The notes below the pieces were generated by a model that was not told the DNA's origin, ran no database searches, and was given only the letters and a program-made list of their open reading frames with translations. Positions 1 through 47,451 of a DNA stretch of 47,451 bases are shown here, piece after piece. Where the stretch lies: the NCBI GenBank assembly GCA_049509675.1, contig JBEKZQ010000667.1, forward strand, positions 1 through 47,451. Reading direction: 5' to 3'. This DNA comes from Thermoguttaceae bacterium (lineage in GTDB: Bacteria; Planctomycetota; Planctomycetia; Pirellulales; Thermoguttaceae). Every line of letters starts with the position of its first letter. Within the stretch, counting starts at the first letter, position 1. Both the position numbers and the translations under genes were made by a program.

Positions 1-122
1 GCGACCCCGTGCGGAGTTCCTGCGGCTATGGCGGACGGCCGGCGGCGACGGATTTACCTTGATTCCAACCGACCGTGGGTTGAAACCCACGGCTACCATC
101 GGGCCATCGCTACGCGATTAGC
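1..122. repeat. Terminal direct repeat, copy 1 (identical to 47330-47451); indicates a circularly closed or terminally redundant genome of 47329 unique bp
   Basis: Both window ends read gcgaccccgtgcggagttcc...ccatcgctacgcgattagc. Copy 1 also holds the 3' end (stop TAG 119-121) of the CDS starting at 46812. Confidence 0.95.
73..119 (+). repeat. REP/MITE-like unit A (ccgtgggttgaaacccacggctaccatcgggccatcgctacgcgatt)
   Basis: Same ~47 nt unit at 13001-13047, 41416-41462, 42942-42988, 47402-47448. Inverted variants at 12862-12906, 38183-38227, 41273-41318, 42805-42849. Contains the palindrome ccgtgggt..acccacgg. Confidence 0.9.
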
Positions 123-145
123 CCAATTTCCCGGGAGACTTTGTC

Positions 146-937
146 GTGAAGAAAAATGCTCGTACCGTTTTGGCCGTGATTGTTGCGGCCGCCGTCTGCT
201 TCGGTGTCGGACTCTTACTCGCTTCCGCCGCCCCGGCGCAGTGCATCAACGGCCAGTGTCCGCTTCAAAATGGCCGCTGCCCGCTGCAATCGCTGTTGCA
301 CCCGCAGGCCCCGGTGGTGAACGTGCAAGTACCCGATTCGCCCACCCCCATCGTGAATAACTACCTGCCGGCTGCCGCACAGCAGGCCGAGGCAAAGCAG
401 GCGGAGGCGAACCCGATCCTGGTGATTCTCGCCGTCCTGGCCGGCGGCCTGGTCACGGGCGCGCTGTGTTTCAAGTCGCGCGTCAACGCGGCCGGCTCGA
501 GCGGCTCCGCCGCCATGCTGCCGATCGCCGGGGCGGGCGGTTTTGATCCGATGTACCTGGTGGCGGCTGCCGCCGGCGCTCTGATCGTCTACGGCATTTT
601 CAAGCTGCTCGACAAGAAGCTGGCCGTCGACGCCGATCTGCAAGAGGCCGCCACGCTGGCCGCGAAGTACGGCCTGGACCATACCACGCGGATCCTGCAC
701 GCCCTGGCCTCCGGCAATCTGCCTGCGGCCGTCGCCGAAGGAAAGGTCTTGCTCCGCGCCTTGCGCGATCCGAAGCAACTCAAGACGCTTTTGCAGGGCG
801 TGGCCGACAACGTGACCACGGCGCAACTGGCCGATCCGGCCGAGGCCCTGGCCCTGGCCAAGAAAGTGGCCGCGCTGTCCACGAGCAACCCGGCCGTCCT
901 CAAGGCCGCCGGACTGGCTGCAATCGCGGCAGCGTGA
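146..937 (+). CDS. Membrane protein of unknown function next to the lysis-like genes (about 3 hydrophobic helices, Cys-rich N-terminal segment)
   Basis: GTG start. Hydrophobic N-terminus TVLAVIVAAAVCFGVGLLLASAA, then CINGQCPLQNGRCPLQ, then helices ILVILAVLAGGLVTGALCF and YLVAAAAGALIVYGIF. GC-rich third codon positions. Confidence 0.6.
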   Translation: MKKNARTVLAVIVAAAVCFGVGLLLASAAPAQCINGQCPLQNGRCPLQSLLHPQAPVVNVQVPDSPTPIVNNYLPAAAQQAEAKQAEANPILVILAVLAGGLVTGALCFKSRVNAAGSSGSAAMLPIAGAGGFDPMYLVAAAAGALIVYGIFKLLDKKLAVDADLQEAATLAAKYGLDHTTRILHALASGNLPAAVAEGKVLLRALRDPKQLKTLLQGVADNVTTAQLADPAEALALAKKVAALSTSNPAVLKAAGLAAIAAA

Positions 938-1027
938 ACAGGTGAAATTGGAGCAGGAGAGCAGGCGAGAAAACGGGGAAGCAGGGTGATCGGTCACCTG
1001 TTCTCCTAATCCCCTGTTCTCCTGTTC
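936..1027. repeat. Inverted tandem-repeat hairpin, CAGGTGA/CAGGAGA family
   Basis: Left arm gaacaggtgaaattggagcaggagagcaggcgag (936-969). Right arm tcacctgttctcctaatcccctgttctcctgttc (994-1027). Confidence 0.85.
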
Positions 1028-1137
1028 TGACCCGCTCGCCGGCGGATTCGGGGAGCACGAGGGCGCGTCTCGCGATGGCACCGTATGGTGAGCTGCAGCC
1101 GCTCTTCTCCGTCCGCCCGCCGGCGAGTCTCTTGGCA

Positions 1138-1167
1138 GGGATTGGGGATTGGGGATTAGGGATTAGG
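1138..1167 (+). repeat. (GGGATTR)n array, G-rich arm only, ending 4 nt before the ATG at 1172
   Basis: gggattggggattggggattagggattagg; four or more G3-4 runs. Confidence 0.9.
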
Positions 1168-1171
1168 CACC

Positions 1172-1516
1172 ATGAACGAGCACATCTACGACGCCTGGCA
1201 ATCCATCCACTGGGAAGCCGTTTACTACTCGCTCGCCGCGCTGGTCGCGCTGCCGGCGGCCGCCGTCGCCGCCTGGAAGCTGCTCCGCGCCGCGTGGCAC
1301 TCGGGGGCCTGGTTCGCCAATGTACTGGACGAACTTCAGCAAATCAAGCAACTGCTCCAGACGGTCGCCAAGATCGGCCGCGAGCAACGGCGGATGCGCG
1401 GACGGCTGACGGACGTCGAGGCCGTGGCCCATACGCCCGCCGGCTGCGGGCTGCGGGATCGCGTAGAGGCCCTGGAACAATCCGCCCCACGCCCGACGGT
1501 CCCCGCCCCACGTTGA
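1172..1516 (+). CDS. Small N-terminally membrane-anchored coiled-coil protein (lysis-accessory candidate)
   Basis: ATG start. Hydrophobic VYYSLAALVALPAAAVAAW, then a helical Q/L/R-rich segment. Its stop overlaps the next start (TGATG at 1514-1518). Confidence 0.55.
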   Translation: MNEHIYDAWQSIHWEAVYYSLAALVALPAAAVAAWKLLRAAWHSGAWFANVLDELQQIKQLLQTVAKIGREQRRMRGRLTDVEAVAHTPAGCGLRDRVEALEQSAPRPTVPAPR

Positions 1517-1851
1517 TGATCGCCGGAATCGTCCACCATCTGAAGCGGCTGCTCGGCGACCGGGGCCTGCGCCCGGGCGCGCGACGCTCGGGGCAGTGGC
1601 CGGCCTTCAGAAGGCATTTGCTCGCAGACCATCCGGACTGCGTAATGTGCGGCCGGCCGGCGACGGAAGTCCACCATGCCGAGGAGCCGTATCACACCAA
1701 TCCGGCCCGCGAACTGGACCCGAAGAACTGCCGCTGCGTTTGCCGCCGCTGTCACGAGCTGGGCGGCCACCTCGACAAGTGGGAGAGCCTGAACCCGACC
1801 TTCGATCGCGACGCGGCGACGTGGCGGCGGAAGATCGAGGCGAGGCCCTGA
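1516..1851 (+). CDS. HNH endonuclease
   Basis: CVMCG...EVHHAEEPYHTNPARELDPKNCRCVCRRCH (Cys pairs plus His/Asn of an HNH fold). Internal ATG of the longer ORF 1075-1851, translationally coupled to the upstream gene. Confidence 0.75.
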   Translation: MIAGIVHHLKRLLGDRGLRPGARRSGQWPAFRRHLLADHPDCVMCGRPATEVHHAEEPYHTNPARELDPKNCRCVCRRCHELGGHLDKWESLNPTFDRDAATWRRKIEARP

Positions 1852-1855
1852 GCGA

Positions 1856-1929
1856 GTGTTCAGTTTTCAGTGTTCAGCAGCAAGAGCGGGCACTGGAAAC
1901 TGAACACTGAACACTGAACACTGAAAACT
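1856..1929. repeat. Inverted tandem-repeat hairpin, TTTTCAG/CTGAAAA (CTGAACA) family, abutting the ATG at 1930
   Basis: Left arm gtgttcagttttcagtgttcag (1856-1877). Right arm actgaacactgaacactgaacactgaaaact (1899-1929). Confidence 0.9.
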
Positions 1930-3048
1930 ATGTCCGTAAAGATCGACGGCAACCCGATCGCGAGCGGCACGCCGTACACCACGCCCGGCGCGCACAGCCT
2001 GACTCTCGACGCCGATACCACGCTCACCATACAGGCGTGGGGAGCCGGCGGAAACGGCATCAACGGCACCTCGACAAACGGCCGAGCGGGCGGCGGCGGC
2101 GGCGGCTACAGCGAGGCTACGCTGCTGTTGACGGCTGCGGGAGGCCCTTACACATTCCAGGTCGGCGCGCATGGCGGCACGCAGGGCAACCCCGCCACGT
2201 CCGCTACGCCGGGCAGCGCGGACACGGCGCTGGAGACGCAGCAATATAACGATTACGGGGTGAATGAGTTTTCCTGGAACAACGGCTGCAACGATGTGTG
2301 GGCGCAAGGCGGTGCATCAGGCAGCTTGAACACCGGCGGATTACGTGGTTGCGATTGCGGAGTCGCCAGTATTTCTCAGACCAATGGCGGTAATGATCCC
2401 GGCGGCACCAGCGAGAACGGTAGCTACTACTACGATGGCGGCGCCGGCGGCGCTGGCGGCACGGGAACGGGAAACGGCGGCGGCGGCGGCGCGGCAGCGG
2501 GGCCGTCTGCCGGTACGCCTGATTGGCCAGGCGTCATGGGTGGCGTGGGTGCCAACGGTGGAAACGGCGCAGGCACCGGCGGCACGGGCTACTCAGCCGG
2601 CGGGCACGGCGGCGTTGTCGGGAGCACGGCCGGTCAGGCCGGCACGGCTCCCGGCGGCGGTGGTGGCGGCGGTGCGAAGGCCGCCTCGGGCAATGCCGGC
2701 GGCGCGGGCGCAAACGGGCAAATCATCTTTTCGTGGAGCGCGGCGGCGACAACCGCAACTCTGGCGGCTACTGCAAAGCGTCCGGCGGCCGCAATGTCGG
2801 CGGCATACGGAATCGCCGCAAACCTCGCAGCCCAATCCAAGAAACCCGGCGCGACTCTCTCCGCAACCTATGGAATCCATGCCGCGCTGGCGGCCACTGC
2901 GAAGAGGCCCAGCGCGACGCTTTCGGCGAACTATGGCATTACCGCCTCATTGGCGGCCCGGTCCAAACTATCCAGCGCGGCATTGGCCGCGACGTATAAC
3001 AGTCCGATCCCGGCGCAGAACTATTACAACCTGCTACTGAGGAGCTGA
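1930..3048 (+). CDS. Glycine-rich-domain fibre-like protein with C-terminal 21-aa tandem repeats
   Basis: N-terminal beta-rich segment followed by WGAGGNG...GGGGGGY and long GGxGG tracts, as in glycine-rich phage fibre domains. About four 63-bp repeats at 2761-3000 (LAATAKRPxATLSAxYGIxAx). Confidence 0.65.
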   Translation: MSVKIDGNPIASGTPYTTPGAHSLTLDADTTLTIQAWGAGGNGINGTSTNGRAGGGGGGYSEATLLLTAAGGPYTFQVGAHGGTQGNPATSATPGSADTALETQQYNDYGVNEFSWNNGCNDVWAQGGASGSLNTGGLRGCDCGVASISQTNGGNDPGGTSENGSYYYDGGAGGAGGTGTGNGGGGGAAAGPSAGTPDWPGVMGGVGANGGNGAGTGGTGYSAGGHGGVVGSTAGQAGTAPGGGGGGGAKAASGNAGGAGANGQIIFSWSAAATTATLAATAKRPAAAMSAAYGIAANLAAQSKKPGATLSATYGIHAALAATAKRPSATLSANYGITASLAARSKLSSAALAATYNSPIPAQNYYNLLLRS

Positions 3049-3052
3049 ACCG

Positions 3053-3463
3053 ATGTCTTCCATGCTTTCCAACGCCGCCGCGGCGGCCTGTGCCGGCGAC
3101 GGCTCGCACCAGGGGCTGCTGGCTCTGCTGGCCGGCGGCTCGCTGATCGTCTATCCCGCCTCCCGCCCGGCGAACCCGGATGGGGAGGCCGGCGTTACGG
3201 CCCTGGCAACCTACACGCTTCCCAGCCCCGCGGCCAGCGAGTCCAACGGCGTGCTGACGCTGGGCACCGTGGCGGCGGCCTCGATTACGGCCAGCGGCAC
3301 GGCCGTCTGGTTTCGCGTGACCACCAGCGGCGGCGCGGCACTCTGGGACGGCGACATCCTCACCTCGGCCGGCGACGGCCTGGTGCTGTCCGCAACCGCC
3401 CTGACCTCTGGCGGTACACTTTCGGCCCTGACCGGCGGCACGCTCACCATCCCCGCACACTAA
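3053..3463 (+). CDS. Hypothetical virion-associated protein (family I recall seeing beside phage fibre genes)
   Basis: Pattern LLAGGSLIVYPASRPANPDGEA...TLPSPAASESNGVLTLG...ASGTAVWFRV resembles small conserved proteins next to tail fibres. Tight spacing to neighbours. Confidence 0.5.
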   Translation: MSSMLSNAAAAACAGDGSHQGLLALLAGGSLIVYPASRPANPDGEAGVTALATYTLPSPAASESNGVLTLGTVAAASITASGTAVWFRVTTSGGAALWDGDILTSAGDGLVLSATALTSGGTLSALTGGTLTIPAH

Positions 3464-3472
3464 GGCGCAACC

Positions 3473-4783
3473 ATGCTGCTGATCTCCGCAGACGCAACCA
3501 CCATACCCATCGGCCCCTTGGTCAACTCGGCCGGCGTACCGCAGGGCTCGCACAACGTCTTGGCCAGCGAGGTTTGGATCACTTTTGCGGGCGTGAAGCA
3601 GTCCATCGCCACGCTATACGACGAGGCCGGCAGCACGGTGCTGTGCGAGACCGACGCGCAAGGCTGCGCGCAATTGTCCTTGGCAGGCTGGCCGTCAGGC
3701 TTCAATTCGTTTCGCGTAGACGTGCAATCGAGCGGCTGCCTGGCGTGGTTCGAACCGAATGTGACAGTGCTGACGGCGACCAACTACGCCAACCTCATCA
3801 GCGGCGAATTGGGCAACACGGCCCCGGTTGGCATACCCGGAAGCGGCAGCCCAAACGCAATCATGCAAGGGTTGCAGAGCGATGCACCGGTTGCCCTGTA
3901 CGTGTCACCTTTCTTCGTGCCCGATTCTTCGCTCGGCGGCATTTACTCGATGGGGACCATAACTTCCAACAATTATTTCGGGCTGACATACGGCAATGAA
4001 GCCGGAACCATCTCGTACAACCCAACGAGTCATAGCTGGCAACTGATCTCCGCCGCCGGCATTTGGACCTGCCCCAGCCTGGAAGGCGTTTACATCGGGA
4101 CTGGAGATGCCGGGCCGATCCCCATTTGCAACGCGGCCGAATATGCGGCTCCGGTCGCGGCGGCACAGGCCACCGCGGCGAATGCGGCCCTCGGCACGCC
4201 GGCCGACGGGCACACGATCGCCGGCGACGTGGCGGGACTGCCGGCCGCGGTCTGGGCCTACACCACGCGCACCTTGAGCAGCTTCGGCATGCTGGCATCC
4301 GACACGGCCACGGCCGTGGCCTCGGCCCTGGCCTCGTCGTTCGCGGGCATCGGCTCGGCGATTACCACGGCATTGGCGAATGTGAAAATGCTGGTCGTCT
4401 CGCCCGTCGTGGGTGCGACGCCGGCAAAAGTTCAGCCGGTGAGCCTGGCGCAGGGCTACCAGTTCGGCGCCTATCAGACCGTGCTCGCCGTCGTGGACGC
4501 GGAGGGCAACGACGTGGCGCTTACCGGCCGCGCGCTGGAGATGGTTTTTGCCGATGCGGCGTCGCCGACGGTGGAACTTTTTGCGATCAGCACCGCCGGC
4601 AGCGGGGACGATCGCCTGACCGTCGACCCCGACCATGCGAACCAGGTGGACGTGGCCATCGCTCCGGCGCACCTGCAGCAGCCGCGGGCAATGAGCTGGG
4701 TGCTGTGGGACGTCACGGGGCCGAGCGATCCCGTCGGCCTGCTCAGCGGCAGCCTCGTGATCGGCACGAACCCCAAACCCTGA
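3473..4783 (+). CDS. Fibre/structural protein of unknown function
   Basis: 436-aa ORF with Ala/Thr/Gly-rich beta-type composition. Lies in an operon with the glycine-rich protein. No catalytic motif seen. Confidence 0.5.
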   Translation: MLLISADATTIPIGPLVNSAGVPQGSHNVLASEVWITFAGVKQSIATLYDEAGSTVLCETDAQGCAQLSLAGWPSGFNSFRVDVQSSGCLAWFEPNVTVLTATNYANLISGELGNTAPVGIPGSGSPNAIMQGLQSDAPVALYVSPFFVPDSSLGGIYSMGTITSNNYFGLTYGNEAGTISYNPTSHSWQLISAAGIWTCPSLEGVYIGTGDAGPIPICNAAEYAAPVAAAQATAANAALGTPADGHTIAGDVAGLPAAVWAYTTRTLSSFGMLASDTATAVASALASSFAGIGSAITTALANVKMLVVSPVVGATPAKVQPVSLAQGYQFGAYQTVLAVVDAEGNDVALTGRALEMVFADAASPTVELFAISTAGSGDDRLTVDPDHANQVDVAIAPAHLQQPRAMSWVLWDVTGPSDPVGLLSGSLVIGTNPKP

Positions 4784-4791
4784 GACGGACG

Positions 4792-5157
4792 ATGCCCAGC
4801 GCGCCGGCACGATTATGCGGTCGAAGCGGATGCCGCGGCCTGGTGCGCGGCGGGGTGTGCAGCGTCTGCGGACCGCGGGCCGGCACGGGCTGGCAGCACA
4901 CGGCTACGCGGCAGGCGCGCGGCTACGACGCGGCCTGGTATCGGCTGCGGGCGAGAGTGATTGAGCAGCGCAGGCTGGCCGGCGGCGGCATTGTGCTCTG
5001 CGAGGAGTGCGGCCTGCCGATCGTAGGCGGGCAGATCCACGGCGATCACCTCGTCCCGTTCCACGGGCTCGACGATCCGTTGCGGCTCGATGCGCGCAAT
5101 GTGCGGCTCGCGCATAAACAGTGCCACATGCGAAAAACGGCCAAACAGGCGCGCTGA
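4792..5157 (+). CDS. HNH endonuclease (terminase-associated position)
   Basis: CxxC pairs (CSVCG, CEECG) and HGDHLVPFHG...NVRLAHKQCHMRKT. Sits directly upstream of the small terminase gene, as in HK97-like cos phages. Confidence 0.8.
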   Translation: MPSAPARLCGRSGCRGLVRGGVCSVCGPRAGTGWQHTATRQARGYDAAWYRLRARVIEQRRLAGGGIVLCEECGLPIVGGQIHGDHLVPFHGLDDPLRLDARNVRLAHKQCHMRKTAKQAR

Positions 5158-5274
5158 CGATTGGCGCGGTTATTTGGATGGGGGGGGCAGGGTCGGACCT
5201 TTTTTTGGTTGGTCGCCGGAACCGCGTCTAAGGCTCTTTGGCGCGCAGCCAAGTTTTGATAGGGGGGGTCGGAG

Positions 5275-5775
5275 GTGGGGAAAAGGGGAACGAAACCGAA
5301 GCCGACGGCGCTCAAAGCGCGGGCCGGCACGCTGCGCCCGGGCCGGCAGCGCGACGAGCCGAAGCCCGCGGCCGAGATCCCGCCGTTTCCCTCGTGGGCC
5401 GCGAAGTCGGCGGCCCCGCACTGGAAAGAACTGGCCGCCCACCTGTTTCGCGAGGGCCTGCTGACGCGACTCGACCAGGTGGCTCTCGGCCTGCTATGCG
5501 AGGCCCTGGCCGAGTACTGCGAATGCCGCGCGATCGTCGACGAGGCCGCGCGGACCGACCAGATGGGAATGAAGTACGTCACCTGCACCGATAAGGGCAA
5601 CATCATCCAGCACCCGGCCGTCGGCGTGATGAACAAGGCCTGGGGCAAGCTCACCAAGCTGCTCGTGCAGTTCGGCATGACGCCCTCGGCCCGCGCGGGC
5701 CTGTCGATCAGCAACGCCAAGGAAGAGCCGGACCTCATTGCCCAGCTCATCGCCGGATCGCTCCGCAGAAATTAA
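5275..5775 (+). CDS. terS: Terminase small subunit, P27 family
   Basis: GTG start. N-terminal GKRGTKPKPTALK, central W..L...L...GLLT.LD...L..LCEA, C-terminal FGMTPSARAGL, all typical of P27-type TerS. Confidence 0.8.
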   Translation: MGKRGTKPKPTALKARAGTLRPGRQRDEPKPAAEIPPFPSWAAKSAAPHWKELAAHLFREGLLTRLDQVALGLLCEALAEYCECRAIVDEAARTDQMGMKYVTCTDKGNIIQHPAVGVMNKAWGKLTKLLVQFGMTPSARAGLSISNAKEEPDLIAQLIAGSLRRN

Positions 5776-5789
5776 CCGCCGCCAAGAAC

Positions 5790-7568
5790 ATGCCCACCGC
5801 CACGCGCAAACGAGCCGCCGCGAAAAAACCGGAGACGATCGAGGCCCGCGTGCGCGCCTACATTGCCGGCGTCAGCTCCGGCGAGATCGTGGCCTGCAAG
5901 TGGGTCAAGCTGGCCGTCGCGCGCCACGTCCGCGATCTGAAGCACAGTGCGAAGCGGGGCCTCCACTTCGACGCCGACGCCGCGCGGCTGGCGGTGCAGT
6001 TCGTCGAATGCCTGCCGCACTCGAAGGGCAAATGGGCCGGCAAGCCCTTGCGCCTCGAGGGCTGGCAGATTTTCATCGTGTGGTGCGTCTACGGCTGGAT
6101 GCGCAGCGACGGCCGCCGCCGCTTCAACACGGTGCTAATCGTCGTCGCGCGCAAAAACGGCAAGTCGACGCTCTGCGCCGGCCTGGCCCTGAAGGCCCTG
6201 GTCTGCGACGGAGAGGCCGGCGCCGAGGTCTACTCCGCCGCCACCAAGCGCGACCAGGCCAAGATCGTCTGGTCCGAGGCCCGCAAGATGGTGCTGAAAA
6301 GCCCGTCGCTGAAAAAAATCATCGGCGTGTCGCGCGGGGCGCTGGCCGTCGAATCGACGCAGTCCACCTATCAGCCCCTGGGGCGCGACGCCGACACGCT
6401 CGACGGCCTGAACCCGTCCTGCGCCGTGATCGACGAGGTCCATGCCCACAAGGACCGGGCCGTCTGGGACGTGATCGAGTCGGGCACCGGCGCGCGGGAA
6501 AATCCGCTCTTGATCGGCATCACCACGGCCGGCGACGGTTCGCCCGAGTCGATCTATGCCGAGCTCAAAAAACGCACCGAGGACGTGCTCACCGGCGCGG
6601 TGGAAGACGACACCTGGTTCGGCATGATCTTTACGCTCGACGAGGGCGACTCGTGGCAGGATGAACGTGTTTGGCTCAAGGCCAATCCGAATCTGGGCGT
6701 ATCGGTCAACATCGAGGACCTCCGCCGGCTCTGCCAGAAGGCCAAAGAATCGCCGGCCAGCGTGGCGAATTTCCGCCGCAAGCGCTGCAACGAAGACGTG
6801 GCCACCTCCAGCCCCTGGCTGTCCGTCGAAGAGGGCAGCGCGTGGCAGGCCTGTGCCGGCGGCGATTTTTACGATGGGCACGGCCTGCGGCCCGAGACGA
6901 TCGAGCGCTTCCGCGGCCGGAAATGCTGGGTGGGCGCGGACCTCTCCAGCCTCTCCGACCTGACGGCCATGGCCTTTTGCTTTCCTTGTGAGGACGGCTC
7001 GGCGGATCTTCTCGCCTTCGCCTGGTGTCCGCGGCAAAACGCCGTCGGACGGACCCGCGACAACCGCGTCCCCTACATTACCTGGGCCGACATGGGCCTG
7101 CTGAAGCTGACCGATGGGGACAGCGTAAATTACGACGAGCTCCGCGATACGCTCCGCACGGCCCGCGACGCCTGGGGTTGGGAGATCCAGCGCATCGCCT
7201 TCGACCCCAACAATGCCCGCTATCTCCTCACCAAGCTGGCCGAGGAGGACGGTTTTTCCGCCGAGCAACTGGTCGAGCACGACCAGCGCTGCGGCGCGAT
7301 GAACGAGCCGATCCTGGCCACCGAGAAGCTGATCCTCGACCGCAAGCTCCGCCACGGCGGCCACCGCGCCTTGCGTTGGTGCGTGGCCAACGCGGTGATT
7401 TATACCGATACGGGCGGCCGCCGCCGCTTCAACAAGCGGCGGAGCCGCGAAAAGATCGACCTGGCCGTGGCCGCGGTGATGGCCGTGGGCTGCGCCGCCT
7501 CGGGCGCCGGTGCGGAACCCGCCGGCGCAAGCATCTACGACAACCTGGATCACATCATCATGGTCTAG
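5790..7568 (+). CDS. terL: Terminase large subunit
   Basis: Walker A-like VVARKNGKST and Walker B AVIDEVHAH. 592 aa, positioned between TerS and portal. Confidence 0.9.
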   Translation: MPTATRKRAAAKKPETIEARVRAYIAGVSSGEIVACKWVKLAVARHVRDLKHSAKRGLHFDADAARLAVQFVECLPHSKGKWAGKPLRLEGWQIFIVWCVYGWMRSDGRRRFNTVLIVVARKNGKSTLCAGLALKALVCDGEAGAEVYSAATKRDQAKIVWSEARKMVLKSPSLKKIIGVSRGALAVESTQSTYQPLGRDADTLDGLNPSCAVIDEVHAHKDRAVWDVIESGTGARENPLLIGITTAGDGSPESIYAELKKRTEDVLTGAVEDDTWFGMIFTLDEGDSWQDERVWLKANPNLGVSVNIEDLRRLCQKAKESPASVANFRRKRCNEDVATSSPWLSVEEGSAWQACAGGDFYDGHGLRPETIERFRGRKCWVGADLSSLSDLTAMAFCFPCEDGSADLLAFAWCPRQNAVGRTRDNRVPYITWADMGLLKLTDGDSVNYDELRDTLRTARDAWGWEIQRIAFDPNNARYLLTKLAEEDGFSAEQLVEHDQRCGAMNEPILATEKLILDRKLRHGGHRALRWCVANAVIYTDTGGRRRFNKRRSREKIDLAVAAVMAVGCAASGAGAEPAGASIYDNLDHIIMV

Positions 7569-7659
7569 TGTTCAGTGTTCAGTTTTCAGTGTTCAGTACG
7601 CTGACGCGGAAAACGACGGTCCATTCGCATGCGAACTGAAAACTGAAAACTGAATACTG
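7568..7659. repeat. Inverted tandem-repeat hairpin, TTTTCAG/CTGAAAA family
   Basis: Left arm gtgttcagtgttcagttttcagtgttcag (7568-7596). Right arm ctgaaaactgaaaactgaatactg (7636-7659). Followed by the small hairpin gcgggctttagcccgc. Confidence 0.9.
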
Positions 7660-7694
7660 GCGGGCTTTAGCCCGCAACTCCCGAAAGGGTTCCA

Positions 7695-9977
<2,283 letters not shown>

Positions 9978-9980
9978 CCG

Positions 9981-11054
9981 ATGGGCTACTCGATCTACGA
10001 TTCGCGGGGATATGTGGCCGACGTCGCCAGCGGCGGCGGCCTGGCCGACTTCCGCGCCGCCGCCGCGGCGGATTCGCCCGGGCCGCAAACCGACGCGCTG
10101 CTTTCGGCCGGATCGTCCGACGCCCCGGGGGACCTGGCGGCCGAGCTGGCGGCGGCCTCCTTCGACGACGATTCGGCCGATTCGGTCCGCGCGGCGATCG
10201 CCGCGGCGGCCGCCAAGTGCAAGGACGTCGCGCTCCTCACCGACGGCGTGGGCTTTGATCCTGCGGAGGAGCCCGCGGACGAAGAACGATCGGCCGCGGC
10301 CGAGCAGCCGGTCTTCGAGCAGCGCAGCCTTGACGCGCGCCAAAAGGCGGTCGACGCCCTGGCCCCCGTGTTCTGCGATGTGGCGGCCCGGGTCGCCAGC
10401 AAAGAGTCGAAGGCCATCCGCGGCCTGACGAAGCACCTGCGGGAAAACCATCCCGAGCAGTTCGAGCGGCGCGCCAATGAGTTTTACGACGCCTACCGGG
10501 AGCAGATCGGCGACTCGTTCGTCCCGCCGCTGAGCACGCTGAACGTGGTCCTCCGCCGCCACGTGGCCGAGGAGCGCGCCGACGGCGACATGCAGCTTGG
10601 CGACGACGCGGCCGTGGGGGCCTACGCCAAGACGCTGGCCGGCCGCCACGTGCACCAGGCCAAGCAGCACCTGGCCGACATGATGACCGGCGAGAAAGAA
10701 CAGGTGAGCGATGGAGCAGGTGAACAGGTGAGACAGCAACCGGTCAACTGTTCACCTGCTCAGAATTCACCTGCTCTGATCGCCGATCGGATCGACGCCG
10801 CCATGCTCTTGCGCGAGAAGTCGGCCCCCGCCGCCGCCGATCGCCAGCTCCGCCAGGCCGCCGGCTTTTTGACGCGGGAAGCCTATCGCGCCGCCGGCTG
10901 CAAGTCGCTCCGTTGGGTGGCCAACCCGGCCGACGGCGAAGAGTGCCGCGCCCTGAACGGCCGCGTCGTGGCCATCGACGAACCGTTTGCCGAAGGCCGC
11001 CATCATCCGCCCCTGAACGACACCTGCCATTGCGGCATCGTGGGAGAAGCCTGA
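9981..11054 (+). CDS. Head morphogenesis protein, SPP1 gp7 / Mu F-like (C-terminal motif), interrupted by an in-frame hairpin repeat
   Basis: C-terminus CRALNGRVVAIDEPFAEGRHHPPLNDTCHCGIV matches the MuF PP.H.nC.C signature. The CAGGTGA-family inverted repeat at 10698-10776 lies in frame. Confidence 0.6.
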   Translation: MGYSIYDSRGYVADVASGGGLADFRAAAAADSPGPQTDALLSAGSSDAPGDLAAELAAASFDDDSADSVRAAIAAAAAKCKDVALLTDGVGFDPAEEPADEERSAAAEQPVFEQRSLDARQKAVDALAPVFCDVAARVASKESKAIRGLTKHLRENHPEQFERRANEFYDAYREQIGDSFVPPLSTLNVVLRRHVAEERADGDMQLGDDAAVGAYAKTLAGRHVHQAKQHLADMMTGEKEQVSDGAGEQVRQQPVNCSPAQNSPALIADRIDAAMLLREKSAPAAADRQLRQAAGFLTREAYRAAGCKSLRWVANPADGEECRALNGRVVAIDEPFAEGRHHPPLNDTCHCGIVGEA

Positions 11055-11055
11055 T

Positions 11056-11319
11056 ATGGGAAAAGGTAGCCGCCGCCGGCCCTGCCTGGTCAGCCGCGAA
11101 CAGTTCGAACGCAACTGGGAACGGGCCTTCGGCAGGAAGGAAAAGCAGCCACGGATGAAACACGGAACGAACACGGAAGGGAATCACGAAAGCACGAAAA
11201 CGCGAAACGCCCCCGCCCCAAAGGGGCCTGACTCGATAGCCCAGGGCAACGCCCTGGGTGCGCAGAGCCATAAAACCTCAGCCCCGCAGGGGCGCAACAA
11301 ACGGAAACCGATGCCATGA
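11056..11319 (+). CDS. Small hypothetical protein; only the first ~30 codons look protein-like, the rest reads through repeat elements
   Basis: MGKGSRRRPCLVSREQFERNWERAFG, followed by translation of the CACGRAW array and hairpins at 11149-11300. Confidence 0.3.
   Translation: MGKGSRRRPCLVSREQFERNWERAFGRKEKQPRMKHGTNTEGNHESTKTRNAPAPKGPDSIAQGNALGAQSHKTSAPQGRNKRKPMP
11216..11300 (+). ncRNA. Conserved three-hairpin leader element, copy 1 (upstream of the protease gene)
   Basis: ccccaaagggg / ctcgatagcccagggcaacgccctggg / gccccgcaggggcgcaacaa. A paralogous ~87-nt copy lies at 15934-16020 with conserved stems and different loops. Confidence 0.4.
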
Positions 11320-12851
11320 CCACCGCCGAACGAGAAATCCGCATCATCCGCAAACCGGCCGAACTCCGCGCCGCCAAGGGCGACGACGGGGGCGACGTTT
11401 TTTCGGGCTACGTCTTCGAGTGGGACGCCCGCAGCGACGACCTGGGCGGCTTCGTCGAAACCATCAAGCGCGGGGCGGCCGCCAAGTGGCTGGCCAAACC
11501 GACGCGGAACCTCTTTGCCATCCTCGACCACAGCAAGGAGGTCCGCAATGTGCTGGGCGACATGGAGACCGGCACGCTGAAGCTCTTTGAGGACGATCGC
11601 GGGCTGGGTTTTGTGATCCACGCCGGCCCGACGACGGCCGCCAAGGATGCCGCGGTGGTCGTGGGCCGCAACCGCGTGGGCATGAGCTTCGCCTTCATCT
11701 GCGGCCGGCAGGACTGGACCACGCTGCCCGACGGCTCCCGCCTGCGGACCATCAGCGAATTCAAGGACCTGGACGACATCTCGATTGTCGTCGATGCCGC
11801 GTACAAGTCCTCCGACGTGACCGTGGCCAAGCGCTCGCTGGAGGAGGCGCTCGCCATCGAGAAGCGGACCGCCGCCGAAGCGGCGACCCAAAAAGTGGAA
11901 ACAGAAAAACGCGCGGCTGCCGACGCGGCCGCCCAAACCAAGAAGCAGAGGGAGATCGAAGACATGGAGAAGCGACCGAGCGTGGATTACCTGAAGCGGC
12001 AATTGGACCTGGCGGATCTGGAGGCCCGCTGCTATGGCAATTACCCCGAGCGCCGCGACGAAGAGCAGCCCAAGCACGGGCCGGACGCCGCCGAGGCCCA
12101 CCGGGCCACGCGGGAGACGCTCCGCGCCAAGGAGAATTCTGGCCTGCCCTCGCGGGCCCTGGAACTGAAGGCGGCCGCCGCGCACCAAAAAGCGGCCGAG
12201 TCGGCCAAGACCGAGGGCAAGACGGCCGCCGCCGATTTCCACACCAAGGCCGCCGCCATGCACGACGCGGCCGCCAGCGACCAGTACGCCGCCAATTTTT
12301 CCGATGCCATGCAGATGCGGGGCCGGGGACTGTCCCAACTTTCGTTCGACGAAAGTGGGACTGTCCCCTTCGGCCTCGAAACTCGAACCAACCAAGGAGA
12401 TGCGATGTCGTTGACCGAACAGATTGAAGCCCGTTTCAACCCCAACCATGACGACAAGGGCCGTTTCGACTCGGCCGAGGGCGCGAGCAAGGCCGCCGAG
12501 AAGGCCACGAAATCGGCCGAGAAGGCCAGCAAGCACGCCGCCGGATCCAAAAGCGCCTCGGCGCACGACCGGGCCGCCGACGCCCACGAGGCGGCGCACG
12601 ACGCGCACAAGGTGGCCGAGGCGCACCACAAGGCCCTGGCCGCCTACCACAAGGGCGCAGGACACGCCGACAAGGCCAAGGAGCACCTGGCCGCCGCCAA
12701 GATGCACGCCGCCAAGGCCGAGGCCCACCAGGCGGCCGAGGAAGGCCGCGCCTTCCCCAGGAACCCCTACGTCGAGCAGGCCGAATACGCCGACCCGGCC
12801 GGCGCCGGCACGGGCACGGCCGCGGCCGGCGAAGCCGCCGCCACGGCCTGA
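11316..12851 (+). CDS. Prohead protease, HK97 family (S78/U35), with a coiled-coil, His/Ala/Lys-rich scaffold-like C-terminal half
   Basis: N-terminal domain AILDHS...GMSFAF (His and Ser of HK97-type proteases). C-terminal half is helical and low-complexity. Position is right for a protease-scaffold gene. Confidence 0.85.
   Translation: MTTAEREIRIIRKPAELRAAKGDDGGDVFSGYVFEWDARSDDLGGFVETIKRGAAAKWLAKPTRNLFAILDHSKEVRNVLGDMETGTLKLFEDDRGLGFVIHAGPTTAAKDAAVVVGRNRVGMSFAFICGRQDWTTLPDGSRLRTISEFKDLDDISIVVDAAYKSSDVTVAKRSLEEALAIEKRTAAEAATQKVETEKRAAADAAAQTKKQREIEDMEKRPSVDYLKRQLDLADLEARCYGNYPERRDEEQPKHGPDAAEAHRATRETLRAKENSGLPSRALELKAAAAHQKAAESAKTEGKTAAADFHTKAAAMHDAAASDQYAANFSDAMQMRGRGLSQLSFDESGTVPFGLETRTNQGDAMSLTEQIEARFNPNHDDKGRFDSAEGASKAAEKATKSAEKASKHAAGSKSASAHDRAADAHEAAHDAHKVAEAHHKALAAYHKGAGHADKAKEHLAAAKMHAAKAEAHQAAEEGRAFPRNPYVEQAEYADPAGAGTGTAAAGEAAATA
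12325..12368. repeat. 44-bp palindromic element (variant A), in frame inside the protease gene
   Basis: ggggactgtcccaactttcgttcgacgaaagtgggactgtcccc, translated GLSQLSFDESGTVP. Related copies at 34407-34450 and 43857-43900. Confidence 0.9.
12405..12851 (+). CDS. Candidate nested in-frame scaffold protein (lambda C/Nu3-like arrangement)
   Basis: Internal ATG at 12405 preceded by AAGGAG (12394-12399), just after the palindromic element. Product MSLTEQIEARFNPNHDDKGRF... is helical and His/Ala/Lys-rich. Confidence 0.4.
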   Translation: MSLTEQIEARFNPNHDDKGRFDSAEGASKAAEKATKSAEKASKHAAGSKSASAHDRAADAHEAAHDAHKVAEAHHKALAAYHKGAGHADKAKEHLAAAKMHAAKAEAHQAAEEGRAFPRNPYVEQAEYADPAGAGTGTAAAGEAAATA

Positions 12852-12861
12852 AGGCCGTGGG

Positions 12862-13047
12862 GCCGCGTAGCGGCCATTGACGGTAGCCGTGGGTTTCAAC
12901 CCACGGTCCAAAAACCGGCCGATTTGTTCCGTCGCGCAGCGACGGCTGAATGACCGACGCCACCCCCGCGCCGAAACGGCGTCGCGCAGCGACGCCTGAT
13001 CCGTGGGTTGAAACCCACGGCTACCATCGGGCCATCGCTACGCGATT
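12862..13047. repeat. Composite REP/MITE-like element (inverted unit A' - small hairpins - unit A)
   Basis: 12862-12906 is the inverted variant of 13001-13047. Internal hairpins ccgtcgcgcagcgacgg and ggcgtcgcgcagcgacgcc. Same architecture at 41273-41462 and 42805-43022. Confidence 0.85.
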
Positions 13048-13091
13048 AACCCCCGCTGAAAACTGAAAACTGAAAACTGAAAACTACTCCG

Positions 13092-14069
13092 ATGTCCGAA
13101 CTTAACGTCCCCGGCCGCGTCCTGGTGCCTCGAAACCCCTTCCCCCACAACACCTACTGGCTCAACGCCGGCATCGTCGAGGCCTGGCAGAAAACCTGGT
13201 GCTTCGCCCGTGTGGGACGCGGCAACTGCATGATCTTCCGCCTGGAAATGGACGCCGCCGGCCAGGTGCACTCGCCCCATCCGCTCTTCGGCCTGTCCGA
13301 TCCGCATCTGAAGGCCGAGGACCCGCGGGCCATTTACGACCCGCTCCGCGATCGGATCGTGCTCTACTACGCCGGCATTCTGGGGCCGGGCCACTGCGCC
13401 ATCTTCCGCGCGGAGATCGACCAGGCCGGCAAAGTGCATGGCCGCGAGCAGCTTCGCTACCTGGACGACGGCCAGGGCGTCCGCGTCGTGCAGCGGGCCT
13501 TCGCCGTCGACGAGCAGAAGAACTGGGCCCCGTTCATCGCCGACGGCCGGGAACTTTGCATCTACCACCATGCGCCCTGGACCATTTTGGAGCGGACGTC
13601 CGAAGGCATGCGCCTGGCGCACAAAGGCCCTTCAATCTCCTGGGATTATGGCGAGATCCGCGGGGGCGCGCCGCCGGTGAAAGTTGGGGACGTCTTTTAT
13701 TCCATTTTTCATTCCGCCCGCTTCGACCGGGATCCCGACACCGGGAAAGAATCGAAGGTCTATTACGCCGGCTGCCTGGCCTTCACCGACGACTTTGGAT
13801 TGGCGGCGATCACCCCCGAGCCGATTTTGGCCGGCAACGTGGCCGAGGGCAACTGGCCCTGGACGGCCCCCGGCATCGGCGTGGCCGTCTCCGCCTGTTT
13901 CCCTTGTGGGGCGATCGTGCGGGGTGAGAATCTCTTGGTGAGCTATGGGTGGCTCGATCAGGAAGTCCGCCTGGCGGAGATCCCGATCGCCGAGCTGCGC
14001 GAGCGGATGGTTGAACCGGAGCCCGTGGCCCTGGGAGCGCGGAGGAGAATCGTAAAGCATGATGCGTGA
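13092..14069 (+). CDS. Beta-propeller glycosidase/glycoside-phosphorylase-like protein (GH130/DUF377-like, tentative)
   Basis: Motifs AEDPRAIYDP, EQKNWAPF, YGEIRGGAPPVKVGDVFYSIFHS, YYAGCLAFT, ENLLVSYGWLDQEVRLAEIPIAEL resemble the blade pattern of GH130/GH43-type propellers. By-eye call only. Confidence 0.45.
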   Translation: MSELNVPGRVLVPRNPFPHNTYWLNAGIVEAWQKTWCFARVGRGNCMIFRLEMDAAGQVHSPHPLFGLSDPHLKAEDPRAIYDPLRDRIVLYYAGILGPGHCAIFRAEIDQAGKVHGREQLRYLDDGQGVRVVQRAFAVDEQKNWAPFIADGRELCIYHHAPWTILERTSEGMRLAHKGPSISWDYGEIRGGAPPVKVGDVFYSIFHSARFDRDPDTGKESKVYYAGCLAFTDDFGLAAITPEPILAGNVAEGNWPWTAPGIGVAVSACFPCGAIVRGENLLVSYGWLDQEVRLAEIPIAELRERMVEPEPVALGARRRIVKHDA

Positions 14070-14115
14070 AGCGTGGAGCGTTTTTCGCCCTACGCCCCAC
14101 GGCCCACGCCCCACG
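14064..14115. repeat. Inverted tandem-repeat hairpin, GTGGGGC/GCCCCAC family
   Basis: Left arm gcgtgaagcgtggagcg. Right arm cgccctacgccccacggcccacgccccacg. Confidence 0.85.
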
Positions 14116-14129
14116 TTTTGGAGATCCCT

Positions 14130-14783
14130 ATGAAATACCTTGAAGAGTTCGATGCGGCTGAATGCGGCGGACATGCCCGCCGTTACGCCGTATCGCTGGA
14201 ATGGATCGAGCCGCTGCTTTTGCCCGGGGCCGTAATCTACCAGACCGGCCGCGGCTTCTGCCCCTTCGACCTGGCCGCCCGGCGACTCTTTCCCATCGAC
14301 CTGCGCAGCACGGGCCAAAGCGACCTGCGTTATCCGCTGCCCCTGGCCGCAGAAATTGCCGACGGCATCTTCTGCATGGAGACCATCGAGCACATCGACG
14401 ACCCGGCCGACTGCGACGGCGAAATGTTCCACGACGCCGGGATCCATAACCTGCTCAGCGAATGCCACCGCATTTTGAAGCCGGGCGGATGGCTCTTCCT
14501 TACCACGCCCAACGCCAATCAGTACGGCTGCGCCTGGCGTCTGGTAAAGGGCGACTCGCCCCGCTGGTGCAACGGCCACATCCGCGAACTCGGCTATTGG
14601 GAACTGTTGCATTTCGTTCGTCGCGCCGGCTTCGGCGTCGAGCGGATCGAAACCCGGGACGTGTGGGAGGACCTCCCATGTCCGACGGAACTCCGGCAGG
14701 CGATGGACCGCCTGGCGCCCGGCGTGCCCCGCGGCCATTGCGTTTTTATGTTGGCGCGAAAGCGGACGTCTCCTAATCCCTAA
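14130..14783 (+). CDS. Class I SAM-dependent methyltransferase
   Basis: ATG at 14130 after the hairpin. CHRILKPGGWLFLTTPN and upstream IFCMETIEHIDD are typical Methyltransf_11/23 motifs. Confidence 0.65.
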   Translation: MKYLEEFDAAECGGHARRYAVSLEWIEPLLLPGAVIYQTGRGFCPFDLAARRLFPIDLRSTGQSDLRYPLPLAAEIADGIFCMETIEHIDDPADCDGEMFHDAGIHNLLSECHRILKPGGWLFLTTPNANQYGCAWRLVKGDSPRWCNGHIRELGYWELLHFVRRAGFGVERIETRDVWEDLPCPTELRQAMDRLAPGVPRGHCVFMLARKRTSPNP

Positions 14784-14813
14784 TTTCCAATCCCTAATCC
14801 CTTCCTTTTTTCC

Positions 14814-15671
14814 ATGCCCGACTATCGACCAAGATCCGACAAGGCCGAATGGCACCTGACCCACCGCTGCGACCTGGCCTGCCCGAACTGCAATCGCGCC
14901 TGCTTCCTGCCGCCGCAAACGCCGGATATGAGCGTGGACGACGGGCGGGAATTCTGCCGGCAGGCGGCGGACCTCGACTACCGCCCCCGCATCATGCTGA
15001 TCGGCGGCGAGCCCACCTTGCACCCGGACTTTCTTGAGTTCGTGAAGCTGGCCTCGGCCTTCGCCGGCTCGGACCGCGTCGAAATCTGGTCCAACGGCTT
15101 TTCAGCGCAAGCGAAGGAGCTGCTCGCGCTGGTCCAGGACCATGGCCTGGCCATCGTCCAGTGGGGCACCGTCAAGCGTGGCAACGCCAGCCATCCGGTC
15201 CGGGACATCTTTATTGCCCCGGCCGACTTCGGCGAGACCCGCGAGCCGTGCGGCACGCATGCCTGCTTCGCCGATCCGGACTGCGGCATCAGCGTGGACT
15301 CGGGCGGCTATACCGTCTGCTGCATGGGCGGGGCGATCGACGGCATTCTGGGCCTTTCCGTGCGGACCCGGCGGCTGGCGGACCTCTGGGACCCGGAGTT
15401 CGCCGCGCGGCAGACCCGGGCGCTGTGCGACCATTGCGGCCAGCACCTGGGCATCCCGCCGCAAAAGCGCGCCGCCTGCCAGCGGATCCACGGCACGCTC
15501 ATGTCGCCCGCGTGGGCGCGTGAGAGCAGGAGGGCAATTGAGCAGGAAAGCAAAAGAACAGGAGAACAGGAGAACAGGAGAAACGCCGATCTTCCCCCAA
15601 AGCCGTGCTTCGCCTGCTCACCTGATCCCTTGCTCACCTGTTCCAGCATGGAGGCCCTGCCTCCATGCTGA
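14814..15671 (+). CDS. Radical SAM enzyme with a Cys-rich (SPASM/twitch-like) C-terminal region
   Basis: CX3CX2C in HRCDLACPNCNRAC, GGEPTLHPDF, then CGTHACFADPDCGISVDSGGYTVCCMGG...CDHCG. The last ~45 codons run through a CAGGAGA-family hairpin (15520-15645). Confidence 0.8.
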   Translation: MPDYRPRSDKAEWHLTHRCDLACPNCNRACFLPPQTPDMSVDDGREFCRQAADLDYRPRIMLIGGEPTLHPDFLEFVKLASAFAGSDRVEIWSNGFSAQAKELLALVQDHGLAIVQWGTVKRGNASHPVRDIFIAPADFGETREPCGTHACFADPDCGISVDSGGYTVCCMGGAIDGILGLSVRTRRLADLWDPEFAARQTRALCDHCGQHLGIPPQKRAACQRIHGTLMSPAWARESRRAIEQESKRTGEQENRRNADLPPKPCFACSPDPLLTCSSMEALPPC

Positions 15672-15877
15672 CGCCCCGCCAAGCCGCCGTATTTGACTGT
15701 TTGCAGGCCCTGGCCGCCGACCTGGGCTATCCGCCCACCTCGCGCGAGATCGCCGCCAGGGCGAAGCTGAGCGACACCAGGGCGCGGCAGCACCTGGCCG
15801 CCCTGGAGGCCCGCGGGGCCATCCAGCGCGACCCGGGCACGGCGCGAGGGATCAGGATCGTGGGGCGGGGAGCGTGA
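15665..15877 (+). CDS. LexA N-terminal DNA-binding domain only (no S24 peptidase/dimerisation domain)
   Basis: MLTPRQAAVFDCL...GYPPTSREIA...HLAALEARGAIQRDPGTARGIRIV parallels E. coli LexA residues 1-70. Start overlaps the radical SAM stop (ATGCTGA). Confidence 0.8.
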   Translation: MLTPRQAAVFDCLQALAADLGYPPTSREIAARAKLSDTRARQHLAALEARGAIQRDPGTARGIRIVGRGA

Positions 15878-15933
15878 AGCGGGGAGCGTGGGGCGGGGGC
15901 GACAGTCCGGAGACGAGAGCCCAGAGCCGACAG

Positions 15934-16020
15934 CCCCATAGGGGCAAAACTCGATAGCCCAGGGCGCCGCCCTGGGTAAGGTGACCCGACGTGGGCGCAA
16001 GCCCCATAGGGGCGCGACAA
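15934..16020 (+). ncRNA. Conserved three-hairpin leader element, copy 2 (upstream of the DNA methyltransferase gene)
   Basis: ccccatagggg / ctcgatagcccagggcgccgccctggg / gccccataggggcgcgacaa. Paralogue of 11216-11300. Confidence 0.4.
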
Positions 16021-16048
16021 GGAACCACGAATCACACGGATAACACGA

Positions 16049-16912
16049 ATGAAAGCTGACTGGCAATACCGCGGCATCCGGCTCTACCGGGGCGATTGTT
16101 TGGAGATTCTACCGCGGCTGCGGGCTGCCAGCGTGGACATGATCTTCACGGACCCGCCCTATGGGCACAAGAACAATGACGATGATCTGATCGCCAGGCG
16201 GGAACTTGCGCTTGGCGGCAAGCGATACCATTGTCAGAACCCCGCCAGGCCGATCCTGAACGACGGCCCCGAGGCGAATGATTTGTTCCACGCGAGTTTG
16301 CCGGAATGGGCACGCCTTTTGCGCTGCTGCTGCTGCTGCTGCTGCTGCGGCGGCGGTCCTGATCCGCAATTCGCGCGCTGGTCGTTGTGGATGGACGAAG
16401 TCCTGCGTTTCAAGCAAATGGTGGTCTGGGACAAGGGACCGATGGGCATGGGCTGGCACTACCGGCGTAGTTACGAGACGGTGCTCGTCGCGCAGAAGGG
16501 CAAGGGAAAGACCGCCTGGTTCGACACCACGCGGCGGATCGAAAACATCATCCGCCCGGCATCCGGCATCCGCAAGATCATTCCCTCGGCGGCCGATCAT
16601 CCTACACCGAAGCCGGTCTCGCTCGCCTCCCATTTCATCCGCCTGCACACTTGCCCGGGTCAGGCAGTGCTGGATCCGTTCATGGGCTCCGGCTCAACCG
16701 CCATCGCCTGCATCCGCGAAAAGCGGCGGTTCATCGGCATCGAGCTCGACAAAAAATACTTCGCCGCGGCGGTGGAGCGGATCGAAGCCGAACTGGGCGC
16801 GAAGCGGATCCGCCGGGCCGTTGCGCGCATCGCCCCACGCCCCACGCCCCTCGCCCCACGCTCGAAACGTCGCCAATTGGCGACGACCGGCCGGGAATTT
16901 CGGGCGAAATAA
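16049..16912 (+). CDS. DNA methyltransferase, N6-adenine/N4-cytosine beta class (DPPY)
   Basis: Motif IV MIFTDPPYG precedes motif I VLDPFMGSGSTAIAC. Contains an in-frame Cys8 tract. Confidence 0.85.
   Translation: MKADWQYRGIRLYRGDCLEILPRLRAASVDMIFTDPPYGHKNNDDDLIARRELALGGKRYHCQNPARPILNDGPEANDLFHASLPEWARLLRCCCCCCCCGGGPDPQFARWSLWMDEVLRFKQMVVWDKGPMGMGWHYRRSYETVLVAQKGKGKTAWFDTTRRIENIIRPASGIRKIIPSAADHPTPKPVSLASHFIRLHTCPGQAVLDPFMGSGSTAIACIREKRRFIGIELDKKYFAAAVERIEAELGAKRIRRAVARIAPRPTPLAPRSKRRQLATTGREFRAK
16325..16348 (+). repeat. (TGC)8 trinucleotide microsatellite encoding Cys8, followed by GGC GGC GGT
   Basis: cgc tgc x8 ggc ggc ggt, in the methyltransferase frame (LLRCCCCCCCCGGG). Confidence 0.95.
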
Positions 16913-16997
16913 TCGTGCGGCGTGAAGCGTGCGGCGTGGACCGATCGCCCCACGGTTCCCGCCCCACGCCCCACGGTTCCCGCCCCACGTCCCACGG
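16838..16997. repeat. Cluster of GTGGGGC/GCCCCAC-family arrays plus the hairpin cgtcgccaattggcgacg
   Basis: C-arm 16838-16868, G-arm 16915-16940, C-arm 16944-16997. Confidence 0.85.
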
Positions 16998-17292
16998 TTT
17001 TCCCCCGCCCCCCAATGGCCCCCCTGCGCAAAAACGCAGCCCCCCGCCGCGCGCAGCCGTCGAAACCGCGCCGTATGATTGCGATAGCCAAGGATACGAA
17101 AAGGCCCTCTCAGGCCGGCGTCGGCCGAGCCGCCCCAAGTGGCGGCGACCTGAGCGGGTGACAGTGGCAACGCCGTCCGCCAAGCCGGGCGCGCCCATTA
17201 GGCAAGATCCTTCCCATGAATTTTGCCGGGTGGTGCGTGCGCGGCCCTTCCGTTGCGCGGCCCAAAACCCGGCGGCAACGGAGCATGAAACG

Positions 17293-18672
17293 ATGGCAGC
17301 CGCAGTCAAGGAACTTCTGGAAAAGCGGGCGCAACTGGTCAGCAATGCCCGCGAGATTCTCGATCGCAATCGCGAGGGCGGCAAACTGTCCGCCGACGAC
17401 CAGGCGCACTACGACCGCATCTTCGCCGAGGTGAACAGCCTCAGCGGCGAGGTCGAGCAGCGCAGTCAGTTCGCCAGCCGGCAGGCGCAGTTGGACGCCG
17501 CCGCGGGCTGGGAGAAGCAGGCCGACAAGCGCGACCTCGACCCCAACCCCGAGACGCCCGAGCAGCGCGCCGCGGCCGAGCGGGCCGGCCTCAAGCTGGC
17601 CGCCAAGACCGACTTCTACGGCATGCTGGAGAAGCGCGCCAAGAGCCTGGCCATCCGCCACGCCTTCGAAAACTACCTCAAGCGGAAGGCGACCGAGGAC
17701 CACTACCGGGCGCAACTGCACGAGCACCTGCCGGTGGAATACCGCGATTTGCTGGCCGGCACGGCCGGCAGCGGCGCGGACCTGATCCCGCCGGTGGAGT
17801 TCATCGACCAGATCCTGATACCCCGCGATCGCCAGGTGCTGATCCGCAAGAAGGCCACGGTCCGCCGGCTCTTGAAATCGACCGACGGCTATCAGCCGAC
17901 CATCGAGACCAACCCGGACGACGCCGACTGGACCACCGAAATCCAGCCCGTCAACCCGGACAACACGGGCGCCAACGCGGCCGGCGGCATGACCACCGGC
18001 AAGCGCGAGCTCAAGCCCAACGTGCTGACCAAGCTGGTCAAGGTCTCCATCAAGGAACTGATGGTCCTGCCGCAGGTCAGCGAACTGATCGCCGATCGTC
18101 TCGGCTACAAGTTCGGCGTCAGCGAGGAAAAGGCTTTCATGGTCGGCACCGGCAACGGCCAGCCCCTGGGCGTCTTCACCCTGGGCACGACCTCGGGCAT
18201 CAAGAGCAGCTCCGACGTGCAGACCTACAACGCGGCCACGGCGCCCACCATGGACGGCCTGATCGCCGCCAAGTACACCCTGCCGCCGCCCTACTGGGCC
18301 AATGCGGAATGGATGTTCCACCCGGTGTTCATCAGCCTGATCGCGCAGATCAAGTCGCTGATCAACACGTTCATCTGGCAGCCCTCCACCCAGGCCGGGC
18401 AGCCGGACATGCTGCTGGGCTTCCCGGTCCGCACCGACGTGTGGGCGCCCTCGACCGTCGCCGCCAATGCCTACGCCGGCATCCTCGGCGACTTCAGCTA
18501 CTACCACATCGCCGACCTGGTCGAGCCGTTCAGCGTGCAGCGCCTCAACGAGCTCTACGCCGGCACCAACGAAGTCGGCTTCCTCGGTCGCGAGTACTGC
18601 GACGGCATGCCCGTGATGTCGGAGGCCTTCGTCCGCGTGCAACTCGGCGCGTCGGGGGCGGCGGGAAGCTAG
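17293..18672 (+). CDS. Major capsid protein, HK97 family, with an N-terminal coiled-coil delta-like region
   Basis: ATG at 17293 (MAAAVKELLEKRAQLVSNAREIL...). 459 aa. Sequence upstream within ORF 16651-18672 is translated repeat arrays. Confidence 0.85.
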   Translation: MAAAVKELLEKRAQLVSNAREILDRNREGGKLSADDQAHYDRIFAEVNSLSGEVEQRSQFASRQAQLDAAAGWEKQADKRDLDPNPETPEQRAAAERAGLKLAAKTDFYGMLEKRAKSLAIRHAFENYLKRKATEDHYRAQLHEHLPVEYRDLLAGTAGSGADLIPPVEFIDQILIPRDRQVLIRKKATVRRLLKSTDGYQPTIETNPDDADWTTEIQPVNPDNTGANAAGGMTTGKRELKPNVLTKLVKVSIKELMVLPQVSELIADRLGYKFGVSEEKAFMVGTGNGQPLGVFTLGTTSGIKSSSDVQTYNAATAPTMDGLIAAKYTLPPPYWANAEWMFHPVFISLIAQIKSLINTFIWQPSTQAGQPDMLLGFPVRTDVWAPSTVAANAYAGILGDFSYYHIADLVEPFSVQRLNELYAGTNEVGFLGREYCDGMPVMSEAFVRVQLGASGAAGS

Positions 18673-18682
18673 CGAAAAAAAA

Positions 18683-18768
18683 GGGATTAGGGATTAGCGA
18701 TTAGGGATTAGAGCCGCAGCGCGGCCGCGATTCCTTCTCCTAATCCCTAATCCCCACTCTCTAATCCC
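18683..18768. terminator. Inverted tandem-repeat hairpin, GGGATTA/TAATCCC family, directly after the capsid gene (possible attenuator/terminator; no U-tract)
   Basis: Left arm gggattagggattagcgattagggattag (18683-18711). Right arm ctcctaatccctaatccccactctctaatccc (18737-18768). Confidence 0.5.
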
Positions 18769-18784
18769 TGTCCGCGAGGAGCCC

Positions 18785-19096
18785 ATGCTCGTCCGCGTCC
18801 GTTTGCTCATGTCCTGCCTGGCCGGTCCCGACGGCATCAAGTTCCGCGGCCATGAAGTGGCCGTCTCCCCCGAGCAGGCCCTATTGCTCGTCGCCAGCCG
18901 GCAATGGGAATACGTCCTCCCGCCGCAAGCGGCGGAGCCCAGAGACGAGAGTCAAGAGTCCAGAGCCGAGAATGCCACCGCTGGCTTGCCCAGCAGTGTT
19001 CCAAATGCCCCGCGTCCCCGGCGTGAATTCCGCGGCCGCCCGCTGAACACTGAAAACCGAAAACCGGCGGCCGCCGCGGCCGCAATTGAAAAATGA
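18785..19096 (+). CDS. Hypothetical protein; the C-terminal half is translated repeat elements
   Basis: N-terminal ~50 aa look protein-like. The rest includes the gccaccgctggcttgcccagcagtg hairpin (ATAGLPSS) and a CTGAAAA fragment. Confidence 0.35.
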   Translation: MLVRVRLLMSCLAGPDGIKFRGHEVAVSPEQALLLVASRQWEYVLPPQAAEPRDESQESRAENATAGLPSSVPNAPRPRREFRGRPLNTENRKPAAAAAAIEK

Positions 19097-19728
19097 CCCT
19101 CGTCGTCGTCAGTAAATCGCCCGACGCCGTGATCAGCCTGGACCAGGTCAAGCGCTGGCTGCGCATCGACAATCCGGACGAGGACGACCGGGTGCAGTTC
19201 CTGCTCTCGGTGGCCGCCGATTACGTCGAGCAGGTCAGCCGCATGGTCTTTTCGGAGACCGTCTTCCAGCTCGTTTTGGACGCCTTCCCGGCGGTCAACT
19301 GGTATCAGTATTACCCGGTGATGGCCCCGTTCCCGCAACTGCTGACCCTGGGGCAAAACTTCTTCCTCCCGAATCAGACCATCAACCAGCCGGTCTACCC
19401 GGTCACGTCGATCGACTCGATCCAGTACGTCGACGCCGACAGCGGCCAGGTCACCACGCTCGACCCGTCGCTCTACACGGTGGACCTGGCCGGCACGCGG
19501 ATCGCCCCGGCGGCGCAGCAGATTTGGCCGGCGGCCAAGAACCAGCTCGACTCGGTCACGATCCAGTTCCACGCCGGCTTCGGCCCGGGCAACGTGCCCA
19601 CGCCGCTGAAGCTGGCGGTCCTCAACCATTGCCTGCTGGCCTATATGAACCCCGGCGGCATCCCCGCCGCCGATTTAGAGAATCTCGATAAGGCAATCAT
19701 CGCCCAGAGACAAAATCTGCTCGTATGA
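19093..19728 (+). CDS. Head-tail connector protein (gp6-like)
   Basis: ISLDQVKRWLRIDNPDEDDRVQFLLSVAADYVEQ is the typical N-terminal signature. Start overlaps the upstream stop. Confidence 0.7.
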   Translation: MTLVVVSKSPDAVISLDQVKRWLRIDNPDEDDRVQFLLSVAADYVEQVSRMVFSETVFQLVLDAFPAVNWYQYYPVMAPFPQLLTLGQNFFLPNQTINQPVYPVTSIDSIQYVDADSGQVTTLDPSLYTVDLAGTRIAPAAQQIWPAAKNQLDSVTIQFHAGFGPGNVPTPLKLAVLNHCLLAYMNPGGIPAADLENLDKAIIAQRQNLLV

Positions 19729-19791
19729 GCGTGGACCGTGGGGCGTGGGGCGTGGACCGATCGCCCCGCGGCCCACGCCCCACGGCCCACG
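19729..19791. repeat. Inverted tandem-repeat hairpin, GTGGGGC/GCCCCAC family
   Basis: gcgtggaccgtggggcgtggggcgtgg / cgccccgcggcccacgccccacggcccacg. Confidence 0.9.
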
Positions 19792-19803
19792 ACACGAACA
19801 CCC

Positions 19804-20142
19804 ATGCCCAGCCACAGAACCCCCATCGGCCAGATGCGCAAGCGGATTGCGATCCTGCTTCCCAACGAGGCCGCCAGCGACAGCGGCGAGACGGCCGGCG
19901 ATCCCACGACCCTGTGCATGGCCTGGGCCCGCATCCTGCCCTTGTCGGGGAGCGAATCGTGGGTATCGCAGGAGCAGCAGGAATTATCCAGCCATCAAAT
20001 CAACATGCGCTACCAGCCGCGCATCACGCCGAAGATGTACGCCACCTACCAGGGTCGGACCTTCAACTTCACATCGGTCCGCGACCTGGACGAGATGCAC
20101 GAGGAGCTGGAGATCCTCGCGAAAGAACCTTTGCAGGAGTGA
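19804..20142 (+). CDS. Head closure / head-tail adaptor protein (SPP1 gp16 / HK97 gp9-like)
   Basis: MRKRIAIL...WARILPLSGSE...INMRYQPRITPKMYATYQGRTFNFTSVRD fits the Phage_H_T_join pattern. Confidence 0.7.
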   Translation: MPSHRTPIGQMRKRIAILLPNEAASDSGETAGDPTTLCMAWARILPLSGSESWVSQEQQELSSHQINMRYQPRITPKMYATYQGRTFNFTSVRDLDEMHEELEILAKEPLQE

Positions 20143-20150
20143 GACATAAC

Positions 20151-20223
20151 GGGATTAGGGATTAGGGATTAGTCGCAGGCGAGATTCCCCCCTCTAATCC
20201 CCAATCCCCAATCCCTAATTCCC
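20151..20223. repeat. Inverted tandem-repeat hairpin, GGGATTA/TAATCCC family
   Basis: gggattagggattagggattag / ctctaatccccaatccccaatccctaattccc, ending 6 nt before the ATG at 20230. Confidence 0.9.
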
Positions 20224-20229
20224 GCCCCC

Positions 20230-20643
20230 ATGAACCTCTTTATCTCCCTGAAATCCGCCTTGCTCTCGATCCCGGCTGTGGCGGCGATCGTCGCCAGCGA
20301 CGCCCACGCGCCCGACCCGACGACGGCCCGGATCTGGAATAGCTGGGAGCGGAAAAACGCCTACCCGTGCATCATCATGGACATCGACCGCGAGGCGGAG
20401 CAGAACGACCTCAGCGGCCGGGGCGACCTGATCATCGCCGAGGTGACCGTTACCTGCCGCGACAACACCCACGACGGTTCCGACGCCTTGCAGCAAGCGG
20501 TCCGGGCCGGACTGGCCGGCTATAGCGGCGATTTCCAGGCGGTGCTGGACGATACGACGCACGCCGAGCCGCCCAAGGGCGACGGCAGCACGGCGCATTG
20601 GTACGACCATGTAATGAGCTTCACGATGTTTTGGAACGAATGA
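20230..20643 (+). CDS. Tail completion protein (DUF3168-like)
   Basis: N-terminus L..AL.SIPAVAAIV....I.....R.NAYPCIIM and ~137-aa size, in the connector-tail junction block. Confidence 0.55.
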   Translation: MNLFISLKSALLSIPAVAAIVASDAHAPDPTTARIWNSWERKNAYPCIIMDIDREAEQNDLSGRGDLIIAEVTVTCRDNTHDGSDALQQAVRAGLAGYSGDFQAVLDDTTHAEPPKGDGSTAHWYDHVMSFTMFWNE

Positions 20644-20651
20644 GGAGCAAA

Positions 20652-20733
20652 GGGATTGGGGATTAGGGATTAGGGATTAGCGGCTGACGCCCAGGTCCCG
20701 GCCCCCTTTTTCCAATCCCCAATCCCCAATCCC
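20652..20733. repeat. Inverted tandem-repeat hairpin, GGGATTA/TAATCCC family
   Basis: gggattggggattagggattagggattag / ccaatccccaatccccaatccc, ending 5 nt before the ATG at 20739. Confidence 0.9.
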
Positions 20734-20738
20734 TGCCC

Positions 20739-21362
20739 ATGGAAGCACTCCGCGGCCTCGATCAACTGGTTCGCACGATCAACCGCCTGAAGGACAAAAC
20801 GGTCCAGAAGGCGGCCAAGGCCGGGCTGAACGCCGGTCTGACGGAGCTCAGCCGCGCGATCAAGACGGCCGTGAACGCCAGCGCCGCCAGCCCGGAGCTG
20901 AAGGCGGCCGCCCGCCAGGCCGTCGGCAAGCGGCTGGTGAAGGAAAGCGAGAGCCGGGCGATCATCGCCGCCAAGGCCGGCTTCGGCGTGGGCCTGCATG
21001 GCAAGCGGAAGCGGGCCAAGGCCGCCGAGCGGGTGGCGGCCCGCCAGGCCGCGCGGGCCGCGGCCGGCAAGCATGCCGGCGGCGTGGGCATCTCGGCCGC
21101 CGACATCCAATGGCCCGTGCTGGGGACGCAGGACCGCTTCACGGGCGCGAAAACGACCACCAATCGCCAGGGGCGCAGATATACCAAGGCGACGGGCAAT
21201 CCCGTGCATCACACGGGCCGCATGCCGGCGGTCCTGAAGGGGATTGTGCCGGCCGTGGCGGCAAGCAGCGGCGATCGCATCCTACAGGCCGTCCGCGAAA
21301 AGGTCCAGAAGACGATCGCCTCCGAGGTCCACGCCTCGCAGGTGCCCAGATTGATTCACTAA
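20739..21362 (+). CDS. HK97 gp10-like tail-head joining protein
   Basis: N-terminus GLDQLVRTINRLKDKTVQKAAKAGLNAGLTELSRAIK resembles HK97 gp10 family openings. By position and size. Confidence 0.55.
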   Translation: MEALRGLDQLVRTINRLKDKTVQKAAKAGLNAGLTELSRAIKTAVNASAASPELKAAARQAVGKRLVKESESRAIIAAKAGFGVGLHGKRKRAKAAERVAARQAARAAAGKHAGGVGISAADIQWPVLGTQDRFTGAKTTTNRQGRRYTKATGNPVHHTGRMPAVLKGIVPAVAASSGDRILQAVREKVQKTIASEVHASQVPRLIH

Positions 21363-21386
21363 ATACTTCACACTGGAGAAATCCCC

Positions 21387-21806
21387 ATGTCCACCCGCAC
21401 CTGCAAAGGCTGCGCCCTGAAGGCCACGATCAGCGGCACGCTGACCGCCATCGCGCAGATCATCAACTTCGACCTCGGCGACATTGAGGGCGAGACCTAC
21501 GAGGCCGATACGCTGGACAACGCCAGCGCCGGCATCCCCTACGCGCCCACCGGCCGCGTGGAAGGCGGCAAGGTCTCCGGCGAACTGTTCTTCGATTACA
21601 ACCTGGGCTCGCACGCCGGCTACGTCGGGCTGATCGGCTCGGGCGGCGTGGCCTGCGCCGCCAGCTTTCCGCAAACGACCAGCTTCAACGCCGCCTTCAC
21701 CGCGGCCGGCTTCGGCCTGGGCCTGACGGTTGCGCTGAAGGAGGGCCTGAAGGGCAAATTCTCGATCAAGATTTCCGGCCAGCCGGTGTTTGCGGCTGGA
21801 AGCTGA
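21387..21806 (+). CDS. Major tail protein
   Basis: 139-aa beta-rich protein immediately upstream of the chaperone/tape-measure block; GETYEADTLDN...GRVEGGKVSGELFFD pattern. Confidence 0.6.
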   Translation: MSTRTCKGCALKATISGTLTAIAQIINFDLGDIEGETYEADTLDNASAGIPYAPTGRVEGGKVSGELFFDYNLGSHAGYVGLIGSGGVACAASFPQTTSFNAAFTAAGFGLGLTVALKEGLKGKFSIKISGQPVFAAGS

Positions 21807-21814
21807 GTACAGGA

Positions 21815-21896
21815 GGGATTGGGAATTAGGGATTAGGGATTAGACCCGAATCCCCATCCGCTTGCGACCAATCCCCAATCCCTAACCTTTAATCCC
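21815..21896. repeat. Inverted tandem-repeat hairpin, GGGATTA/TAATCCC family
   Basis: gggattgggaattagggattagggattag / ccaatccccaatccctaacctttaatccc. Confidence 0.9.
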
Positions 21897-21914
21897 TTTC
21901 ACGAGGAACCCACG

Positions 21915-22307
21915 ATGAAATGCAGATTCCTGATCGACATGGAGCGGCCGTTTGAGACGCCCGAGGAGGAAGCCGCCTTCCGGGCCACCGGCCGCTTTCC
22001 CATCCGGCCCGCGGGCAGCGAGCTCGAAAATCCCGAGGCCTATTTGCTGGTCCGCATGGGCTGCGCCGAGCCGGCCGATCCCGAGTGCGAGGCGGCGCAC
22101 GGCATGGGCCCCGAGCAACTGGCCGCGGCCAGAACGGCCTACGTCCGCGTGGCCGCCGGCATCCACCCCGACGACTATGCGGCCTTCGACGCCGGCGAGA
22201 TGGTCGGCTACGACGCCGACGGCCGCCCCATCCCCGGGCCGAACTATTGCGGCTCGCTGGCCGATTACGAGGCCGGCGCGATGGAGGAAGAGGATACGCT
22301 GGATTGA
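21915..22307 (+). CDS. Hypothetical acidic protein between the major tail and chaperone genes
   Basis: 130-aa ORF with GC-rich third positions and an acidic C-terminus (EAGAMEEEDTLD). No motif recognised. Confidence 0.5.
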   Translation: MKCRFLIDMERPFETPEEEAAFRATGRFPIRPAGSELENPEAYLLVRMGCAEPADPECEAAHGMGPEQLAAARTAYVRVAAGIHPDDYAAFDAGEMVGYDADGRPIPGPNYCGSLADYEAGAMEEEDTLD

Positions 22308-22370
22308 GGACCGTGGGGCGGGGACCGTGGACCGAGCAATCGCCCCACGCCCCACGCTCGACGCCCCACG
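22308..22370. repeat. Inverted tandem-repeat hairpin, GTGGGGC/GCCCCAC family
   Basis: ggaccgtggggcggggaccgtgg / cgccccacgccccacgctcgacgccccacg. Confidence 0.85.
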
Positions 22371-22455
22371 AATATCAAAGTGGGTTCCCGGATTTGGGGG
22401 CCGCGGGCGCAATCCCAACGCCCCCGGATCCGTTTTACCCATAGAAGCAGTTTGA

Positions 22456-22527
22456 AGTTTTCAGTTTTCAGTGTTCAGCAAGACTGGGCATCGGAAGCTG
22501 AAAACTGAAAACTGAAAACTGAAAACT
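22456..22527. repeat. Inverted tandem-repeat hairpin, TTTTCAG/CTGAAAA family
   Basis: agttttcagttttcagtgttcag / ctgaaaactgaaaactgaaaactgaaaact. The left flank agcagtttgaag is shared with the copy at 36470. Confidence 0.9.
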
Positions 22528-22544
22528 ATCACGAAAGGAACCCC

Positions 22545-22943
22545 ATGAAAGACGAGAATCCCCAACTGCTCTCCCGCGACGACCTGATGAAACCTTTGGC
22601 GCGCCGCTACAAGACGGTGGGGCCGCTGCCGGTCCGCGGCGGCTACTGCCGGCTGCAATCGTTGAGCGAGCGGGAGGCCTCGGCCTACGAGGCGGCCAGC
22701 TACGATCGCGGCACCCTCGTGCGCGCCCGAATGGAAGACGCCAACCGCCGCTACCTGGCCATGTGCCTGGTGGACCAGGCCGGCAACCGCCTGCTGGGGC
22801 CCGGCGACGCGGCAAAACTGGCCGACTGGGACCGGGCCGACATGGTCTTCCTCTACAGCGAGGCCGTGGCGCACGTCAACGCCAAGCGGCCGGCCCTGGA
22901 GGACGTTGAAAAAAACTCCGAAAAGACGCCCGCCGCCGGCTAG
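22545..22943 (+). CDS. Tail assembly chaperone (gpG-like)
   Basis: Position directly upstream of the tape measure. Slippery site near its 3' end, with an open -1 frame continuing to 23230. Confidence 0.7.
   Translation: MKDENPQLLSRDDLMKPLARRYKTVGPLPVRGGYCRLQSLSEREASAYEAASYDRGTLVRARMEDANRRYLAMCLVDQAGNRLLGPGDAAKLADWDRADMVFLYSEAVAHVNAKRPALEDVEKNSEKTPAAG
22910..22916 (+). promoter_or_regulatory. Programmed -1 ribosomal frameshift slippery heptamer A_AAA_AAC
   Basis: Zero frame reads GAA AAA AAC (E K N). After a -1 slip the frame CTC CGA AAA GAC ... is open and joins ORF 22952-23230. Confidence 0.7.
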
Positions 22944-23230
22944 CGCTGCGCATGGCGGCGCGGGCCGGAATTTTGGACGTCGACCGCTGGCTGGAAACGA
23001 TCGCGCCGGAGCGGCTCGACGAATGGGAAATTTTCCAGCGGATCGAGCCGGACCCGCTCGATCGGCTGCGGGAGGTGCTGAAGATGGGTTTCGCCCTGCT
23101 GGCCGCCGGCCTGGGCATATCGAAGGTAACGCCGGAGTTTTTCGATCCGGTGAAGCCGGAAGAGGCGGCCCCGGTCGGCGCCCGCGAAGCGGCCGGAATG
23201 CTGCGGAGGAGCGCGGGGCGTGAACCGTGA
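22916..23230 (+). CDS. -1 frame extension of the tail assembly chaperone (gpT-like part of a G-T fusion)
   Basis: No stop from 22916 in the -1 frame: LRKDARRRLALRMAARAGILDVDRWLETIAPERLDEW... Confidence 0.6.
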   Translation, partial: LRKDARRRLALRMAARAGILDVDRWLETIAPERLDEWEIFQRIEPDPLDRLREVLKMGFALLAAGLGISKVTPEFFDPVKPEEAAPVGAREAAGMLRRSAGREP

Positions 23231-23321
23231 AGCGTGGACCGTGGAGCGGGAAATCGTGGGTCGGGGGCCGTGGACCGTGAAGCGAACGATCGCCCCACGG
23301 TCCACGCCCCACGCCCCACGG
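23214..23321. repeat. Inverted tandem-repeat hairpin, GTGGGGC/GCCCCAC family, followed by a (TAATCCC)n arm at 23329-23360
   Basis: Long G-arm 23214-23285, C-arm 23291-23321. The TAATCCC array ends 3 nt before the ATG at 23364. Confidence 0.85.
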
Positions 23322-23363
23322 TTCTGATTCCTAATCCCTAATCCCTAATCGCTAATTCCTCCC

Positions 23364-24818
23364 ATGAGCACCGCGATGGGCGACCTGGTGGTCTCGCTGG
23401 GGCTGGACAACACCCAGTTTCTGGCCGCGCTGAACGGCTCGGGCGAAAGCCTCGACCAGTTCGCCACGCATTCGAGTGAATCATCCTCGGAGATTGAGGG
23501 CCACGTCGGCGGCGCCTCGCGGGCCTTCGGTTTTCTCGGCAAAGAGATCAGGCATGCCGGCGAGGAACTGGGCGGCGAAAACACGGTGATCGGCGAAACG
23601 ATCAGCGGCCTGGGCGGCACGGTCACGGGCATCGGTGAGGTGGTTCACGGCTACCACGCCATGCACACGGCGGTTGAGGTCCTCACCACCGCGCAGGTCT
23701 TCTTGAATTCGATCAGCCCGCTGGGCTGGACGGTGATGATCGGCGGGGCAGTGGCCGCCGGCGCGGCCTATCTGACGCTCAGCCACCATATCGAGACGGC
23801 CGCGGAGGCGGCCGAACACCTGAAAAAAGTGCTGGGCGACATCAATGCGCATCACGGCGCGGAGTTCGACAAGGACGCCGCCAGCAAACAGAAGGAACTA
23901 CAGGAGAACCTCCGCAATCGCGAAGAAGATGCCCGCGATCTCAGCCCGCTCCACGCCGTGTTAATTAGCGGCACCTACGGGTTGAAATATCTCCTTGAGC
24001 TGCATGCAATCGACAAAGCCCATTCCGCCCTCGACGAATTCAACAAGGCGGTCGTTCAGCATCGCCAGCATGAAGCGGGAAACGCCGCCGACAGCTACCT
24101 TTCGCACCTCCGCGAAGAAGCAGAAAAGCTCGACAAAACGCCGCTGGAGCAATTCCAGGAAAACCTGGCAAAGTCCGGGCGGAGCGCCAAAGAGGTGGCC
24201 GAGGAACTGGCCAAGGCCAAGACCTATTCGGCCGACATCGAAAACCACGCCATCAAGTCGGCAATCGACCGCAAGGAGAAGGAGCTCTCGCAGTTCGGCA
24301 TGAGCGACTCGCAAAAGTACGTCGCCAATTTCCAGGCGGAGCATCCCGGCGCCAGTTCCGGGCAACTGGCTCTGGTCAAGGACCAGGCGGCCCGCGAGGA
24401 CGCGCTGAAGAACGACACGGCGATGGAAAAGAAGCTCGACGCCGACCGCACCGCCGAGACCGCCCGGCTGGCGGCCGAGGTGAAGTCGCTCACCGAAGGG
24501 CCGATGGACAAGCTGATCGCCCAGGCCCGCGACCTGCAAATCGGTTTGGCCAACGGCGCGATCGGCCGCGGCGACTATGCCTCGGCCATGGCCGCATTGC
24601 AGGAGAAGGCGACTCCCAAGGCGGAAAAAGAGGCCAAGGAGGAGGCCCCCAAGGCGATCGAATACGGCACGGCCGCCGCCTTCGAGGAGCTCTACAAGGC
24701 CATGCACCCGGACGAGCAGCAGGACCACGCCCAGCGCACGGCCGAGAACACGGCCAAGATGGCGGAACTCATGGAAATCATTCGCGACAACACGGCGAAA
24801 ACGGTGGTGCTGGGATGA
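23364..24818 (+). CDS. Tape measure protein
   Basis: 484-aa helical protein with a hydrophobic central segment (ISPLGWTVMIGGAVAAGAAYL), downstream of the G/GT chaperone. Stop overlaps the next start (ATGA). Confidence 0.8.
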   Translation: MSTAMGDLVVSLGLDNTQFLAALNGSGESLDQFATHSSESSSEIEGHVGGASRAFGFLGKEIRHAGEELGGENTVIGETISGLGGTVTGIGEVVHGYHAMHTAVEVLTTAQVFLNSISPLGWTVMIGGAVAAGAAYLTLSHHIETAAEAAEHLKKVLGDINAHHGAEFDKDAASKQKELQENLRNREEDARDLSPLHAVLISGTYGLKYLLELHAIDKAHSALDEFNKAVVQHRQHEAGNAADSYLSHLREEAEKLDKTPLEQFQENLAKSGRSAKEVAEELAKAKTYSADIENHAIKSAIDRKEKELSQFGMSDSQKYVANFQAEHPGASSGQLALVKDQAAREDALKNDTAMEKKLDADRTAETARLAAEVKSLTEGPMDKLIAQARDLQIGLANGAIGRGDYASAMAALQEKATPKAEKEAKEEAPKAIEYGTAAAFEELYKAMHPDEQQDHAQRTAENTAKMAELMEIIRDNTAKTVVLG

Positions 24819-25729
24819 TCGTTTCCTTCCACGAAATCCACGACGGCCGCGGCGGCGGCGACGAAATCTCCTCCAAGGAGCAATCCAAGGTGGAGTTCAC
24901 GCGGAAGTTTCGCGCCGTCACGTCCAGCCCCTACGACGGCCCGGACGTGGTGCTCGCCGCCATGGACCCGCTGGGCACGCCGCATCCGGCCTATCCCAAT
25001 GCCTTCCTCCGCCGCCGCCGGGCCGAGAATTTCGCCAAGAGCAAGCTGGTGTGGATCGCCACCGCGCAATACTCCAGCGATCCGATCGTCTCGCAAAGCC
25101 CCCAAAGCGATCCGCCGCAGGCCAGTTGGGATACGGAAAGCTTCAGCCGGCCCTATGAGTACGACAAGGACGGCAAACCGGTCGCCAACAGCATGACGGA
25201 CGCCTTCGTCCCGCCGCCCAGCGATACCGATGCATTTTGGGTCTGCACGGTGAAACGGAACGCCACCTTCGTGCCGACCTGGCTGCTGAGCTATCGCAAC
25301 TGCGTCAACAGCGACCAGATCGTGCTGGACGGGGTCACGGTGCGGCCGCTGTGCGGCTGGCTGAAGAGCATCAAGATCAGCCCGATCCAGTTCCGCAACC
25401 AGATAGCCTACCGCGCCCTGCAATTTCAGATCGCCTGCAAAGACGGCCATCAGCTCCGCGCCGCCGTGAGCGGCATCGGCCCCACGCTGGATGATTGGAA
25501 AAAATACATCTGCGACCGCGGCAATCGCCAGAAGAGCCAGGACAACCCCGACCTGCCCAACTACGGCAAGCCCGTGCCGATCGTCAACGCCGACGGCACG
25601 GCCGCGCGGATCCCCTGCTATCTCGACGGCAGCGGCATCAACATCGTGACTCCCACTCCCGACAACGTGGTTTTTTTGCCCTTCCACCTGAAACCCGAAC
25701 AACCGTTCGGGATCCTGCCCCTCTGGTGA
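24815..25729 (+). CDS. Tail tip / distal tail protein (by position)
   Basis: 304-aa ORF translationally coupled to the tape measure gene. No motif recognised. Confidence 0.45.
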   Translation: MIVSFHEIHDGRGGGDEISSKEQSKVEFTRKFRAVTSSPYDGPDVVLAAMDPLGTPHPAYPNAFLRRRRAENFAKSKLVWIATAQYSSDPIVSQSPQSDPPQASWDTESFSRPYEYDKDGKPVANSMTDAFVPPPSDTDAFWVCTVKRNATFVPTWLLSYRNCVNSDQIVLDGVTVRPLCGWLKSIKISPIQFRNQIAYRALQFQIACKDGHQLRAAVSGIGPTLDDWKKYICDRGNRQKSQDNPDLPNYGKPVPIVNADGTAARIPCYLDGSGINIVTPTPDNVVFLPFHLKPEQPFGILPLW

Positions 25730-25732
25730 TCC

Positions 25733-26110
25733 ATGGCCAACGAAATTCAAGCCAGCCTTTCGGTACGCATCCTCAACGGCGCCTATAGCCAGGTGATTTC
25801 CCCGCAACCGGCGAGCATCGCGCAGACCAACGTCGGGGCCGGCGGCATCCCCTCCCAATCGATCCCCACCGCCGACACGGTAATCGCCGGACTTACCGGC
25901 CTGACGGCCAACGGCTACGCCTTCCTGCAGAACCTGGACGCCACGCATTACATTCTCTGGGGCCCGGACAACGGCAGCGGCGCGATCGTCGTCCTGGGCA
26001 AGCTCAAGCCGGGCGAATATGCCTGGGTGCGGATCGCGCCCTCGGTGGTCCTCCGCGCCAAGGCCGACACGGCCGCCTGCAAGCTGCAGGTTTTCGTGTT
26101 GGAGGATTAG
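25733..26110 (+). CDS. Small beta-rich tail/fibre-associated protein
   Basis: 125-aa ORF, 3-nt gaps to both neighbours. Confidence 0.45.
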   Translation: MANEIQASLSVRILNGAYSQVISPQPASIAQTNVGAGGIPSQSIPTADTVIAGLTGLTANGYAFLQNLDATHYILWGPDNGSGAIVVLGKLKPGEYAWVRIAPSVVLRAKADTAACKLQVFVLED

Positions 26111-26113
26111 GCG

Positions 26114-28054
26114 ATGTCGGTCCAAAACGATGCCGTCGACCGCATCTCGGCCGCCGTGCGCGGCTACGAGACGCGGCTGCAGGACCAGCAGCCGATCCAA
26201 AACGGCTACGTCGAATCGCAGCCCCTGCGCTGGATGGTGCTGACCGCCGACCTGCCGGCGGCGACGACAACCACCATCGCCGGCACGAGCATTACGATCA
26301 CCGTTCCGGCCGGCCCGACGGTCGACGCGCCCGCCAACGCCAACCCGGCCGACTGGCAGGCTTATGGCAACAGCGGGGCCGGCGGTTACGTCGTCGACAC
26401 GGCCACCGACTATTTTGTCGCCGAGACGACCGGCAAGCGCTCCTACTCGCAGGGCGAATGGGTGCTCTGCCGGCCGATGGGCAGCGGCAATGGATTCATT
26501 TGGGAACCCCTGTCCGCCGCGGGGATGGCCGCGTTCTGGAACGACGAATCCTCCGCCGCTGCGCCGCCCTATGCCGTGATGGCCGTCACCGGGATGCACG
26601 ATCTGAGCGGCAGCGGCGCAGGTCCATTCCTGCCGGCCTGCAAGCGGGTCACCACGGCCCTGATCGCGACGCAGCGGCAATACCTGGTCAACGGCGCGAC
26701 GCAGGTCGCCGCCCAATCCTCCGGCGCGTACCAGGACGCCTGGGAAGTGAAATGCCTGTACGGCGGCACGGGCACGCCGGCCGTGGAGGACGTCTGGGCG
26801 CCGACCGCGGGACAATGGTATCTCACGAAAAAGGACAAGCTCGCGCCGGCCTGCGTCTGGGGCGTCGTCGATGCCGGCGTCTATAACTCCGCCAATAGCG
26901 TGCTGCTGGGCAAGCAGTGGATCTTCGGCTCGGTGCATCCGCTGTTTTGGAACGACGAAAGCTCCGCCGACGCCCCGCCCTGCGCGCTGATGATGGTCAC
27001 GGGTCTGCACACTTTGCCCGACGGCACGGTCGTGCTCGCGGCCAAGCAGCCCGCGGCAATTACCTCGCAGCCGTACCGGCGGCACTACATCGTCAACGGC
27101 TCCGACACCGTGGCCCATCAAAGCTCCGGCCGCTTCCAGGACGACTGGGAGGTCGAATTCGCCTACAGTTCGGGCACGCCCGCGCTGGAGGACGTCTGGG
27201 GGCCGGCGGCGGCCGGCGGCTGGTACGCTGAGAAAAAGTCTAGCAGCGCGCCCGACTGCCAATGGGGCATTGTTGTCGCCGGGACCGTGGCCAGCGGCAT
27301 CGCCGGCGGCAAGCAGTGGATCTTCGAACAGGGCGCATGGTGCTGGGCGCGCGTGCAGGACGCGGCCACCGCCGCCAGCGCATCCCTGGCGGCCTGGACC
27401 GCCAATCATGACGGCGGCCAGAATTGGCCCGCGCCCGTAAAACCCTGCAACCCGGACGGCAGCCTGATTTCGGGGGCCGTGCCCTTTGCGGCCCTGACGC
27501 CGATCGACCCGGAGCGGGATACTGACCTCTATCCCAACGCGACGGCCGACGACGGCACGGGGAGCATCGTCTTCTGCCAGCGCGACGGATTGACCGGGCA
27601 GTGGATGATCGTCGGCGAGAAGGCGATGGGCGACAAGGCCCATACCGTCAAGCTGTGGAATTCTACTAGCGGTCCGCCGCGGGGCTGGGCGCTGTTTACC
27701 GCGATGGCCGATCGGCACCCGGTCTATCCCGGCGTCGTTACGGGACAGACGGCGCTCGGCAACCAGGGCGGCTACACCTGGCACGGCAAGGCGTGCCCGG
27801 GGGATGCAAGCACCGGCGGCACGCCGGGCACCAACGACCATCCGGACCACAACGATCTCGCCGCCTGCTACCTCACAAATTTGCTGCAGGGAACCCCGGG
27901 CTCGGGACAGAGCAATGTGCCCGGGTGGCTGCTGACGGCCGATCCAACTGGCATAGACTACGAGCATCTCGGCCCCTTCAACAACAACAAGGACACGGAC
28001 AATCGCTCGCTGTACTACTGCGTTTACTTTATTCAGCGCGTGTTGACGATCTGA
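26114..28054 (+). CDS. Tail fibre / receptor-binding candidate with an internal tandem domain duplication
   Basis: Two ~130-aa repeats starting FWNDESSA.APP and ending GKQWIF (26534-26945 and 26946-27330). Last large gene of the tail module. Confidence 0.55.
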   Translation: MSVQNDAVDRISAAVRGYETRLQDQQPIQNGYVESQPLRWMVLTADLPAATTTTIAGTSITITVPAGPTVDAPANANPADWQAYGNSGAGGYVVDTATDYFVAETTGKRSYSQGEWVLCRPMGSGNGFIWEPLSAAGMAAFWNDESSAAAPPYAVMAVTGMHDLSGSGAGPFLPACKRVTTALIATQRQYLVNGATQVAAQSSGAYQDAWEVKCLYGGTGTPAVEDVWAPTAGQWYLTKKDKLAPACVWGVVDAGVYNSANSVLLGKQWIFGSVHPLFWNDESSADAPPCALMMVTGLHTLPDGTVVLAAKQPAAITSQPYRRHYIVNGSDTVAHQSSGRFQDDWEVEFAYSSGTPALEDVWGPAAAGGWYAEKKSSSAPDCQWGIVVAGTVASGIAGGKQWIFEQGAWCWARVQDAATAASASLAAWTANHDGGQNWPAPVKPCNPDGSLISGAVPFAALTPIDPERDTDLYPNATADDGTGSIVFCQRDGLTGQWMIVGEKAMGDKAHTVKLWNSTSGPPRGWALFTAMADRHPVYPGVVTGQTALGNQGGYTWHGKACPGDASTGGTPGTNDHPDHNDLAACYLTNLLQGTPGSGQSNVPGWLLTADPTGIDYEHLGPFNNNKDTDNRSLYYCVYFIQRVLTI

Positions 28055-28070
28055 CATCCAGCGCCCGTTC

Positions 28071-28640
28071 GTGAATTTCGTGAATTTCGTGGATCCTCCT
28101 CCGATGGCCTTCCCGATTGAAAAGGCAGCGGCGTTCATCCTCGCCTACCCGGCCGGCATGGTCGCGGTCGAATTGATCGACTGGCTGCAAAAGAATCGCG
28201 TGGCGGCCATTGCGCTGGAGAACAACCGCACGAATCGGCACATCGTGGTGGGCTACAATCTGTGTGTCCGCCGCGCGCTGGACTCAGGCTTCGAACATTT
28301 CATCTTCGCCGATAACGACATGCGGCCCTCGCTGGCCGAGGCGGCCCCGTTCCTGGCGGCGGCCGGCGACATCGTGGCCTGCAAATACCCCACGGAATGC
28401 GGCGAGGCGGCCTGGCCGGAGCCCAGCGGCTTTCACACCGGTTTATGGCGCAGCACACGGCGCGTGCTGGAGGCGATCGAGCCGCCCTGGTTCCTGCCCA
28501 GCTTTTCCGAGGACGGCTGCCGCGTGCTGACCTGCGAGTGCGCGCTGTTGCCGCTGAAGGCGCAGCGGGCCGGATTCACGGTCCGACATGCCGGCTGGGC
28601 GGGGCACACGCCGCGGCAGAGCGTGGAGCGTGGGGCGTGA
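28071..28640 (+). CDS. GT-A-like glycosyltransferase (tentative)
   Basis: DxD-type motif in HFIFADNDMRP and size consistent with a small GT-A fold. GTG start at 28071 or ATG at 28104. Confidence 0.35.
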   Translation: MNFVNFVDPPPMAFPIEKAAAFILAYPAGMVAVELIDWLQKNRVAAIALENNRTNRHIVVGYNLCVRRALDSGFEHFIFADNDMRPSLAEAAPFLAAAGDIVACKYPTECGEAAWPEPSGFHTGLWRSTRRVLEAIEPPWFLPSFSEDGCRVLTCECALLPLKAQRAGFTVRHAGWAGHTPRQSVERGA

Positions 28641-28729
28641 AGCGTGGGGCGGAAGGCGTGGGGCGTGGGGCGTGATGCGTGGGGCGGAAGGCGTGGGGCG
28701 TGGAGCGCGATCACCCCACGCCCCACGGT
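28621..28729. terminator. Very long GTGGGGC-family array with a short complementary arm, between convergent genes (possible bidirectional terminator)
   Basis: About 12 heptamer units at 28621-28707, then caccccacgccccacgg (28712-28729). The + gene ends at 28640, the - gene ends at 28730. Confidence 0.5.
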
Positions 28730-28873
28730 TCACGGTCCCCGCACGCCGCAGGCCTTCAGCAGGGCGAAAAGGAGGAACAGTCCGACGATCGCGGCGGCCT
28801 GGGCCCAGCCCCGCCAGGTCGGCCGGCCCTCCTGGTCCTCGTCGTCCGGATTGTCGGGATCCAAGAGGCCCAT
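28730..28873 (-). CDS. Small tail-anchored membrane protein (47 aa), not in the ORF track
   Basis: My translation: MGLLDPDNPDDEDQEGRPTWRGWAQAAAIVGLFLLFALLKACGVRGP; acidic N-terminus then one hydrophobic helix. Confidence 0.4.
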   Translation of the reverse strand: MGLLDPDNPDDEDQEGRPTWRGWAQAAAIVGLFLLFALLKACGVRGP

Positions 28874-28898
28874 CAGTCCAGCAGCGCCGGTTCCTCGG

Positions 28899-29098
28899 TC
28901 AGCGATTGAGGGCCATTATCAGCAAGGCCGAGATCATCCCGCCGACGATTCCCACGCAAGCCATTCCGACGCCAATCCCCAGCCCGGTGACGAAGCCCAA
29001 CCGAAAACCGCCGGACTGTGGAGCCGGCTGACGCGCGGCGTAACTGACCGTGCTTCGCGTTCGCGTTTGCGGATGATCCAAAAAGTCCAGGTCGCCCA
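28899..29098 (-). CDS. Small tail-anchored membrane protein (66 aa)
   Basis: MGDLDFLDHPQ...GFRLGFVTGLGIGVGMACVGIVGGMISALLIMALNR. ATG 3 nt after the upstream stop, preceded by GGAG. Confidence 0.45.
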
Positions 29099-29101
29099 TC
29101 G

Positions 29102-29884
29102 CTATTCTCCGCCGGCCAGCAGCCCGACGGCCCGCAGGCCCTCGTCGATCGGCCGCTCGTGGTGCGAGCGCCAAAATTCTTCCACCGCCTCGGCCAGGGC
29201 CAGTTTGGCGCCCGGGCTGGCATCTCGGATCCGCGCGGCAAGGGCCTGGGCGTCGATCGACCATTTCTCGCCCAGGCCGTCGAGCCGATCGGCGTCGGCC
29301 ACCTCCGCCCAGAGGCACTGCCAGCCGCTCTCGTCCAGGATCGTGCCGTTCAGGGCGTCGCAGATCCCGCAGGCCTCGCCGCGCGAAAGGTGGAGCGACT
29401 CAATCTCCAGTTGCCGACACAGTTGCCGCCGGCGCTCGGCCACACCCGCGCCGTAGATTGCCGCCGAGACGTCCTCGGCAAAAATCGGATCGCTCAAGAG
29501 CGCGCTCACCAGGGCCTGGTAGCGGGCCGTGATGTCGGCCGTCAGCCGCTCTTGCCGGGCCACGTAGTTTTCGCCTGGCGGGTAGCCGGCGACGTGCTCA
29601 AGCGGATCGTAGTCGCGGAGCACCCGGCCGCAGGCGGCGGCCGTGGCCGCGACCTCCGCGGCGTCGTGGCCGCACTCGCCCTGCCACGAGGTGTGATAGC
29701 CGATCCGCACCACGTATTGCCCGGCCTCGGTGCGATAGATGGCCAGTGTGTGGTAGCGATTCTGCTCGCGGCCCCCCATGTGCTGGCCGTCGACCGCGGC
29801 AATGTTTTCGCCGCGGATTCTCAGTGCCGCCTGCCCGCTGCGGGGCAGGAGGAATTCTTGGATCTCATTTTTCGGGCCTGACAT
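29102..29884 (-). CDS. Hypothetical protein (260 aa)
   Basis: Long ORF with GC-rich third positions. N-terminal half RYHTLAIYRTEAGQYVVRIGYHTSWQGECG, C-terminal half with GEACGICD. No family recognised. Confidence 0.55.
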   Translation of the reverse strand: MSGPKNEIQEFLLPRSGQAALRIRGENIAAVDGQHMGGREQNRYHTLAIYRTEAGQYVVRIGYHTSWQGECGHDAAEVAATAAACGRVLRDYDPLEHVAGYPPGENYVARQERLTADITARYQALVSALLSDPIFAEDVSAAIYGAGVAERRRQLCRQLEIESLHLSRGEACGICDALNGTILDESGWQCLWAEVADADRLDGLGEKWSIDAQALAARIRDASPGAKLALAEAVEEFWRSHHERPIDEGLRAVGLLAGGE

Positions 29885-29922
29885 TTTTAGAGCGTTTTCG
29901 GTTAGGGATTAGGGATTAGGGA

Positions 29923-30267
29923 TCAGGGATTAGGTTTGAGCCGGCGCGCGCCGATCAGGTTCAGCGCGACGGACCGGCCGTCGGGCGTATTGGCTTGATC
30001 GAGTTCCGCCAGGGCGGCGGCCATCTCGGCCACCGTCGCCGGCACCAGGATTACATGGTGGCCGGCCGCCTCCAGGTCGGCCGCCACCGCAGCGATCCGC
30101 GCGGAGTACTCTTCGCGCGGAAGATCGCCGTAGCCGCCGGCCACCCAGGCGGCGTGCTCCGCCGCCGGCACGTCCCAGAGAAATACCAGGTCGGGCCGGC
30201 CGTGTTCGGCCGCCAGGTCCCGGACCAGGCGGCCGACACGCCGGCGATAGCGTTTGTCGGCGGCCAT
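29923..30267 (-). CDS. Hypothetical protein (114 aa)
   Basis: ATG at 30267 overlaps the upstream stop (TGATG). MAADKRYRRRVGRLVRDLAAEHG... Confidence 0.5.
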   Translation of the reverse strand: MAADKRYRRRVGRLVRDLAAEHGRPDLVFLWDVPAAEHAAWVAGGYGDLPREEYSARIAAVAADLEAAGHHVILVPATVAEMAAALAELDQANTPDGRSVALNLIGARRLKPNP

Positions 30268-30596
30268 CAGTCGCGCAGACTCCTGCGGCGCGGGCGGGCC
30301 GCCGGGACGTACTCGCGCTGCACCACGGGCTGCCACCAGCCGGCCGGCACTTCAATCGGGCCGTGCTCCTCGTGGGTGATCGGGGTGGGCCGCTCGACGA
30401 ACAGCACGCGGCCGCCGCTGGCCGGCTGGTATACCCGCGCCGGCAGCACGTGGGCATGTCCGGTCCGCTCGCCCTCCACCCGCAGGCCGGCTAGCGGAGT
30501 GCCCGCCTCGTCCACGACTCGCGTTTTTTTCGCCGGCTCGGGCACGCGGACCAGCAGGACGTCGCCCTGGCGGATCTGATTGATTTTCTTCGCCAC
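30267..30596 (-). CDS. Conserved phage protein of unknown function
   Basis: Motifs QGDVLLVRV ... GERTGHAHVL ... THEEHGPIEVPAG ... QREY recall a small family I have seen in phage genomes. Function unknown. Confidence 0.55.
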   Translation of the reverse strand: MAKKINQIRQGDVLLVRVPEPAKKTRVVDEAGTPLAGLRVEGERTGHAHVLPARVYQPASGGRVLFVERPTPITHEEHGPIEVPAGWWQPVVQREYVPAARPRRRSLRD

Positions 30597-30721
30597 GATT
30601 TTTCTCCTCGTCGTCTGGCCGGCTCACCGAGCGCCGGCCCCGCTCCCTCGCGATCGATCGTCGCGGGTGTCTCCGCCGCCCCCCAAGGGGCGGCGGGTGG
30701 ACCCGAGGCGAAGCGCCGCTA

Positions 30722-31882
30722 TCACGCGGTCACGTCGGGCCGGTACTCGCGGCCCTCCAGGCCAAACGTCCAGGCCACGGCGGCCGCCACGCGGGCCGAA
30801 TCGCTCGCGAACGTGCCGTAAAATTTCGTTTCGGAATTTCCGAATTTCGGCGGCACGCGGAGGCAGTGCGCCTCGCCGCTGGTGGAGTCGCGGACGATCA
30901 GGTAGCAGCGGTAGCTGCTCCCGCCGCGGCTGCCATAGGAGCGATCGCCGGAGCCCCAGTTGCGCGAGCCGAAACTGCAAAAATCCCGCATCGTGACCAG
31001 CACGGCCCGCCAGCCGGCGCCCACCTGGACGCTGGCGACCTCGGAGCCCTCGAGCTTGTGGTGGCGCGATTTCTTGCCCTGGAAATCGTAGTGATTGTCC
31101 AGGGCGGCCAGGTCCGCGCGGCACTGCTCGCCGATCCGGCCGACCGCATTGACCAGGCAGCGGACCAGGCCGTCGCTCACCGGGCTGGTCGAGGAGCCCA
31201 GCCCGAACTCGGCCAGGCGGTGCGCGGCGACCAGTTTCCGGGTCGCGGCCGCGCCCAGCTTGCCGGCCGCGATGCGGTCGCGAAAACGCTTCGCGGCGGC
31301 TGCCGCTGCCGCGCGCCGGCGGCCGGCCAACTGGCTGGCGATCCGGCCCGGCTTGCCCCGGCGGGCACTCTCGGCGACGCCGCGGGCTGAGCGGCGGACC
31401 TGCCGCTCGCGGAGGATCGCCAGGGCCTCTATCACCACGGCCCGCGTGGCGATCGGCGACTCGATATATTTCTTCGCCTGGCCCAGGGCGGCCCACAGGT
31501 CGCGCCGGCTCGGCTCGTGGGCGAGCAGGCCGGCCACCGTGCAGCGCTCGCGGGCGGCGGCCTGCATCTCGGCCAGCCGGGCGGCGTGCTGCTGGCGCGC
31601 CAGCCGGTCCGCGAGATCCTGATTTGCCAGGCGGCCCTCGCACTCGGCCCGCCGCTCCTGAGCCAGCAGATAGTCGGCCTGCCGGGCGGCCTCCTGATCC
31701 TCCCAGGCCAGCCGCCGGGCCGCATCCCGCGCCTCGGCGGAGTCGGCGAGGCTGGCCTCCTGGCTGTCGCTTAGGCTGCCCGGCCAGGCGTGCGCCGGCT
31801 GGTGCTCGCGCGCGGCCTGGATCAGTCGCTCGATCTGGGTGGAGGTGGCAGAGTCGCCAGAGATAGCAGTAGCAGTAGTCAT
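30722..31882 (-). CDS. Hypothetical protein (386 aa): coiled-coil N-terminal half, globular C-terminal domain
   Basis: ATG at 31882 (MTTATAISGD...). C-terminus SYRCYLIVRDSTSGEAHCLRVPPKFGNSETKFYG...AWTFGL. No family recognised. Confidence 0.55.
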   Translation of the reverse strand: MTTATAISGDSATSTQIERLIQAAREHQPAHAWPGSLSDSQEASLADSAEARDAARRLAWEDQEAARQADYLLAQERRAECEGRLANQDLADRLARQQHAARLAEMQAAARERCTVAGLLAHEPSRRDLWAALGQAKKYIESPIATRAVVIEALAILRERQVRRSARGVAESARRGKPGRIASQLAGRRRAAAAAAAKRFRDRIAAGKLGAAATRKLVAAHRLAEFGLGSSTSPVSDGLVRCLVNAVGRIGEQCRADLAALDNHYDFQGKKSRHHKLEGSEVASVQVGAGWRAVLVTMRDFCSFGSRNWGSGDRSYGSRGGSSYRCYLIVRDSTSGEAHCLRVPPKFGNSETKFYGTFASDSARVAAAVAWTFGLEGREYRPDVTA

Positions 31883-31977
31883 ACATCGATCCCTTATCTG
31901 GCCTCGTGGCTGGCCCGAGGTTCGGCCCCCGCCTGGTATACGCCGGCGGGCCGCGTGTGTGTCTGGCACTGATATAT

Positions 31978-32005
31978 ATTGTATCGGCTACGCTCTTTTT
32001 GTCCA
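31978..32005 (-). promoter_or_regulatory. Candidate sigma70-type promoter for the minus-strand operon
   Basis: On the minus strand: TGGACA - 16 nt - TACAAT, in the AT-rich gap between xis and the 386-aa gene. Confidence 0.4.
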
Positions 32006-32045
32006 GCACAAAATCAAAAGTCGTAACCCTATATCTATCTAGCGG

Positions 32046-32246
32046 TTACGATTCAATCTTTTTCGGCCGGCCGCGCGGGCGGAGGGCCCGCCGCAGAATC
32101 TCGATTTCGCGGGGCGAAATCAGGTAGCGGCCGGCCACCAGCCGGCCGGCCCGGCCTGAGCGGCACTCCCGCCGCACCCAGGCCACCCCCGCGCCGATCG
32201 CGGCCGCCGCCTCCCCCACGCCCACCAGATTTTTTAGTTGATCCAT
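32046..32246 (-). CDS. xis: Excisionase-family helix-turn-helix DNA-binding protein
   Basis: LVGVGEAAAAIGAGVAWVRRECRSGR...GRYLISPREIEIL fits the excisionase/MerR-type HTH pattern. Adjacent to attP. Confidence 0.7.
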   Translation of the reverse strand: MDQLKNLVGVGEAAAAIGAGVAWVRRECRSGRAGRLVAGRYLISPREIEILRRALRPRGRPKKIES

Positions 32247-32252
32247 GCCCTA

Positions 32253-32280
32253 ATTATGGCGGGGCCGATTGTTTTGTCAA
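32253..32280 (-). promoter_or_regulatory. Candidate promoter giving a leaderless xis mRNA
   Basis: Minus strand TTGACA - 16 nt - CATAAT, with the ATG (32246) 6 nt after the -10. Confidence 0.5.
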
Positions 32281-32289
32281 GGGAAAAAA

Positions 32290-32367
32290 GGGATTAGGGA
32301 TTAGGGATTGGGGATTAGTGCCGATGCGCGGCCGCCTCTAATCCCTAATCTGCTAATCCCTAATCCC
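32290..32367. repeat. Inverted tandem-repeat hairpin, GGGATTA/TAATCCC family
   Basis: gggattagggattagggattggggattag / ctctaatccctaatctgctaatccctaatccc. Confidence 0.9.
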
Positions 32368-32491
32368 TCAACGCCGCCACCTGCGATTCTGGGGCCTCCG
32401 GCCGCCAAGGTCCAGGGATACCTATTTGCCGCTCCGCGCCCGCCAGGCGCAATCCTACGCGATCGCCGCCGTGGGGGATGGGGGATGGTGT

Positions 32492-32536
32492 GGCCTTTTA
32501 ATCCGTAGGTCTCGGGTTCGAGTCCCGACAGCCCCA
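32492..32536 (+). other. attP core: 3' part of a tRNA-Lys(UUU)-like gene (anticodon loop to discriminator)
   Basis: cttttaa (loop) tccgt aggtc tcggg ttcgagt cccga cagcccc a. The T-arm is canonical, but no matching 5' acceptor or D-arm lies upstream, so it is a fragment. Confidence 0.6.
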
Positions 32537-32602
32537 CTAACGACGGAAGGGCGGGGAAGTTTTCAGTTTTCAGTGCTCAGTTTTCAGCGCGGGGCGCCGC
32601 GC

Positions 32603-32630
32603 TTGACAGGGTTGCAAATTACGATAATAT
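32603..32630 (+). promoter_or_regulatory. Candidate promoter giving a leaderless mRNA for the XRE regulator, overlapping operator-like motif TTGCAAATTACGATAAT
   Basis: TTGACA (32603-32608) - 16 nt - TAATAT (32625-32630). ATG at 32637. Confidence 0.55.
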
Positions 32631-32636
32631 AGGAGC

Positions 32637-32900
32637 ATGGTCGCCGTGGTCACAGACAGAGACGCGATTCGGACGCTCGCGCGGAACATCCGTCGATTGA
32701 TGGAGGACCGCCGCGTTCCGCTGACCCAGCAGGCTCTCGCGAAGGCCGCTGGCATTCAGCAGTCGGCGGTTTCCCGAATTCTCAACGCCCATAACGATCC
32801 GTCAGTATGCGTAGTTCTCCGCATCGCGGATGCCCTGGGCGTGCCGATGGACATGCTCTTCCGGGAGCAGTCGGCGAGAATTTTGGAAAAGGTCTATTGA
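32637..32900 (+). CDS. XRE-family HTH transcriptional regulator (CI/Cro-like)
   Basis: LTQQALAKAAGIQQSAVSRILNAHNDPSVCVVLRIADALGVPMDMLF is a classic HTH_3 pattern. Confidence 0.8.
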   Translation: MVAVVTDRDAIRTLARNIRRLMEDRRVPLTQQALAKAAGIQQSAVSRILNAHNDPSVCVVLRIADALGVPMDMLFREQSARILEKVY

Positions 32901-32926
32901 CGACCGATTGCAAATTTAGATAATTA
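32897..32926 (+). promoter_or_regulatory. Second promoter/operator with the same motif (TTGCAAATTTAGATAAT), directed toward csrA
   Basis: TTGACG (32897-32902) - 16 nt - GATAAT (32919-32924). The 17-mer at 32908-32924 matches 32612-32628 at 15 of 17 positions. Confidence 0.45.
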
Positions 32927-33002
32927 GCCGTTATCGGGTCTGAGTGGGCCCGGTAGCGGCGTTCTTTTTGGTCGGGCGCGTGGCCCGGCCGACGCCAGAC
33001 GG

Positions 33003-33083
33003 AACAGGCGAACAAGGGAGCAGGTGAGCAGGCGACCGGAAGGTCTTTCACCTGTTCTCCTGCTCCACTTTCACCTGTTCTCT
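33003..33083. repeat. Inverted tandem-repeat hairpin, CAGGTGA family
   Basis: gaacaggcgaacaagggagcaggtgagcaggcg / tcacctgttctcctgctccactttcacctgttctc. Confidence 0.85.
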
Positions 33084-33234
33084 TGGCCGCTCGCGGCCAA
33101 GAAACGCAGCCGGCCGGCAGATTTCGATGCGGCCGCCGGCCAGGTGCGCCAAGAGAGAAGGGGCCAAGGAGGACAAGGCCACCCTCGTTGCGCGTCATAG
33201 TAAGACACGCGGGGCGGCCTGTCAAGAGGAGCAA

Positions 33235-33313
33235 GGGATTAGGGATTAGCAAATTAGGGATTGGGAGGAAGCCAGCGTCGGCACTAATCCCTAATCCCCA
33301 ATCCCTAATCCCT
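33235..33313 (+). repeat. 79-bp exact direct repeat, copy 1 (itself a GGGATTA-family hairpin)
   Basis: gggattagggattagcaaattagggattgggaggaagccagcgtcggcactaatccctaatccccaatccctaatccct, identical by my reading to 34113-34191. Confidence 0.9.
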
Positions 33314-33331
33314 CCAACCAAGGAGGAAACC

Positions 33332-33556
33332 ATGCTGGTACTCACGAGGAGACGAAACGAGGCGGTGCTGATGCGCGGGCCGCTGGGCGACCTGATCACG
33401 GTGCGCGTGCTGGACCTGGCCGACGGCCGAGTCCGGCTGGGGATCGACGCGGCCGACGACATCCAGATATGGAGGCCGGGGGCGAGGAACCAGAACAGGA
33501 GAGCAGTGGAGCAGGAGAGCAGGCGAGGGCCGGCCCTTGCCCTTGCCGAAAGCTGA
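33332..33556 (+). CDS. csrA: CsrA/RsmA-family RNA-binding regulator homologue
   Basis: MLVLTRRRNEAVLM..GDLITVRVLDLADGRVRLGIDAADDIQIWR parallels E. coli CsrA [50 protein letters not shown] lies 6 nt upstream of the ATG. Confidence 0.75.
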   Translation: MLVLTRRRNEAVLMRGPLGDLITVRVLDLADGRVRLGIDAADDIQIWRPGARNQNRRAVEQESRRGPALALAES

Positions 33557-33754
33557 AAACTGAAGACTTGCGGGGGCCACGGATGAAACACGGATCGAAC
33601 ACGGATTGACCGCCTGCGCGCGAAGACATCAGGGCAATAACGACTAACCTCTAACGGGAAAGGAGGAGCGGTCCGACGACAAGGGTGTGACCTGGTGTCT
33701 TCGTGCGCGTGCGGTTTCCCATTCGCGTGGTCCGCGGTCGAAAGGACCGATTAC

Positions 33755-34108
33755 ATGAAAGCGACCAACGAGACGGAAGTGCTCCGCGAATTCGAGCGCA
33801 AGCTGCTGCGGATCGTCGTGCTGCCGCCCGGCACTTACTCGGCCGAGTTCATCGCGGCCATCGCCGAGCGGCTGGTGGGCGCCGGCTGCGGGCTATTGCT
33901 GCGGGCCAGCCGCCACACGCGGCCGCCCCTGGACGAAGCGGACCAGCTCGGGCGCGTGGTTTTCGGCGCGGTCTGCGGCGTGCTGGGGCATTATCTCAAG
34001 GCCCATCCGGACGGCGCGCCCGAGCCGGCGGGACTGATCAGCATCAATCCATCGCCCCGCGCCCCAGGCCCCACGGATCAATGCGATCAGGGAGGGCCGG
34101 GGAAGTGA
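33755..34108 (+). CDS. Hypothetical protein (117 aa)
   Basis: ATG at 33755 (MKATNETEVLREFERKLLRIVVLPPG...). No motif recognised. Confidence 0.4.
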   Translation: MKATNETEVLREFERKLLRIVVLPPGTYSAEFIAAIAERLVGAGCGLLLRASRHTRPPLDEADQLGRVVFGAVCGVLGHYLKAHPDGAPEPAGLISINPSPRAPGPTDQCDQGGPGK

Positions 34109-34112
34109 ACAG

Positions 34113-34191
34113 GGGATTAGGGATTAGCAAATTAGGGATTGGGAGGAAGCCAGCGTCGGCACTAATCCCTAATCCCCAATCCCTAATCCCT
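34113..34191 (+). repeat. 79-bp exact direct repeat, copy 2
   Basis: Identical to 33235-33313. Together they bracket csrA and the 117-aa ORF. Confidence 0.9.
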
Positions 34192-34342
34192 AATCCCTCT
34201 TCTTTCGTAGAGCTACGGATATATAGTCCGTTGCTCTCGCGCGATTTTCCACCTTTCCAAATTCTCCAATTACACTGGAATGCCGGCCGTGGACAACTTC
34301 GCCGCGCGGCCTTTTTTCTGTCGATGCTCTACGAGGTACACC

Positions 34343-35698
34343 ATGAACATGCACGATCAGGAGCAATCGGCACGGAGGATTTGGAGTCGAGAGTCGGAGA
34401 GGGCAAAGGGGACAGTCCCAGTTTCGTCGAACGAAACTTGGGACAGTCCCCGCGAACTTTGGCCCGATGCGCGGCTGAGCGACGCCATCAACTGCTTCTT
34501 GGAGCGGCAGCGGCGGCGCGGCAACAAGCCGCGGACCATGGACGATTACCGCCATGCCCTGTGGGCCTACGTCCGCTACGCCGGCGGCGACTTTCCGGTA
34601 CGCGAGCTGAGGCGCGACGATCCGGTGAACTTCCTGGCCTGGCTGTCAGAGCAACGGATCGCGAACCACAAGCCGCACACGCTGCCCGCCGAATTTTCCA
34701 CGCCGGCCATCACACGGTTTTGCGATCCGAAGTCGGCCCCGGAGACCATGCCCGAGAAGGGGCTGCGCGAGGAGCACACGCTGGGGCACGTGATGCGGCA
34801 GGTCTTGCCGTTCTTCCGCTGGCTGCAGAGCCAGGGCGTGGGGCTGGACTGCGAGATCCCGTCCGACGAAAAGCCCTGCCTGGCCCTCCCCCCGCCGATC
34901 GCGCCGGAGCTCGAGGACGTCTTGGGCTGGTGGGTCCACGCGCTCACGGCCCCGGGCCTGGCGATGGTCGTCGCCGGCCGACCCGGCGGCGACGGCCCGC
35001 GTCTGCGGCCGATCGGCCGGGCGCTGCGCCGCCGGGCCGTGCTGACGCAAGCCTACTGCCTCTTGACCGGCATGCGGCTGGGCGAACTGCTGGCGGCCCG
35101 CCTGGTCGATTGCCAGGGGGCATGGCTCTTGATCCGCGAATCGAAAACCAACGCCCCCAGAATCATCTACCAGAACCCGCAGGCCCTGGGGATCGCGGCC
35201 GCATTGCGGCGGCCCGACTCGGGGCAACTGGAGTTGTTTTGCGATCCCGAGCCGGGGCCCTTGGATCGGGTCTGCGGCTGGGCGTACAGCGAGTGTTATT
35301 GGTGCGCCATCACGCGCGGGCTGGGGCTGCCTCAGAAGAAGCCGCACCAGGCCCTGCGAAGAGCCTGCTCGAACTGGATGCTCTCGCCAGGCGCCGTGCC
35401 GCCGGGCATCGACGGCATCGCCGCGCAGCTCCGCGCGATCGAGTCGGCGCAACTGGGGCATGGCGGCGGGGTGATCGAAAAGTTTTACATGGACGTGCTG
35501 ATGCGGATTCCGGCGGTGCTGGACCGCTTCCTCCTGCCGGACCTGCCGCCGCAACTTTGGATCTGGCCGGCGGCGATCGCGGCCGACTGCTCGCGCCCGG
35601 AACGGCTCTACGAGCAGTGGCGGCGGATCGTGGGCTCCGGCGGCGATCGCCGCGGGCGGCGGCGGGCGCGGCTGGCCGCGCGGGCCGGGGCCGAGTGA
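34343..35698 (+). CDS. int: Tyrosine recombinase / phage integrase (Int1)
   Basis: TGMRLGEL (Arg), ESKTN (Lys), HQALRRAC (His-x-x-Arg), LGHGGG (His), KFYMD (Tyr). N-terminal SAM-like LSDAINCFLERQRRRGNKPRTMDDYRHALWAYV. Confidence 0.85.
   Translation: MNMHDQEQSARRIWSRESERAKGTVPVSSNETWDSPRELWPDARLSDAINCFLERQRRRGNKPRTMDDYRHALWAYVRYAGGDFPVRELRRDDPVNFLAWLSEQRIANHKPHTLPAEFSTPAITRFCDPKSAPETMPEKGLREEHTLGHVMRQVLPFFRWLQSQGVGLDCEIPSDEKPCLALPPPIAPELEDVLGWWVHALTAPGLAMVVAGRPGGDGPRLRPIGRALRRRAVLTQAYCLLTGMRLGELLAARLVDCQGAWLLIRESKTNAPRIIYQNPQALGIAAALRRPDSGQLELFCDPEPGPLDRVCGWAYSECYWCAITRGLGLPQKKPHQALRRACSNWMLSPGAVPPGIDGIAAQLRAIESAQLGHGGGVIEKFYMDVLMRIPAVLDRFLLPDLPPQLWIWPAAIAADCSRPERLYEQWRRIVGSGGDRRGRRRARLAARAGAE
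34407..34450. repeat. 44-bp palindromic element (variant B), in frame in the integrase N-terminal tail
   Basis: ggggacagtcccagtttcgtcgaacgaaacttgggacagtcccc, translated GTVPVSSNETWDSP. Confidence 0.9.
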
Positions 35699-35714
35699 CG
35701 GATTTTGAACGCGA

Positions 35715-35990
35715 GGGGGAAAGCGCGGGGCGGGGACCGTGGGGCGTGGGGCGTTTTCACGCGCCGCGCGCCACGCCTCGCGCCCCCCGATTCAGGCAGA
35801 ATTCGGCCACGGATGAAACACGGACGTCTTGCGGATGGTCTCCTTTCCGCGGGGCAATGCCAGCCGTGTCCGTCCGTGGCCCTTTCGTGGGGCGTGGGGC
35901 GAAAGCGCGCGGGGCGGGGACCGTGGGGCGTGGAGCGTTTTCACGGTCCACGCATGACGCCCCACGCTCCACGATTTTTCCCGCCGAACC
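35715..35990. repeat. Non-coding cluster of GTGGGGC-family arrays, a CACGGATGAAACACGGA unit and a ~45-bp internal direct repeat
   Basis: gaaagcgcggggcggggaccgtggggcgtgg(g/a)gcgttttcacg occurs at about 35715 and about 35895. ccacggatgaaacacgga also occurs at 11149 and 33578. Confidence 0.8.
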
Positions 35991-36120
35991 CGCCGGGCAG
36001 CGCAGAGAGAACCTGGCCTGGGTCCTGGAAGCAGGCGGGCCGCTTGGAGTGTGTCCGCCCTCTGCGCTGCTCGATGGGCTTGGCTGGCGAGAACAGGCGA
36101 ACAGGTGAGGAGGTGAACAG

Positions 36121-36468
36121 GTGAAGGCACAACTTAGGGTCCGGGCGAACCTGATGGTGGAATTGGAGGCCGATCAGCAGAAGGACCTGTTCCGGCTGCT
36201 GGCCAGCGCGCAGGAGGTCTTCGGCGAAGTGCGGTGCGGAAAATGCAAATCCAGCGAGCTAATCTTTCGCGCGCGGAAGAATTCGCAAGGCAACGAGTTT
36301 TTTGAGCTGGTCTGTTCGCGCTGCCGGGCCGTGCTGCAACTGGGCGTGCATAAGGAGGGCGGGACCCTCTTTCCCCGCCGCCACGCGGACAAGGAAGGCG
36401 GCGAAAAGGAGTGGCTGCCCGATAACGGCTGGATGCGCTGGGACGCGGAAACGGAAAGGATGGTCTGA
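36121..36468 (+). CDS. Zinc-ribbon protein of unknown function
   Basis: Two CxxC pairs (CGKCKS ... CSRCRA). GTG at 36121 or ATG at 36154. Confidence 0.45.
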   Translation: MKAQLRVRANLMVELEADQQKDLFRLLASAQEVFGEVRCGKCKSSELIFRARKNSQGNEFFELVCSRCRAVLQLGVHKEGGTLFPRRHADKEGGEKEWLPDNGWMRWDAETERMV

Positions 36469-36479
36469 AGCAGTTTGAA

Positions 36480-36552
36480 GTGTTCAGTGATTCAGTGTTC
36501 AGCAAGAGCCGGAAATGCACAATTGAAAACTGAACACTGAAAACTGAACACT
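36480..36552. repeat. Inverted tandem-repeat hairpin, TTTTCAG/CTGAAAA (CTGAACA) family
   Basis: gtgttcagtgattcagtgttcag / ttgaaaactgaacactgaaaactgaacact. Confidence 0.9.
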
Positions 36553-36643
36553 ATGCAATAGCGGCGTCGGCCGTCGCGAGGGCTGCGGGACATAGGCCGG
36601 GCCGGAGCGGGCCGGCGCCGCGTGGCGGCAGAAGAGGGAAGTT

Positions 36644-36676
36644 AGGAGTCAGGAGTCAGGAGCCAGGGAGCAAGGA
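36644..36676 (+). promoter_or_regulatory. Tandem AGGAG/GGA heptamer array in the leader of the replication-initiator gene (candidate CsrA-binding / multi-SD leader)
   Basis: AGGAGTC AGGAGTC AGGAGCC AGGGAGC AAGGAAC, ending 7 nt before the ATG at 36684. Confidence 0.45.
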
Positions 36677-36683
36677 ACGCATC

Positions 36684-38018
36684 ATGGCGAAGAAACAAAT
36701 CGACCCGGGCCCACTGGAACACATCTGGCGGGGCTCGGAGGCCGACGAGGCGGCGGTCAGGCGTTACGCCGCCATCAAATTCTGCGAGCGCGTGGAAGTG
36801 CTCAATCGCCTGCTGCTGACCACCGAGGCGCGAAAGGCCCACCTCTCGGTGCTGCTGTGGCTGCACGCGGCGGACGCCATGTCGGTGCCGGTGGAGGTCG
36901 ACGCGGCCGCCATCGGCGACTCGGCCTCGGTCCGCCTGGGGCAGCGTGCGGTCCAGAGCGCGATCAAGTTCTGGGCCGACCTCGGCATCTTGATTTTGGA
37001 GCCGCGGTACGATAGGAATGGGAGACGCCTGCCTCGCTGCGCACGACTGGTCTGGGAGGCCGTTCTCGCAGTCGCGGGTCAAGCTGGCGCGGCCGTGCAT
37101 CAGCTTCCCAGCGCGGGGCAGATGGTAGCCGAGGACGAGGGCCGGCCGGCCGTGGCCGGCCCTCGTCATTTGGCCGGTCAAAGCGGGCGCGACTCGGCCC
37201 GCGCGGACCAGTATAACGGGCCGTTTGGGGCCGCCGAAGAGCAGTCGTTTTCGATGCCACCCGAAGGTGGAGACCTTGGCGCACAGCCGCCGGACCCTGG
37301 CGCACAAAATTTACCCGAACGAGGGGACATTGGCGCACCTGTGCGCCACCCTGGCGCACACGTGCGCCAGCCTGGCGCACCCACGTGCAACCTTTCCATC
37401 CGCAAGGGGGATACTGGCGCACAAAACGACCTGCTCCACGTGGCGCATGCCTGGAGATCGTGGACGCGCGTGCGCGCGGCCGCGCACGGTCTTCAGTCTG
37501 AAGAGTCTGAAGACGTCGTCGTCGACAGAGATCAGATCCGGAGAGCCCGGCGCACAGAAGTGCGGAATCTGGCCGCCGAGGCGGCCACAATCGTCCACAT
37601 GCGGCTCACCGATCCGCAGGTCCACCGCACGCTCACCGCCGATGCCCTCGCGGCCTTGCTGCTCTTCGATCGCGCGTGGCTGATCGAGTCGGCGCGAAAG
37701 GTCGGCGCGCAGATGCGCGGGGGCGACGTGCGGAAGCCTTTGGGCCTGTTGCAGGCCGTGCTGATGGAGGCCACCTGCGAGCGCGGCGGCATGGAGGCGA
37801 TCGCCGGCAGGGCCGAGTGGAAGAGCGCTTTCGCGCAGGTGATGACGCCGCTGGAACTGCACGCCGAGCGGCACTATCCGCCGCCGGCCTCTCCAGCGCC
37901 GCCATCTCCGCCGCCGGCCGAGCGGCCGGACACGCCGGAGGAAATCGCGGAGCTCAAGCGGGCGATCAAAGAACAGCGCGACCACCTGCGGCGGACCGCC
38001 GCGGCCAGGCCGCCGTAG
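36684..38018 (+). CDS. Putative replication initiator (lambda O-like organisation: iterons inside the gene)
   Basis: N-terminal winged-helix-like region. Central low-complexity segment encoded by the iteron cluster at 37277-37422. No helicase/primase motifs. Confidence 0.45.
   Translation: MAKKQIDPGPLEHIWRGSEADEAAVRRYAAIKFCERVEVLNRLLLTTEARKAHLSVLLWLHAADAMSVPVEVDAAAIGDSASVRLGQRAVQSAIKFWADLGILILEPRYDRNGRRLPRCARLVWEAVLAVAGQAGAAVHQLPSAGQMVAEDEGRPAVAGPRHLAGQSGRDSARADQYNGPFGAAEEQSFSMPPEGGDLGAQPPDPGAQNLPERGDIGAPVRHPGAHVRQPGAPTCNLSIRKGDTGAQNDLLHVAHAWRSWTRVRAAAHGLQSEESEDVVVDRDQIRRARRTEVRNLAAEAATIVHMRLTDPQVHRTLTADALAALLLFDRAWLIESARKVGAQMRGGDVRKPLGLLQAVLMEATCERGGMEAIAGRAEWKSAFAQVMTPLELHAERHYPPPASPAPPSPPPAERPDTPEEIAELKRAIKEQRDHLRRTAAARPP
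37277..37422. promoter_or_regulatory. Iteron cluster / candidate origin: 8 copies of TGGCGCAC (6 direct, 2 inverted)
   Basis: Direct copies start at 37277, 37298, 37331, 37352, 37373, 37415 (spacings 21, 33, 21, 21, 42 nt). Inverted GTGCGCCA at 37341 and 37362 create 18-bp palindromes. Confidence 0.6.
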
Positions 38019-38182
38019 CTAAGCAAGGTCGACGCAGGCCGGCGGGCTCGTAGCTCCGCCGGCCGACGCCCCGCGGATCGAAGCCGTCTCCGCGCCGCAT
38101 ACCCTGGCGGCGCGGGGACGGGGGGCGGGGCGGGGACAGAGCAGGTGATTTTTGAGCAGGTGAACAGGTGAAACGCAATGGG

Positions 38183-38227
38183 GCCGCGTAGCGGCCGTTG
38201 ATGATAGCCGTGGGTTTCAACCCACGG
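38183..38227 (-). repeat. REP/MITE-like unit A' (solo inverted copy)
   Basis: gccgcgtagcggccgttgatgatagccgtgggtttcaacccacgg. Confidence 0.85.
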
Positions 38228-38249
38228 ACAATGAAGGAGGCCAAAAGTC

Positions 38250-38660
38250 ATGAAAAGGGGAGGCGTATTTCGCAAGCGGCCGCTGCCGGCGGCCGAGGTG
38301 GGCGGCGTGAAGCGTGGAGCGGGGACCGTGGATCGTGGGGCGACCGCACGCCGCCGCCGGCCGTCGGGCGGCCTGGCCCGACTGAAAGCCAAGACATTGC
38401 CCATGCGCAAATCGCAGGCGGCGGCCGAGCAGGACCTGGCCCGCTGGGCATTGCACAAGCGATGGGATGTCGTGCAGTCGGCCTATATCGATGGCAGGCC
38501 GGTAGCCGGCAGTGAGACGACACCGCCCAAACGTGAAACGAAAGGGGCAAAATCTGAAACGAAAGGGGCAAAATCTGAAACGGTAGCCGTGGCCGAGGAC
38601 CAAGGCGGCAGCGCGTGCGCGGCCCGGATCGAGCGCCAAAAGGTGAGGACGCAAACATGA
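38250..38660 (+). CDS. Hypothetical protein sharing its first 32 aa with ParB
   Basis: GAAGGAGG 8 nt upstream of the ATG. MKRGGVFRKRPLPAAEVGGVKRGAGTVDRGAT matches the ParB N-terminus. Contains the 21-bp tandem repeat. Confidence 0.55.
   Translation: MKRGGVFRKRPLPAAEVGGVKRGAGTVDRGATARRRRPSGGLARLKAKTLPMRKSQAAAEQDLARWALHKRWDVVQSAYIDGRPVAGSETTPPKRETKGAKSETKGAKSETVAVAEDQGGSACAARIERQKVRTQT
38534..38583 (+). repeat. 21-bp tandem repeat x2.4 (tgaaacgaaaggggcaaaatc)
   Basis: Units at 38534-38554 and 38555-38575, partial unit 38576-38583. Encodes ETKGAKS twice. Confidence 0.9.
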
Positions 38661-38902
38661 GCGTGCCGGTGGAAACGATCTGTGCCGAGCGGCTGGAGTC
38701 CTGGAAACAGCGGCTTATCGAAAACCACTCCACGCCGGCGCTGCTGATGGGCGTGGGGCATGACGAACATGCGGGCGAATTGCACCTGGTCGTGTGCGAG
38801 GAGCTCTCGCTGGAGGATCTCCAAGCACTGACGTGTTTTCTCTACCAGAAACTCGTGGTGGACAAGTGCCTGGCGGTGGCCGCGGAGCATGGCGATGGCT
38901 GA
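38657..38902 (+). CDS. Hypothetical protein (81 aa)
   Basis: ATG overlaps the upstream stop (ATGA). MSVPVETICAERLESWKQRLIENHSTPALLMGVGHDEHAGELHLVVCEE... Confidence 0.5.
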   Translation: MSVPVETICAERLESWKQRLIENHSTPALLMGVGHDEHAGELHLVVCEELSLEDLQALTCFLYQKLVVDKCLAVAAEHGDG

Positions 38903-39080
38903 GCCGTTCGAGGTTCACCGGGGAGACTACCTGCCATGTCCGCCGGCTGATTTGGATCGGCGCGTGAAATGGCCGCCGCTGGAGCGCGGCCTGCGTGAAG
39001 TGCGTTTACTTTTCAAGAAGGATGCCAAGAACCATGAAATCACGATCGGTGTTTCGGAAACGACCGTTGCCGGCGGCTGA
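38889..39080 (+). CDS. Hypothetical small protein; overlaps both neighbours
   Basis: ATG overlaps the upstream gene by 14 nt. The 3' end overlaps the parB start by 47 nt in another frame. Confidence 0.3.
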   Translation: MAMAEPFEVHRGDYLPCPPADLDRRVKWPPLERGLREVRLLFKKDAKNHEITIGVSETTVAGG

Positions 39081-41055
39081 GGTGGGCGGCGTGAAGCGTG
39101 GAGCGGGGACCGTGGATCGTGGGGCGACGAAAGGCGCGCCGCGAGCCGTCGGCACGGGAACGCAGACGCTGGGCGGCGCGCTGGCGGACCCGGACGCGGA
39201 CGGCACGCTCAGCGGCGCGGCGTGGCCGTCGATGGCCAAGGCCATGCGGACGGCCCTGGCCGAGAAGCTCACGAGGATCTACGACATGCCGGTGCCGTCG
39301 CACGTCGGCGCGTTCTGCGCCCAGGCGGTCGCGGCGATCGGCGCGGACGAAGCCCTCACCGCCGCGCAGGCCGCGCTGGCGATCCAGTACGTCCAGCAGT
39401 ACTTGCGGGAGGATCTCAGATCGGAAACTCCGGATCGCGAAACCAAAACTTTCTCCGCCCGCGCGCCCGACGCGAAGGCGGCTCGGGCCGCGGCGGCCGG
39501 ACTGCTGGAGGCCGCCGGCGAAGCCGGTGGCACGCACGCTGCGCCCGAGCGCGAGATCCCGCTGGCGGCGATCGCCGACAGCCCCTACCAGCTCCGCGAG
39601 GCCGGCGACGCGGAGCCGGACGAGGACCTGCAGGGCCTGCGCGACACGCTCCTGAGCCACGGCCTGCTGCAGGCGGTGGTCGTGCGGCCGATCGGCGACC
39701 CGAGCCGCGGCCGCTACGAACTGCTGGCCGGGCACCGCCGCTGCGCCGCCGCCAGGCTGGCCGGCTGGACCGCCATCCGGGCCCGCATCGTGGAGGCCGA
39801 CGACGGCCAGGCCGAGGAGATCGTGGTGATCGAGAACCTGCTGCGGAAGGACCTCTCGGCCATCGAGGAGGCCCGCGGCTTCCGCGCGATCCTCAGCCGG
39901 CCCGGCGCGCCGACCCAGGAGGCTCTGGCGGCCAGGCTGGGGCTCAGCCAGGGCCACATCAGCAACCGCCTGCGATTGTTGCGGCTGCCGAAGCCGTTCC
40001 AGGAGGCGGTCATTTCGGGCGAAATATCGGCCTTCCAGGCCCGCGACCTGGTGCGCGTGGCCGACATGCCGGCGGTGGTCGAGGAGATCCTCGATCGCCA
40101 CAAGGACATGAAAAAATGGCATCCGGGCAGCACCGTCGCCGACGTCCTGAGCCTGGAAGAGGGCGGCATCAATGACTACATCGACGATGGCACGCGGCCC
40201 ATGGGCGGGACGGTGTACATCACCGAAATCGGCAGAGCGTGCCCCATTTTCGCGCCGACGGAAGAGCAGCGGCAGAAGCTCGACATCCGCGAGTTCCCCG
40301 CCGGCCGCGGCAGCAAGAAGACCGAGGAGCGGGCCTGCAACGTGAAGCTCTGGGACGAGCTGCAGGAGGCGCACCGCGCCGCCCTGATCGCCCGCCGCAA
40401 GCAGCGGCAGGACGGCGCCGGCAAGGCCGGCGGCGCCCCGGGCAATGGCCGGCCGCTCACCGCCGCGGAGCAGAAGCAGGCGGCCGCGGATGAAAAGGCC
40501 CGCAAGGCCAAGACCCGCGAGCAGCTCGCCCGCCGCCGCAAGTCGCTGCTGGTGCAGCGGCTCAAGCACCTGGTCGCGGGCCGCGTGCTGGACCCGGCCA
40601 CGACGGACGAGGAACTGATCGAACTGCTTTCGATTGCGGCCCTCAAGGGCTGGGCCGAAGGCTACAAGGCCCGCGACGTCGATAAAGCGCTCACGAGGCT
40701 CAAGGGCGCTTCCGTCCGCGAACGGGCGCAGCGCCTGCTGGCCGAGTGCTTTTGGAACTCGCACGATGGCCGGCCGGCGGAAATCGTGTGGGAGAACTCC
40801 GGCCAGGTCCAAAGGGTCGCGCGGATTTTGGGCCTGGATCCGGTGGCCGCCTGGAAGGCGGACCAGCTCGGGCCGCTCACGGCCGCCTGGTGGGGCGCGC
40901 ACGAGAAGAGCGAACTGGCGGCCATCGCGCAGACCAGGGGGCTCTGTGTGAGCCCCGATACGAAGAAGTCGGCCCTCATAAGCTGGCTCTCAGCCCGATC
41001 GCTCCCGCCGCCGCCGGGGCTGGCCCTGGGCAAGAAAGGCGATCGCCGATGCTGA
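39034..41055 (+). CDS. parB: ParB/Spo0J-family protein (ParB N-terminal domain + HTH), long C-terminal extension
   Basis: LLQAVVVRPIGD...YELLAGHRRCAAARLAGW (GxRR box), VIENLLRKDLSAIEEA, HTH TQEALAARLGLSQGHISNRLRLLRLP. Start supported by synonymous-only divergence of the shared leader. Confidence 0.8.
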   Translation: MKSRSVFRKRPLPAAEVGGVKRGAGTVDRGATKGAPRAVGTGTQTLGGALADPDADGTLSGAAWPSMAKAMRTALAEKLTRIYDMPVPSHVGAFCAQAVAAIGADEALTAAQAALAIQYVQQYLREDLRSETPDRETKTFSARAPDAKAARAAAAGLLEAAGEAGGTHAAPEREIPLAAIADSPYQLREAGDAEPDEDLQGLRDTLLSHGLLQAVVVRPIGDPSRGRYELLAGHRRCAAARLAGWTAIRARIVEADDGQAEEIVVIENLLRKDLSAIEEARGFRAILSRPGAPTQEALAARLGLSQGHISNRLRLLRLPKPFQEAVISGEISAFQARDLVRVADMPAVVEEILDRHKDMKKWHPGSTVADVLSLEEGGINDYIDDGTRPMGGTVYITEIGRACPIFAPTEEQRQKLDIREFPAGRGSKKTEERACNVKLWDELQEAHRAALIARRKQRQDGAGKAGGAPGNGRPLTAAEQKQAAADEKARKAKTREQLARRRKSLLVQRLKHLVAGRVLDPATTDEELIELLSIAALKGWAEGYKARDVDKALTRLKGASVRERAQRLLAECFWNSHDGRPAEIVWENSGQVQRVARILGLDPVAAWKADQLGPLTAAWWGAHEKSELAAIAQTRGLCVSPDTKKSALISWLSARSLPPPPGLALGKKGDRRC

Positions 41056-41291
41056 CCATCCACCAGGAAGCTGCGCTGCGCTGGCTGCTCTCGCCATGCA
41101 GGGAGCATGGCGGCACCGTCGGCCGGCGGCTGGCGCGCTACATGCCACATCACGCGACGACTGAGGGAGCGATGAATTTTCGCGAGGCATGGGAGGCGCT
41201 CATGGCGCTGGCCGAGGAGCACCGCGAGGAAATCCTTTTCGGCCGGGAGTTCGCCGTAGGCCAGGCGGTCTGGCCGCGTAGCGGCCGTTGA
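41049..41291 (+). CDS. Hypothetical protein (80 aa)
   Basis: ATG overlaps the parB stop (ATGCTGA). The C-terminus runs into REP unit A'. Confidence 0.4.
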   Translation: MLTIHQEAALRWLLSPCREHGGTVGRRLARYMPHHATTEGAMNFREAWEALMALAEEHREEILFGREFAVGQAVWPRSGR

Positions 41292-41462
41292 TGGTAGCCG
41301 TGGGTTTGAATCCCACGGGCCGGGCGCGACGCGCCCCGGCGCCGCATTCCGTCGCGTCGCGACGGCCGGACATCAGGCGTCGCTACGCGACGCATCATCG
41401 CGCGCGGCGCGTCCACCGTGGGTTGAAGCCCACGGCTACCGGCGGGCCATCGCTACGCGATT
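41273..41462. repeat. Composite REP/MITE-like element upstream of Int2
   Basis: A' 41273-41318, internal hairpins (ccgtcgcgtcgcgacgg, gcgtcgctacgcgacgc), A 41416-41462. Followed by the 10-bp-stem hairpin gagaaccggattgatagtccggttctc. Confidence 0.85.
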
Positions 41463-41567
41463 TCGGGCCGAAAGCGGGCCTGCCGAGAACCGGATTGATA
41501 GTCCGGTTCTCAGCGGGGCCTTTTCCAGCGCATAATTCCCTGGGGCTCTATCACGGGGAAAATCATC

Positions 41568-42797
41568 ATGCGGATCGCATTTTGGAAGCGAGAGGAAGAG
41601 ACAGATCACCACGAACCACACGAATCACGCGAATCGGGCGCGGCACTGGCCGGGCCGGCGGCGCCGGACAGTACCAATATAATTTCAGCGCCCAACTGCG
41701 CACAAAGCCAGGCGGGCCGTCGGCTGTCGGAGGTTGTGACCCAGTTCTTGGCCCGGCTGGCGGAACTGGGTCGGTCGCCGCGGACCATCAGCGATTACCG
41801 CAGCGCGCTCTGGCTGCTCTTCGAGCATCTCGGTGCGGACCCGGCCATCGAGGCGCTACCCAAAAACCTGCCGACGCGATTCACGGCCTGGCTGCGCAGT
41901 ACTGCGGCGGCGCCGTGGCAGCCGGGGACGCTGCCCGGGGGCTTCGCGCCGGCGGAGGTGGCCCGCTTCCTGGAGACGCCCTCGACGCCGCAGACGCGGC
42001 GCAAGGGGGGCAAACGCGAGCCGCACACGATTGGGCACCAGTTGCGGGGCTGCATGCCCGTATTCAAGCTGCTGGGGCTGGATTGCGAGATCCCCCAAAA
42101 AATCGCGCCTAACCTGGCGTTGCCGCCGGCCGCGGTCCCGGACCGGCACCAGATCGGCCAATGGTGGACGACCGTGCTGTGGAGCAGCCGGTCGACCGTG
42201 GCCGCCGGCCTGCGCCGTCGCGTAGTCCTGGCCCAGGCGATCGTGGTGCTGGTCGGGCTGCGCCTGGGCGAACTGTTGCGGGCCCGGGCCGGCGACGTGG
42301 AAGGAAACTGGCTGCTCGTGCGGCAGAGCAAGACCAACCGCCCGCGGATCGTCTATCTATGCCCGGCGGCACTAGGCCTGGTCCGGGCCTTGCACGAGCC
42401 GGCCGCCGACGAACGCGATTTGCTTGCCGGCAGGCGGCTTTTCGCGGAGCGGTTGATCGGCTGGCCGTTCTCGCGCTCGGCCTGGCTGGACTTGGTCCGC
42501 GAATCCGGGTTGCGGGAAAAGCGCCCGCACCAGGCCATGCGGCAATACTGCTGCACCCGGCTCTTCAATATCAATCCCACGGCCGAGGCGACGCAGCTCG
42601 GCCACGGGATCGGCGTCGTGCCCAAGTATTACCTGGACGTGCTGCGGTTACTGCCGGACATCATGCGCGACTGGCATTGGCCGGCGATCACCATGCGGGC
42701 CAAGGGACGGCGGTTCGCGTGGCCGGAGCGCATCGCGGCCGGCGACGAGCATCCCCGGCGGCTGTACCGGGAATTTAGGCGGATCGTGATGGCGTGA
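41568..42797 (+). CDS. Tyrosine recombinase (Int2), paralogue of Int1
   Basis: VGLRLGELL, QSKTN, HQAMRQYC, LGHGIG, KYYLD. Shares LDCEIP...LALPP and the SAM-like RTISDYRSALWLLFEHLG with Int1. Confidence 0.8.
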   Translation: MRIAFWKREEETDHHEPHESRESGAALAGPAAPDSTNIISAPNCAQSQAGRRLSEVVTQFLARLAELGRSPRTISDYRSALWLLFEHLGADPAIEALPKNLPTRFTAWLRSTAAAPWQPGTLPGGFAPAEVARFLETPSTPQTRRKGGKREPHTIGHQLRGCMPVFKLLGLDCEIPQKIAPNLALPPAAVPDRHQIGQWWTTVLWSSRSTVAAGLRRRVVLAQAIVVLVGLRLGELLRARAGDVEGNWLLVRQSKTNRPRIVYLCPAALGLVRALHEPAADERDLLAGRRLFAERLIGWPFSRSAWLDLVRESGLREKRPHQAMRQYCCTRLFNINPTAEATQLGHGIGVVPKYYLDVLRLLPDIMRDWHWPAITMRAKGRRFAWPERIAAGDEHPRRLYREFRRIVMA

Positions 42798-42804
42798 CGC
42801 ATTG

Positions 42805-43022
42805 GCCGCGTAGCGGCCGCTGATGGTAGCCGTGGGTTTCAACCCACGGAACGGGCGCATCCCATGCCGCATTCCGGCCGCGTAGCGACGATTGACGGTC
42901 AGGCGTCGCTACGCGACGCATCATCGCACGCGGGCTGGAGACCGTGGGTTGAAACCCACGGCTACCATCGGGCCATCGCTACGCGATTCCGGGGCCGACC
43001 ATCGGGCAATCGCTACGCGATT
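42805..43022. repeat. Composite REP/MITE-like element downstream of Int2
   Basis: A' 42805-42849, internal gcgtcgctacgcgacgc hairpin, A 42942-42988, plus a partial third unit 42997-43022. Confidence 0.85.
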
Positions 43023-43137
43023 TTGGGCCTTCTGGCGCGGTCGGGTTGTATCGATTAGCAACTTCAAAAAAGACGTGCGCGCCCTTTTTTTGCTATCGCG
43101 CACCGATCGCGAAGAGTTTGCCGTCACATGGCGACGG

Positions 43138-44076
43138 TTATGCCGCGGCTGACGACGCCAGCCGAGCATGGAGCCTTGCCTCAAGCTCGCGCTGCTCTTC
43201 GATGGGCAGCCGGCTGATGACGCGATCCAGACGCACTAGCCGCGGTTGTACAGGCTTGTCTTTCCTGGGGCGCAAGGCGGTCACCTGATCGGCGATCGCC
43301 TTGGCAGTCAGATGCCGCTCGAGGATTTGCCGCATCAGCCCCCTGGCCAGATCGCCGAGACCCGGGCGGACGTCCCATTGCTCCGTCACCGGATCGCGCT
43401 TCACGAGCGGGCAAAGCGCGCGAACCGTGGAAAGCGGCAGGAGCTCCACGGTATCGGCCCCCAAGAGTCGCGCGACCCAATAACAGGCGATTACGCGATT
43501 GACCCGCGCTGCCTCGCCGGTGATGCCCAGGTCGGCCAGGGCCTTTCTGAGTTGCTGGACGGCCGCCGGCCGATCGGGCTGCTGTGAGACCCACTGCCAG
43601 GCCAGGCAGCCCAGCCGCAACGCGCGGCGGGTGGCCTGGCAATCGTACTTGGTCCACTCGCCGAGGACCTCCTCGATCGTCAGTTGCCGCGGCTCGCGGG
43701 TTTTGGCCAGGGCCTCGGCCAGCGTGGCGCGGGACTGGGGGACAGTGGGGCGTGGGGCGTGGGGCGTGGGGCGTGAAGACGCCCCACGGTCCACGACCGC
43801 CTCGCGAATCACGGCGGCAGCCGGCGGGGTGTCGGTCGCGCCGGCTGCGGCGGCAAGGGGGACAGTCCCAGTTTCGTTGAACGAAACTTGGGACAGTCCC
43901 CGGCACTCCCGCGCCGCCGCGGCGGCAGTTGTGGCGCCTGCGGCCGCGGTCGGCACAGTGGGGCCGGGCATGACGGCCGGACCGGGTGGGAGTGGAGGCT
44001 GTGGATCGGTGGGCGCGGCGACCGGAAAACCATGCCGGAACAGGATATTGTGGATCGACTCGATCGACTCGATCAT
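43138..44076 (-). CDS. Hypothetical protein; the N-terminal third contains two in-frame repeat elements, so the true start is uncertain
   Basis: C-terminal ~200 aa look globular (LTIEEVLGEWTKYDCQATRRALRLGCLAWQW...). The 44-bp palindrome and a GTGGGGC hairpin (43744-43797) lie in frame. Confidence 0.45.
   Translation of the reverse strand: MIESIESIHNILFRHGFPVAAPTDPQPPLPPGPAVMPGPTVPTAAAGATTAAAAARECRGLSQVSFNETGTVPLAAAAGATDTPPAAAVIREAVVDRGASSRPTPHAPRPTVPQSRATLAEALAKTREPRQLTIEEVLGEWTKYDCQATRRALRLGCLAWQWVSQQPDRPAAVQQLRKALADLGITGEAARVNRVIACYWVARLLGADTVELLPLSTVRALCPLVKRDPVTEQWDVRPGLGDLARGLMRQILERHLTAKAIADQVTALRPRKDKPVQPRLVRLDRVISRLPIEEQRELEARLHARLASSAAA
43857..43900. repeat. 44-bp palindromic element (variant B'), in frame in ORF 43138-44076
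   Basis: ggggacagtcccagtttcgttgaacgaaacttgggacagtcccc. One substitution relative to 34407-34450. Confidence 0.9.
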
Positions 44077-44289
44077 GGCCGCCTCCGGGGCTGAAAAGAG
44101 GCCGGCCCGGAAAACCCGCCAAGGACCGGGCCGGCGTCGCGCTCGAAACCCTCAAGAAATGAATCGGGCCGCAGAGCGTGACCACTGCGGCCCGGTTGAA
44201 ACGGTGGTGATGCTTTCGTTATCGGCTGCCGTGGGTTGTGCCCTGAAAAGCAGTTAGGGCGCGTGTTGAAAATTTGCAACGTCTGCGGT

Positions 44290-44318
44290 TTGCACGTTCA
44301 CATTTTGCATCATAGAGT
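44290..44318 (+). promoter_or_regulatory. Candidate promoter for the 44.5-47.4 kb + strand genes, in an AT-rich region with three TTTGCA motifs
   Basis: TTGCAC - 17 nt - TAGAGT. aaatttgcaa at 44270-44279 is the reverse complement of ttgcaaattt in the 32908 operator-like site. Confidence 0.35.
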
Positions 44319-44523
44319 TTGTCGGACAGAGAAGCTCTTAGCATGCTTCCAATTGCGCCGGCCATGCCGGTTCTGCCATGTGAAATGAATCATCGCGATT
44401 GAACGAATTCGCCCGCTGCGCGCCGCGCCCATCAGCGCGACCGGAACTCCAGCTAGAGCAGCTACGCGACCCGGTCGTGCGGGCGCGGCCCTTTTGAGCA
44501 AAACATTGAAAGCTGAAAACTAC

Positions 44524-44703
44524 ATGGGACACGTCACGTCGCGAACGAAGGGCCGAGAGACGAAGCCGGCGAAGCCGGCCGCCGCGCTGAAACAGCTCGA
44601 TGAGCTGGTCCTGACCAAGCGGAACCTGGGGACGCTGGTGATCGCCGATCGGCGCTATGCGGGCCAACAGAAGAGCCGCAGTTACCAGGTGATGATCCTC
44701 TGA
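44524..44703 (+). CDS. Small basic hypothetical protein
   Basis: ATG at 44524 in the context ctgaaaactacATG, as for other genes here. A TTG at 44494 is an alternative start. Confidence 0.35.
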   Translation: MGHVTSRTKGRETKPAKPAAALKQLDELVLTKRNLGTLVIADRRYAGQQKSRSYQVMIL

Positions 44704-44738
44704 ACTAGAGGGTCCACGAAAGACACGAGAGTCACGAA

Positions 44739-45017
44739 ATGCGCAAAGCTACCGCCGCGAAGTTGCTGGCCACCATCGACAAGACCCTGGCCAAAGGCAA
44801 GCAGTACTACCGCACGGCCGGCGAATTGAAACAGCAGCTCGTCGCCGCTGTGCTGGATAGTCCGAAGGGCCGGCTGGACCTGCCCAACGGCAAGGCCGTC
44901 ACCCTTCGCGATCCGTTCGTCGGACCCAACGGCGAGCCCAAAATGGTCTGGAAGCAGGCCGGCTTCGACCGCTGGGAACTGCAGGTGATCGATGCGCCCG
45001 CCGGCACTAATCCCTAA
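44739..45017 (+). CDS. Hypothetical protein (92 aa)
   Basis: A CACGAAA array directly precedes the ATG. GC-rich third positions. The stop lies inside a TAATCCC array. Confidence 0.5.
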   Translation: MRKATAAKLLATIDKTLAKGKQYYRTAGELKQQLVAAVLDSPKGRLDLPNGKAVTLRDPFVGPNGEPKMVWKQAGFDRWELQVIDAPAGTNP

Positions 45018-45039
45018 TCCCTAATCGCTAATCCCTCTG

Positions 45040-45447
45040 ATGGCCTTTCTCGCCCATGACGACACGCTCCGCGGCCGCATCGGCAGCCGGCACATCGGCG
45101 GCCTGAGCGTCGAGGTGGCCTGCGACGACCAGACGCAGCGACACTTGCGGGCGGGCAAGGGCAGCGGGCTGAGCGTCGATCCGTTCCCGCGCTGGAAAAG
45201 CCGCTTCGCCAAGTCGAGCGGATTCGAGCCGGAGCGGGACGGCCGGATCGCGCCGGCGATCGGCAGCGCAAGACAGAAAGCCGCGGCGCGGGCGTATCAG
45301 GACGTTGCCACAGGCGCGGCCGCAGACGCCCTCGCCGATCGGCGCGACGCACACCCGGAAGTTCCGTGCGGCGGGGAGCGTGGACCCTGCGGCGTCTTCG
45401 GCCCACGTCCCACGCCCCGCACCCCACGCGCGTCGGAGGCCGCATGA
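45040..45447 (+). CDS. Hypothetical protein (135 aa)
   Basis: GC-rich third positions. Stop overlaps the next start (ATGA at 45444-45447). Confidence 0.45.
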   Translation: MAFLAHDDTLRGRIGSRHIGGLSVEVACDDQTQRHLRAGKGSGLSVDPFPRWKSRFAKSSGFEPERDGRIAPAIGSARQKAAARAYQDVATGAAADALADRRDAHPEVPCGGERGPCGVFGPRPTPRTPRASEAA

Positions 45448-46094
45448 GCACCACCCTCACCATTGCCACGCCGGCCAAGCGGCACAAAGTAAAGTACCTG
45501 CACTGCGGCGGGCCGACCTTTCGGCGGCACGCGCAGCAATTCTTCGGCCTGGCCAGCGGCGACGCGGTCTGCTACCGGCGGGACAACACGCTGGAGGACC
45601 TGGTTATCTCGCACGCGACCCAGTGCCCATGGATCCACGTGGGCATGATCGCCTGGAACGCCGACCGCGAGGAGTGGGAGATCATCGACACGCGGCAGTG
45701 GCGGGGCGGCCGCCGGCAATCGCTCATCGAAGCGGTCCGCGAGAATCCCGGCCACTGGGACCATTTCGCCACCAACCCGGGCGATCGCTGGCCGGAATAT
45801 AACCGCCGCCTGGCCGTGGCGAAGATGGACGAGTTCATCGATCGGAATTATGGCTGGGGAAACCTGCTCCGCGATGCGTTGACCCACATCCCGATCGTCC
45901 AGGCCTGGTTCCCCGTGGACCTGGCCGATGGCTCCGATGGTGGCGACCTGCCGTTCTGCTCGCAGGCATTCGCCCTGGCCACGCGGGTCGGCGGGGGAGT
46001 GGACATCTGCCCGCACCGGGCCGATCGCTACACCGAGCCGGTCCACGTCGTGCAGAGTTTGTTCTGCGAGTATCGGGGAACGTTCGTTTCGTGA
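45444..46094 (+). CDS. Permuted papain-fold amidase/peptidase (YiiX/YaeF, C92-like)
   Basis: His-before-Cys order typical of the permuted NlpC/P60 group: SGDAVCYRR...ISHATQCPWIHVGMI, then LPFCSQAFALA. Confidence 0.5.
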   Translation: MSTTLTIATPAKRHKVKYLHCGGPTFRRHAQQFFGLASGDAVCYRRDNTLEDLVISHATQCPWIHVGMIAWNADREEWEIIDTRQWRGGRRQSLIEAVRENPGHWDHFATNPGDRWPEYNRRLAVAKMDEFIDRNYGWGNLLRDALTHIPIVQAWFPVDLADGSDGGDLPFCSQAFALATRVGGGVDICPHRADRYTEPVHVVQSLFCEYRGTFVS

Positions 46095-46162
46095 AGCGTG
46101 GGGCGTGGAGCGTGGGGCGGGAAGAGAATGACTAAAACAGGAAAACACGAAAGAGAACAGCC

Positions 46163-46534
<372 letters not shown>

Positions 46535-46650
46535 CGGCCTGAAGGGAAGATTCTCGCCCATCAACACGGCGATGATGGTAAAGGTCAGCGGCGGCGAGGT
46601 GAAGCTCGATCTTTGATCGCCCCACGGTCCGCGGTCCACGCCCCACGATA

Positions 46651-46806
46651 ATGGAAACCTCCCTCCACACCCTGATCGCCAATCCGCACCTGAGAGTGGG
46701 ACTGTTCGTGCTCGGGGCGGCGCTGGTCGGGCTGAGCCATGAGGATCACGAGTGGTGGAAGTTCGCAGGGCTGGCGACACTGGTCCTGACGCACTGGCTC
46801 TTATAG
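46651..46806 (+). CDS. Holin-like small membrane protein (51 aa, two hydrophobic helices), not in the ORF track
   Basis: My translation: METSLHTLIANPHLRVGLFVLGAALVGLSHEDHEWWKFAGLATLVLTHWLL. Ends 5 nt before the peptidase gene. Confidence 0.45.
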   Translation: METSLHTLIANPHLRVGLFVLGAALVGLSHEDHEWWKFAGLATLVLTHWLL

Positions 46807-46811
46807 AGCAG

Positions 46812-47450
46812 ATGAGCAACAGAGCAGGTGAGCAGGTGAAAGGCAGAAAAACAACCATTTTGGCGTTCCGATCTACTGGTCTCCTGTTCGCAATTCTCCT
46901 GTTCTGCGGCTCGGCCGCCGCCGGACCGCCGATCGAAGTGCCCGCCGAACTGCGGCACGCAAACTATCTCGACGCGGCCGGGCGCGGTTCCTGCGGTTTC
47001 GCCGCGGCCGAGGATCTTCTCGTCGCCGAAGGCCGGCCTGATGAGGCCGCCTACTGGCGCGCACACTTCGCCGGGCCGACGTGGATCCGAGACCTGCCCC
47101 GCAAGGCGCAGCTCCGACACCTGGCGTGGGACGCGACGGAGTGCGGCGACGAGGCCTGGTTGCAGGCCGCGAGCGACTTGCACCTGGCGGCCGTGATCGG
47201 CTGGGGCACTTACCAGCAGCGACTATTGCGCGGCCTGGTCTGGATCCCCGGCCACGCCGTGCTATTTCTCGGTTTCGACGCCGACCATGCGTGGTATCTC
47301 GACAGCAACGGACCTGCCGGATACCGCATGCGACCCCGTGCGGAGTTCCTGCGGCTATGGCGGACGGCCGGCGGCGACGGATTTACCTTGATTCCAACCG
47401 ACCGTGGGTTGAAACCCACGGCTACCATCGGGCCATCGCTACGCGATTAG
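46812..47450 (+). CDS. Secreted/anchored papain-like cysteine peptidase (C39-like); endolysin candidate
   Basis: Hydrophobic N-terminus TTILAFRSTGLLFAILLFCGSAAAG. Candidate Cys in GRGSCGFAAAEDL and His in IPGHAVLFLGFD. The 3' end lies in the terminal repeat. Confidence 0.45.
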   Translation: MSNRAGEQVKGRKTTILAFRSTGLLFAILLFCGSAAAGPPIEVPAELRHANYLDAAGRGSCGFAAAEDLLVAEGRPDEAAYWRAHFAGPTWIRDLPRKAQLRHLAWDATECGDEAWLQAASDLHLAAVIGWGTYQQRLLRGLVWIPGHAVLFLGFDADHAWYLDSNGPAGYRMRPRAEFLRLWRTAGGDGFTLIPTDRGLKPTATIGPSLRD

Positions 47451-47451
47451 C
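47330..47451. repeat. Terminal direct repeat, copy 2
   Basis: Identical to 1-122. Confidence 0.95.

What the first reader, a model, noticed from the sequence alone, without database searches (positions are those of the whole stretch)
12325..43900. 44-bp palindromic element inserted in frame in three unrelated ORFs (RPE-like behaviour)
ggggac[a/t]gtccca(g/a)(t/c)tttcgt(c/t)gaacgaaa(c/g)ttgggac[a/t]gtcccc occurs at 12325-12368 (protease linker, read as GLSQLSFDESGTVP). It also occurs at 34407-34450 (integrase N-terminal tail, read as GTVPVSSNETWDSP) and at 43857-43900 (ORF 43138-44076, minus strand, read as GLSQVSFNETGTVP). All three keep the host ORF open. Other hairpin repeats do the same: 9010-9035 in the portal, 10698-10776 in the MuF-like gene, 15520-15645 in the radical SAM gene, 43744-43797, and 46815-46908 (where one arm encodes the peptidase signal-like helix LLFAILLF). 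In-frame colonisation of coding regions by palindromic repeats is known from Rickettsia palindromic elements, but I am not aware of it in a phage.
Basis: partly seen in the sequence, partly recalled or inferred. Interest (0 to 1): 0.65.

Follow-up and report, generated by a model that had tools for sequence, protein, structure and literature searches.

The report
Host palindromic repeat inside phage genes
A 46-base hairpin-forming repeat that is scattered through Planctomycetota genomes also sits, in frame and without stop codons, inside at least two (probably three) genes of this peat-bog phage, showing that the "selfish DNA inside protein-coding genes" known from Rickettsia also occurs in free-living bacteria and their phages.

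Summary
**Observation: confirmed.** Three copies exist, at 12325-12370, 34406-34451 and 43856-43901.

**Structure.** Each copy folds into a ~19-bp hairpin of -32 kcal/mol. The stem pairs that are free to vary change in a compensating way.

**Interpretation: supported.**
- Copy 1 is extra sequence in the linker of a prohead-protease/scaffold-like fusion. Six homologues are continuous there.
- Copy 2 lies between a conserved integrase N-terminus with a conserved ribosome-binding site and ATG, and a conserved motif. No other in-frame start exists, so it must be translated.
- Copy 3 is probably coding but has no homologues.

**The family.**
- The element is not phage-specific. It is an abundant dispersed repeat of peat metagenomes and Planctomycetota genomes.
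- 23 of 107 evaluable metagenomic copies are in frame inside genes, including genes resembling PurL, ThiE, UvrD and MiaB.
- Two filled/empty locus pairs show clean 60- and 66-nt insertions.
- Related subfamilies sit inside terminase, portal and Mu-transposase genes of other viral contigs.

**Best reading.** A REP/MITE-like mobile hairpin that survives in ORFs because it lacks stop codons and lands in linkers. The enzyme that moves it is unknown. I judge it a new variant of a known kind.

The parts
12325..12370 (+). Element copy 1 ('T' orientation on the + strand): G-GGGACTGTCCC-AAC-TTTCG-TTCGA-CGAAA-GT-GGGACTGTCCC-CTT. Read as GLSQLSFDESGTVPF in the protease/scaffold-like ORF.
   Evidence: Folds at -32.2 kcal/mol, z -4.6. 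Borders set by unrelated contigs that match only 12321/25-12370/77.
34406..34451 (-). Element copy 2 ('T' orientation on the - strand; the + strand, the sense strand of the integrase, reads GGGGACAGTCCC...). Translated as KGTVPVSSNETWDSP.
   Evidence: Borders at 34406 and 34451/52, where depth rises to ~860-1730.
43856..43901 (-). Element copy 3 ('T' orientation on the - strand, which is the sense strand of ORF 43138-44076). Read as GLSQVSFNETGTVPL. It differs from copy 2 by 1 nt within the 44-nt core.
11316..12851 (+). Host gene of copy 1: S78 prohead protease (aa 16-178) fused to a long Ala/Lys/His-rich C-terminal part that I infer to be scaffold-like. The element lies in the linker just before the conserved R-x-NP-x-HD-x-x-G-x-F motif.
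   Evidence: Pfam. Alignment A1 with P0003, P0010, P0005, P0002, P0004 and P0011. GC3 phase is identical on both sides. Called as one 511-aa gene in two independent contigs.
12394..12407 (+). AAGGAG (12394-12399), 5 nt, then ATG (12405) in the frame of the protease ORF, 24 nt after the element. Possible internal start for a separately made C-terminal protein, as in lambda C/Nu3. This is an inference.
   Evidence: Read directly from the sequence. Homologues have no Met at this point.
34343..35698 (+). Host gene of copy 2: tyrosine-recombinase-like integrase. I place the start at ATG 34343 (MNMHDQEQSARR...). The database call of 386 aa starting at 34538 is too short.
   Evidence: Alignment A2. 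The same GAGGT-N5-ATG is present in L128, which lacks the element. Database call: P0021.
43138..44076 (-). Probable host gene of copy 3. ATG 44076 has GGAGG 5 nt upstream. A short N-terminal peptide is followed by a Pro/Ala-rich stretch that carries the element and a (GCGTGGG)n hairpin (43744-43797), then a C-terminal domain with a clear coding signal. GTG 43794 is an alternative start that would exclude the element.
   Evidence: Called as 312 aa in a 37-kb contig and as 218 aa in a 1.6-kb contig (P0038). No homologues.
10699..10775 (+). A different hairpin, with arms built of AGCAGGTG-type octamers, inserted in frame in the MuF-like ORF 9981-11054. It adds 23 residues (DGAGEQVRQQPVNCSPAQNSPAL) relative to two homologues.
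   Evidence: Alignment A5. Coding phase kept on both sides, no codon periodicity inside. Almost confined to the phage's own copies in peat runs.

Best explanation
The element belongs to a large family of small, non-autonomous palindromic repeats (REP/REPIN- or MITE-like) that live in Planctomycetota genomes. The phage acquired copies while replicating or residing in such a host.

**Architecture (shown).** The unit has two identical 11-mers, GGGACWGTCCC, around a short variable hairpin. It folds into one long hairpin with a conserved W.W mismatch and one bulged base.

**How it spreads (partly shown).** Insertion of new copies is shown by filled and empty sites. How they are made is inferred: the conserved end modules and the preserved pairing suggest an enzyme that recognises the folded or symmetric ends. 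A DDE-type transposase would fit the 6-nt direct repeat at one site. A HuH-Y1 enzyme of the kind reported in Planctomycetes is another candidate.

**Why copies persist inside genes (shown and inferred).** Copies survive in ORFs when three conditions hold:
1. The element has no stop codon in almost any frame (shown).
2. The net insertion is a multiple of three (shown: 60 and 66 nt).
3. It lands in a linker or loop, where 14-22 extra Gly/Ser/Thr/Pro/Val-rich residues are harmless (shown for linkers, inferred for harmlessness).

**In this phage.**
- Copies 1 and 2 are translated as part of the protease/scaffold-like fusion and the integrase. This rests on sequence logic, not on protein data.
- Copy 3 is probably translated too.
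- A secondary, weaker idea: copy 1 together with the AAGGAG-ATG just behind it now marks an internal start for the C-terminal protein.
For: **A dispersed repeat**
- In four peat runs, contig depth jumps from ~2-10 to ~10-1900 (350-1900 in two of them) only across the element. 62 and 76 contigs were laid in two of the runs, most of them matching only the element and carrying unrelated flanks.
- More than 120 loci turned up in species-representative genomes, many of them Planctomycetaceae, Pirellulales or Thermoguttaceae.
- None of those genome loci encodes relatives of the phage proteins.

**Insertion polymorphism**
- L142 against L137: a 60-nt insertion flanked by TTGATA/TTGATG.
- L282 against L243: a clean 66-nt insertion in a homologous gene.
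- L169 against L147: an intergenic insertion.
- L137 and L142 carry copies at different sites of the same gene.
- The related phages L125, L126 and L127 and the integrase relative L128 have no copy.

**In-frame copies**
- The window copies.
- Host genes resembling PurL, ThiE, UbiE, UvrD, AcrB and MiaB.
- 23 of 107 evaluable metagenomic copies.
- TerL, portal, MuA-like, ligase and AAA genes in other viral contigs.

**The hairpin is maintained**
- All three stem pairs left free by the search pattern show compensating changes (CG 18 / UA 12; UA 28 / GC 3 / CG 1; AU 29 / GC 1).
- 99.5% of cells are paired, and 0 of 500 shuffles reach the observed covariation.
- The W.W identity is kept in 39 of 43 copies.

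**No stop codons:**

**The phage's copies form their own rare subtype.** They carry G-C or C-G at the N3-M1 pair, as does L052 from a Planctomycetia MAG.
Against: - No transposase or other mobilising gene was found in the window or next to host copies.
- A target-site duplication is seen at one gamma-subfamily site only. Across 126 alpha copies the signal is very weak.
- The end modules, and the whole design, are conserved across distant phyla. In-ORF copies show an orientation bias of 17:6. Both are also what a functional element bound by a conserved host factor would show.
- The three phage copies lie at positions that could be regulatory: before an internal ribosome-binding site, and near the 5' ends of two genes.
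- Translation of the inserts is inferred, not observed. No RNA runs were available and there are no protein data.
Confidence: 0.62

Rival explanations
1. The element is a functional cis-module used by a conserved host factor, and the phage copies are kept because they are useful. It could act in RNA as a processing, stabilising or weak terminator hairpin. It could act in DNA as two GGGACWGTCCC dyads three helical turns apart. One possible use is uncoupling protease and C-terminal protein expression at copy 1, or tuning integrase expression.
For: - Compensating changes keep the hairpin, and the mismatch and bulge are conserved.
- The end modules and the overall design are shared by alpha, beta and gamma subfamilies from different phyla.
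- Some relatives in other phyla look like two-way terminators, with A-runs and T-runs on either side.
- Copy 1 sits 24 nt before an AAGGAG-ATG. L001 has a copy 13 nt before a gene start.
- In-ORF copies are biased 17:6 in orientation.
Against: - The element occurs in both orientations relative to genes, and at unrelated positions inside housekeeping enzymes.
- It is absent from orthologous sites in relatives that apparently work without it.
- A strong terminator or cleavage site inside PurL, UvrD or TerL would be harmful.
- No Rfam family matches.
Confidence: 0.22
2. The elements are not coding at all. The ORFs are over-extended in a high-G+C genome, and the real starts or stops leave the elements between genes.
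For: - At 66% G+C, long chance ORFs are common.
- The codon-position signal drops across each element.
- The database gene call for the integrase starts after the element (P0021).
- One gene call for the third ORF also excludes it (P0038).
- Most host copies are intergenic.
Against: - Copy 1: there is no stop between a Pfam-confirmed protease domain and 12851. Homologues are continuous fusions aligned on both sides.
- Copy 2: conserved residues lie on both sides, the ribosome-binding site and ATG are conserved, and no alternative in-frame start exists.
- This reading remains possible only for copy 3. I put it at about one chance in three for that copy alone.
Confidence: 0.04
3. The copies are operators or centromere-like sites for a phage-encoded DNA-binding protein, such as the ParB-like protein (39112-41055) or a repressor. 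They would be dispersed over the genome as in phage N15.
For: - The phage encodes a ParB_N plus HTH_ParB protein and HTH proteins.
- The central arms GTTTC/GAAAC recall parS half-sites (my own knowledge).
- There are three dispersed palindromic copies.
Against: - The same element is a high-copy repeat of host genomes that carry no relative of this phage.
- The parS-like base is exactly the one that varies with compensation (G, C or T).
- The related phages L125 and L126 (about 21.9 and 12.6 kb read) and L127 (about 21 kb read), which share the head-gene order, have no GGGACWGTCCC. Whether they encode a ParB-like protein was not checked.
Confidence: 0.03
4. The inserts are skipped during translation by ribosome hopping between the two GGGAC repeats, as in T4 gene 60 or the byp elements of yeast mitochondria, so they never appear in the protein.
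For: A stable hairpin flanked by identical GGG-starting repeats resembles take-off and landing sites (my own knowledge of gene 60).
Against: - The reading frame is continuous through every verified copy.
- The net insertions are multiples of three (60 and 66 nt; same phase on both sides).
- There is no stop codon at the would-be take-off site.
- A 31-nt hop would break the frame.
Confidence: 0.02

Closest known systems
Rickettsia palindromic elements (RPE; Ogata et al. 2000, from my own knowledge; also discussed in PMC3733652)
   Same: - A palindromic dispersed repeat found both between genes and in frame inside unrelated, functional-looking ORFs.
- Adds a short peptide in tolerant regions.
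- Introduces no stop codons.
   Different: - RPEs are about 100-150 bp, A+T-rich and confined to Rickettsia. This unit is 46 nt (up to ~70), G+C-rich and shares no sequence with them.
- It occurs in free-living Planctomycetota, with relatives in other phyla, and in phage genomes.
REP / REPIN elements with RAYT (TnpA-REP) transposases (PMC3116915, PMC3733652, PMC6006769)
   Same: - Imperfect palindromes of 20-65 nt, in tens to hundreds of copies.
- Two palindromic cores joined into one long hairpin, with a basal stem, a bulge and a second stem.
- A short conserved tag on one side only (here CYT, read as ARG on the other strand).
- Mostly extragenic, with a minority inside ORFs. PMC3733652 reports intragenic REPs in several species.
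   Different: - There is no GTAG or CGTC tag.
- The cores have a single central base, so they cannot fold on their own.
- The two cores are direct rather than inverted with respect to W, which gives a conserved mismatch.
- No RAYT gene was found nearby.
- About 21% of copies are intragenic, which seems high for REPs.
Bacterial MITEs, including MITEs shared by viruses and hosts (PMC11602168)
   Same: - Non-autonomous, with an inverted-repeat design and presence/absence polymorphism.
- One site has a 6-nt flanking direct repeat.
- The same element occurs in a phage and in its presumed host group, which can be used to link them.
   Different: - The unit is shorter than the 70-300 bp that PMC3733652 gives for bacterial MITEs.
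- No parent insertion sequence with the same ends was found.
- PMC11602168 describes MITEs as mainly intergenic. My term search of its text found no mention of coding regions or in-frame or intragenic copies.
High-copy hairpins around class 3 HuH-Y1 genes of Planctomycetes and Acidobacteria (Quentin et al. 2018, PMC6006769)
   Same: - Same phylum.
- High-copy atypical secondary structures with a tetranucleotide foot.
- Proposed to be handled as single-stranded DNA.
   Different: - That paper describes a 5' CnGA foot.
- Its supplementary tables contain nothing like GGGACWGTCCC pairs.
- A link to this element is untested.
Integron attC sites (my own knowledge)
   Same: Recognised by shape rather than sequence: a hairpin with an unpaired central position, an extrahelical base that marks the strand, and a loop of variable length.
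   Different: - There is no R/L box sequence and no integron integrase or cassette context.
- This is a resemblance in how it might work, not membership.

Membership tests
RPE-like behaviour (palindromic repeat inserted in frame in ORFs) | Copies lie inside ORFs whose homologues lack them, with the reading frame kept | tested here: met
   - Protease fusion and integrase.
- Filled/empty gene pairs of 60 and 66 nt.
- UvrD-like and MiaB-like proteins compared with solved structures.
RPE-like behaviour (palindromic repeat inserted in frame in ORFs) | The same repeat also occurs between genes and in many unrelated genes | tested here: met
   Of the evaluable metagenomic copies, 21% are in-frame intragenic and the rest are not.
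Rickettsia RPE families proper | Length of about 100-150 bp and Rickettsia RPE consensus sequences | tested here: not met
   - The unit is 46 nt.
- The organisms are Planctomycetota and their phages.
- No sequence comparison with RPE consensus sequences was possible here.
REP / REPIN | Short imperfect palindrome in high copy number, able to form a long hairpin from two cores | tested here: met
REP / REPIN | GTAG (or CGTC) tetranucleotide at the foot of the hairpin | tested here: not met
   - The flanks of 132 copies show G on one side and C-Y-T on the other.
- CGTC occurs only in the loop of some copies.
REP / REPIN | An associated RAYT (TnpA-REP, PF01797) gene in the genome, often flanked by the repeats | not testable with these tools
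   - Only 8-kb pieces around hits could be read.
- No such gene was found among the 20 window and L086 proteins scanned.
MITE | Terminal inverted repeats | tested here: met
   The whole unit is an inverted repeat, and the ends GGGGAC / GTCCCC are invariant.
MITE | Target-site duplication | tested here: inconclusive
   - One gamma-subfamily site is flanked by TTGATA/TTGATG.
- Across 126 alpha copies, flank matching is barely above shuffles: 1.71 against 1.38 of 5 positions.
MITE | A parent insertion sequence with the same ends and a transposase | not tested
   - No systematic search was possible.
- The two copies in L086 flank ordinary genes, including a sigma-54 activator.
Known RNA families (Rfam 15) | A match at the gathering score | tested here: not met
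   - Nothing reached the gathering score in the window.
- Only generic hairpin (miRNA-precursor) matches far below threshold appeared at the element.

The most novel reading that the evidence does not exclude
The element is one branch of a previously undescribed superfamily of shape-recognised mobile hairpins.
- It would be defined by paired GGGGAC-W-GTCCCC modules around a freely varying stem, spanning Planctomycetota, Nitrospirota and other phyla together with their phages.
- It would have adapted to living inside protein-coding genes: free of stop codons in nearly all frames, and coding for loop-friendly peptides.
- In this phage it may have been put to use, splitting a protease/scaffold-like fusion into two translation units.
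- Its mobilising enzyme would be new or newly assigned, for example the class 3 HuH-Y1 proteins of Planctomycetes.
Probability: 0.3. Interest if true: 0.78.

Novelty: new variant of a known kind. Interest (0 to 1): 0.62.

Why it matters
1. **Scope of the phenomenon.** Gene-invading palindromic repeats, the classic 'selfish DNA in protein-coding genes' of Rickettsia, are not an oddity of reduced intracellular genomes. Here they occur in large free-living Planctomycetota genomes and in essential phage genes (terminase, portal, protease, integrase, Mu transposase).
2. **Host prediction.** The repeat gives a sequence-based link between an uncultured peat phage and its host group.
3. **Annotation.** Gene callers are misled by it. 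The integrase start in the database call lies 195 nt (65 codons) downstream of the start inferred here, and one ORF is called two ways.
4. **Mechanism.** End modules conserved across phyla, combined with a freely covarying stem, a fixed mismatch and a fixed bulge, point to an unknown structure-specific enzyme worth finding.
5. **Protein evolution.** The inserts are natural experiments showing where phage and bacterial proteins tolerate 14-22 extra residues.

Tried and rejected
- An exact 45-letter pattern found nothing. It was my typing error (one base too many), not absence.
- **Known RNAs.** Rfam at gathering threshold and tRNA scans found nothing. A permissive Rfam scan of the element gave only generic hairpin hits, so I dropped the hammerhead or other ribozyme ideas.
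- **parS or operator for the phage ParB-like protein.** Rejected, because the element is a host-wide repeat and the parS-like base covaries freely.
- **GTAG/CGTC REP classes of PMC3733652.** The tags do not fit.
- **Class 3 HuH hairpins of PMC6006769.** Its supplement holds no similar sequence.
- **Literature search for the 11-mer itself.** Only unrelated primers and eukaryotic sequences.
- **Missing DNA.** ENA contigs of the closest protease and integrase homologues (P0002, P0022, P0023) have no DNA on file.
- **Empty-site alleles of this phage.** All other assemblies of it are 99.995-100% identical to the window, with no indels, and peat contigs show no skipping joint at the element.
- **RNA runs.** None listed.
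- **Transposase between the two copies in L086.** Ordinary genes only.
- **Energy scan for hairpins.** Uninformative at 66% G+C.
- **Neighbours of the GGGACWGTCCC arrays in other phyla.** No common gene stood out by eye, and I did not pursue it.
- **Cross-phylum hits.** Part of this signal may be ascertainment. Any hairpin with this near-palindromic 11-mer in one arm automatically carries it in the other, so I rely only on the alpha, beta and gamma subfamilies, which share the whole design.

Full report
**What is there**

The window is a 66% G+C phage genome. Its two ends are identical (1-122 = 47330-47451). It encodes TerS, TerL, portal, a MuF-like protein, an S78 prohead protease fusion, a capsid protein, two tyrosine-recombinase-like proteins and a ParB-like protein.

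The 11-mer GGGACWGTCCC occurs exactly six times, as three pairs 31 nt apart. The palindrome between them occurs only at those three places, with 0.00 matches expected by chance.

Each copy folds on either strand into one hairpin of about 19 bp (-32 to -33 kcal/mol, z -4.6 to -6.7). The hairpin has a W.W mismatch, one bulged base and a 3-nt loop. Copy 1 is inverted relative to copies 2 and 3. It also differs from them by a G-C to C-G swap of one stem pair.

**Are the copies really inside genes?**

High G+C makes long chance ORFs common. In addition, the element has no stop codon in 17 of the 18 frame readings of the three copies. An 'open frame' therefore proves little, and I used homologues instead.

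*Copy 1.*
- The ORF 11316-12851 has an S78 protease domain at residues 16-178. There is no stop until 12851.
- The codon-position G+C signal is in the same phase before and after the element, and vanishes only across 12320-12440.
- Six homologues (P0003, P0010, P0005, P0002, P0004, P0011) are continuous fusions. They align on both sides, from AAASD-YAADF to R-NP-HD-DG-F.
- The window has about 27 extra residues exactly where the element lies.
- An AAGGAG sits 5 nt before an in-frame ATG (12405), right behind the insert. This suggests, but does not show, a nested start as in lambda C/Nu3.

*Copy 2.*
- Six homologues all begin at a conserved M-x-x-Q-x-QEQSARR. In the window this corresponds to MNMHDQEQSARR, starting at ATG 34343.
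- They all share ELWPDARLSDA further on. The element lies in the linker of variable length between the two.
- The ribosome-binding site and start (GAGGT-N5-ATG) are conserved at DNA level in L128, a relative without the element.
- There is no in-frame ATG, GTG or TTG between the element and the conserved motif. Any integrase carrying that motif must therefore be translated through the element.
- The database call of 386 aa (P0021) is too short.

*Copy 3.*
- The minus-strand ORF 43138-44076 has a good GGAGG-N5-ATG. Its clear coding signal starts only below about 43750.
- It has no homologues.
- It is called as 312 aa in one contig and as 218 aa in a short one.
- I rate it probably coding, about two chances in three.

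**What the element is**

It is not a phage feature.
- In four peat metagenome runs, contig depth rises from about 2-10 to about 10-1900 (350-1900 in two of them) exactly over the element. Sixty-two and 76 contigs were laid in two of the runs, most of them matching only positions 12321/25 to 12370/77 and carrying unrelated flanks. Copy 2 gives the same picture.
The full design recurs in many Planctomycetaceae, Pirellulales, Thermoguttaceae and Planctomycetia MAGs: GGGGACWGTCCC, one bulged base, a stem of the ATTTTCG / CGAAAAT type with a loop or further hairpin of variable length, then GGGACWGTCCCC.
- None of those genome loci encodes a relative of any phage protein.
- A metagenome scan gave 132 more copies. 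Their flanks define an asymmetric unit: G on one side (127 of 131) and C-Y-T on the other (127 and 126 of 130).
- The three stem pairs not fixed by my search pattern all show compensating changes. 99.5% of cells are paired, and none of 500 shuffles reaches the observed covariation.
- The two W letters of a unit are the same in 39 of 43 copies. The mismatch in the hairpin is therefore conserved.

**It behaves as an insertion, and often in frame**

- Most host copies are intergenic. Several, however, lie in frame inside genes whose translated sequences I read as PurL-, ThiE-, UbiE-, UvrD-, AcrB- and MiaB-like.
- Against solved structures, the UvrD-like protein has a longer loop at that point. 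The MiaB-like protein has about 40 extra residues there.
- Of 107 evaluable metagenomic copies, 23 (21%) have an open frame with coding periodicity in the same phase on both sides.
- An all-against-all search for empty sites found three pairs:
  - L142 against L137 (90% identical flanks): a 60-nt insertion flanked by TTGATA/TTGATG. L137 carries its own copy about 80 nt away in the same gene.
  - L282 against L243: a clean 66-nt insertion in a homologous gene.
  - L169 against L147: an insertion between a stop codon and the next ribosome-binding site.
- The related phages L125, L126 and L127, which share the head-gene order, have no copy.

**Other phages**

The general pattern hits 67 stretches of viral contigs. 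These fall into three related subfamilies.

In the lower-G+C contigs, chance ORFs are short. There the elements lie inside ORFs of 1.4-2.4 kb. Pfam identifies these ORFs as follows:
- a Mu-type portal;
- a large terminase, with the element between the N and C domains;
- a gpA-type terminase, with the element inside the ATPase domain;
- MuA-like transposases;
- an NAD-dependent ligase;
- an AAA protein.

In-frame colonisation of phage genes is therefore general, not peculiar to this window.

These belong to different families. Their arms are tandem 7-mers or 8-mers: GGGATTA, CTGAAAA, GCGTGGG and AGCAGGTG.
- Of the 22 two-armed examples, 16 are intergenic, 4 overlap gene 3' ends and 2 are inside genes.
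- The one at 10699-10775 is a clean 23-residue in-frame insertion in the MuF-like protein, relative to L126 and L127.
- The one in the radical SAM gene extends the C-terminal tail.
- The one at about 9000-9044 lies in the variable Gly-rich linker behind the portal domain.
- The one at 46815-46908 straddles a probable gene start, and its right arm encodes a signal-peptide-like stretch.

**How it most likely works**

*Shown:*
- it is a dispersed repeat;
- it is present or absent at equivalent sites in related sequences;
- its hairpin is maintained;
- it is free of stop codons;
- it sits in linkers, with net lengths that are multiples of three.

*Inferred:*
- It is a non-autonomous mobile element. 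Its conserved ends and folded shape are recognised by an enzyme encoded elsewhere in the host genome.
- The phage picked up copies from its host. Only copies that kept the frame in tolerant linkers survived.
- The enzyme is unknown. One flanking 6-nt repeat favours a DDE-type insertion. The one-sided tag, the bulge and the mismatch recall REPs handled by HuH-Y1 enzymes.
- PMC6006769 reports an unexplained class 3 of such enzymes, mainly in Planctomycetes, with high-copy hairpins. I could not connect the two.

*Main rival:* the hairpin is a functional module for a conserved host factor, and the phage has put it to use. I cannot exclude this and give it about 0.2.

**Comparison with what is known**

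- It works like Rickettsia RPEs, and like the intragenic REPs listed in PMC3733652.
- It resembles REPINs in design and MITEs in its insertion polymorphism. It fails the defining tag of REPs. It has no known parent element.
- MITEs shared between phages and hosts are known but rare (PMC11602168). My term search of that paper found no mention of coding regions or of in-frame or intragenic copies.
- I found no description of this family, within the limits of the library.
- My verdict is a new variant of a known kind.

**Limits**

- Translation of the inserts is deduced, not observed.
- Copy 3 is unresolved.
- Copy number per genome could not be measured.
- Part of the cross-phylum signal for the bare 11-mer pair may be ascertainment.

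Noticed in passing
window, e.g. 1857-1927, 7569-7649, 18683-18768, 19729-19785, 20151-20223, 22458-22525, 32290-32367, 34112-34197: Most gaps between genes carry a hairpin whose two arms are tandem 7-mers or 8-mers: (GGGATTA)n, (CTGAAAA)n, (GCGTGGG)n or (AGCAGGTG)n. I found 22 two-armed examples, 16 of them strictly intergenic. The G-rich arms (GGGATTA x4, GGGGCGT x4) also fit a G-quadruplex pattern.
   Followed up: partly
window 34155-34217: The (TAATCCC)n arm has a contig depth of 2000-5400 in peat runs, against about 9 for its flanks. This telomere-like heptamer repeat is therefore also a very abundant repeat of the community. Some contigs join it directly to a GGGACWGTCCC element (joints 34190-34197 to 34405-34408).
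   Followed up: partly
window 12851-13054, 38172-38227, 41262-41469, 42794-43029, 1-126: A repeat of about 200 nt with internal inverted symmetry, holding GGCCGCGTAGCGGCC and ATCGCTACGCGAT motifs (GCGTAGCG on both strands) and a CCGTGGGTTTCAACCCACGG hairpin. It follows the protease gene, the gene ending at 38018, the 41049-41291 gene that follows the ParB-like gene, and the second recombinase gene. It could be a GTAG-type REP cluster or a set of recombination or partition sites.
   Followed up: no
window 8800-8933 vs 46404-46537, and 9000-9044 vs 46329-46373: A 134-nt piece of the portal gene (98% identical) and a nearby 45-nt piece (93%) are repeated in inverted orientation near the other end of the genome. 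If that region is transcribed on the + strand, the RNA would be antisense to the portal mRNA.
   Followed up: no
window 1-122 and 47330-47451: The two ends of the window are identical, which indicates a circular or terminally redundant genome of about 47.3 kb. The same phage, 99.995-100% identical, was assembled from several peat samples (L129-L132).
   Followed up: yes
window 33332-33556: The phage encodes a CsrA-family protein (precomputed Pfam PF02599). It lies in a region dense with hairpins, and its 3' end overlaps an AGCAGGTG-type repeat arm.
   Followed up: no
homologues P0002, P0008, P0009, P0013 of window 11316-12851: Several homologous prohead-protease fusions carry a ferritin-like domain (PF00210) in their C-terminal part. 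This suggests that some relatives package a ferritin-like cargo.
   Followed up: no
window about 9045-9085 (portal C-terminal part), 12420-12460 (after the element), and L127 portal C-terminus: A short motif R-F-N-x-N-H-D-x-x-G-x-F recurs in the portal extension (RFNANHDPANGQF), at the start of the C-terminal part of the protease fusion (RFNPNHDDKGRF) and in L127 (RFNANHDERGLF). It may be a head-targeting or cleavage signal.
   Followed up: no
L042 6350-6472, L075 3907-4108, L038 879-1029, L024 6756-6808, L080 10-94: In Acidobacteriota, Kiritimatiellia, Conexibacter, Coriobacteriaceae and Omnitrophota MAGs, GGGGACWGTCCCC occurs as tandem arrays with periods of 21-39 bp. In Bacillus it flanks an AACGCGTT-containing spacer. 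In a Saccharibacteria MAG (L014) copies lie inside a glycosyltransferase-like ORF. Their relation to the Planctomycetota element is unclear.
   Followed up: partly
window 46815-46908: An AGCAGGTG-type hairpin straddles a probable gene start. The left arm carries AGGTGA-like ribosome-binding sequences, and the right arm encodes GLLFAILLFC of a signal-peptide-like N-terminus.
   Followed up: partly
window 13092-14069: The ORF after the protease gene is not the capsid gene. It is a GH130-like protein, conserved in the related phages together with two methyltransferases, a radical SAM protein and a LexA-type HTH protein. All of these sit between the protease and capsid genes.
   Followed up: partly

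Follow-up and report, generated by a model that had tools for sequence, protein, structure and literature searches.

We asked why the HK97-type head module of a phage genome from a Thermoguttaceae bacterium (GCA_049509675.1, contig JBEKZQ010000667.1, positions 1-47,451; 'the window' is this whole stretch of 47,451 nucleotides) carries five plus-strand open reading frames (13092-16912) between its prohead protease and major capsid genes, and what their products might act on. The interruption described in a first-pass annotation is real: 4442 bases separate the two genes, whereas in distant relatives the capsid gene immediately follows the protease gene. Codon usage and GC3 of the five genes are the same as in the remainder of the phage, and composition gives no sign of recent acquisition. 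Profile and structure searches upheld all five of the original domain assignments, including the EDPR, KNW, CX3CX2C, GGEPT and DPPY motifs (Table 1).

Table 1. Features of the protease-capsid slot and its surroundings (window coordinates).
Feature	Position	Strand	Evidence and remarks
Prohead serine protease, long scaffold-like C-terminus	11316-12851	+	Pfam Peptidase_S78, 89 bits; PHROG head maturation protease; upstream edge of slot
REP/MITE-like palindromic element	12852-13052		Repeat families D13/D17; long hairpin
GH130/GT108-like five-bladed beta-propeller, putative glycosyl (mannosyl) phosphorylase/transferase	13092-14069	+	Pfam PF04041, profile, structure
Class I SAM-dependent methyltransferase (Methyltransf_23), putative sugar O-methyltransferase	14130-14783	+	Pfam, 40 bits on ORF 14073-14783
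Compact radical SAM enzyme, Cys-rich C-terminal (Twitch-like) domain	14814-15671	+	Pfam Radical_SAM, 36.6 bits
70-aa winged-helix protein, LexA DNA-binding domain only	15665-15877	+	Pfam LexA_DNA_bind, 60 bits; PHROG 3502/362
Beta-class N6A/N4C DNA methyltransferase (DPPY ... FMGSGST)	16049-16912	+	Pfam N6_N4_Mtase, 100.8 bits; PADLOC type II/orphan MTase models
Conserved structured RNA leader, directly 5' of capsid start codon	17104-17292	+	Alignment of 6 phages; downstream edge of slot
HK97-type major capsid protein	17293-18672	+	Pfam Phage_capsid, 146 bits
Capsid C-terminal tail GASGAAGS	18646-18669		Proposed glycosylation site
Putative tail tube protein, ending ...QPVFAAGS	21387-21806	+	Between neck genes and tail assembly chaperone; proposed second target

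The five genes do not form the single island that had been annotated. Among the relatives compared with the window (contigs with L-numbers), the GH130-like gene sits next to the radical SAM gene in eight phage contigs (the window, L002, L003, L170, L193, L194, L195 and L197), and the methyltransferase gene is present in six of the seven that show the relevant region (L170 is without it; L195, which ends before this region, was left out of the count). The LexA-domain gene recurs in three contigs and is absent from most cassettes, and the DNA methyltransferase is found only in the window's genome, not in the slot of L003, L170, L193, L194 or L197. Judged by co-occurrence, the conserved core consists of the GH130-like and radical SAM enzymes, usually with the Methyltransf_23 enzyme. 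This core occupies the slot in six related phages; in L002 it lies just 3' of the capsid and decoration genes, and in L003 the gene order is permuted. In L002 and the six slot phages, which make up the seven head-module contigs, it runs in the direction of the structural genes, and it is presumably expressed with them late in infection.

These genes might instead be unrelated host-derived morons gathered by chance at a permissive head-module junction. The slot is a hot spot, holding other cargo in L186 and in the close relative L196 and an extra DUF3892 gene in L170, and both the permuted order in L003 and the restriction of the DNA methyltransferase to the window would fit such an origin. For the DNA methyltransferase this explanation already holds: the gene is an independent anti-restriction-type moron outside the conserved cassette. 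Its product is a good family match to orphan phage beta-class DNA methyltransferases, from which it differs by its unusual head-module location and by a Cys8 insert encoded by (TGC)8; the last ~30 residues of the ORF are unconserved read-through of intergenic repeats. For the core we consider chance very improbable. Its two defining genes stay together in eight contigs, at two head-module positions and despite changes of gene order, a pattern that speaks for selection acting on the set; the two families, moreover, have few members (46 and 76 clusters at 90% identity) and occur on shared contigs.

The assignment of the first core protein to GH130/DUF377-like propellers is firm. The Pfam Glyco_hydro_130 match alone is weak (27 bits, just above the cut-off of 26, and restricted to the C-terminal half), but a family profile searched against PDB sequences retrieved beta-1,2-mannoside phosphorylases with E-values from 1e-14 to 2e-20 (top match Lin0857, E=1.8e-20), with EDPR aligned to EDPR and its catalytic Asp conserved, and the best Foldseek matches of the AlphaFold (AF2) model (pLDDT 93) were GH130 mannoside phosphorylases, with Uhgb_MS and GT108 also among the matches. 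Its closest solved relatives are the beta-1,2-mannoside phosphorylases. It shares the five-bladed propeller, the EDPR Asp, a K/R-N motif and the conserved His and Tyr with GH130 enzymes (Lin0857, Teth514_1788/1789, Uhgb_MS) and the GT108 Leishmania MTP. Unlike them, it is phage-encoded in a structural module and has a proposed protein acceptor; identity is only 13-19%, TM is ~0.6, and the phosphate-binding Arg is two residues out of register in the alignment. GH130 enzymes are mainly catabolic phosphorylases, normally active on free mannosides, and we know of no precedent for protein O-glycosylation by this fold. Beta-1,2-mannoside phosphorylases also show GDP-Man transferase activity, and Man-1-P or GDP-Man can serve members of these families as donors (PMC12814180).

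The next gene encodes a class I SAM methyltransferase, as annotated, but its start is most likely ATG 14130 and not GTG 14073, because its orthologues begin MKYL/MRYL and the 19 upstream codons consist of heptamer repeats. These orthologues are found in L002, L003, L193, L194 and L197; in the alignment motifs II and III are conserved and motif I is degenerate.

The third enzyme had been called radical SAM/SPASM-like. The radical SAM part of that call stands on the Pfam match, CX3CX2C, GGEPT and a Cys-rich C-terminus with five conserved Cys, but no SPASM domain was detected. The modelled fold (AF2, pLDDT 91.6) resembles the shorter Twitch type, and BtrN and SpeY are the only structures that Foldseek matched to it over the full length, at moderate similarity (TM 0.45-0.58); sequence similarity is marginal (E = 0.14). 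The conserved core stops near residue 245 (~15550), and the final ~40 residues of the ORF are translated intergenic repeat, unconserved and of low pLDDT. With BtrN and SpeY the enzyme shares this length of ~245 residues and a partial TIM barrel with a Cys-rich C-terminal domain; it differs from them in having five conserved auxiliary Cys instead of four and in being linked or fused to glycosyltransferases rather than placed in aminoglycoside pathways. BtrN and SpeY are Twitch dehydrogenases of sugar-like aminocyclitols, small carbohydrate-like substrates with secondary alcohols, and HygY is a related epimerase. Our enzyme belongs to an undescribed family, with relatives in Planctomycetota MAGs; some members have been named AslB-like by JGI.

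Genes of this family almost always lie beside glycosyltransferase and sugar methyltransferase genes, or are fused to GT2 domains. The neighbours include GT1/GT4 and a 540-560-aa protein with weak GT2/GT1 matches (L004, L167; clustering places homologues of this protein in L008 and L009), GT8, GT2 and Caps_synth (L006), Stealth (L168, L013), a GT47-like enzyme with an FkbM methyltransferase (L014), GXM-type sugar O-methyltransferase domains (L013) and a pyruvyl transferase (L169). Among 31 longer proteins carrying the family domain, GT2 domains occur in 12, other partners are NDP-sugar epimerase/dehydratase, sulfotransferase, Caps_synth and GT1, and none has a peptide-related domain. Three functions had been offered at the outset (glycan tailoring, nucleotide or DNA hypermodification, and maturation of a peptide or structural protein), and these neighbours and fusions favour glycan tailoring over the other two. 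A search of the window for nucleotide-metabolism genes found none.

Which molecule might carry such a glycan? In the close clade, 13/16 capsid proteins have a Ser-rich extension of 6-8 residues in which a terminal Ser follows variable residues; 76 of 104 distant capsid proteins stop at RVKLA/G, and some distant ones have Thr or Ser at the end. Orthologues of the tail tube protein match Phage_TTP_11 (weakly) in L003 and Phage_TTP_12 in L196; in phages with the cassette, the tail tubes end in AAGS, ATAT, SAGAS, SQGGS or GAGS. Every relative that bears the cassette has Ser-rich capsid and tail-tube tails. The sole cassette-free close relative, L196, lacks them: its capsid ends KLAAT, its tail tube ends TFPS, and 21 kb contain no GH130, methyltransferase or radical SAM gene. 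When the prediction was checked on L197, both capsid tail and cassette were present. The correlation comprises six concordant positives and one negative, which are phylogenetically non-independent (naive Fisher p ~0.14, calculated by hand).

We tentatively propose, at a probability of about 45%, that the core is a late-expressed virion glycan-tailoring cassette with the capsid and tail-tube tails as its targets. The comparisons establish the folds and motifs, the gene co-occurrence, the conserved slot and the association of the radical SAM family with glycosyltransferases; which sugar is donated, what the radical SAM enzyme does to it and which proteins receive it is inferred. All three enzymes would work in the cytoplasm, from co-directional genes inside the virion structural cluster. 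The propeller would transfer a hexose, for which beta-mannose donated by Man-1-P or GDP-Man is the likeliest candidate, the Methyltransf_23 enzyme would O-methylate it, and the BtrN/SpeY-like enzyme would oxidise or epimerise a sugar carbon. The acceptors would be the short Ser-rich ends of the capsid (...GASGAAGS) and tail tube (...AAGS), giving a glycosylated virion. Counted against this proposal were the displaced phosphate-binding Arg, the degenerate methyltransferase motif I, the moderate BtrN TM, the mainly catabolic role of GH130 and the novelty of protein O-glycosylation by its fold, the distant capsids ending in Thr or Ser, the radical SAM/GT clusters that other lineages carry outside the head module, and the small, non-independent tail/cassette sample.

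Glycans on the C-termini of mycobacteriophage capsid and tail tube subunits have reportedly been described by Freeman et al. 2023 (Cell Host Microbe). The mycobacteriophage cassettes (Che8, Corndog, Myrna) reportedly likewise combine phage-encoded sugar-transfer and methyltransferase genes, and the subunits likewise have short Ser/Thr-containing C-terminal ends. Unlike those cassettes, ours has a GH130/GT108-type propeller rather than a GT-A/GT-B glycosyltransferase for transfer, includes a radical SAM enzyme and lies in the protease-capsid slot; the host, to judge from the Planctomycetota MAGs that carry relatives of the radical SAM gene, is probably no actinobacterium, and glycosylation is deduced from genes. 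Giant viruses such as chlorovirus PBCV-1 (A064R) decorate their capsid protein with glycans that contain methylated sugars, by means of their own cytoplasmic glycosyltransferase and sugar methyltransferase activities. The functions proposed here would be similarly virus-encoded and cytoplasmic, although PBCV-1 infects a eukaryote, has glycosyltransferases of other folds and involves no radical SAM enzyme. To our knowledge, modified-sugar decoration of capsid and tail tube has so far been shown only in mycobacteriophages, with different enzymes.

The same tailoring module might act on a target outside the virion: a host envelope glycan or lipid-linked precursor, for lysogenic conversion or superinfection exclusion; phage DNA, for hypermodification with sugar as protection from restriction; or a soluble metabolite, either a sugar or a nucleotide-sugar. 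In L004, L167 and L006 the radical SAM/GT cluster lies outside the head module, at a prophage edge or beside defence genes, where a host-surface or DNA target would be in keeping; BREX (at the prophage edge in L004/L005) and DarTG and SNF2 genes (L167) mark typical moron or conflict sites. The DNA methyltransferase in the window's slot and the free mannosides normally used by GH130 enzymes point the same way, as do an integrase-like gene and ParB in the window, with which the phage may be temperate. We nevertheless hold such a target to be rather unlikely, because the three translations, inspected by eye, have no obvious export signals, the Fe-S enzyme is expected to be cytoplasmic, the window's genes include none for hydroxymethyl-pyrimidine synthesis or other base-modification precursors, the cassette runs with the structural genes in seven contigs, and the capsid and tail-tube tails co-vary with it.

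Alternatively, the radical SAM enzyme could modify the protein itself, by anSME-like oxidation of the C-terminal Ser or by cross-linking, with the other two enzymes elaborating the product. The alcohol-dehydrogenation chemistry is common to anSME and BtrN, and both the AslB-like names and the C-terminal Ser that close-clade capsids keep after variable residues would agree with this. RiPP maturases (PqqE, SkfB, SuiB) do match the N-terminal half in sequence and structure, but they cover only the ~110-residue core, whereas BtrN and SpeY match over the full length. Together with the missing SPASM domain, the failure to find an RRE/PqqD domain, and fusion partners that are glycosyltransferases and NDP-sugar enzymes but never peptide-related domains, this makes a protein substrate improbable. 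The winged-helix protein, whose gene is coupled to the radical SAM gene, might then be a recognition partner; it is, however, a strong LexA_DNA_bind match and missing from most cassettes.

The ATGCTGA overlap of radical SAM stop and LexA-domain start, from which that coupling is predicted, is present as annotated. The protein is a good match to small LexA-DBD-only phage proteins (PHROG 67, 362, 3502), again unusual in a head module, and is a recurrent neighbour whose role is probably regulatory. The flanking repeats, first taken as island boundaries, are real (the 12852-13052 hairpin has -119 kcal/mol, z = -8.4) but not island-specific: the REP-like element has 4-5 genome copies, and almost all gene junctions genome-wide have heptamer arrays, so that such repeats are no mark of a mobile island. 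Rfam has no family for the capsid leader. Of the 66 pairs in its six-phage alignment, 23 show compensatory changes; 89.8% of cells are paired, versus 38-52% with partners slid, and 0/500 shuffles matched the observed values. In L003 and L197, the LexA-domain orthologues lie immediately upstream of this leader.

The two ends of the window carry the same 122 bases (1-122 and 47330-47451), a direct terminal repeat that indicates a circularly assembled or terminally redundant genome, and the window is therefore probably a complete phage genome of about 47,329 bp (~47.3 kb). Its G+C content is ~66%, and it encodes TerS, TerL, portal, a MuF-like protein, prohead protease, an HK97-type capsid, and neck and tail genes, together with ParB-like and integrase-like proteins. 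Among deposited phages (the phage GenBank collection) no close capsid relative was found, all matches falling below 33% identity. A promoter scan returned no promoters, terminator-like sites were no commoner than in shuffled sequence, and Rfam and tRNA scans were empty. Between the protease stop at 12851 and the capsid start at 17293, five plus-strand ORFs occupy 4442 bases. Pfam searches assigned to them the domains that the first-pass annotation had named: Glyco_hydro_130, Methyltransf_23, Radical_SAM, LexA_DNA_bind and N6_N4_Mtase. The GH130-like gene and the methyltransferase gene had no counterpart in PHROGs, the PADLOC matches were confined to generic viperin and MTase models, and NCBIfam gave nothing above any family cut-off. 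Codon usage of the island genes equals that of the other phage genes, and a recent foreign acquisition of the island was therefore rejected.

Next, we compared this slot among related phages. Single-protein queries of IMG/VR returned one locus each; an alignment query was used to find relatives. The suggestion that extra genes split the head module was confirmed by comparison with contigs L171, L179, L181, L184, L187 and L189, whose capsids are 33-42% identical and whose protease and capsid genes are directly adjacent. The arrangements in the remaining contigs (see table), together with contig L195, in which the GH130 C-terminus is in frame with the radical SAM gene, show that the conserved core consists of the GH130-like and radical SAM genes. 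The methyltransferase usually accompanies them, LexA-DBD sometimes does, and the DNA methyltransferase is found in the window only, so that the five-gene island first proposed reduces to this smaller cassette. Given the direct protease-capsid junctions of the distant relatives and the different cargo in L186 and in the close relative L196, the junction is a hot spot for cargo in general, and in one clade it has long been occupied by the cassette. The L196 slot (7920-9253) encodes a 379-aa minus-strand protein with a signal-peptide-like N-terminus, and the L186 slot (940-2070) a 257-aa repeat protein and a 117-aa ORF.

Positions of genes, leaders and repeats in the window and in related contigs, with gene order across the slot
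Feature	Sequence	Position	Gene order or remark
Prohead protease gene	window	11316-12851	
GH130-like gene	window	13092-14069 (+)	
Methyltransf_23 gene	window	14073/14130-14783 (+)	
Radical SAM gene	window	14814-15671 (+)	
LexA-DBD gene	window	15665-15877 (+)	
DNA MTase gene	window	16049-16912 (+)	
HK97-type capsid gene	window	17293-18672	
Tail tube candidate	window	21387-21806	
Slot	window		protease, GH130, MT23, rSAM, LexA-DBD, DNA MTase, capsid
Slot	L003		protease, rSAM, GH130, MT23, LexA-DBD, capsid
Slot	L170		protease, GH130, rSAM, 58-aa ORF, DUF3892 (reverse strand), capsid
Slot	L193		protease, GH130, MT23, rSAM, capsid
Slot	L194		protease, GH130, MT23, rSAM, capsid (frameshifted assembly)
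Slot	L197		protease, GH130 fragments, MT23, rSAM, LexA-DBD, capsid
Cassette region	L002		protease-capsid fusion, small protein, GH130, MT23, rSAM, connector genes
Structured leader	window	17104-17292 (+)	
Structured leader	L003	12868-13061	
Structured leader	L170	9092-9290	
Structured leader	L193	10860-11057	
Structured leader	L197	9800-10003	
Structured leader	L196	9760-10003	
Heptamer arrays	window	13056-13085; 14047-14115; 14772-14802; 18682-18769; 20151-20223; 32289-32368	examples
REP/MITE-like palindromic element, ~200 nt	window	12852-13052; 1-122 (= 47330-47451); 38172-38227; 41262-41467; 42794-42995	4-5 copies

As a single sequence, the GH130-like protein matched Pfam PF04041 only marginally (27 bits against a cut-off of 26), but the assignment is firm because both a family profile and an AlphaFold model match GH130. 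The profile, built from 30 members, matched GH130 PDB chains with E values of 1.8e-20 to 1e-14, its targets being the beta-1,2-mannoside phosphorylases Lin0857, Teth514_1789 and Teth514_1788 and Uhgb_MS. The AF2 model (pLDDT 93) is a five-bladed beta-propeller whose top 38 Foldseek matches in the PDB were all GH130 or GT108 (best E 1e-10, TM ~0.6), bearing out the fold originally predicted. E76-D77-P78-R79 is invariant across the 30 members and aligns to the EDPR of Lin0857, Teth514_1788 and Teth514_1789, and the catalytic Asp of the (E)DPR motif is present. K143-N144, R190, H207 and Y224 are conserved in the family, with R190 two positions off the phosphate-binding Arg of the solved enzymes. 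The family comprises 46 clusters, fewer than that of the radical SAM protein, and some contigs are common to both.

The radical SAM protein matched Pfam PF04055 with 36.6 bits (cut-off 29.5); conservation of the cysteines in its CX3CX2C motif (C19, C23, C26) is 90% or higher, and the GGEPT motif does not vary. The SPASM membership proposed in the first-pass annotation was not upheld: PF13186 gave no match, and the C-terminal part has only five conserved Cys (C146, C157, C169, C205 and C208) versus the seven of the SPASM motif. In a Foldseek search with the AlphaFold model (pLDDT 91.6), the Twitch radical SAM dehydrogenases BtrN and SpeY alone matched over the full length (217-267 columns, E 1e-6 to 1e-4, at a TM of only 0.40-0.58). 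Other radical SAM enzymes matched just the first ~110 residues, and the Foldseek viral library yielded generic radical SAM matches only. Its family forms 76 clusters at 90% identity, of ~245 aa each and all metagenome- or MAG-derived; the C-terminal end of the ORF in the window is a read-through of repeat arrays.

We then examined the neighbours and fusion partners of this family. Outside the cassette clade, in L004 and L167, prophages in Planctomycetota MAGs, the gene adjoins GT1/GT4 and a 540-560-aa protein with weak GT2/GT1 matches. By clustering, L008 and L009 also encode a homologue of that protein next to their radical SAM gene, and the protein cluster of L167 includes one member annotated as coming from Thermoguttaceae. 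Elsewhere the gene lies beside GT8, GT2 and Caps_synth genes (L006), a Stealth-domain protein (L168), a 1286-aa protein combining Stealth, three GXM-type sugar O-methyltransferase domains and Caps_synth (L013), a GT47-like enzyme and an FkbM methyltransferase (L014), or a pyruvyl transferase and methyltransferases (L169). Searching 1.84 billion representatives with the radical SAM domain returned 153 at E<=1e-30 and 996 at E<=1e-10. In distant members (25-35% identity), the radical SAM domain forms the C-terminal part of a long protein; GT2 domains occur in 12 of 31 such proteins, and NDP-sugar epimerase/dehydratase, sulfotransferase, Caps_synth and GT1 in single cases. What recurs is therefore a trio of sugar-transfer enzyme, sugar methyltransferase and radical SAM protein, in which the first two come from families that are not homologous; in this genome those two roles would fall to the GH130-like protein and Methyltransf_23. 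Because sugar-transfer and sugar methyltransferase genes recur with the radical SAM gene, the set supports glycan chemistry among the functions offered earlier and counts against a peptide-maturase or nucleotide role. Proteins of 500-1600 aa with one to three GT2 domains and a C-terminal radical SAM domain were seen in cellular genomes (Bacteroidales, Chitinophagaceae, Methanobacteriota MAGs; contigs L088, L091 and L166 and proteins P0339-P0400); we found no characterisation of this architecture. Neither profile libraries nor the literature yielded a description of the cassette or of the GT-coupled Twitch-like radical SAM family.

The Methyltransf_23 protein scored 40 bits in Pfam (cut-off 27) and most probably starts at ATG 14130, as in its orthologues. 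Of the Rossmann-type motifs of class I SAM methyltransferases, motifs II (DG..METxEH) and III (LKPGGWLFLTTPN) are conserved, and motif I is degenerate, with only G40 invariant. The 70-aa LexA-DBD protein, at 53.8 bits against the TIGR00498 cut-off of 110.95, comprises a DNA-binding domain only; as judged from its sequence it is LexA-DBD-like and not LexA, lacking the C-terminal S24 autopeptidase domain. The DNA methyltransferase (PF01555, 100.8 bits) has its DPPY (residues 35-38) N-terminal to the FxGxG SAM motif (FMGSGST, near residue 210), an order that assigns it to the beta-class N6A/N4C enzymes. Its C-terminal end is repeat-array read-through. Between its DPPY and SAM-binding motifs, (TGC)8 at 16323-16348 encodes a Cys8 run, which may be a length-variable insert.

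The best-supported explanation for the cassette is glycan tailoring in three steps. The GH130/GT108-like enzyme would add a hexose, probably beta-mannose since its nearest relatives use Man-1-P and, weakly, GDP-Man (PMC12814180); the methyltransferase would O-methylate the sugar; and the Twitch-like radical SAM enzyme would oxidise or epimerise a sugar carbon. Folds, motifs, gene neighbourhoods and synteny are direct observations, and the three steps and the acceptor are inferred. In its full form we hold this reading tentatively, at a probability of roughly 0.3: an undescribed compact Twitch-like radical SAM family, encoded next to glycosyltransferases or fused with them in viruses, bacteria and archaea, may work together with these enzymes, and here, with a GH130-fold transferase and a methyltransferase, may attach a methylated, radically tailored sugar to the Ser at the C-terminus of the capsid and tail-tube proteins.

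Capsid and tail tube are the two virion proteins that we regard as the likely target. Among close-clade capsids (57-67% identity), 13 of 16 clusters have a 6-8-residue Ser-rich extension with Ser as the last residue (GASGAAGS, GDGSGS, EGTYVS, GSDSGS, GSSTGS and others), while 76 of 104 distant capsids terminate at RVKLA/G and the others are longer by one or two residues. In cassette phages the putative tail tube proteins have AAGS, ATAT, SAGAS, SQGGS or GAGS at the C-terminus; no tail-tube orthologues were detectable in distant relatives. In L196, the capsid (P0160) ends in KLAAT and the tail tube in TFPS, and 21 kb of sequence contain no GH130, methyltransferase or radical SAM gene. In L197, the capsid (P0154) ends in GSDSGS and the cassette is present. 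These two contigs served as a prediction test of tail against cassette; with them the tally is six concordant positives, one concordant negative and no discordant case, a covariation across related genomes that is suggestive and not significant on its own. The cassette enzymes all appear to be cytoplasmic, and their genes run in the same direction as the head genes. Mycobacteriophage glycans are reportedly attached at the C-termini of capsid and tail-tube subunits (Freeman et al. 2023). The likeness to those phages is between Ser-rich C-terminal tails here, seen in sequence only, and glycosylated C-termini there. The difference from mycobacteriophage-type virion glycosylation is that Pfam finds no GT-A/GT-B domain in the island, the candidate transferase being GH130/GT108-like.

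The same module could instead act on host glycans, DNA or a metabolite, a type of target favoured by the prophage-edge and defence-island surroundings in which some relatives lie; within that range DNA hypermodification is less likely, because no precursor-pathway genes were found in the window. Alternatively, the radical SAM enzyme might act on the C-terminal Ser itself, the residue in which most close-clade extensions end; peptide-related domains are found in none of the 31 long radical SAM-domain proteins. That the island genes are unrelated morons is true only for the DNA methyltransferase.

To our knowledge, phage particle glycosylation has so far been shown only for mycobacteriophages, whose virions are thereby protected from antibodies. 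If the virion is the target, the cassette would represent a variant of phage virion glycosylation with a different transferase fold, added radical chemistry and another host range, the first to depend on radical SAM and the first outside actinobacteriophages. Virion glycosylation would then be broader and have evolved more than once, here in environmental, probably planctomycete, phages. A GH130/GT108-fold enzyme would gain a protein-glycosylating role, and a function would be assigned to a so far uncharacterised family of radical SAM enzymes that is often GT2-fused and numbers ~150 representatives at E<=1e-30. The hypothesis is directly testable, since enzymes, acceptor tails and expected mass shifts are all named.

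The cargo slot is bounded by the protease gene and a structured leader: ~190 bases directly 5' of the capsid start are conserved in six phages, including the cassette-free L196, whose leader has a 47-nt insertion in an apical loop only. Of the 66 pairs in the six-phage alignment, 23 show compensatory changes; pairing holds in 89.8% of cells versus 38-52% with slid partners, and none of 500 shuffles attained the observed values. Its outer stem covaries strongly, one hairpin has a CCCAAG loop that does not vary, and a long hairpin is GC-rich; the U-tract after the long hairpin is also able to pair with the GGAG ribosome-binding region. The leader matched no Rfam family and may serve in attenuation, antitermination or the control of translation.

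The repeats said to bound the island are present, as a hairpin at 12852-13052 and arrays at its edges, but they do not mark an island-specific boundary. Similar heptamer arrays are found at almost all gene junctions, and because such repeats occur genome-wide they are uninformative on mobility; repeat-bounded mobility of the island was rejected. At the island edge, the REP/MITE-like copy has a folding energy of -119 kcal/mol (z = -8.4), and its exact core was not found in IMG/VR. The arrays are tandem, of ~4 copies (AGGGATT/CTAATCC, CTGAAAA/AGTGTTC-type, CGTGGGG/CGCCCCA and GAACAGG), and often form inverted pairs able to fold into hairpins; several ORFs run into them and so acquire non-conserved protein tails. 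A palindromic element of ~50 nt (GGGGACTGTCCCAACTTTCGTTCGACGAAAGTGGGACTGTCCCC) occurs three times, at 12322-12377 (inside the protease ORF), 34399-34452 and 43858-43904. Finally, a 134-nt, 98% inverted repeat (8800-8933 and 46404-46537) connects the portal ORF, in its C-terminal extension, with a distant minus-strand ORF at 45300-46745; the protein encoded by the latter is similar to that region of the portal protein (phmmer E 1e-28).

Follow-up and report, generated by a model that had tools for sequence, protein, structure and literature searches.

A stand-alone LexA-type winged-helix protein encoded in the head module of a tailed peat phage, and a candidate operator upstream of the capsid gene

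Results

The locus and its LexA-type protein

The window, by which we mean the whole stretch of 47,451 nucleotides that was analyzed, is a complete circular phage genome in which bases 1-122 are repeated exactly at 47330-47451. It has a GC content of 66%, belongs to a tailed phage with an HK97-type capsid and was recovered in peat metagenomes. Genes for an integrase-like and a ParB-like protein are present, and tRNA genes were not found in the genome. Megablast against GenBank phages returned neither a near-identical phage nor a near relative, the capsid and the LexA-domain protein had no close relative in the 185,579 reference genomes that were scanned, and no RNA runs containing the locus were found. 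The main genes of the locus are:

11316-12851, plus strand: S78 prohead protease with a scaffold-like tail, the upstream boundary of the conserved slot (PF04586, E=3.9e-25)
14814-15671, plus strand: radical SAM ORF, 285 aa (PF04055, E=6.7e-9), its stop overlapping the start of the LexA-domain gene
15665-15877, plus strand: stand-alone LexA-type winged-helix protein, 70 aa, a gp6-like truncated LexA homologue (PF01726, structural model, gp6 homology, clade recognition helix)
16049-16912, plus strand: N6/N4 DNA methyltransferase, an insertion that separates the LexA-domain gene from the capsid control region (PF01555, E=1.4e-28)
17293-18672, plus strand: gene of the HK97-type major capsid protein, presumed to be the target of regulation (PF05065, matched on the identical contig L003)

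Besides the radical SAM and DNA methyltransferase genes, the slot between protease and capsid gene holds a GH130-like gene and a SAM methyltransferase in the window.

The ORF at 15665-15877 runs on the plus strand from ATG to TGA and its translation is the 70-aa product MLTPRQAAVFDCLQALAADLGYPPTSREIAARAKLSDTRARQHLAALEARGAIQRDPGTARGIRIVGRGA. The Pfam profile PF01726 (LexA_DNA_bind) matched this protein over profile positions 4-65 of 65 (E=1.9e-16, 60 bits, cut-off 23.7), and NCBIfam TIGR00498 (lexA) aligned only with positions 4-70 of its 203, at 53.8 bits and below its cut-off of 110.95. Aligned with E. coli LexA, the protein spans residues 4-69 at about 40% identity and therefore ends where the hinge starts. 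The C-terminal S24 peptidase/dimerisation domain with its Ala-Gly cleavage site is absent from the 70-aa protein, and tblastn with eight S24 C-terminal domains against the whole window gave nothing significant (best E=0.045). Between the stop of the LexA-domain gene and the start of the DNA methyltransferase lie 171 nt with stops in all three frames. Because the DNA of 15400-16060 is identical in four independent metagenome contigs, a frameshift or an assembly error is excluded, and the GC content of the ORF by codon position (0.72/0.61/0.89) is like that of other genes of the genome.

An AlphaFold model of the protein (pLDDT 93) predicts helices at residues 4-20, 26-33 and 37-49 followed by a beta wing, that is, the three-helix winged-helix fold of the LexA N-terminal domain. 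The best PDB matches of the model are the LexA N-terminal domains 3JSO, 3JSP and 1LEA (TM 0.87-0.90, rmsd 1.0-2.1 Å), of which 3JSO and 3JSP are DNA complexes (TM 0.88-0.90). This confirms that the 70-aa phage protein is a LexA DNA-binding domain alone and the product of a real gene, not an artefact. A first-pass annotation made from the letters had already read the ORF in this way, as a domain that stops at the hinge and has no autocleavage/dimerisation part; the full-length match to PF01726, the structural similarity to LexA, the lack of an S24 domain in the window and the agreement of the four contigs, which leaves no full-length LexA to be recovered, all bear it out.

A clade of short proteins with its own recognition helix

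In a profile search the protein fell into a tight clade with about 17 short members of 69-131 aa; none of them carries PF00717, and they scored at least 91 bits, full-length LexA reaching 72 bits at most in the same clade-defining search. The clade shares the recognition helix S-x-[T/S]-R-[V/I/A]-R-Q-H-L, in which R, R, Q and H are invariant and which reads S-D-T-R-A-R-Q-H-L in the window protein. Full-length LexA from this search, 94 mostly gammaproteobacterial sequences, has S-A-N-A-A-E-E-H-L at this place. In profile columns, the invariant R38, R40, Q41 and H42 of the clade (R39, R41, Q42 and H43 in the 70-aa protein) thus stand against A, E, E and H in the 94 sequences, and the other full-length LexA among the best matches likewise lack R-x-R-Q. 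Canonical LexA recognition-helix residues, of the S-x-N-A-A-E-E-H-L type, are not found in the 70-aa protein. The base-reading positions of helix 3, as seen in the complex of E. coli LexA with DNA, are all changed: N, A, E and E are replaced by T/S, R, R and Q. Since this replacement is consistent, we infer that the clade has a DNA target of its own. When eight phylum-specific SOS box consensuses and the site of the homologue gp6 were scanned over the genome, none occurred above chance, although these consensuses may not include the box of the host.

Position of the LexA-domain gene in the head module

In ten phages, namely in the window, L008, L155, L156, L158, L154, L175, L176, L177 and L226, the gene occupies the place between the protease, or an island of enzyme genes, and the capsid gene. 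The gene orders read:

L156, L008, L175: portal, protease, LexA-domain gene, capsid
L176: protease, 73-aa ORF, LexA-domain gene, cut ORF
L155, L177: methyltransferase, radical SAM, LexA-domain gene, capsid
L158: protease, GH130, methyltransferase, three further ORFs, LexA-domain gene, capsid
L154: GH130, methyltransferase, one ORF, LexA-domain gene, capsid

The DNA methyltransferase of the window is not at this place in L155, L158, L177, L156 and L175, in which the LexA-domain gene is followed directly by the capsid gene. Exceptions in position are L153, where the gene precedes TerS, L157, where an acetyltransferase follows it, and L174. As the neighbouring enzymes vary among the clade phages, the LexA-domain gene is to be regarded as the constant resident of the slot and not as cargo. 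The protein is 52-60% identical across phages in which capsid and protease are only 31-34% identical, and is thus under purifying selection. It is not universal in the capsid lineage, its gene being found in only 2 of 73 IMG/VR relatives of the capsid. More distant LexA-domain genes with other recognition helices were also seen directly 5' of a capsid gene, in L011 and L016.

Gene start, upstream coupling and repeat elements

Several repeat elements surround the LexA-domain gene:

15516-15645, plus strand: octamer-array hairpin, GAGCAGGA/GAACAGGA repeats against CCTGCTCA/CCTGTTCC (repeat family D6, TRF 15555-15582, fold)
15645-15669, plus strand: perfect 25-nt palindrome AGCATGGAGGC-CCT-GCCTCCATGCT (read from the sequence)
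15850-15905, plus strand: heptamer array (GCGTGGG family) over the last codons and the stop of the LexA-domain ORF (repeat family D1, TRF 15865-15898)
16914-16999, plus strand: heptamer-array hairpin (CGTGCGG... / CGCCCCA...) followed by TTTT (TRF, repeat families D11 and D12, sequence)

The stop of the radical SAM ORF and the ATG of the LexA-domain gene overlap in ATGCTGA (15665-15671), as the first-pass annotation had pointed out, and in six phages (window, L008, L154, L156, L157 and L158) the start of the gene either overlaps the preceding stop or directly adjoins it. Translation of the LexA-domain gene would thereby be coupled to the upstream ORF. It had further been claimed that the protein is made with late/cargo genes; the overlapping starts agree with its being made with the late head genes, but cargo is a description of the neighbouring enzymes and not of this gene.

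Folded as RNA, the palindrome at 15645-15669 would pair the GGAGG Shine-Dalgarno sequence with the sequence just 5' of and including the ATG. It is unique in the window, with none expected by chance, and forms a 12-bp stem in both the minimum-energy and the centroid fold (z=-4.05 for 15500-15700). This start-codon hairpin is absent from the relatives L155 and L158 and thus specific to the window phage. We considered the palindrome as an operator and rejected it, as it is unique to the window phage and better explained by an RNA hairpin. The octamer-array hairpin, which is intergenic in the relatives, lies within the radical SAM ORF of the window; the radical SAM genes of L155 and L177 stop short of the corresponding hairpin, and the window ORF is about 30-45 codons longer than theirs. 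The hairpin at 16914-16999 resembles a terminator, at which transcription of the unit upstream would stop. Heptamer arrays were discarded as binding sites, because four unrelated families occur in one genome and relatives with the same recognition helix carry different heptamers. Another candidate operator, GCCCCATAGGGGC, was likewise dismissed, with two copies 3' of the LexA-domain gene that are not above chance.

A candidate operator upstream of the capsid gene

Comparison of the intergenic regions of the clade phages pointed to a control region in front of the capsid gene:

17024-17039, plus strand: candidate operator CTGCGCAAAAACGCAG, a 16-bp palindrome with the SOS-box geometry CTG-N10-CAG (intergenic comparison across phages)
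17074-17079, plus strand: TATGAT, a -10-like hexamer, 34 nt after the palindrome
17095-17292, plus strand: leader of about 190 nt that precedes the capsid ATG and is conserved (alignment of four phages)

The candidate operator has the form C-TGCGC-AAAA-GCGCA-G with an A-rich centre and is present as a single copy in the window genome. Corresponding sites in the relatives are:

L177, 2539-2554: CTGCGCAAAAGCGCAG
L176, 4812-4827: GTGCGCAAAAGCGCAG
L226, 2781-2796: GAGCGCAAAAGCGCAC
L156, 6405-6420: CTGCGCAAAAAAACAG
L158, 6418-6433: CTGCGAAAAAACACAG
L154, 5297-5312: CTGCACAAAAGTGTAG
L155, 6287-6301: CTGCGCAAGACGCAG, 15 nt and thus 1 nt shorter
L008, 6199-6214: CTGCCACAAAAGACAG, divergent

In L175 the palindrome is present in degenerate form only. 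An unbiased enumeration of 5- and 6-mer half-sites with spacers of 0-10 over eight clade loci gave nothing above shuffles; the palindrome was found later, by reading the syntenic intergenic regions. The window and L156, with only 33% identity between their capsids, have the 15-mer CCCCCTGCGCAAAAA exactly in common, and a match of that length was reached in none of 200 shuffles. The palindrome also occurs in L177, L176, L226 and L154, all of which were examined after the motif had been defined. Among 173 loci, the strict pattern CCCTGCGMAARA was found only at the listed sites of clade phages. With the consensus TGCGCAAAAGCGCA, allowing up to 3 mismatches within 500 nt 5' of the capsid gene, a site was detected in 7 of the 10 phages with the gene versus 2 of 71 capsid relatives without it, a comparison in which the consensus was derived in part from the phages that were counted. 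Chance alone often yields the loose core CTGC-N7/8-RCAG (0.24 per kb).

In eight of nine phages the site is followed at a distance of 22-25 nt by a -10-like hexamer; the window, with 34 nt, has one helical turn more. In the relatives this hexamer reads TAGACT, TAGTAT, TACACT, TACCCT, TAAACT, GATATT or CAGACT. A -35-like TTGATG or TTGCAA follows the site after 1-2 nt in the AT-richer phages, and TTCACA follows after 3 nt in L158. The spacing of 22-25 nt would place the centre of the site near -44.5. A simple sigma-70 scan of 12800-19200 revealed no promoter, sigma-70 possibly not being the promoter type of the host. In the window the insertion of the DNA methyltransferase parts the LexA-domain gene from the site, which stays with the capsid gene. 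The leader at 17095-17292 is probably structured, as suggested by an RNAalifold prediction of 57 pairs, 10 of them with compensatory changes; it has no match in Rfam.

Discussion

Relation to gp6 and to cellular LexA

The closest characterised parallel is gp6 of GIL01/Bam35, a truncated LexA homologue of 66 aa that binds its own palindrome GaCACAnnTGTGaC beside the -35 element of the late promoter P3 (PMC6182141; Fornelos et al., 2018). This site is centred at -43.5, and gp6 activates P3, from which the capsid and lysis genes are expressed late (PMC6182141). In BLASTP the window protein aligned with gp6 end to end and without gaps (E=7e-15, 32% identity), and gp6 itself matches PF01726 (E=7.9e-14). 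Both proteins consist of a single LexA_DNA_bind domain without S24 (66 versus 70 aa), and the centre of the gp6 site at P3, -43.5, is close to the position near -44.5 that the candidate palindrome would have before the capsid gene. The two systems differ in that gp6 belongs to a Bacillus tectivirus and is encoded in an early operon under the control of host LexA-gp7, whereas the present gene belongs to a tailed phage with an HK97-type capsid and is part of the head module, with coupling to late genes. Their recognition helices are also different (S-H-K-T-A-H-R-Y-L in gp6, S-D-T-R-A-R-Q-H-L here), as are the sites, GaCACAnnTGTGaC for gp6 and the candidate CTGCGC-AAAA-GCGCAG here, which has no LexA boxes beside it. 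Finally, the activator role of gp6 has been characterised, whereas that of the window protein is what we infer here.

With cellular LexA (TIGR00498; PDB 3JSO, 1JHH) the protein has the N-terminal winged-helix fold in common, and the E. coli LexA box has the same 16-bp CTG-N10-CAG geometry as the candidate site. In contrast to cellular LexA, the 70-aa protein is without hinge, Ala-Gly site, S24 Ser-Lys domain and dimer interface, and its helix-3 residues are replaced.

A proposed role in capsid transcription

With moderate confidence, and arguing from sequence comparison, we propose that the protein is a gp6-type phage transcription factor that acts on the capsid transcription unit via C-TGCGC-AAAA-GCGCA-G and not on host SOS boxes. 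The elements would be arranged as a portal-protease unit with the LexA-domain gene last, followed by the terminator-like hairpin, the palindrome, a weak promoter, the leader and the capsid gene. As the last product of the portal-protease transcription unit, the LexA-domain protein would be translated in coupling with the ORF upstream of it, would accumulate with the early head proteins and would bind the palindrome at 17024-17039, presumably as two copies and despite having no dimerisation domain. Bound there, it would most likely switch on transcription of the capsid unit, repression being the less likely sign. Synthesis of the capsid protein would in this way come later than expression of the portal, protease and scaffold genes and depend on it. 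One point against the operator model is that DNA binding by a monomeric 70-aa domain may be no more than weak.

A wider version of this proposal is tentative, and we would not count on it: the LexA-derived winged-helix protein, the SOS-box-shaped palindrome and the structured leader might together form a self-contained capsid switch that is inherited as a unit and works as a feed-forward timer. If so, the portal-protease unit would make the factor that turns on the capsid unit, the switch would have been inherited across a lineage of uncultivated peat/soil phages whose capsids have diverged to 33% identity, and a LexA domain without any dimerisation domain would work on an operator of two half-sites.

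Alternative readings

The first-pass annotation had envisaged an uncleavable or competitive LexA mimic that sits on LexA boxes of host or phage and uncouples SOS genes from DNA damage. The protein is indeed a true homologue of the LexA N-terminal domain without S24, and the co-conserved site has the SOS-box geometry CTG-N10-CAG. However, the base-contacting helix positions are all replaced and the replacements are invariant in the clade, the characterised homologue gp6 binds its own palindrome and not LexA boxes (PMC6182141), and the canonical SOS-box types are no more frequent in the genome than by chance, with the reservation that the box of the host may differ. The sole box-shaped site that co-varies with the gene is the one upstream of the phage's own capsid gene, and it follows the phage gene (it is present in just 2 of 71 capsid relatives that are without the gene), unlike a general host LexA box. 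We therefore regard occupation of SOS boxes as quite improbable, and the domain name alone is no ground for annotating such a protein as a LexA repressor or for inferring interference with SOS. Repression deserves somewhat more weight, though we still consider it unlikely: as a repressor or immunity-type moron, made from a prophage or at late times, the protein could repress the capsid unit or, in related phages that enter the cell, the homologous promoter, thereby causing superinfection exclusion or keeping late genes silent. LexA-type proteins usually repress, members of PHROG 362 are annotated as transcriptional repressors, the integrase-like and ParB-like genes indicate that the phage may be temperate, and hairpin elements flank the gene. 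Against this, the overlapping or abutting starts in six phages argue for expression from the head operon and not from a promoter of its own, and the site is upstream of the -35 position, not over the -10 element or the start site.

Two further readings start from the neighbours of the gene. Its conserved place inside the head-morphogenesis module and its co-translation with head genes would suit a non-regulatory, head-associated DNA-binding protein, for example one that binds phage DNA at packaging or is a component of the virion; yet the recognition helix is of a sequence-specific type and invariant in the clade, a single-copy palindrome, spaced from a -10-like element as in a promoter, is conserved along with it, and a gene found in 2 of 73 IMG/VR relatives of the capsid type is not a core structural part, so that we give this reading little credence. 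That the protein regulates the adjacent enzyme island (GH130-like, SAM methyltransferase and radical SAM genes) seems hardly credible. The gene is directly 3' of the island genes and translationally coupled to them in the window, L155, L158, L177 and L154, but it has the same place in phages without any island (L008, L156, L175), and the conserved site is downstream of the LexA-domain gene and not upstream of the island.

Stand-alone LexA domains in phages

Stand-alone LexA domains are widespread: an exhaustive HMMER search gave 2,464 cluster representatives at E<=0.001, and among the best 150 of these, 64 are of 110 aa or less and, among the remainder, many carry the domain duplicated in tandem. 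In IMG/VR, relatives are found at 223 viral loci, and 60 of the best 80 end within 15 residues after the domain. PHROG 3502 and 362 cover the type, and named examples are the 'LexA DNA-binding domain protein' of Bacillus phage 11143 (82 aa), a 69-aa ORF of F116-like Pseudomonas phages, and mEp390. These other phage proteins have the same single-domain architecture and are 39-44% identical, but they lie in early, replication or lysogeny regions, whereas a distinct helix signature and a constant place before the capsid gene mark the clade described here. Stand-alone LexA domains of phages, of the gp6 type, are thus already known; what appears to be new is the position in the head module, the distinct recognition helix and the candidate operator.

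Such domains are among the commonest unannotated 'repressor-like' small phage proteins, and gp6 is the only one with a known role. The present clade provides a second case that is clean, consisting of one protein, one 16-bp site, one promoter and several natural variants with matched changes, and could reveal how the SOS repressor domain is put to new use as a dedicated regulator of virion genes.

Homologues with tandem LexA-type domains

Among the best hits of the search of cluster representatives, many of the closest homologues of the 70-aa LexA-type protein were found to have a tandem pair of LexA-type domains within a single chain, as exemplified by P0003, P0005 and P0006 (222-229 aa). With such tandem domains, the loss of the S24 dimerisation domain would be compensated by a covalent 'dimer'.

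Gene neighborhood and capsid leaders

Between the prohead protease gene and the LexA-domain gene, the window harbors a variable island of modification-type enzymes (13092-15671), which comprises GH130-like, Methyltransf_23 and radical SAM genes. This island was also detected in the related phage loci L154, L155, L157, L158 and L177, and the islands of the relatives additionally contain an Antibiotic_NAT acetyltransferase or an ORF with faint similarity to sulfotransferases. The recurrence of the pair of GH130 and methyltransferase genes beside the capsid gene suggests that the virion or a glycan is modified. The gene of the N6/N4 DNA methyltransferase contains a perfect (TGC)8 trinucleotide run at 16323-16348, which encodes eight cysteines in a row.

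Immediately 5' of the capsid start codon lies a conserved leader of ~190 nt, which is present in the window and in three of the related loci.

Conserved capsid leader
17095-17292, window
6345-6552, L155
6470-6676, L158
5355-5572, L154

Folding of only these four sequences with RNAalifold gave 57 pairs with compensatory changes in 10, and a search of the leader against Rfam returned no match. At the same place, L156, L008, L175, L176 and L226 carry a second conserved leader that is unrelated to the first; an exact 26-mer of it is common to L156 and L008.

In 29102-38018 and 43138-46094 of the window, nearly all non-structural ORFs were without a Pfam match. In the replication and lysogeny part of this phage, the sole recognisable non-structural genes are those of a ParB-like protein (38995-41055) and of a weak match to tyrosine integrases.

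Heptamer and octamer arrays

The genome contains ~43 tandem arrays with a unit of 7 or 8 nt, 35 of which are intergenic. As the arrays form inverted pairs in most cases, a long hairpin with heptamer repeats as arms is possible in nearly every intergenic region.

Examples of tandem arrays in the window
1855-1930
7563-7660
18681-18769
20149-20223
22449-22529
28618-28742

Four array families were distinguished in the window (AGGGATT, CTGAAAA/CTGAACA, GCGTGGG and GAACAGGN). The architecture is kept in related phages, although the heptamers differ (GTCTTGG and GTCCCAT in L155, CTCCTAA in L177). Possibly, the arrays are terminators or RNA-stability elements.

Dispersed and inverted repeats

A segment of ~250 nt of the portal gene has an inverted copy near the opposite end of the genome map, which could act as an antisense element or be left over from recombination. 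Two further families are dispersed: a palindromic element of 47-54 nt, GGGGACTGTCCCA...CGAAAGTGGGACTGTCCCC, with three copies that all fall within ORFs, one of them where the protease gene encodes its scaffold-like tail, and a repeat, GGCCGCGTAGCGGCC...CCGTGGGTTTCAACCCACGG, with four copies.

Dispersed and inverted repeats in the window
8800-8933 and 46404-46537, portal segment and inverted copy, 98% complementary
9000-9044 and 46329-46373, portal segment and inverted copy, 93% complementary
12322-12377, 34399-34452 and 43858-43904, palindromic element GGGGACTGTCCCA...CGAAAGTGGGACTGTCCCC
12851-12906, 38172-38227, 41262-41317 and 42794-42849, repeat GGCCGCGTAGCGGCC...CCGTGGGTTTCAACCCACGG
12993-13028 and 42822-42857, inverted partners of GGCCGCGTAGCGGCC...CCGTGGGTTTCAACCCACGG

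The weak tyrosine-integrase-like gene (41568-42797) is flanked by two of the GGCCGCGTAGCGGCC...CCGTGGGTTTCAACCCACGG copies, one on each side.

Follow-up and report, generated by a model that had tools for sequence, protein, structure and literature searches.

We analysed a 47,451-nucleotide stretch of DNA (the window), which is the complete genome of a temperate tailed phage. It carries terminase, portal, protease, capsid and ParB-like genes as well as an integrase-like gene, and a tRNA/tmRNA-like attP candidate lies at 32481-32539. Planctomycetota are the source of the CsrAs closest to the one encoded here and of one terminase (TerL) relative, and the phage host is most likely a planctomycete. 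We also tried a REP-like palindrome, TAGCCGTGGGTTTCAACCCACGG, as a host probe and rejected it, as it has more than 120 exact matches in many phyla. The genome is poor in Shine-Dalgarno (SD) sequences, with about 80 % of genes carrying none. An XRE-type helix-turn-helix (HTH) gene sits directly 5' of the csrA control region, and csrA is the first gene downstream of this regulator. In a syntenic phage locus, L079 (IMGVR_UViG_3300010379_001097), the gene order HTH-csrA-small ORF-SAM-like protein-Zn ribbon is kept, with a homologous HTH gene in the same place and a Zn-ribbon protein that is 78 % identical; our leader comparison covers two phages. The features of the window discussed below are as follows.

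32603-32630, + strand: promoter-like site of the XRE-HTH gene, TTGACA-16-TAATAT, holding the operator-like 9-mer TTGCAAATT at 32612-32620
32637-32900, + strand: XRE/Cro-CI-type HTH gene, 87 aa (Pfam HTH_3 43 bits, HTH_31 41 bits)
32897-32924, + strand: sigma70-like csrA promoter-like site, TTGACG-16-GATAAT, its -35 overlapping the HTH stop codon
32927-32970, + strand: 15-bp hairpin followed by a T-run, starting 3 nt after the -10 of the csrA promoter
33001-33083, + strand: GAACAGG/GAGCAGG-type repeat hairpin with its complement, a phage-wide repeat hairpin type absent from the L079 leader
33146-33196, + strand: conserved stem-loop closed by GCGC, with apical loop AAGGAGGACAA (site A) and CAAGGAGG at 33165-33172
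33183-33193, + strand: conserved anti-SD-like block CCTCGTTGCGC, after the site A loop
33197-33225, - strand: antisense promoter-like site inside the leader, TTGACA-17-TACTAT, matching at 10/12 positions
33229-33313, + strand: inserted GGGATTA/TAATCCC repeat hairpin of 85 nt that separates the conserved leader from the SD, with 3' foot CCUCC
33319-33329, + strand: SD CAAGGAGGAAA, also site B, with 2 nt between its end and the ATG; the identical 11-mer is found at the L079 csrA SD
33332-33556, + strand: csrA homologue, 74 aa, starting MLVLTRR
33487-33527, + strand: GAGCAGG-type repeat array within the end of csrA that codes for the tail, complementary to the C-rich arm 33049-33083
33578-33605, + strand: (A)CACGGAU repeated three times in tandem with a period of 11 nt, located 22 nt past the csrA stop and mostly predicted unpaired
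36637-36678, + strand: array of GGA-bearing heptamers, in which GGA occurs 6 times within 40 nt and whose end is 5 nt from the ATG at 36684
36684-38018, + strand: 444-aa ORFan with no homologue or family found

We compared the csrA product with profile and structure databases. The initial annotation had described a clear CsrA/RsmA-like protein and proposed PF02599 as the profile to check; residues 1-50 indeed match this Pfam family with a score of 48.4 bits, above its cutoff of 27 (E = 9e-13), and the protein also matches PHROG 9500, 'CsrA-like regulator' (E = 2e-8). HMMER returned 184 relatives, and each of the eight PDB sequence matches is a CsrA or carbon storage regulator. CsrA proteins fold into five strands and a C-terminal helix and form an intertwined homodimer. 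The AF2 monomer model (pLDDT 83.6) contains predicted strands at 11-15, 21-30 and 33-40 and a helix at 49-65 (helix pLDDT 60-69), and its best 13 Foldseek matches in the PDB are all CsrA/RsmA/RsmE, with TM of ~0.5-0.7. When aligned with the CsrA proteins of E. coli, P. aeruginosa and B. subtilis, L2, L4, R6, G37, A40 and R48 are invariant, and R7, I44 and I46 are kept or conservatively replaced. The beta1/beta5 RNA-binding positions of the E. coli protein (L2, L4, R6, R7, V40, V42 and R44) correspond to L2, L4, R6, R7, I44, I46 and R48.

The CsrA core occupies residues 1-50 and has a divergent ending, IQIWRPGAR, followed by a low-confidence tail of 24 aa that is encoded in part by the repeat array. 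Canonical HREEIY is replaced by WRPGAR, with E. coli E45, E46 and I47 becoming P, G and A, and the AP of the GxxAP motif is AA (GIDAA). This WRPGAR-type ending is common to a small planctomycete sub-family (P0007, P0008, P0012, P0026 and P0066), whose alignment was too loose for a metagenome scan. As sole query in a word-indexed search, the protein retrieved nothing but itself, the relatives having come from the profile search, and no CsrA more than ~63 % identical is present among 1.8 billion representatives. The protein falls below the NCBIfam equivalog cut-offs (NF002469 / TIGR00202; 44.2 bits against 73 and 39.3 against 70.1) and is a divergent paralogue rather than a canonical CsrA orthologue. 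The ORF encodes a bona fide, if divergent, CsrA-family protein with putative RNA-binding activity, and its assignment to the early/lysogeny control region of a phage is supported. No FliW partner and no CsrB/RsmZ-like sponge RNA were detected in the window.

In the leader analysis, promoter-like sites number 6 in 2.1 kb, against 0.5 expected. The one postulated ahead of the csrA leader is present and sigma70-like. Exact copies of TTGCAAATT occur in both + strand promoters; the csrA copy (32908-32916) lies 2 nt 5' of the -10, as it does at the HTH gene. Since the HTH ATG is 7 nt downstream of its -10, the HTH mRNA would be nearly leaderless. In L079, the csrA promoter-like site reads TTGACG-17-TATAAT and likewise overlaps the HTH stop. 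The adjoining hairpin and T-run have the makeup of an intrinsic terminator for upstream transcripts, and in the L079 counterpart the basal GCCGTT/AACGGC is conserved and the apical stem is fully compensated. A terminator 3 nt past the -10 may just as well point to a spurious promoter call, yet the arrangement is kept in L079.

The two leaders share, at matched distances, the promoter, the 5' hairpin with T-run, the GGA-loop stem-loop, the anti-SD-like block and the SD. In the sequence comparison they have five collinear blocks with matched offsets in common, plus the 11-mer SD. These blocks are short, and the best local alignment scores 29, barely above the maximum of 28 in shuffles. In both phages a GGA occupies the predicted apical loop of the upstream stem-loop: the GGA of site A, at 33168, has a predicted P(unpaired) of 0.81, and the L079 loop, AGCCAGG|A, tops a predicted hairpin of -20.5 kcal/mol (z = -3.4). 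The csrA SD is the third-strongest among 42 gene starts, and its GGA is indistinguishable from a plain ribosome-binding site. CAAGGAGG occurs twice in the csrA leader (33165-33172 and, at the SD, 33319-33326), the same pair is found in L079, and the conserved block CCTCGTTG(C) is complementary to both copies with one mismatch. In L079, this anti-SD arm is predicted to pair with site A (-22.5 kcal/mol) and, when site A is blocked, to shift to the SD (-14.4 kcal/mol, p = 0.002). In the window, arm:SD pairing is no better than chance against shuffles (-10.3 kcal/mol, p = 0.15), and the SD is predicted to pair instead with CCUCC, the 3' foot of the GGGATTA repeat hairpin. In linear sequence, 154 nt separate sites A and B. 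E. coli CsrA bridges sites 10-63 nt apart, a range that the spacing here would exceed unless intervening hairpins draw the sites together.

Of the Csr-type leader that had been proposed, a kind known from glgC, hcnA and csrA, what stands is one GGA over the SD and another upstream, both kept in L079, and the two-phage comparison offers new comparative support for two-site autoregulation. Relatives of the Zn-ribbon protein in metagenomes are mostly low in GC and have no csrA in the flanks covered, so they provided no further leaders to compare. Four other assemblies carry an identical CsrA leader, the single differing base being in the ORF; they were tried for covariation and, with identical leaders, were of no use. 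Rfam gave no match at the gathering threshold across the whole window and, at E <= 1 in 32200-33800, only meaningless miRNA-like matches to long hairpins.

The csrA leader had also been characterized as packed with GGA. The motifs are all present and A(N)GGA shows a modest enrichment (13 against 5.0, p = 0.004), but GGA itself is not enriched: dinucleotide shuffles give 10.2 +/- 2.2 where 13 are observed (p = 0.15), and only 4-5 of the 13 are predicted single-stranded. A(N)GGA is as dense or denser in five other intergenic regions of the phage, 17 clusters with at least 5 GGA per 50 nt lie on the + strand, and the generic Csr/Rsm core CANGGANG shows no enrichment phage-wide (30 against 30.7 expected). 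Across 80 viral csrA leaders, A(N)GGA averages 2.4 per 100 nt against a background of 0.94, and 40 % of the leaders fall in the top decile, both figures being confounded by the SD itself.

Of the GGA arrays that had been proposed, most are unrelated repeat hairpins. In the 47 kb, 79 Tandem Repeats Finder (TRF) rows have a period of 7, 8, 11 or 14, a density of 16.6 per 10 kb compared with less than 2 in a related prophage, and the heptamer arrays fall genome-wide into at least five unrelated sequence families, some without GGA. The GGGATTA hairpin 5' of csrA is 97.6 % identical to 34107-34191, 0.8 kb away, is absent from the L079 leader, and is a recent repeat insertion. The GGAs of its arms, which had been suggested as CsrA targets, have a predicted P(unpaired) of ~0; lying inside a ~30-bp stem, they are unlikely targets, and the GGGATTA hairpins are best read as repeat elements rather than CsrA sites. 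We also rejected the idea that GGGATTA arrays travel with CsrA, given no co-occurrence either way in viral contigs: none of 80 CsrA viral loci has such an array, and no CsrA gene was found in 432 kb around 49 arrays. A GGA-bearing csrA-tail array with an upstream complementary arm was likewise rejected as a general feature of phage csrA genes (7/80 loci against ~4.3 expected). Such an array with its arm is seen in the window and in two other loci, L083 and L050.

Plausible further candidate CsrA sites are few, namely the GGA-heptamer leader of the 444-aa ORFan and three (A)CACGGAU arrays. The five GGA heptamers said to end at a start codon (AGGAGTC, AGGAGTC, AGGAGCC, AGGGAGC and AAGGAAC, at 36644-36678) are present, the last one lying 5 nt 5' of the ATG. 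Their array is the only occurrence of its repeat unit, has no complementary arm and has weak predicted structure; the leader tops the 47 listed leaders for GGA (6 in 60 nt). The designation of the gene behind it as a replication initiator is unsupported, its product having no match in Pfam, PHROGs, NCBIfam, PDB, GenBank phages or IMG/VR. Searches of IMG/VR gave no close relatives of the ORFan, the ParB-like protein or a 472-aa protein, and searches of metagenomes none of the ParB-like protein. In the first (A)CACGGAU unit past csrA, CACGGAUGAA is the 10-mer of the hcnA site bound by RsmE, GGGCUUCACGGAUGAAGCCC (PMC13287468). The sister arrays, at 11150-11177 and 35808-35824, are short, as is the one behind csrA (2-3 units).

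Taken together, the chances are about even that this temperate phage, with its likely planctomycete host, places its divergent CsrA under Csr-type negative translational autoregulation. csrA would be transcribed from the sigma70-like promoter overlapping the stop codon of the HTH gene, and the 9-mer that this promoter shares with the HTH promoter may serve as a common operator. As the promoter lies just 5' of the terminator hairpin, transcripts from upstream would terminate at 32927-32970, while those from the embedded promoter would keep a truncated 5' stem-loop, detached from the T-run, and read into csrA. A CsrA dimer could then bind the loop GGA of the stem-loop at 33146-33196 together with the second GGA in the SD, and occlusion of the SD may be helped by the anti-SD-like block and, in the window, by the CCUCC foot of the inserted hairpin. 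The most likely form of control would be classical Csr-type repression by the protein of its own translation. In E. coli, CsrA is reported to repress translation of its own mRNA via GGA sites that include one over the SD (Yakhnin et al. 2011).

Three other explanations bear on parts of this model. The GGA heptamers before 36684 and the other GGA arrays may be by-products of genome-wide short tandem repetition, perhaps acting as tandem SD or ribosome stand-by sites where they abut a start codon, and unrelated to CsrA, a reading to which we give slightly less than an even chance. The repeat load relative to the related prophage, the diversity of unit families, several of them without GGA, the resemblance of AGGAG units to an SD, and the AGCAGGG AGCAGGG directly 5' of a start codon in L079 all fit it, as do the missing co-occurrence of GGGATTA arrays with CsrA and the lack of over-representation of csrA-tail arrays. 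The array at 36637-36678, however, has a unique unit and, unlike most arrays, no complementary arm, and its leader ranks first for GGA count. In addition, arrays also abound in four other viral loci with a CsrA gene, where units containing GGA lie close to csrA, so there may be a link through a common host lineage or function. Rather unlikely, in our estimate, is that csrA is a 'moron'-like accessory gene whose product acts mainly on host mRNAs or Csr partners, the phage GGAs being ordinary ribosome-binding sites. It would agree with the nearest relatives being chromosomal planctomycete CsrA paralogues, with csrA being accessory (the low-GC Zn-ribbon relatives have none in the flanks covered), with the isolation of the protein among the 1.8 billion representatives, with the phage-wide count of CANGGANG, and with the precedents of Bci (PMC7546807) and RsmQ (PMC9928087), for which effects on host traits such as motility, biofilm or metabolism have been reported. 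Yet csrA lies in an early operon rather than in a separate lysogenic-conversion cassette, its promoter shares an operator-like motif with the HTH gene, and the two-GGA leader architecture is conserved in L079; a host-directed role is also compatible with autoregulation.

It seems improbable that the ~430-nt 'leader' is an assembly of independent elements (an HTH terminator, an antisense or small RNA and repeat hairpins), with csrA transcribed by read-through or driven by an unrecognised promoter. The strong terminator beginning 3 nt past the proposed -10, the - strand promoter-like site at 33225-33197 and the two leader hairpins that are repeat insertions absent in L079 speak for such an assembly; against it, the promoter/terminator overlap is kept in L079 with compensatory stem changes, the collinear conserved blocks extend to the SD, and no Rfam family matches. 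Of similarly low probability is an extension of the autoregulatory model to a private post-transcriptional circuit, in which the WRPGAR-type CsrA would autoregulate via a loop-GGA/anti-SD/SD switch and time a few early genes via purpose-built tandem GGA 'landing pads'; candidates for such pads would be the AGGAGTC array ahead of the 444-aa ORFan as well as the (A)CACGGAU arrays at 11150, 33578 and 35808. Its premise is that GGA/SD-like leaders are rare signals where ~80 % of genes lack an SD, in host and phage alike. If it were true, part of the heptamer-repeat load would be a substrate for recruiting sites for RNA-binding proteins.

Homologues of CsrA on mobile elements can seize host post-transcriptional control, as with plasmid RsmQ and prophage Bci. 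The present case defines no new category, as phage-encoded CsrA genes are catalogued and common, but extends phage CsrA to a little-studied, SD-poor lineage, probably Planctomycetota. The L079 comparison yields compact, testable RNA elements: a terminator-embedded promoter, a loop-GGA stem-loop, an anti-SD-like block and an SD.

CsrA homologues of phages, prophages and plasmids are already documented (PHROG 9500, Bci, RsmQ and 216 IMG/VR contigs). Our phage comparison set comprised PHROG 9500, Bci (P. aeruginosa prophage AUS531phi and phage phi297), Xanthomonas and Erwinia jumbo phages and a Bacillus phage; these too have a CsrA domain on a tailed phage, with tblastn identities of 33-50 %, and they are not closely related to it in sequence. 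To our knowledge, csrA genomic position and a conserved leader have not been described for the CsrAs of Bci, the jumbo phages or the Bacillus phage. Bci has 123 aa with a C-terminal extension, compared with 74 aa here, and the host phylum of these phages is a different one. The reported effects of Bci concern phage infectivity and, on the host side, quorum sensing, motility and biofilm (PMC7546807). RsmQ of pQBR103 is a mobile-element CsrA paralogue that can cross-talk with the host Csr/Rsm regulon (PMC9928087); it resides on a plasmid, and its RNA binding and proteome effects have been shown, whereas the phage CsrA is known here from its sequence. The leader also recalls SD/anti-SD/anti-anti-SD switches in that the L079 arm is predicted to move to the SD when the upstream copy is blocked, while in the window arm:SD pairing is at shuffle level and another CCUCC is the predicted partner of the SD. 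From CsrA/RsmA/RsmE the protein differs in WRPGAR for HREEIY, GIDAA for GxxAP, a 24-aa tail that is part repeat-encoded, and its location on a phage. With E. coli CsrA and P. protegens RsmE it shares a domain above the Pfam cut-off, a predicted fold that agrees in the monomer model, MLVLTRR at the N terminus, a GxxA motif and the essential Arg (E. coli R44, R48 here), and as in known Csr targets such as the autoregulated csrA of E. coli, its gene has a GGA at its own SD and an upstream GGA in a hairpin loop.

We identified the 74-aa product of csrA (33332-33556, + strand) as a CsrA-family protein, bearing out the assignment of the initial annotation: it clears the Pfam CsrA profile PF02599 (48.4 bits, cutoff 27) and also matches PHROG 9500, 'CsrA-like regulator'. 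Judged by its sequence, the protein is divergent. It falls under the NCBIfam equivalog cut-offs, and a word-indexed homologue search with it returned no match except itself. An exhaustive HMMER search found 184 relatives. With the self-match and one long multi-stretch match of low-complexity type set aside, the best single-domain ones are 45-63 % identical over ~50 residues. In an alignment with reference CsrA sequences, the protein retains the RNA-binding positions of E. coli CsrA, as L2, L4, R6, R7, I44, I46 and R48, and the 13 best PDB matches to the AlphaFold model (pLDDT 83.6) are all CsrA, RsmA or RsmE. After the key Arg the protein has WRPGAR, where HREEIY is usual. This R-P-x-A-[RQ] ending is common to a small CsrA sub-family, and a profile built from the sub-family has planctomycete CsrAs, e.g. 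from Fuerstiella and Planctomycetaceae, as its best named matches. Of the members whose neighbourhoods were inspected, the two closest lie in ordinary chromosomal surroundings, one of them downstream of an XRE-HTH gene. The csrA 3' end that codes the tail (33487-33527) is an array of GGA-bearing repeat units, and a C-rich arm complementary to it lies upstream of the gene (33049-33083). Such an array and arm, built from other units, also occur in the csrA of two other viral loci, L083 (4298-4333) and L050 (2423-2472), and over 80 loci the layout is not significant (7 vs ~4.3 expected).

The gene is carried by a complete tailed-phage genome with a G+C content of 66 %. Its ends share 122 identical nt (1-122 and 47330-47451), which suggests a circular assembly or a terminally redundant genome with a unique length of ~47.3 kb. 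Among its genes are one for a large terminase (PHROG 9, E = 1e-168), an integrase-like gene and genes for a portal, head protease, major head protein and ParB-like protein. A 134-nt inverted duplication (8800-8933 vs 46404-46537, 97.8 % identity) has copied a piece of the portal gene to near 46.4 kb. Four other metagenomes also yielded assemblies of this phage, and relatives of its terminase are known at 63-81 % identity, one on a contig of 2.7 Mb and one a named match from Pirellulales. Between divergent promoters at 32253-32280 (-) and 32603-32630 (+), the region 32481-32539 is similar to tRNA or tmRNA 3' ends (T-arm and acceptor; Rfam tmRNA E = 2e-7, under the family threshold). ARAGORN finds no full tRNA or tmRNA gene there, and the region is a candidate attachment site, probably the attP core.

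We compared the csrA leader with that of the IMG/VR locus L079, a distant relative with true synteny. Its genes run in the order XRE-HTH, csrA (canonical, 56 aa), small ORF, SAM-like recombinase-like protein, Zn ribbon, and the Zn-ribbon protein is 78 % identical to that of window 36121-36468. Both phages have a TTGACG -35 overlapping the HTH stop codon, then a -10, and 2-3 nt past it the start of a hairpin with a T-run (window 32897-32970; L079 1455-1530). The hairpin base GCCGTT/AACGGC is kept in L079, and its apical 7-9 bp are wholly different yet complementary. Five leader blocks are collinear, at matched distances from the promoter, including:

CAAGGAGG, 265 nt (window) and 258 nt (L079) from the promoter
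CCTCGTTGCGC, 283 nt (window) and 277 nt (L079) from the promoter

The SD 11-mer CAAGGAGGAAA is identical in both phages (window 33319-33329), and in both predicted folds a GCGC-closed stem-loop (window 33146-33196) presents an apical-loop GGA. One GGA in a loop and one in the SD make up the classical Csr layout, as used in E. coli csrA autoregulation; the phage csrA leader appears to share it, with limited comparative support. The conserved block CCTCGTTG is a near-complement of CAAGGAGG. In L079 it is predicted to pair with the upstream CAAGGAGG copy (-22.5 kcal/mol) and, with that copy blocked, to shift to the SD (-14.4 kcal/mol, p = 0.002). For the window sequence, the predicted pairing of CCTCGTTG with the SD does not beat chance; instead, the SD is predicted to pair with the CCUCC foot of the inserted hairpin. 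The usual SD among 80 viral csrA leaders is of the CAAGGAGG type, and multi-GGA leaders are in the minority.

The leader had been described as packed with GGA, which is only partly so: A(N)GGA is enriched (13 vs 5.0 expected, p = 0.004) and GGA as such is not (13 vs 10.2 +/- 2.2 expected, p = 0.15). A(N)GGA density is 3.0 per 100 nt vs a mean of 1.0 in the phage's other intergenic regions, five of which match or surpass the leader. By predicted base-pair probabilities, no more than 4-5 of the 13 GGAs are accessible (33038, 33168, 33228 and 33264/33267), and those in the GGGATTA arms are all fully paired. The whole window has 30 copies of the generic Csr/Rsm core CANGGANG (30.7 expected), and its + strand has 17 clusters of at least five GGA per 50 nt.

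The proposal that GGGATTA arms are CsrA targets is unsupported, since the hairpin just upstream of the csrA SD (33229-33313) is a direct copy of 34107-34191 (97.6 % identity) with no counterpart in the L079 leader, and viral contigs show no co-occurrence of GGGATTA arrays with CsrA genes (0 of 80 CsrA loci one way, no match the other). The Csr-type leader idea holds in part, with a firmer basis in the loop and SD sites conserved in L079, and fails for the GGGATTA arms. (GGGATTA)3 also turns up in 49 viral contigs besides this one, most of them GC-rich. The window is exceptionally rich in short tandem arrays, with periods of 7-8 and in some cases 11 (79 TRF rows, 16.6 per 10 kb); a related prophage and planctomycete chromosomal loci have <2 rows per 10 kb, and four other CsrA-bearing viral loci (L079, L069, L050 and L083) are array-rich with different units. 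There are at least five array families (GGGATTA, CAGTGTT/CAGTTTT, CGTGGGG, GARCAGG and CACGRA), and most arrays form hairpins and occupy intergenic gaps. Examples of this repeat load are:

1137-1167
7567-7659
18682-18769
19729-19791
20151-20223
22448-22527
23219-23360
28613-28743
32289-32368
35723-35973

Separately, a ~200-bp repeat element occurs in at least four copies, with 28-nt palindromes (GATGGTAGCCGTGGGTTTCAACCCACGG) in inverted orientation at its ends, and appears to be a MITE-like or structured element spread across phyla. The 23-nt palindrome core has >120 exact matches in genome assemblies of many phyla, including Acidobacteriota, Verrucomicrobiota, Planctomycetota and Ignavibacteria, often as inverted pairs 95-150 nt apart. 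The element's sites in the window are:

12852-13047
41263-41471
42803-42998
38179-38228
71-124 (= 47400-47449)

The hairpin at the csrA promoter would act as a terminator, stopping transcripts that arrive from the HTH gene. Transcripts from the embedded promoter would be without the stem base, keeping the 5' stem-loop apart from the T-run, and would therefore read on into csrA. In the window, the HTH and csrA promoters each have an exact TTGCAAATT 2 nt ahead of the GATAAT -10, probably a common operator of the XRE-HTH protein; its exact copies are:

32612-32620
32908-32916
44271-44279 (-)

The HTH ATG is 7 nt past the -10, making the predicted HTH mRNA almost leaderless. In the csrA leader, an antisense RNA may arise from a promoter-like site at 33197-33225 (-), TTGACA-17-TACTAT, matching at 10 of 12 positions. 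Read by eye, L079 may have a similarly placed TTGCAA-17-TAAATT overlapping its csrA SD.

The GGA heptamers reported before 36684-38018 as a candidate CsrA target are present (36644-36678), lack a complementary arm and include the only AGGAGTC array in the window. Their predicted structure is weak (z = -1.2), and with them this leader has more GGAs than any other among the 47 listed. Such a GGA-rich leader is unusual because the phage is SD-poor: only ~20 % of its starts have a recognisable SD, and many starts follow C/A-rich sequence or stand right behind a TAATCCC repeat arm. The strong SDs are concentrated in the early region (33332, 36121 and 38250), and that of csrA is the third strongest of 42 starts. 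The AGGAG heptamer units themselves resemble an SD, and L079 has AGCAGGG AGCAGGG immediately before a start codon. The 444-aa protein encoded behind the heptamers is an ORFan: Pfam, PHROGs, NCBIfam, PDB, GenBank phages and IMG/VR gave no match, which leaves its label of replication initiator unsupported.

A better match to the Csr/Rsm consensus, missed by the initial annotation and offered as a lead only, may be found in sense-strand (A)CACGGAU arrays of 11-nt period:

11150-11177
33578-33605, beginning 22 nt past the csrA stop and predicted to be mostly unpaired
35808-35824

The pattern has five matches against 0.03 expected, and the arrays have the 19-mer GCCACGGATGAAACACGGA in common. Each includes CACGGAUGAA, an exact 10-mer of hcnA RNA that is bound there by RsmE (PMC13287468). 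Sister arrays of the CACGRA family have CACGAA in place of CACGGA, so GGA is not a conserved feature of the array family.

Phage-borne CsrA is already known. Seventeen GenBank records of phages of Pseudomonas, Xanthomonas, Erwinia and Bacillus include CsrA-like genes, which mostly carry a CsrA-like or regulatory annotation, and two peptide patterns matched 216 IMG/VR contigs. The CsrA-like protein Bci of a P. aeruginosa prophage (PMC7546807) and the plasmid CsrA homologue RsmQ (PMC9928087) have been studied experimentally. To these, the window protein adds a divergent case.

Follow-up and report, generated by a model that had tools for sequence, protein, structure and literature searches.

Orphan ParBs that lack the ParA-binding motif, canonically [LFI]G[KR]G[LFI] as defined in a published survey, are often found on mobile elements, prophages among them, and in that survey a missing motif accompanies a missing parA (PMC12704722). 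Positively charged, disordered N-termini act as generic docking tags for ParA/MinD ATPases, and the first ~30 residues of such partner proteins have been proposed as a usable 'luggage tag' (PMC10241942). We analysed a stretch of 47,451 nucleotides (the window) in which parB is accompanied by terminase, portal, capsid and integrase genes; the setting is a peat-bog phage of Planctomycetes. The features of the locus, with L006 standing for the closest relative, are:

38182 to 38228, unstranded: REP-like element with the hairpin CCGTGGGTTTCAACCCACGG (at 38208), directly 5' of copy 1; the same element lies before parB in L006.
38233 to 38344, + strand: repeat copy 1, which carries 32 codons from the ATG at 38250 behind the Shine-Dalgarno region GAAGGAGG; over codons 1-15 and the DNA before them it agrees with the start of L006 parB.
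38250 to 38660, + strand: chimeric ORF of 136 aa (ORF38250), the N-terminal 32 aa of ParB followed by a 104-aa tail without relatives; its stop overlaps the start of the next ORF (ATGA).
38309 to 38343, + strand: heptad array (CGTGGRN)x5 in copy 1, module codons 21-31; one arm of the terminator-hairpin repeat family, without the complementary arm.
38345 to 39016, + strand: between-repeat DNA of 672 nt, unique to this phage.
38657 to 38902, + strand: ORF38657, 81 aa, which scores strongly as coding (0.52) and has no relatives.
38889 to 39080, + strand: ORF of 63 aa that shares its final 47 nt with the start of parB, read in a different frame.
39017 to 39128, + strand: repeat copy 2, whose 32 codons open with the ATG at 39034 behind the weaker Shine-Dalgarno region GAAGGATG and run on into the parB body.
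39034 to 41055, + strand: orphan parB, 673 aa; a disordered tail (aa 1-61) leads to a helical region (63-130), then come the CTPase fold (ParB_N) with the HTH (172-362) and, last, a C-terminal domain specific to the family (363-660).
39093 to 39127, + strand: heptad array in copy 2; the 50 nt around it are identical to those of copy 1.

The original prediction described a ParB with a GxRR box and an HTH. Pfam recovers both domains, ParB_N at aa 173-269 (2e-16) and HTH_ParB at aa 272-356 (4.6e-17), and the box is present as GHRR. Sequence matches in the PDB are to Noc and ParB (~1e-29), and the best solved structures among the top 50 PDB matches listed are Noc, chromosomal ParB/Spo0J and KorB. 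All of these 50 matches align to the ParB core, and none is a Foldseek match to the C-terminal domain of ~300 aa. The reported lack of a ParA gene also held within the window: the Walker-type motif KGGxxK[ST] occurs in none of the six frames, and Pfam found no ParA-type family in the ~50 ORF products. The motif is equally absent from the six frames of L001-L004, L006, L087 and L088, and the genes neighbouring parB in relatives contain no ParA-type family. What did not survive is the idea that a ParB without ParA is remarkable in itself, since orphan ParBs are common (PMC12704722) and this family is ParA-less in five other related contigs too. The protein has clear ParB-CTPase homology, lies outside a parAB operon and lacks the ParA-binding motif, as orphan ParBs do in that survey, and it is phage-borne, in keeping with their frequent location on mobile elements or prophages; of a ParABS system, ParB_N and the HTH are present, and ParA and the N-terminal ParA-binding motif are both missing. 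The window ParB belongs to an orphan ParB family of Planctomycete phages, without ParA or the canonical ParA-binding motif, and it probably acts as a CTP-dependent DNA clamp that works without a phage ParA.

A search for parS-like palindromes had been proposed alongside the prediction, and its outcome was mixed. Canonical parS (TGTTNCACGTGAAACA) is absent from the window at up to 3 mismatches, and we reject such a site in this phage. Another palindrome, of 19 bp, AGTTTCGT-N-GAACGAAACT, is present three times, at 12338, 34420 and 43870 (0.01 expected); it is absent from related loci and shows no tie to ParB.

The repetition of the first 32 codons of ParB at the start of ORF38250 was confirmed both by a repeat search of the window and by an ungapped alignment of the two copies, which recovered the same direct repeat (112 nt, 85% identity, spacing of 784 nt). 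Each copy begins 17 nt 5' of its ATG and comprises this ribosome-binding region, with the Shine-Dalgarno region inside, plus 32 codons; a 32-nt core is found at two sites only in the window, one per copy (0 expected by chance). The encoded module peptides, MKRGGVFRKRPLPAAEVGGVKRGAGTVDRGAT and MKSRSVFRKRPLPAAEVGGVKRGAGTVDRGAT, differ non-synonymously at codons 3-5 (RGG vs SRS). Over codons 6-32 the codon-level alignment returned exactly the seven changes that had been described (gta/gtg, cgc/cgg, aag/aaa, cgg/cga, ctg/ttg, gcc/gct, acc/acg), all seven synonymous (P ~2.2e-4, taking 30% of possible single changes as synonymous), and this pattern appears in one frame of six only, that of ORF38250 and parB. 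The differences are not evenly spread: six of the ten codons from 6 to 15 differ between copies, vs none of the 16 codons from 16 to 31 (Fisher P = 9e-4), and codons 16-32, which read (CGTGGRN)5, are identical at 50/50 nt. The module is made of two parts, a conserved ParB N-terminus (codons 1-15) and a heptad array (codons 16-32).

Codons 1-15 contain the motif xSVFRK[KR]PLP, found at the extreme N-terminus of phage ParB homologues, and xSVFRK(K/R)PL is shared by homologues of just 42-53% overall identity. Examples are P0002 (MTSKVFRKKPL), P0003 (MSKLNVRKKPLP), P0005 (MARTVFRKKPL), P0006 (..KSRSVFRRQPL) and P0030 (MKARAVFRKRPLPAAE). In L001-L003 the motif is on ParB only, and no window protein other than ParB and ORF38250 has it. 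The segment MKSRSVFRKRPLP holds five basic and zero acidic residues (net charge ~+5), and AF2 gives a pLDDT of ~30 over ParB residues 1-61, so that charge, extreme N-terminal position and predicted disorder are those of a ParA/MinD partner tag. The tag is a real, conserved N-terminal element of this ParB family; given its conservation in ParB homologues, the peptide has been under purifying selection for at least its first 13-15 residues, and it is probably a docking tag for some partner. The original prediction that the peptide itself is selected stands for these residues; for the upstream copy, the synonymous-only pattern is no proof. Because the motif lies upstream of GTG 39112 and is kept in homologues and P0030, we reject this codon, chosen by the database gene caller (P0001, 647 aa), as the sole start of ParB. 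A Tat or Sec signal peptide was rejected as well, the module having no hydrophobic stretch as read from its sequence.

A module for engaging a host ParA had been suggested, but the tag does not resemble a ParA-interacting peptide: neither the window ParB nor ORF38250 carries [LFI]G[KR]G[LFI], and it is missing from every one of the 29 proteins retrieved from databases (P0001-P0030). Chromosomal ParBs of Planctomycetes carry the canonical motif (RLGRGLEALLG) with parA adjacent; these host-type N-termini come from a search of genome contigs with the ParB family alignment, which returned mostly generic chromosomal ParBs. No relatives came from scans of viral contigs with the N-terminal 179 aa of ParB, of metagenome contigs with an alignment of the window and P0030, or of genome contigs with a degenerate DNA pattern that describes the module.

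The heptads of codons 16-32 belong to the repeat family that builds the intergenic terminator hairpins of the phage. A 16-nt heptad motif has 29 matches (1.8 expected), and the arrays lie mostly at gene ends as palindromic hairpins, some of them followed by T-runs. One array is inside the portal gene (8943-8977), and parB of L006 contains a full heptad hairpin, in frame, within the gene. In the module, codons 16-32 are read through as a Gly/Arg-rich linker. The REP-like element upstream reaches a depth of ~200x in peat metagenomes, vs ~9x for the phage.

The L006-type phage is present in the same peat samples, and changes were polarised with L006, one close relative represented by a 3.8-kb partial contig. 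Its parB begins at the position of copy 1; the DNA there is like that of copy 1, and the 784-bp insert is missing. In a three-way alignment, copy 1 and its upstream flank match the start of L006 parB from the REP-like element through the ribosome-binding region to codon 15. Codons 7-16 are identical at 31/31 nt, and codons 6-16 hold a single synonymous difference (codon 6), so copy 1 gives no sign of selection. Five of the six 5'-half differences fall on the copy-2 side, codon 6 being different in all three sequences, and we therefore take copy 1 as the ancestral parB 5' end. Past codon 32, copy 2 alone continues like L006 parB (87% nt identity over codons 33-100). Synonymous differences between copy 2 and L006 are denser in the 5' half (6/11) than in the parB body (7/56; P = 0.005). 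The heptad halves are identical between the two copies; L006 departs from them by a 6-nt indel and 5 substitutions. Since L006 parB starts at the copy-1 position with copy-1-like DNA and no insert, the synonymous-only pattern can be attributed to separate lineages and does not demonstrate selection on ORF 38250-38660.

The insert-less 5' end of the L006 type is found in the same peat run (depth 16 vs 25). No insert-less version of this phage was found; the only 'skip' joint in Logan contigs, which are blind to rare deletion variants, is of the L006 type. Upstream genes of the window and of L006 have no detectable homology, so synteny cannot be extended leftward, and the ORFs upstream in the window resemble nothing around parB in L001-L003.

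Relative to L006, the 784-nt insert equals the 672-nt between-repeat stretch plus one repeat copy, and no paralogue of the insert DNA was found. Neither 1.84 billion representative proteins nor 5.8 billion clusters contain a relative of the ORF38250 tail; residues 31-82 of the ORF give a weak match to phrog_31924 (E = 1.6e-3). AF2 predicts the tail as mostly disordered with one helix at aa 56-81 (single sequence, low confidence, mean pLDDT 61). The ORF has a perfect AAGGAGG 9 nt 5' of its ATG, a stronger Shine-Dalgarno than that of parB, and the coding score of its tail is the best of six frames in its own (+0.09 vs -0.58 off-frames; real genes 0.43 +/- 0.32). Because it looks expressible, with this ribosome-binding site, the own-frame score, the ATGA overlap and the phrog_31924 match, a function of the tagged ORF38250 still has to be weighed: if its strong Shine-Dalgarno site is used for translation, the product would expose this tag as well and could titrate the partner of the tag. 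Most likely, ORF38250 is a young fusion by-product. As for the 63-aa ORF, its stop TGA (39078-39080) is made by a copy-2-specific synonymous change, GCC to GCT, at parB codon 15.

We consider it fairly probable that part of the orphan parB, at its 5' end, was duplicated by recombination between related phages, and the duplication onto the upstream gene is most likely a recombination by-product. In the ancestral layout, still present in the L006 type, parB would directly follow the REP-like hairpin. Some 784 bp would now stand after codon 32, made up of the tail without relatives, a pair of small ORFs and a further copy of the start region that is more diverged, so that copy 1 would keep the old parB ribosome-binding site and the tag, followed by foreign sequence, and copy 2 would restore the tag to ParB. 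The 50-nt identical heptad tract would be the crossover or gene-conversion tract. The synonymous-only differences would have built up in separate lineages, while both 5' halves were ParB N-termini under selection, and would then have been joined by recombination. Besides the single polarising relative, the missing insert-less version of this phage and the expressible look of ORF38250, two points go against this model: a single simple event does not obviously give both the junction after codon 32 and the identical heptad tracts, and a constraint on the DNA itself could be the source of the 50-nt identity.

A chimeric contig, in which assembly joined two strains at the repeat, would also give such a layout. 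De Bruijn contigs do break at the 50-nt identical tract, and a second, L006-type strain is present in the same sample; yet the arrangement is identical across three independent JGI assemblies (L004 and L005 among them), and a 794-nt contig covers 38315-39108 at a depth equal to that of the flanks in two more peat runs (X1 and X2), which makes an artefact hardly credible. A regulatory cassette acting on both ORFs at the DNA or RNA level (a shared operator, a translational operator or a leader), with the peptide identity secondary, could explain why the ribosome-binding region is included in the repeat and why its 3' 50 nt lack even one synonymous change, and the presence of the heptad motif at many gene boundaries makes a heptad-binding factor conceivable. 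We find such a cassette very unlikely, for the 5'-half differences obey the reading frame, being synonymous in that one frame alone, and the heptad tract, given its indel and 5 substitutions vs L006, is not strongly constrained between lineages. RNA structure in the module region gives no signal above shuffled controls (z = 0.2-1.3), and we rejected a structured RNA there; a promoter or terminator inside 37900-39300 was likewise rejected, no sigma-70-like promoter or intrinsic terminator having been found in that interval. No RNA sequencing runs containing the region were found.

Other explanations place the function in the peptide. ParB and ORF38250 might engage the same partner, a host ParA/Soj or another ParA/MinD-type ATPase, with ORF38250 as co-factor, decoy or regulator. 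The shared segment is basic, N-terminal and predicted to be disordered, as are generic ParA/MinD partner tags (PMC10241942), and the host-ParA idea therefore keeps some plausibility; the motif is kept across the ParB family, candidate hosts encode ParA, and ORF38250 has the stronger Shine-Dalgarno and translational coupling to downstream genes. We nonetheless hold this shared docking to be unlikely: the canonical motif is missing family-wide whereas host ParBs have LGRGL, its absence goes with the absence of parA in the survey (PMC12704722), no relative has the tag on a second protein, copy 1 differs from L006 over codons 6-16 by its one synonymous change without sign of selection, and the ORF38250 tail has neither relatives nor much predicted order. 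That the whole 32-aa segment is a portable docking tag, in which SVFRK(K/R)PL hijacks a host ParA/MinD-type ATPase or other host machine and ORF38250 is tagged to tune or compete, is a distinctly unlikely proposition; if true, it would mean that cargo proteins swap tags in nature. The segment could also be a sorting or degradation signal that gives both proteins the same fate, either a capsid-targeting peptide cut by a prohead protease or a degron. N-terminal tags are common to unrelated phage proteins, as in the T4 internal proteins, and this phage encodes an S78 prohead protease; but both genes belong to the replication/lysogeny region, by integrase-like genes and outside the head module, the motif is on no other window protein, and neither a cleavage motif nor a degron consensus could be made out, so we regard such a signal as highly improbable.

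If duplication as a recombination by-product is the right reading, dispersed short phage repeats can seed recombination events that duplicate gene starts and make chimeric ORFs, and an all-synonymous pattern between paralogous segments can stem from orthologous divergence rather than from selection on both. The more useful lead is at the level of the family, large orphan ParBs of Planctomycete phages that have in common a conserved basic peptide at the N-terminus, distinct from the canonical ParA-binding motif. The partner of this peptide, once found, would tell the role of ParA-less phage ParBs.

Compared with orphan ParBs of the Noc and KorB type (PMC12704722), the window ParB has the same ParB_N CTPase fold, GxRR box and ParB HTH, no adjacent parA, no [LFI]G[KR]G[LFI] and a phage-borne location, and, as in Noc, its extreme N-terminal peptide is seemingly repurposed. 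It differs in being far larger (673 aa), with a family-specific helical region (aa 63-130) and a C-terminal domain of ~300 aa, in a peptide, SVFRK(K/R)PL, that is neither a ParA-binding motif nor an obvious amphipathic membrane helix, and in the absence of canonical parS from the phage. With the ParA/MinD partner tags of ParB, McdB, MinE and other proteins (PMC10241942) it shares a short, basic, predicted disordered and separable extreme N-terminal segment, here on two proteins; unlike them, it has no cognate ATPase in the phage or in five related contigs, and the canonical motif is absent.

The heptads invite a further comparison. They form a dispersed palindromic family that also lies within ORFs, where it is translated into extra peptide in disordered regions, as seen in codons 16-32, in L006 parB and in the portal gene (8943-8977). 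Rickettsia palindromic elements and similar repeats also insert in frame into coding genes; unlike these, the phage repeat is made of 7-nt units and otherwise forms terminator-like hairpins, contributes one arm to the module, and has a mobility that is putative. Mosaic phage recombination places foreign gene cassettes between conserved blocks, and the small ORF block found here, with its atypical codon usage and lack of relatives, likewise sits between conserved sequences, homology with L006 beginning and ending abruptly. It departs from that model in that the insertion lies within the 5' end of a gene and is flanked by a 112-bp direct repeat, which regenerates an intact gene and leaves a chimeric ORF.

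The start of parB is duplicated in the window as a direct repeat of 112 nt (85% identity, spacing 784 nt), of which no third copy was found in the window. The elements concerned are:

38233-38344, copy 1 of the repeat
38250-38660, ORF38250, a chimeric ORF of 136 aa (32-aa ParB-like start and 104-aa tail)
38657-38902, ORF38657, an ORF of 81 aa
38889-39080, an ORF of 63 aa overlapping the parB start by 47 nt
39017-39128, copy 2 of the repeat
39034-41055, parB

Each copy comprises an ATG and 32 codons, here called the module, and begins 17 nt upstream of the ATG, so that the Shine-Dalgarno region is included (AAGGAGG, 9 nt ahead of the ATG, in copy 1; the weaker AAGGATG in copy 2). The original prediction of a 32-codon duplication shared by ParB and ORF38250 was confirmed, and codon-level alignment returned exactly the seven differences it had listed in codons 6-32, all of them synonymous (chance ~2e-4). 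Codons 3-5 are unlike (RGG vs SRS). The synonymous-only signature is real, and the module frame is the only one of six to show it. Differences are not spread evenly: six of the ten codons 6-15 carry a synonymous change, against none of 16 in codons 16-31 (Fisher P = 9e-4), a stretch of 50 nt perfectly identical between copies.

This identical half consists of five tandem heptads (GAAGCGT GGAGCGG GGACCGT GGATCGT GGGGCGA), a motif found 29 times in the window vs 1.8 expected. Outside the module, heptads form palindromic (CGTGGGG)n-loop-(CCCCACG)n hairpins, in ~19 intergenic arrays (e.g. 14092, 15855, 16945, 19726, 22308, 23215-23324, 28625, 35727, 35911 and 46093). Their location at gene ends and the T-runs behind some make them probable terminators; the module has the G-rich arm only. 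At gene starts, heptad arrays inflate naive ORF calls because they lack stop codons. The portal gene contains one array (8943-8977), and in parB of L006, the partial contig of the closest relative, a full heptad hairpin stands in frame within the second disordered linker (3735-3830; ..ENRETGTVDREATARPTPHAPRPTLDAPPPTPHA), where the contig ends. This suggests that heptad repeats invade disordered regions of coding genes, in the manner of Rickettsia palindromic elements.

In L006 a REP-like hairpin element is followed directly by parB, and the three-way alignment of copy 1, copy 2 and L006 is a mosaic. Copy 1 matches L006 in the REP-like element, the ribosome-binding region and codons 1-15 (31/31 nt identical in TTTCGCAAGCGGCCGCTGCCGGCGGCCGAGG). 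Within the window, the two heptad halves agree at every position; against L006, both show a 6-nt indel and five substitutions. Beyond codon 32 copy 2 alone follows L006 parB (87% nt identity, codons 33-100), and copy 1 continues into unrelated sequence. Compared with L006, the window thus carries an additional 784 bp, bounded by the repeat, within the parB 5' end. Of the six differences in the 5' half, five are on the copy-2 side, where copy 1 agrees with L006; codon 6 is different in each of the three. Synonymous changes between copy 2 and L006 affect 6/11 codons in the 5' half vs 7/56 in the parB body (P = 0.005), suggesting a more distant lineage as the source of this half, or rapid change under the overlapping ORF, whose TGA stop arises from a copy-2-specific GCC to GCT change. 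An identical heptad half beside a near-saturated 5' half fits a tract of crossover or gene conversion, and fits constraint on the nucleotides less well, given that L006 does not share the heptad tract in conserved form. In one peat run the L006-type start, lacking the insert, coexists with the window type (depth 16 vs 25), so the two had the opportunity to recombine.

ParB itself was identified correctly, with ParB_N (aa 173-269) and HTH_ParB (aa 272-356) domains in Pfam and Noc, chromosomal ParB/Spo0J and KorB as its nearest solved structures. The module is predicted to sit in a disordered tail (residues 1-61, AF2 pLDDT ~30). Homologues with 42-53% identity share a motif with it at their extreme N-terminus:

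P0002, MTSKVFRKKPL
P0003, MSKLNVRKKPLP
P0004, ..HHSAFRKKPAP
P0005, MARTVFRKKPL
P0006, ..KSRSVFRRQPL

More distant family members start MATATKxxRKRK.., with an NG(H/Q/K) motif further along in many. The heptad-coded half is missing from all of these and present only in the L006 ParB, P0030 (MKARAVFRKRPLPAAEAGKRGAGTVKRGAT); in the related phage contigs L001-L003 the N-terminal motif is on ParB only. Because homologues keep this motif, translation from ATG 39034 and selection on residues ~1-15 are well supported. The compared 5' halves were, or are, true ParB N-termini. The proposed selection on the peptide stands for ParB; copy 1, which within the conserved stretch departs from L006 at just one synonymous position, carries no information on selection since its fusion to the tail. 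The database gene caller placed the start at GTG 39112 (P0001, 647 aa) because of the overlapping 63-aa ORF. Another in-frame GTG (39082, codon 17) lies one nt after the TGA of that ORF (39078-39080), and coupled restart there would give a possible ParB isoform without the conserved basic motif.

ORF38250 is probably translated, judging from its sequence: its ribosome-binding site is inherited from the ancestral parB, over the tail no other frame scores as high as its own (+0.09; genes 0.43 +/- 0.32, off-frames -0.58), its stop overlaps the start of the strongly coding ORF38657 (ATGA), and it matches PHROG weakly (phrog_31924, E = 1.6e-3). According to a low-confidence prediction, the product is largely disordered, apart from one helix (aa 56-81). 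A 21-nt tandem repeat (GAAACGAAAGGGGCAAAATCT, ~2.4 units, 38534-38583) encodes ETKGAKS repeats where local GC is low. For the 104-aa tail, 1.84 billion representatives yielded no true relative, the sole matches being repetitive giant proteins, and 5.8 billion clusters yielded none; no relatives of ORF38657 and no paralogue of the inserted DNA were found.

We consider it fairly probable that an orphan parB was partially duplicated at its 5' end by recombination. What was copied would be the family-conserved basic N-terminal tag plus a heptad repeat read through as a linker, and the upstream tagged ORF a young chimera. A functional tag shared by both proteins seems unlikely to us; ORF38250 would be a competitor of ParB for any partner that the tag may dock. 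A DNA or RNA regulatory cassette is less plausible still, as the module shows no RNA structure above shuffled controls, and we give very little credence to a sorting or degradation tag. An assembly artefact is hardly credible, since independent assemblies recover the arrangement.

The window is a 47.5-kb, 66% GC tailed-phage genome from peat metagenomes with an HK97-type capsid, encoding TerS, TerL, portal, MuF-like protein, S78 protease, capsid and tail genes; the closest relative of its ParB is annotated from a Thermoguttaceae (Planctomycetes) MAG. The replication/lysogeny region holds parB, a Cro/CI-type HTH gene and two tyrosine-recombinase-like genes (34280-35698 and 41568-42797). One of these matches phrog_1 (integrase, E = 2e-6); the second, with REP-like repeats and a direct repeat of 115 nt (41353 and 42879) on either side, falls just under the curated cutoff of Pfam Phage_integrase (26.0 vs 27.1 bits). 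The REP-like hairpin (CCGTGGGTTTCAACCCACGG) occurs eight times (20-nt cores at 73, 12887, 13001, 38208, 41416, 42830, 42942 and 47402), in opposite orientations around the integrase-like gene 41568-42797 and also near both window ends. Peat metagenomes cover it ~10 to 30 times as deeply as the phage, so the repeat is common to the community or host. Just upstream of the parB operon, a 444-aa ORF without family match (36684-38018) contains iteron-like repeats, (A/C)CCTGGCGCAC, at 37259-37560. The arrangement resembles that of lambda O, a replication-initiator gene with the origin inside it; the L006 gene at this position also has internal repeats, with homology between both undetectable. Genes 36121 and 38250 have tandem 8-mers (GAACAGGT/GAGGAGGT) upstream (36090-36125 and 38153-38172), possibly an operator or promoter element common to both. 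A CsrA homologue recurs in related Planctomycete phage contigs with the same ParB family (L001 12674-12856, L087 24-200, L088 12034-12216); none was seen among the window proteins scanned.

The reported absence of ParA held: a six-frame search for the deviant Walker A motif was negative, and none of ~50 window ORF products matched a ParA-type Pfam family; nor is there a ParA near parB in five related phage contigs. The proposal that the module engages a host ParA gained no support from motif comparison: the ParA-binding motif [LFI]G[KR]G[LFI] is missing from ParB, ORF38250 and 29/29 database proteins retrieved, unlike Planctomycete chromosomal ParBs, which have RLGRGLEALLG and parA (KGGVGKT) just upstream, and the peptide is therefore no mimic of the host's ParA-interacting peptide. 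Partner proteins of ParA/MinD generically dock through disordered N-termini with positive charge (PMC10241942), and by analogy a non-canonical interaction with a host ATPase is possible. A 19-bp AT-rich palindrome (AGTTTCGT-N-GAACGAAACT), missing from the related loci fetched, occurs three times, always intragenic (12338-12356, 34420-34438 and 43870-43888; 0.01 expected); its half-sites (xGTTTCxx) resemble those of parS and Noc-binding sites but are spaced 3 bp wider. Either the orphan ParB or a different regulator is a candidate to bind it. A ParB without ParA is a known situation: orphan ParBs are common, enriched on plasmids and prophages, and lack the ParA-binding motif (2025 survey, PMC12704722). 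The window ParB joins them with low-to-moderate novelty overall, its 5' duplication adding an instructive evolutionary twist.
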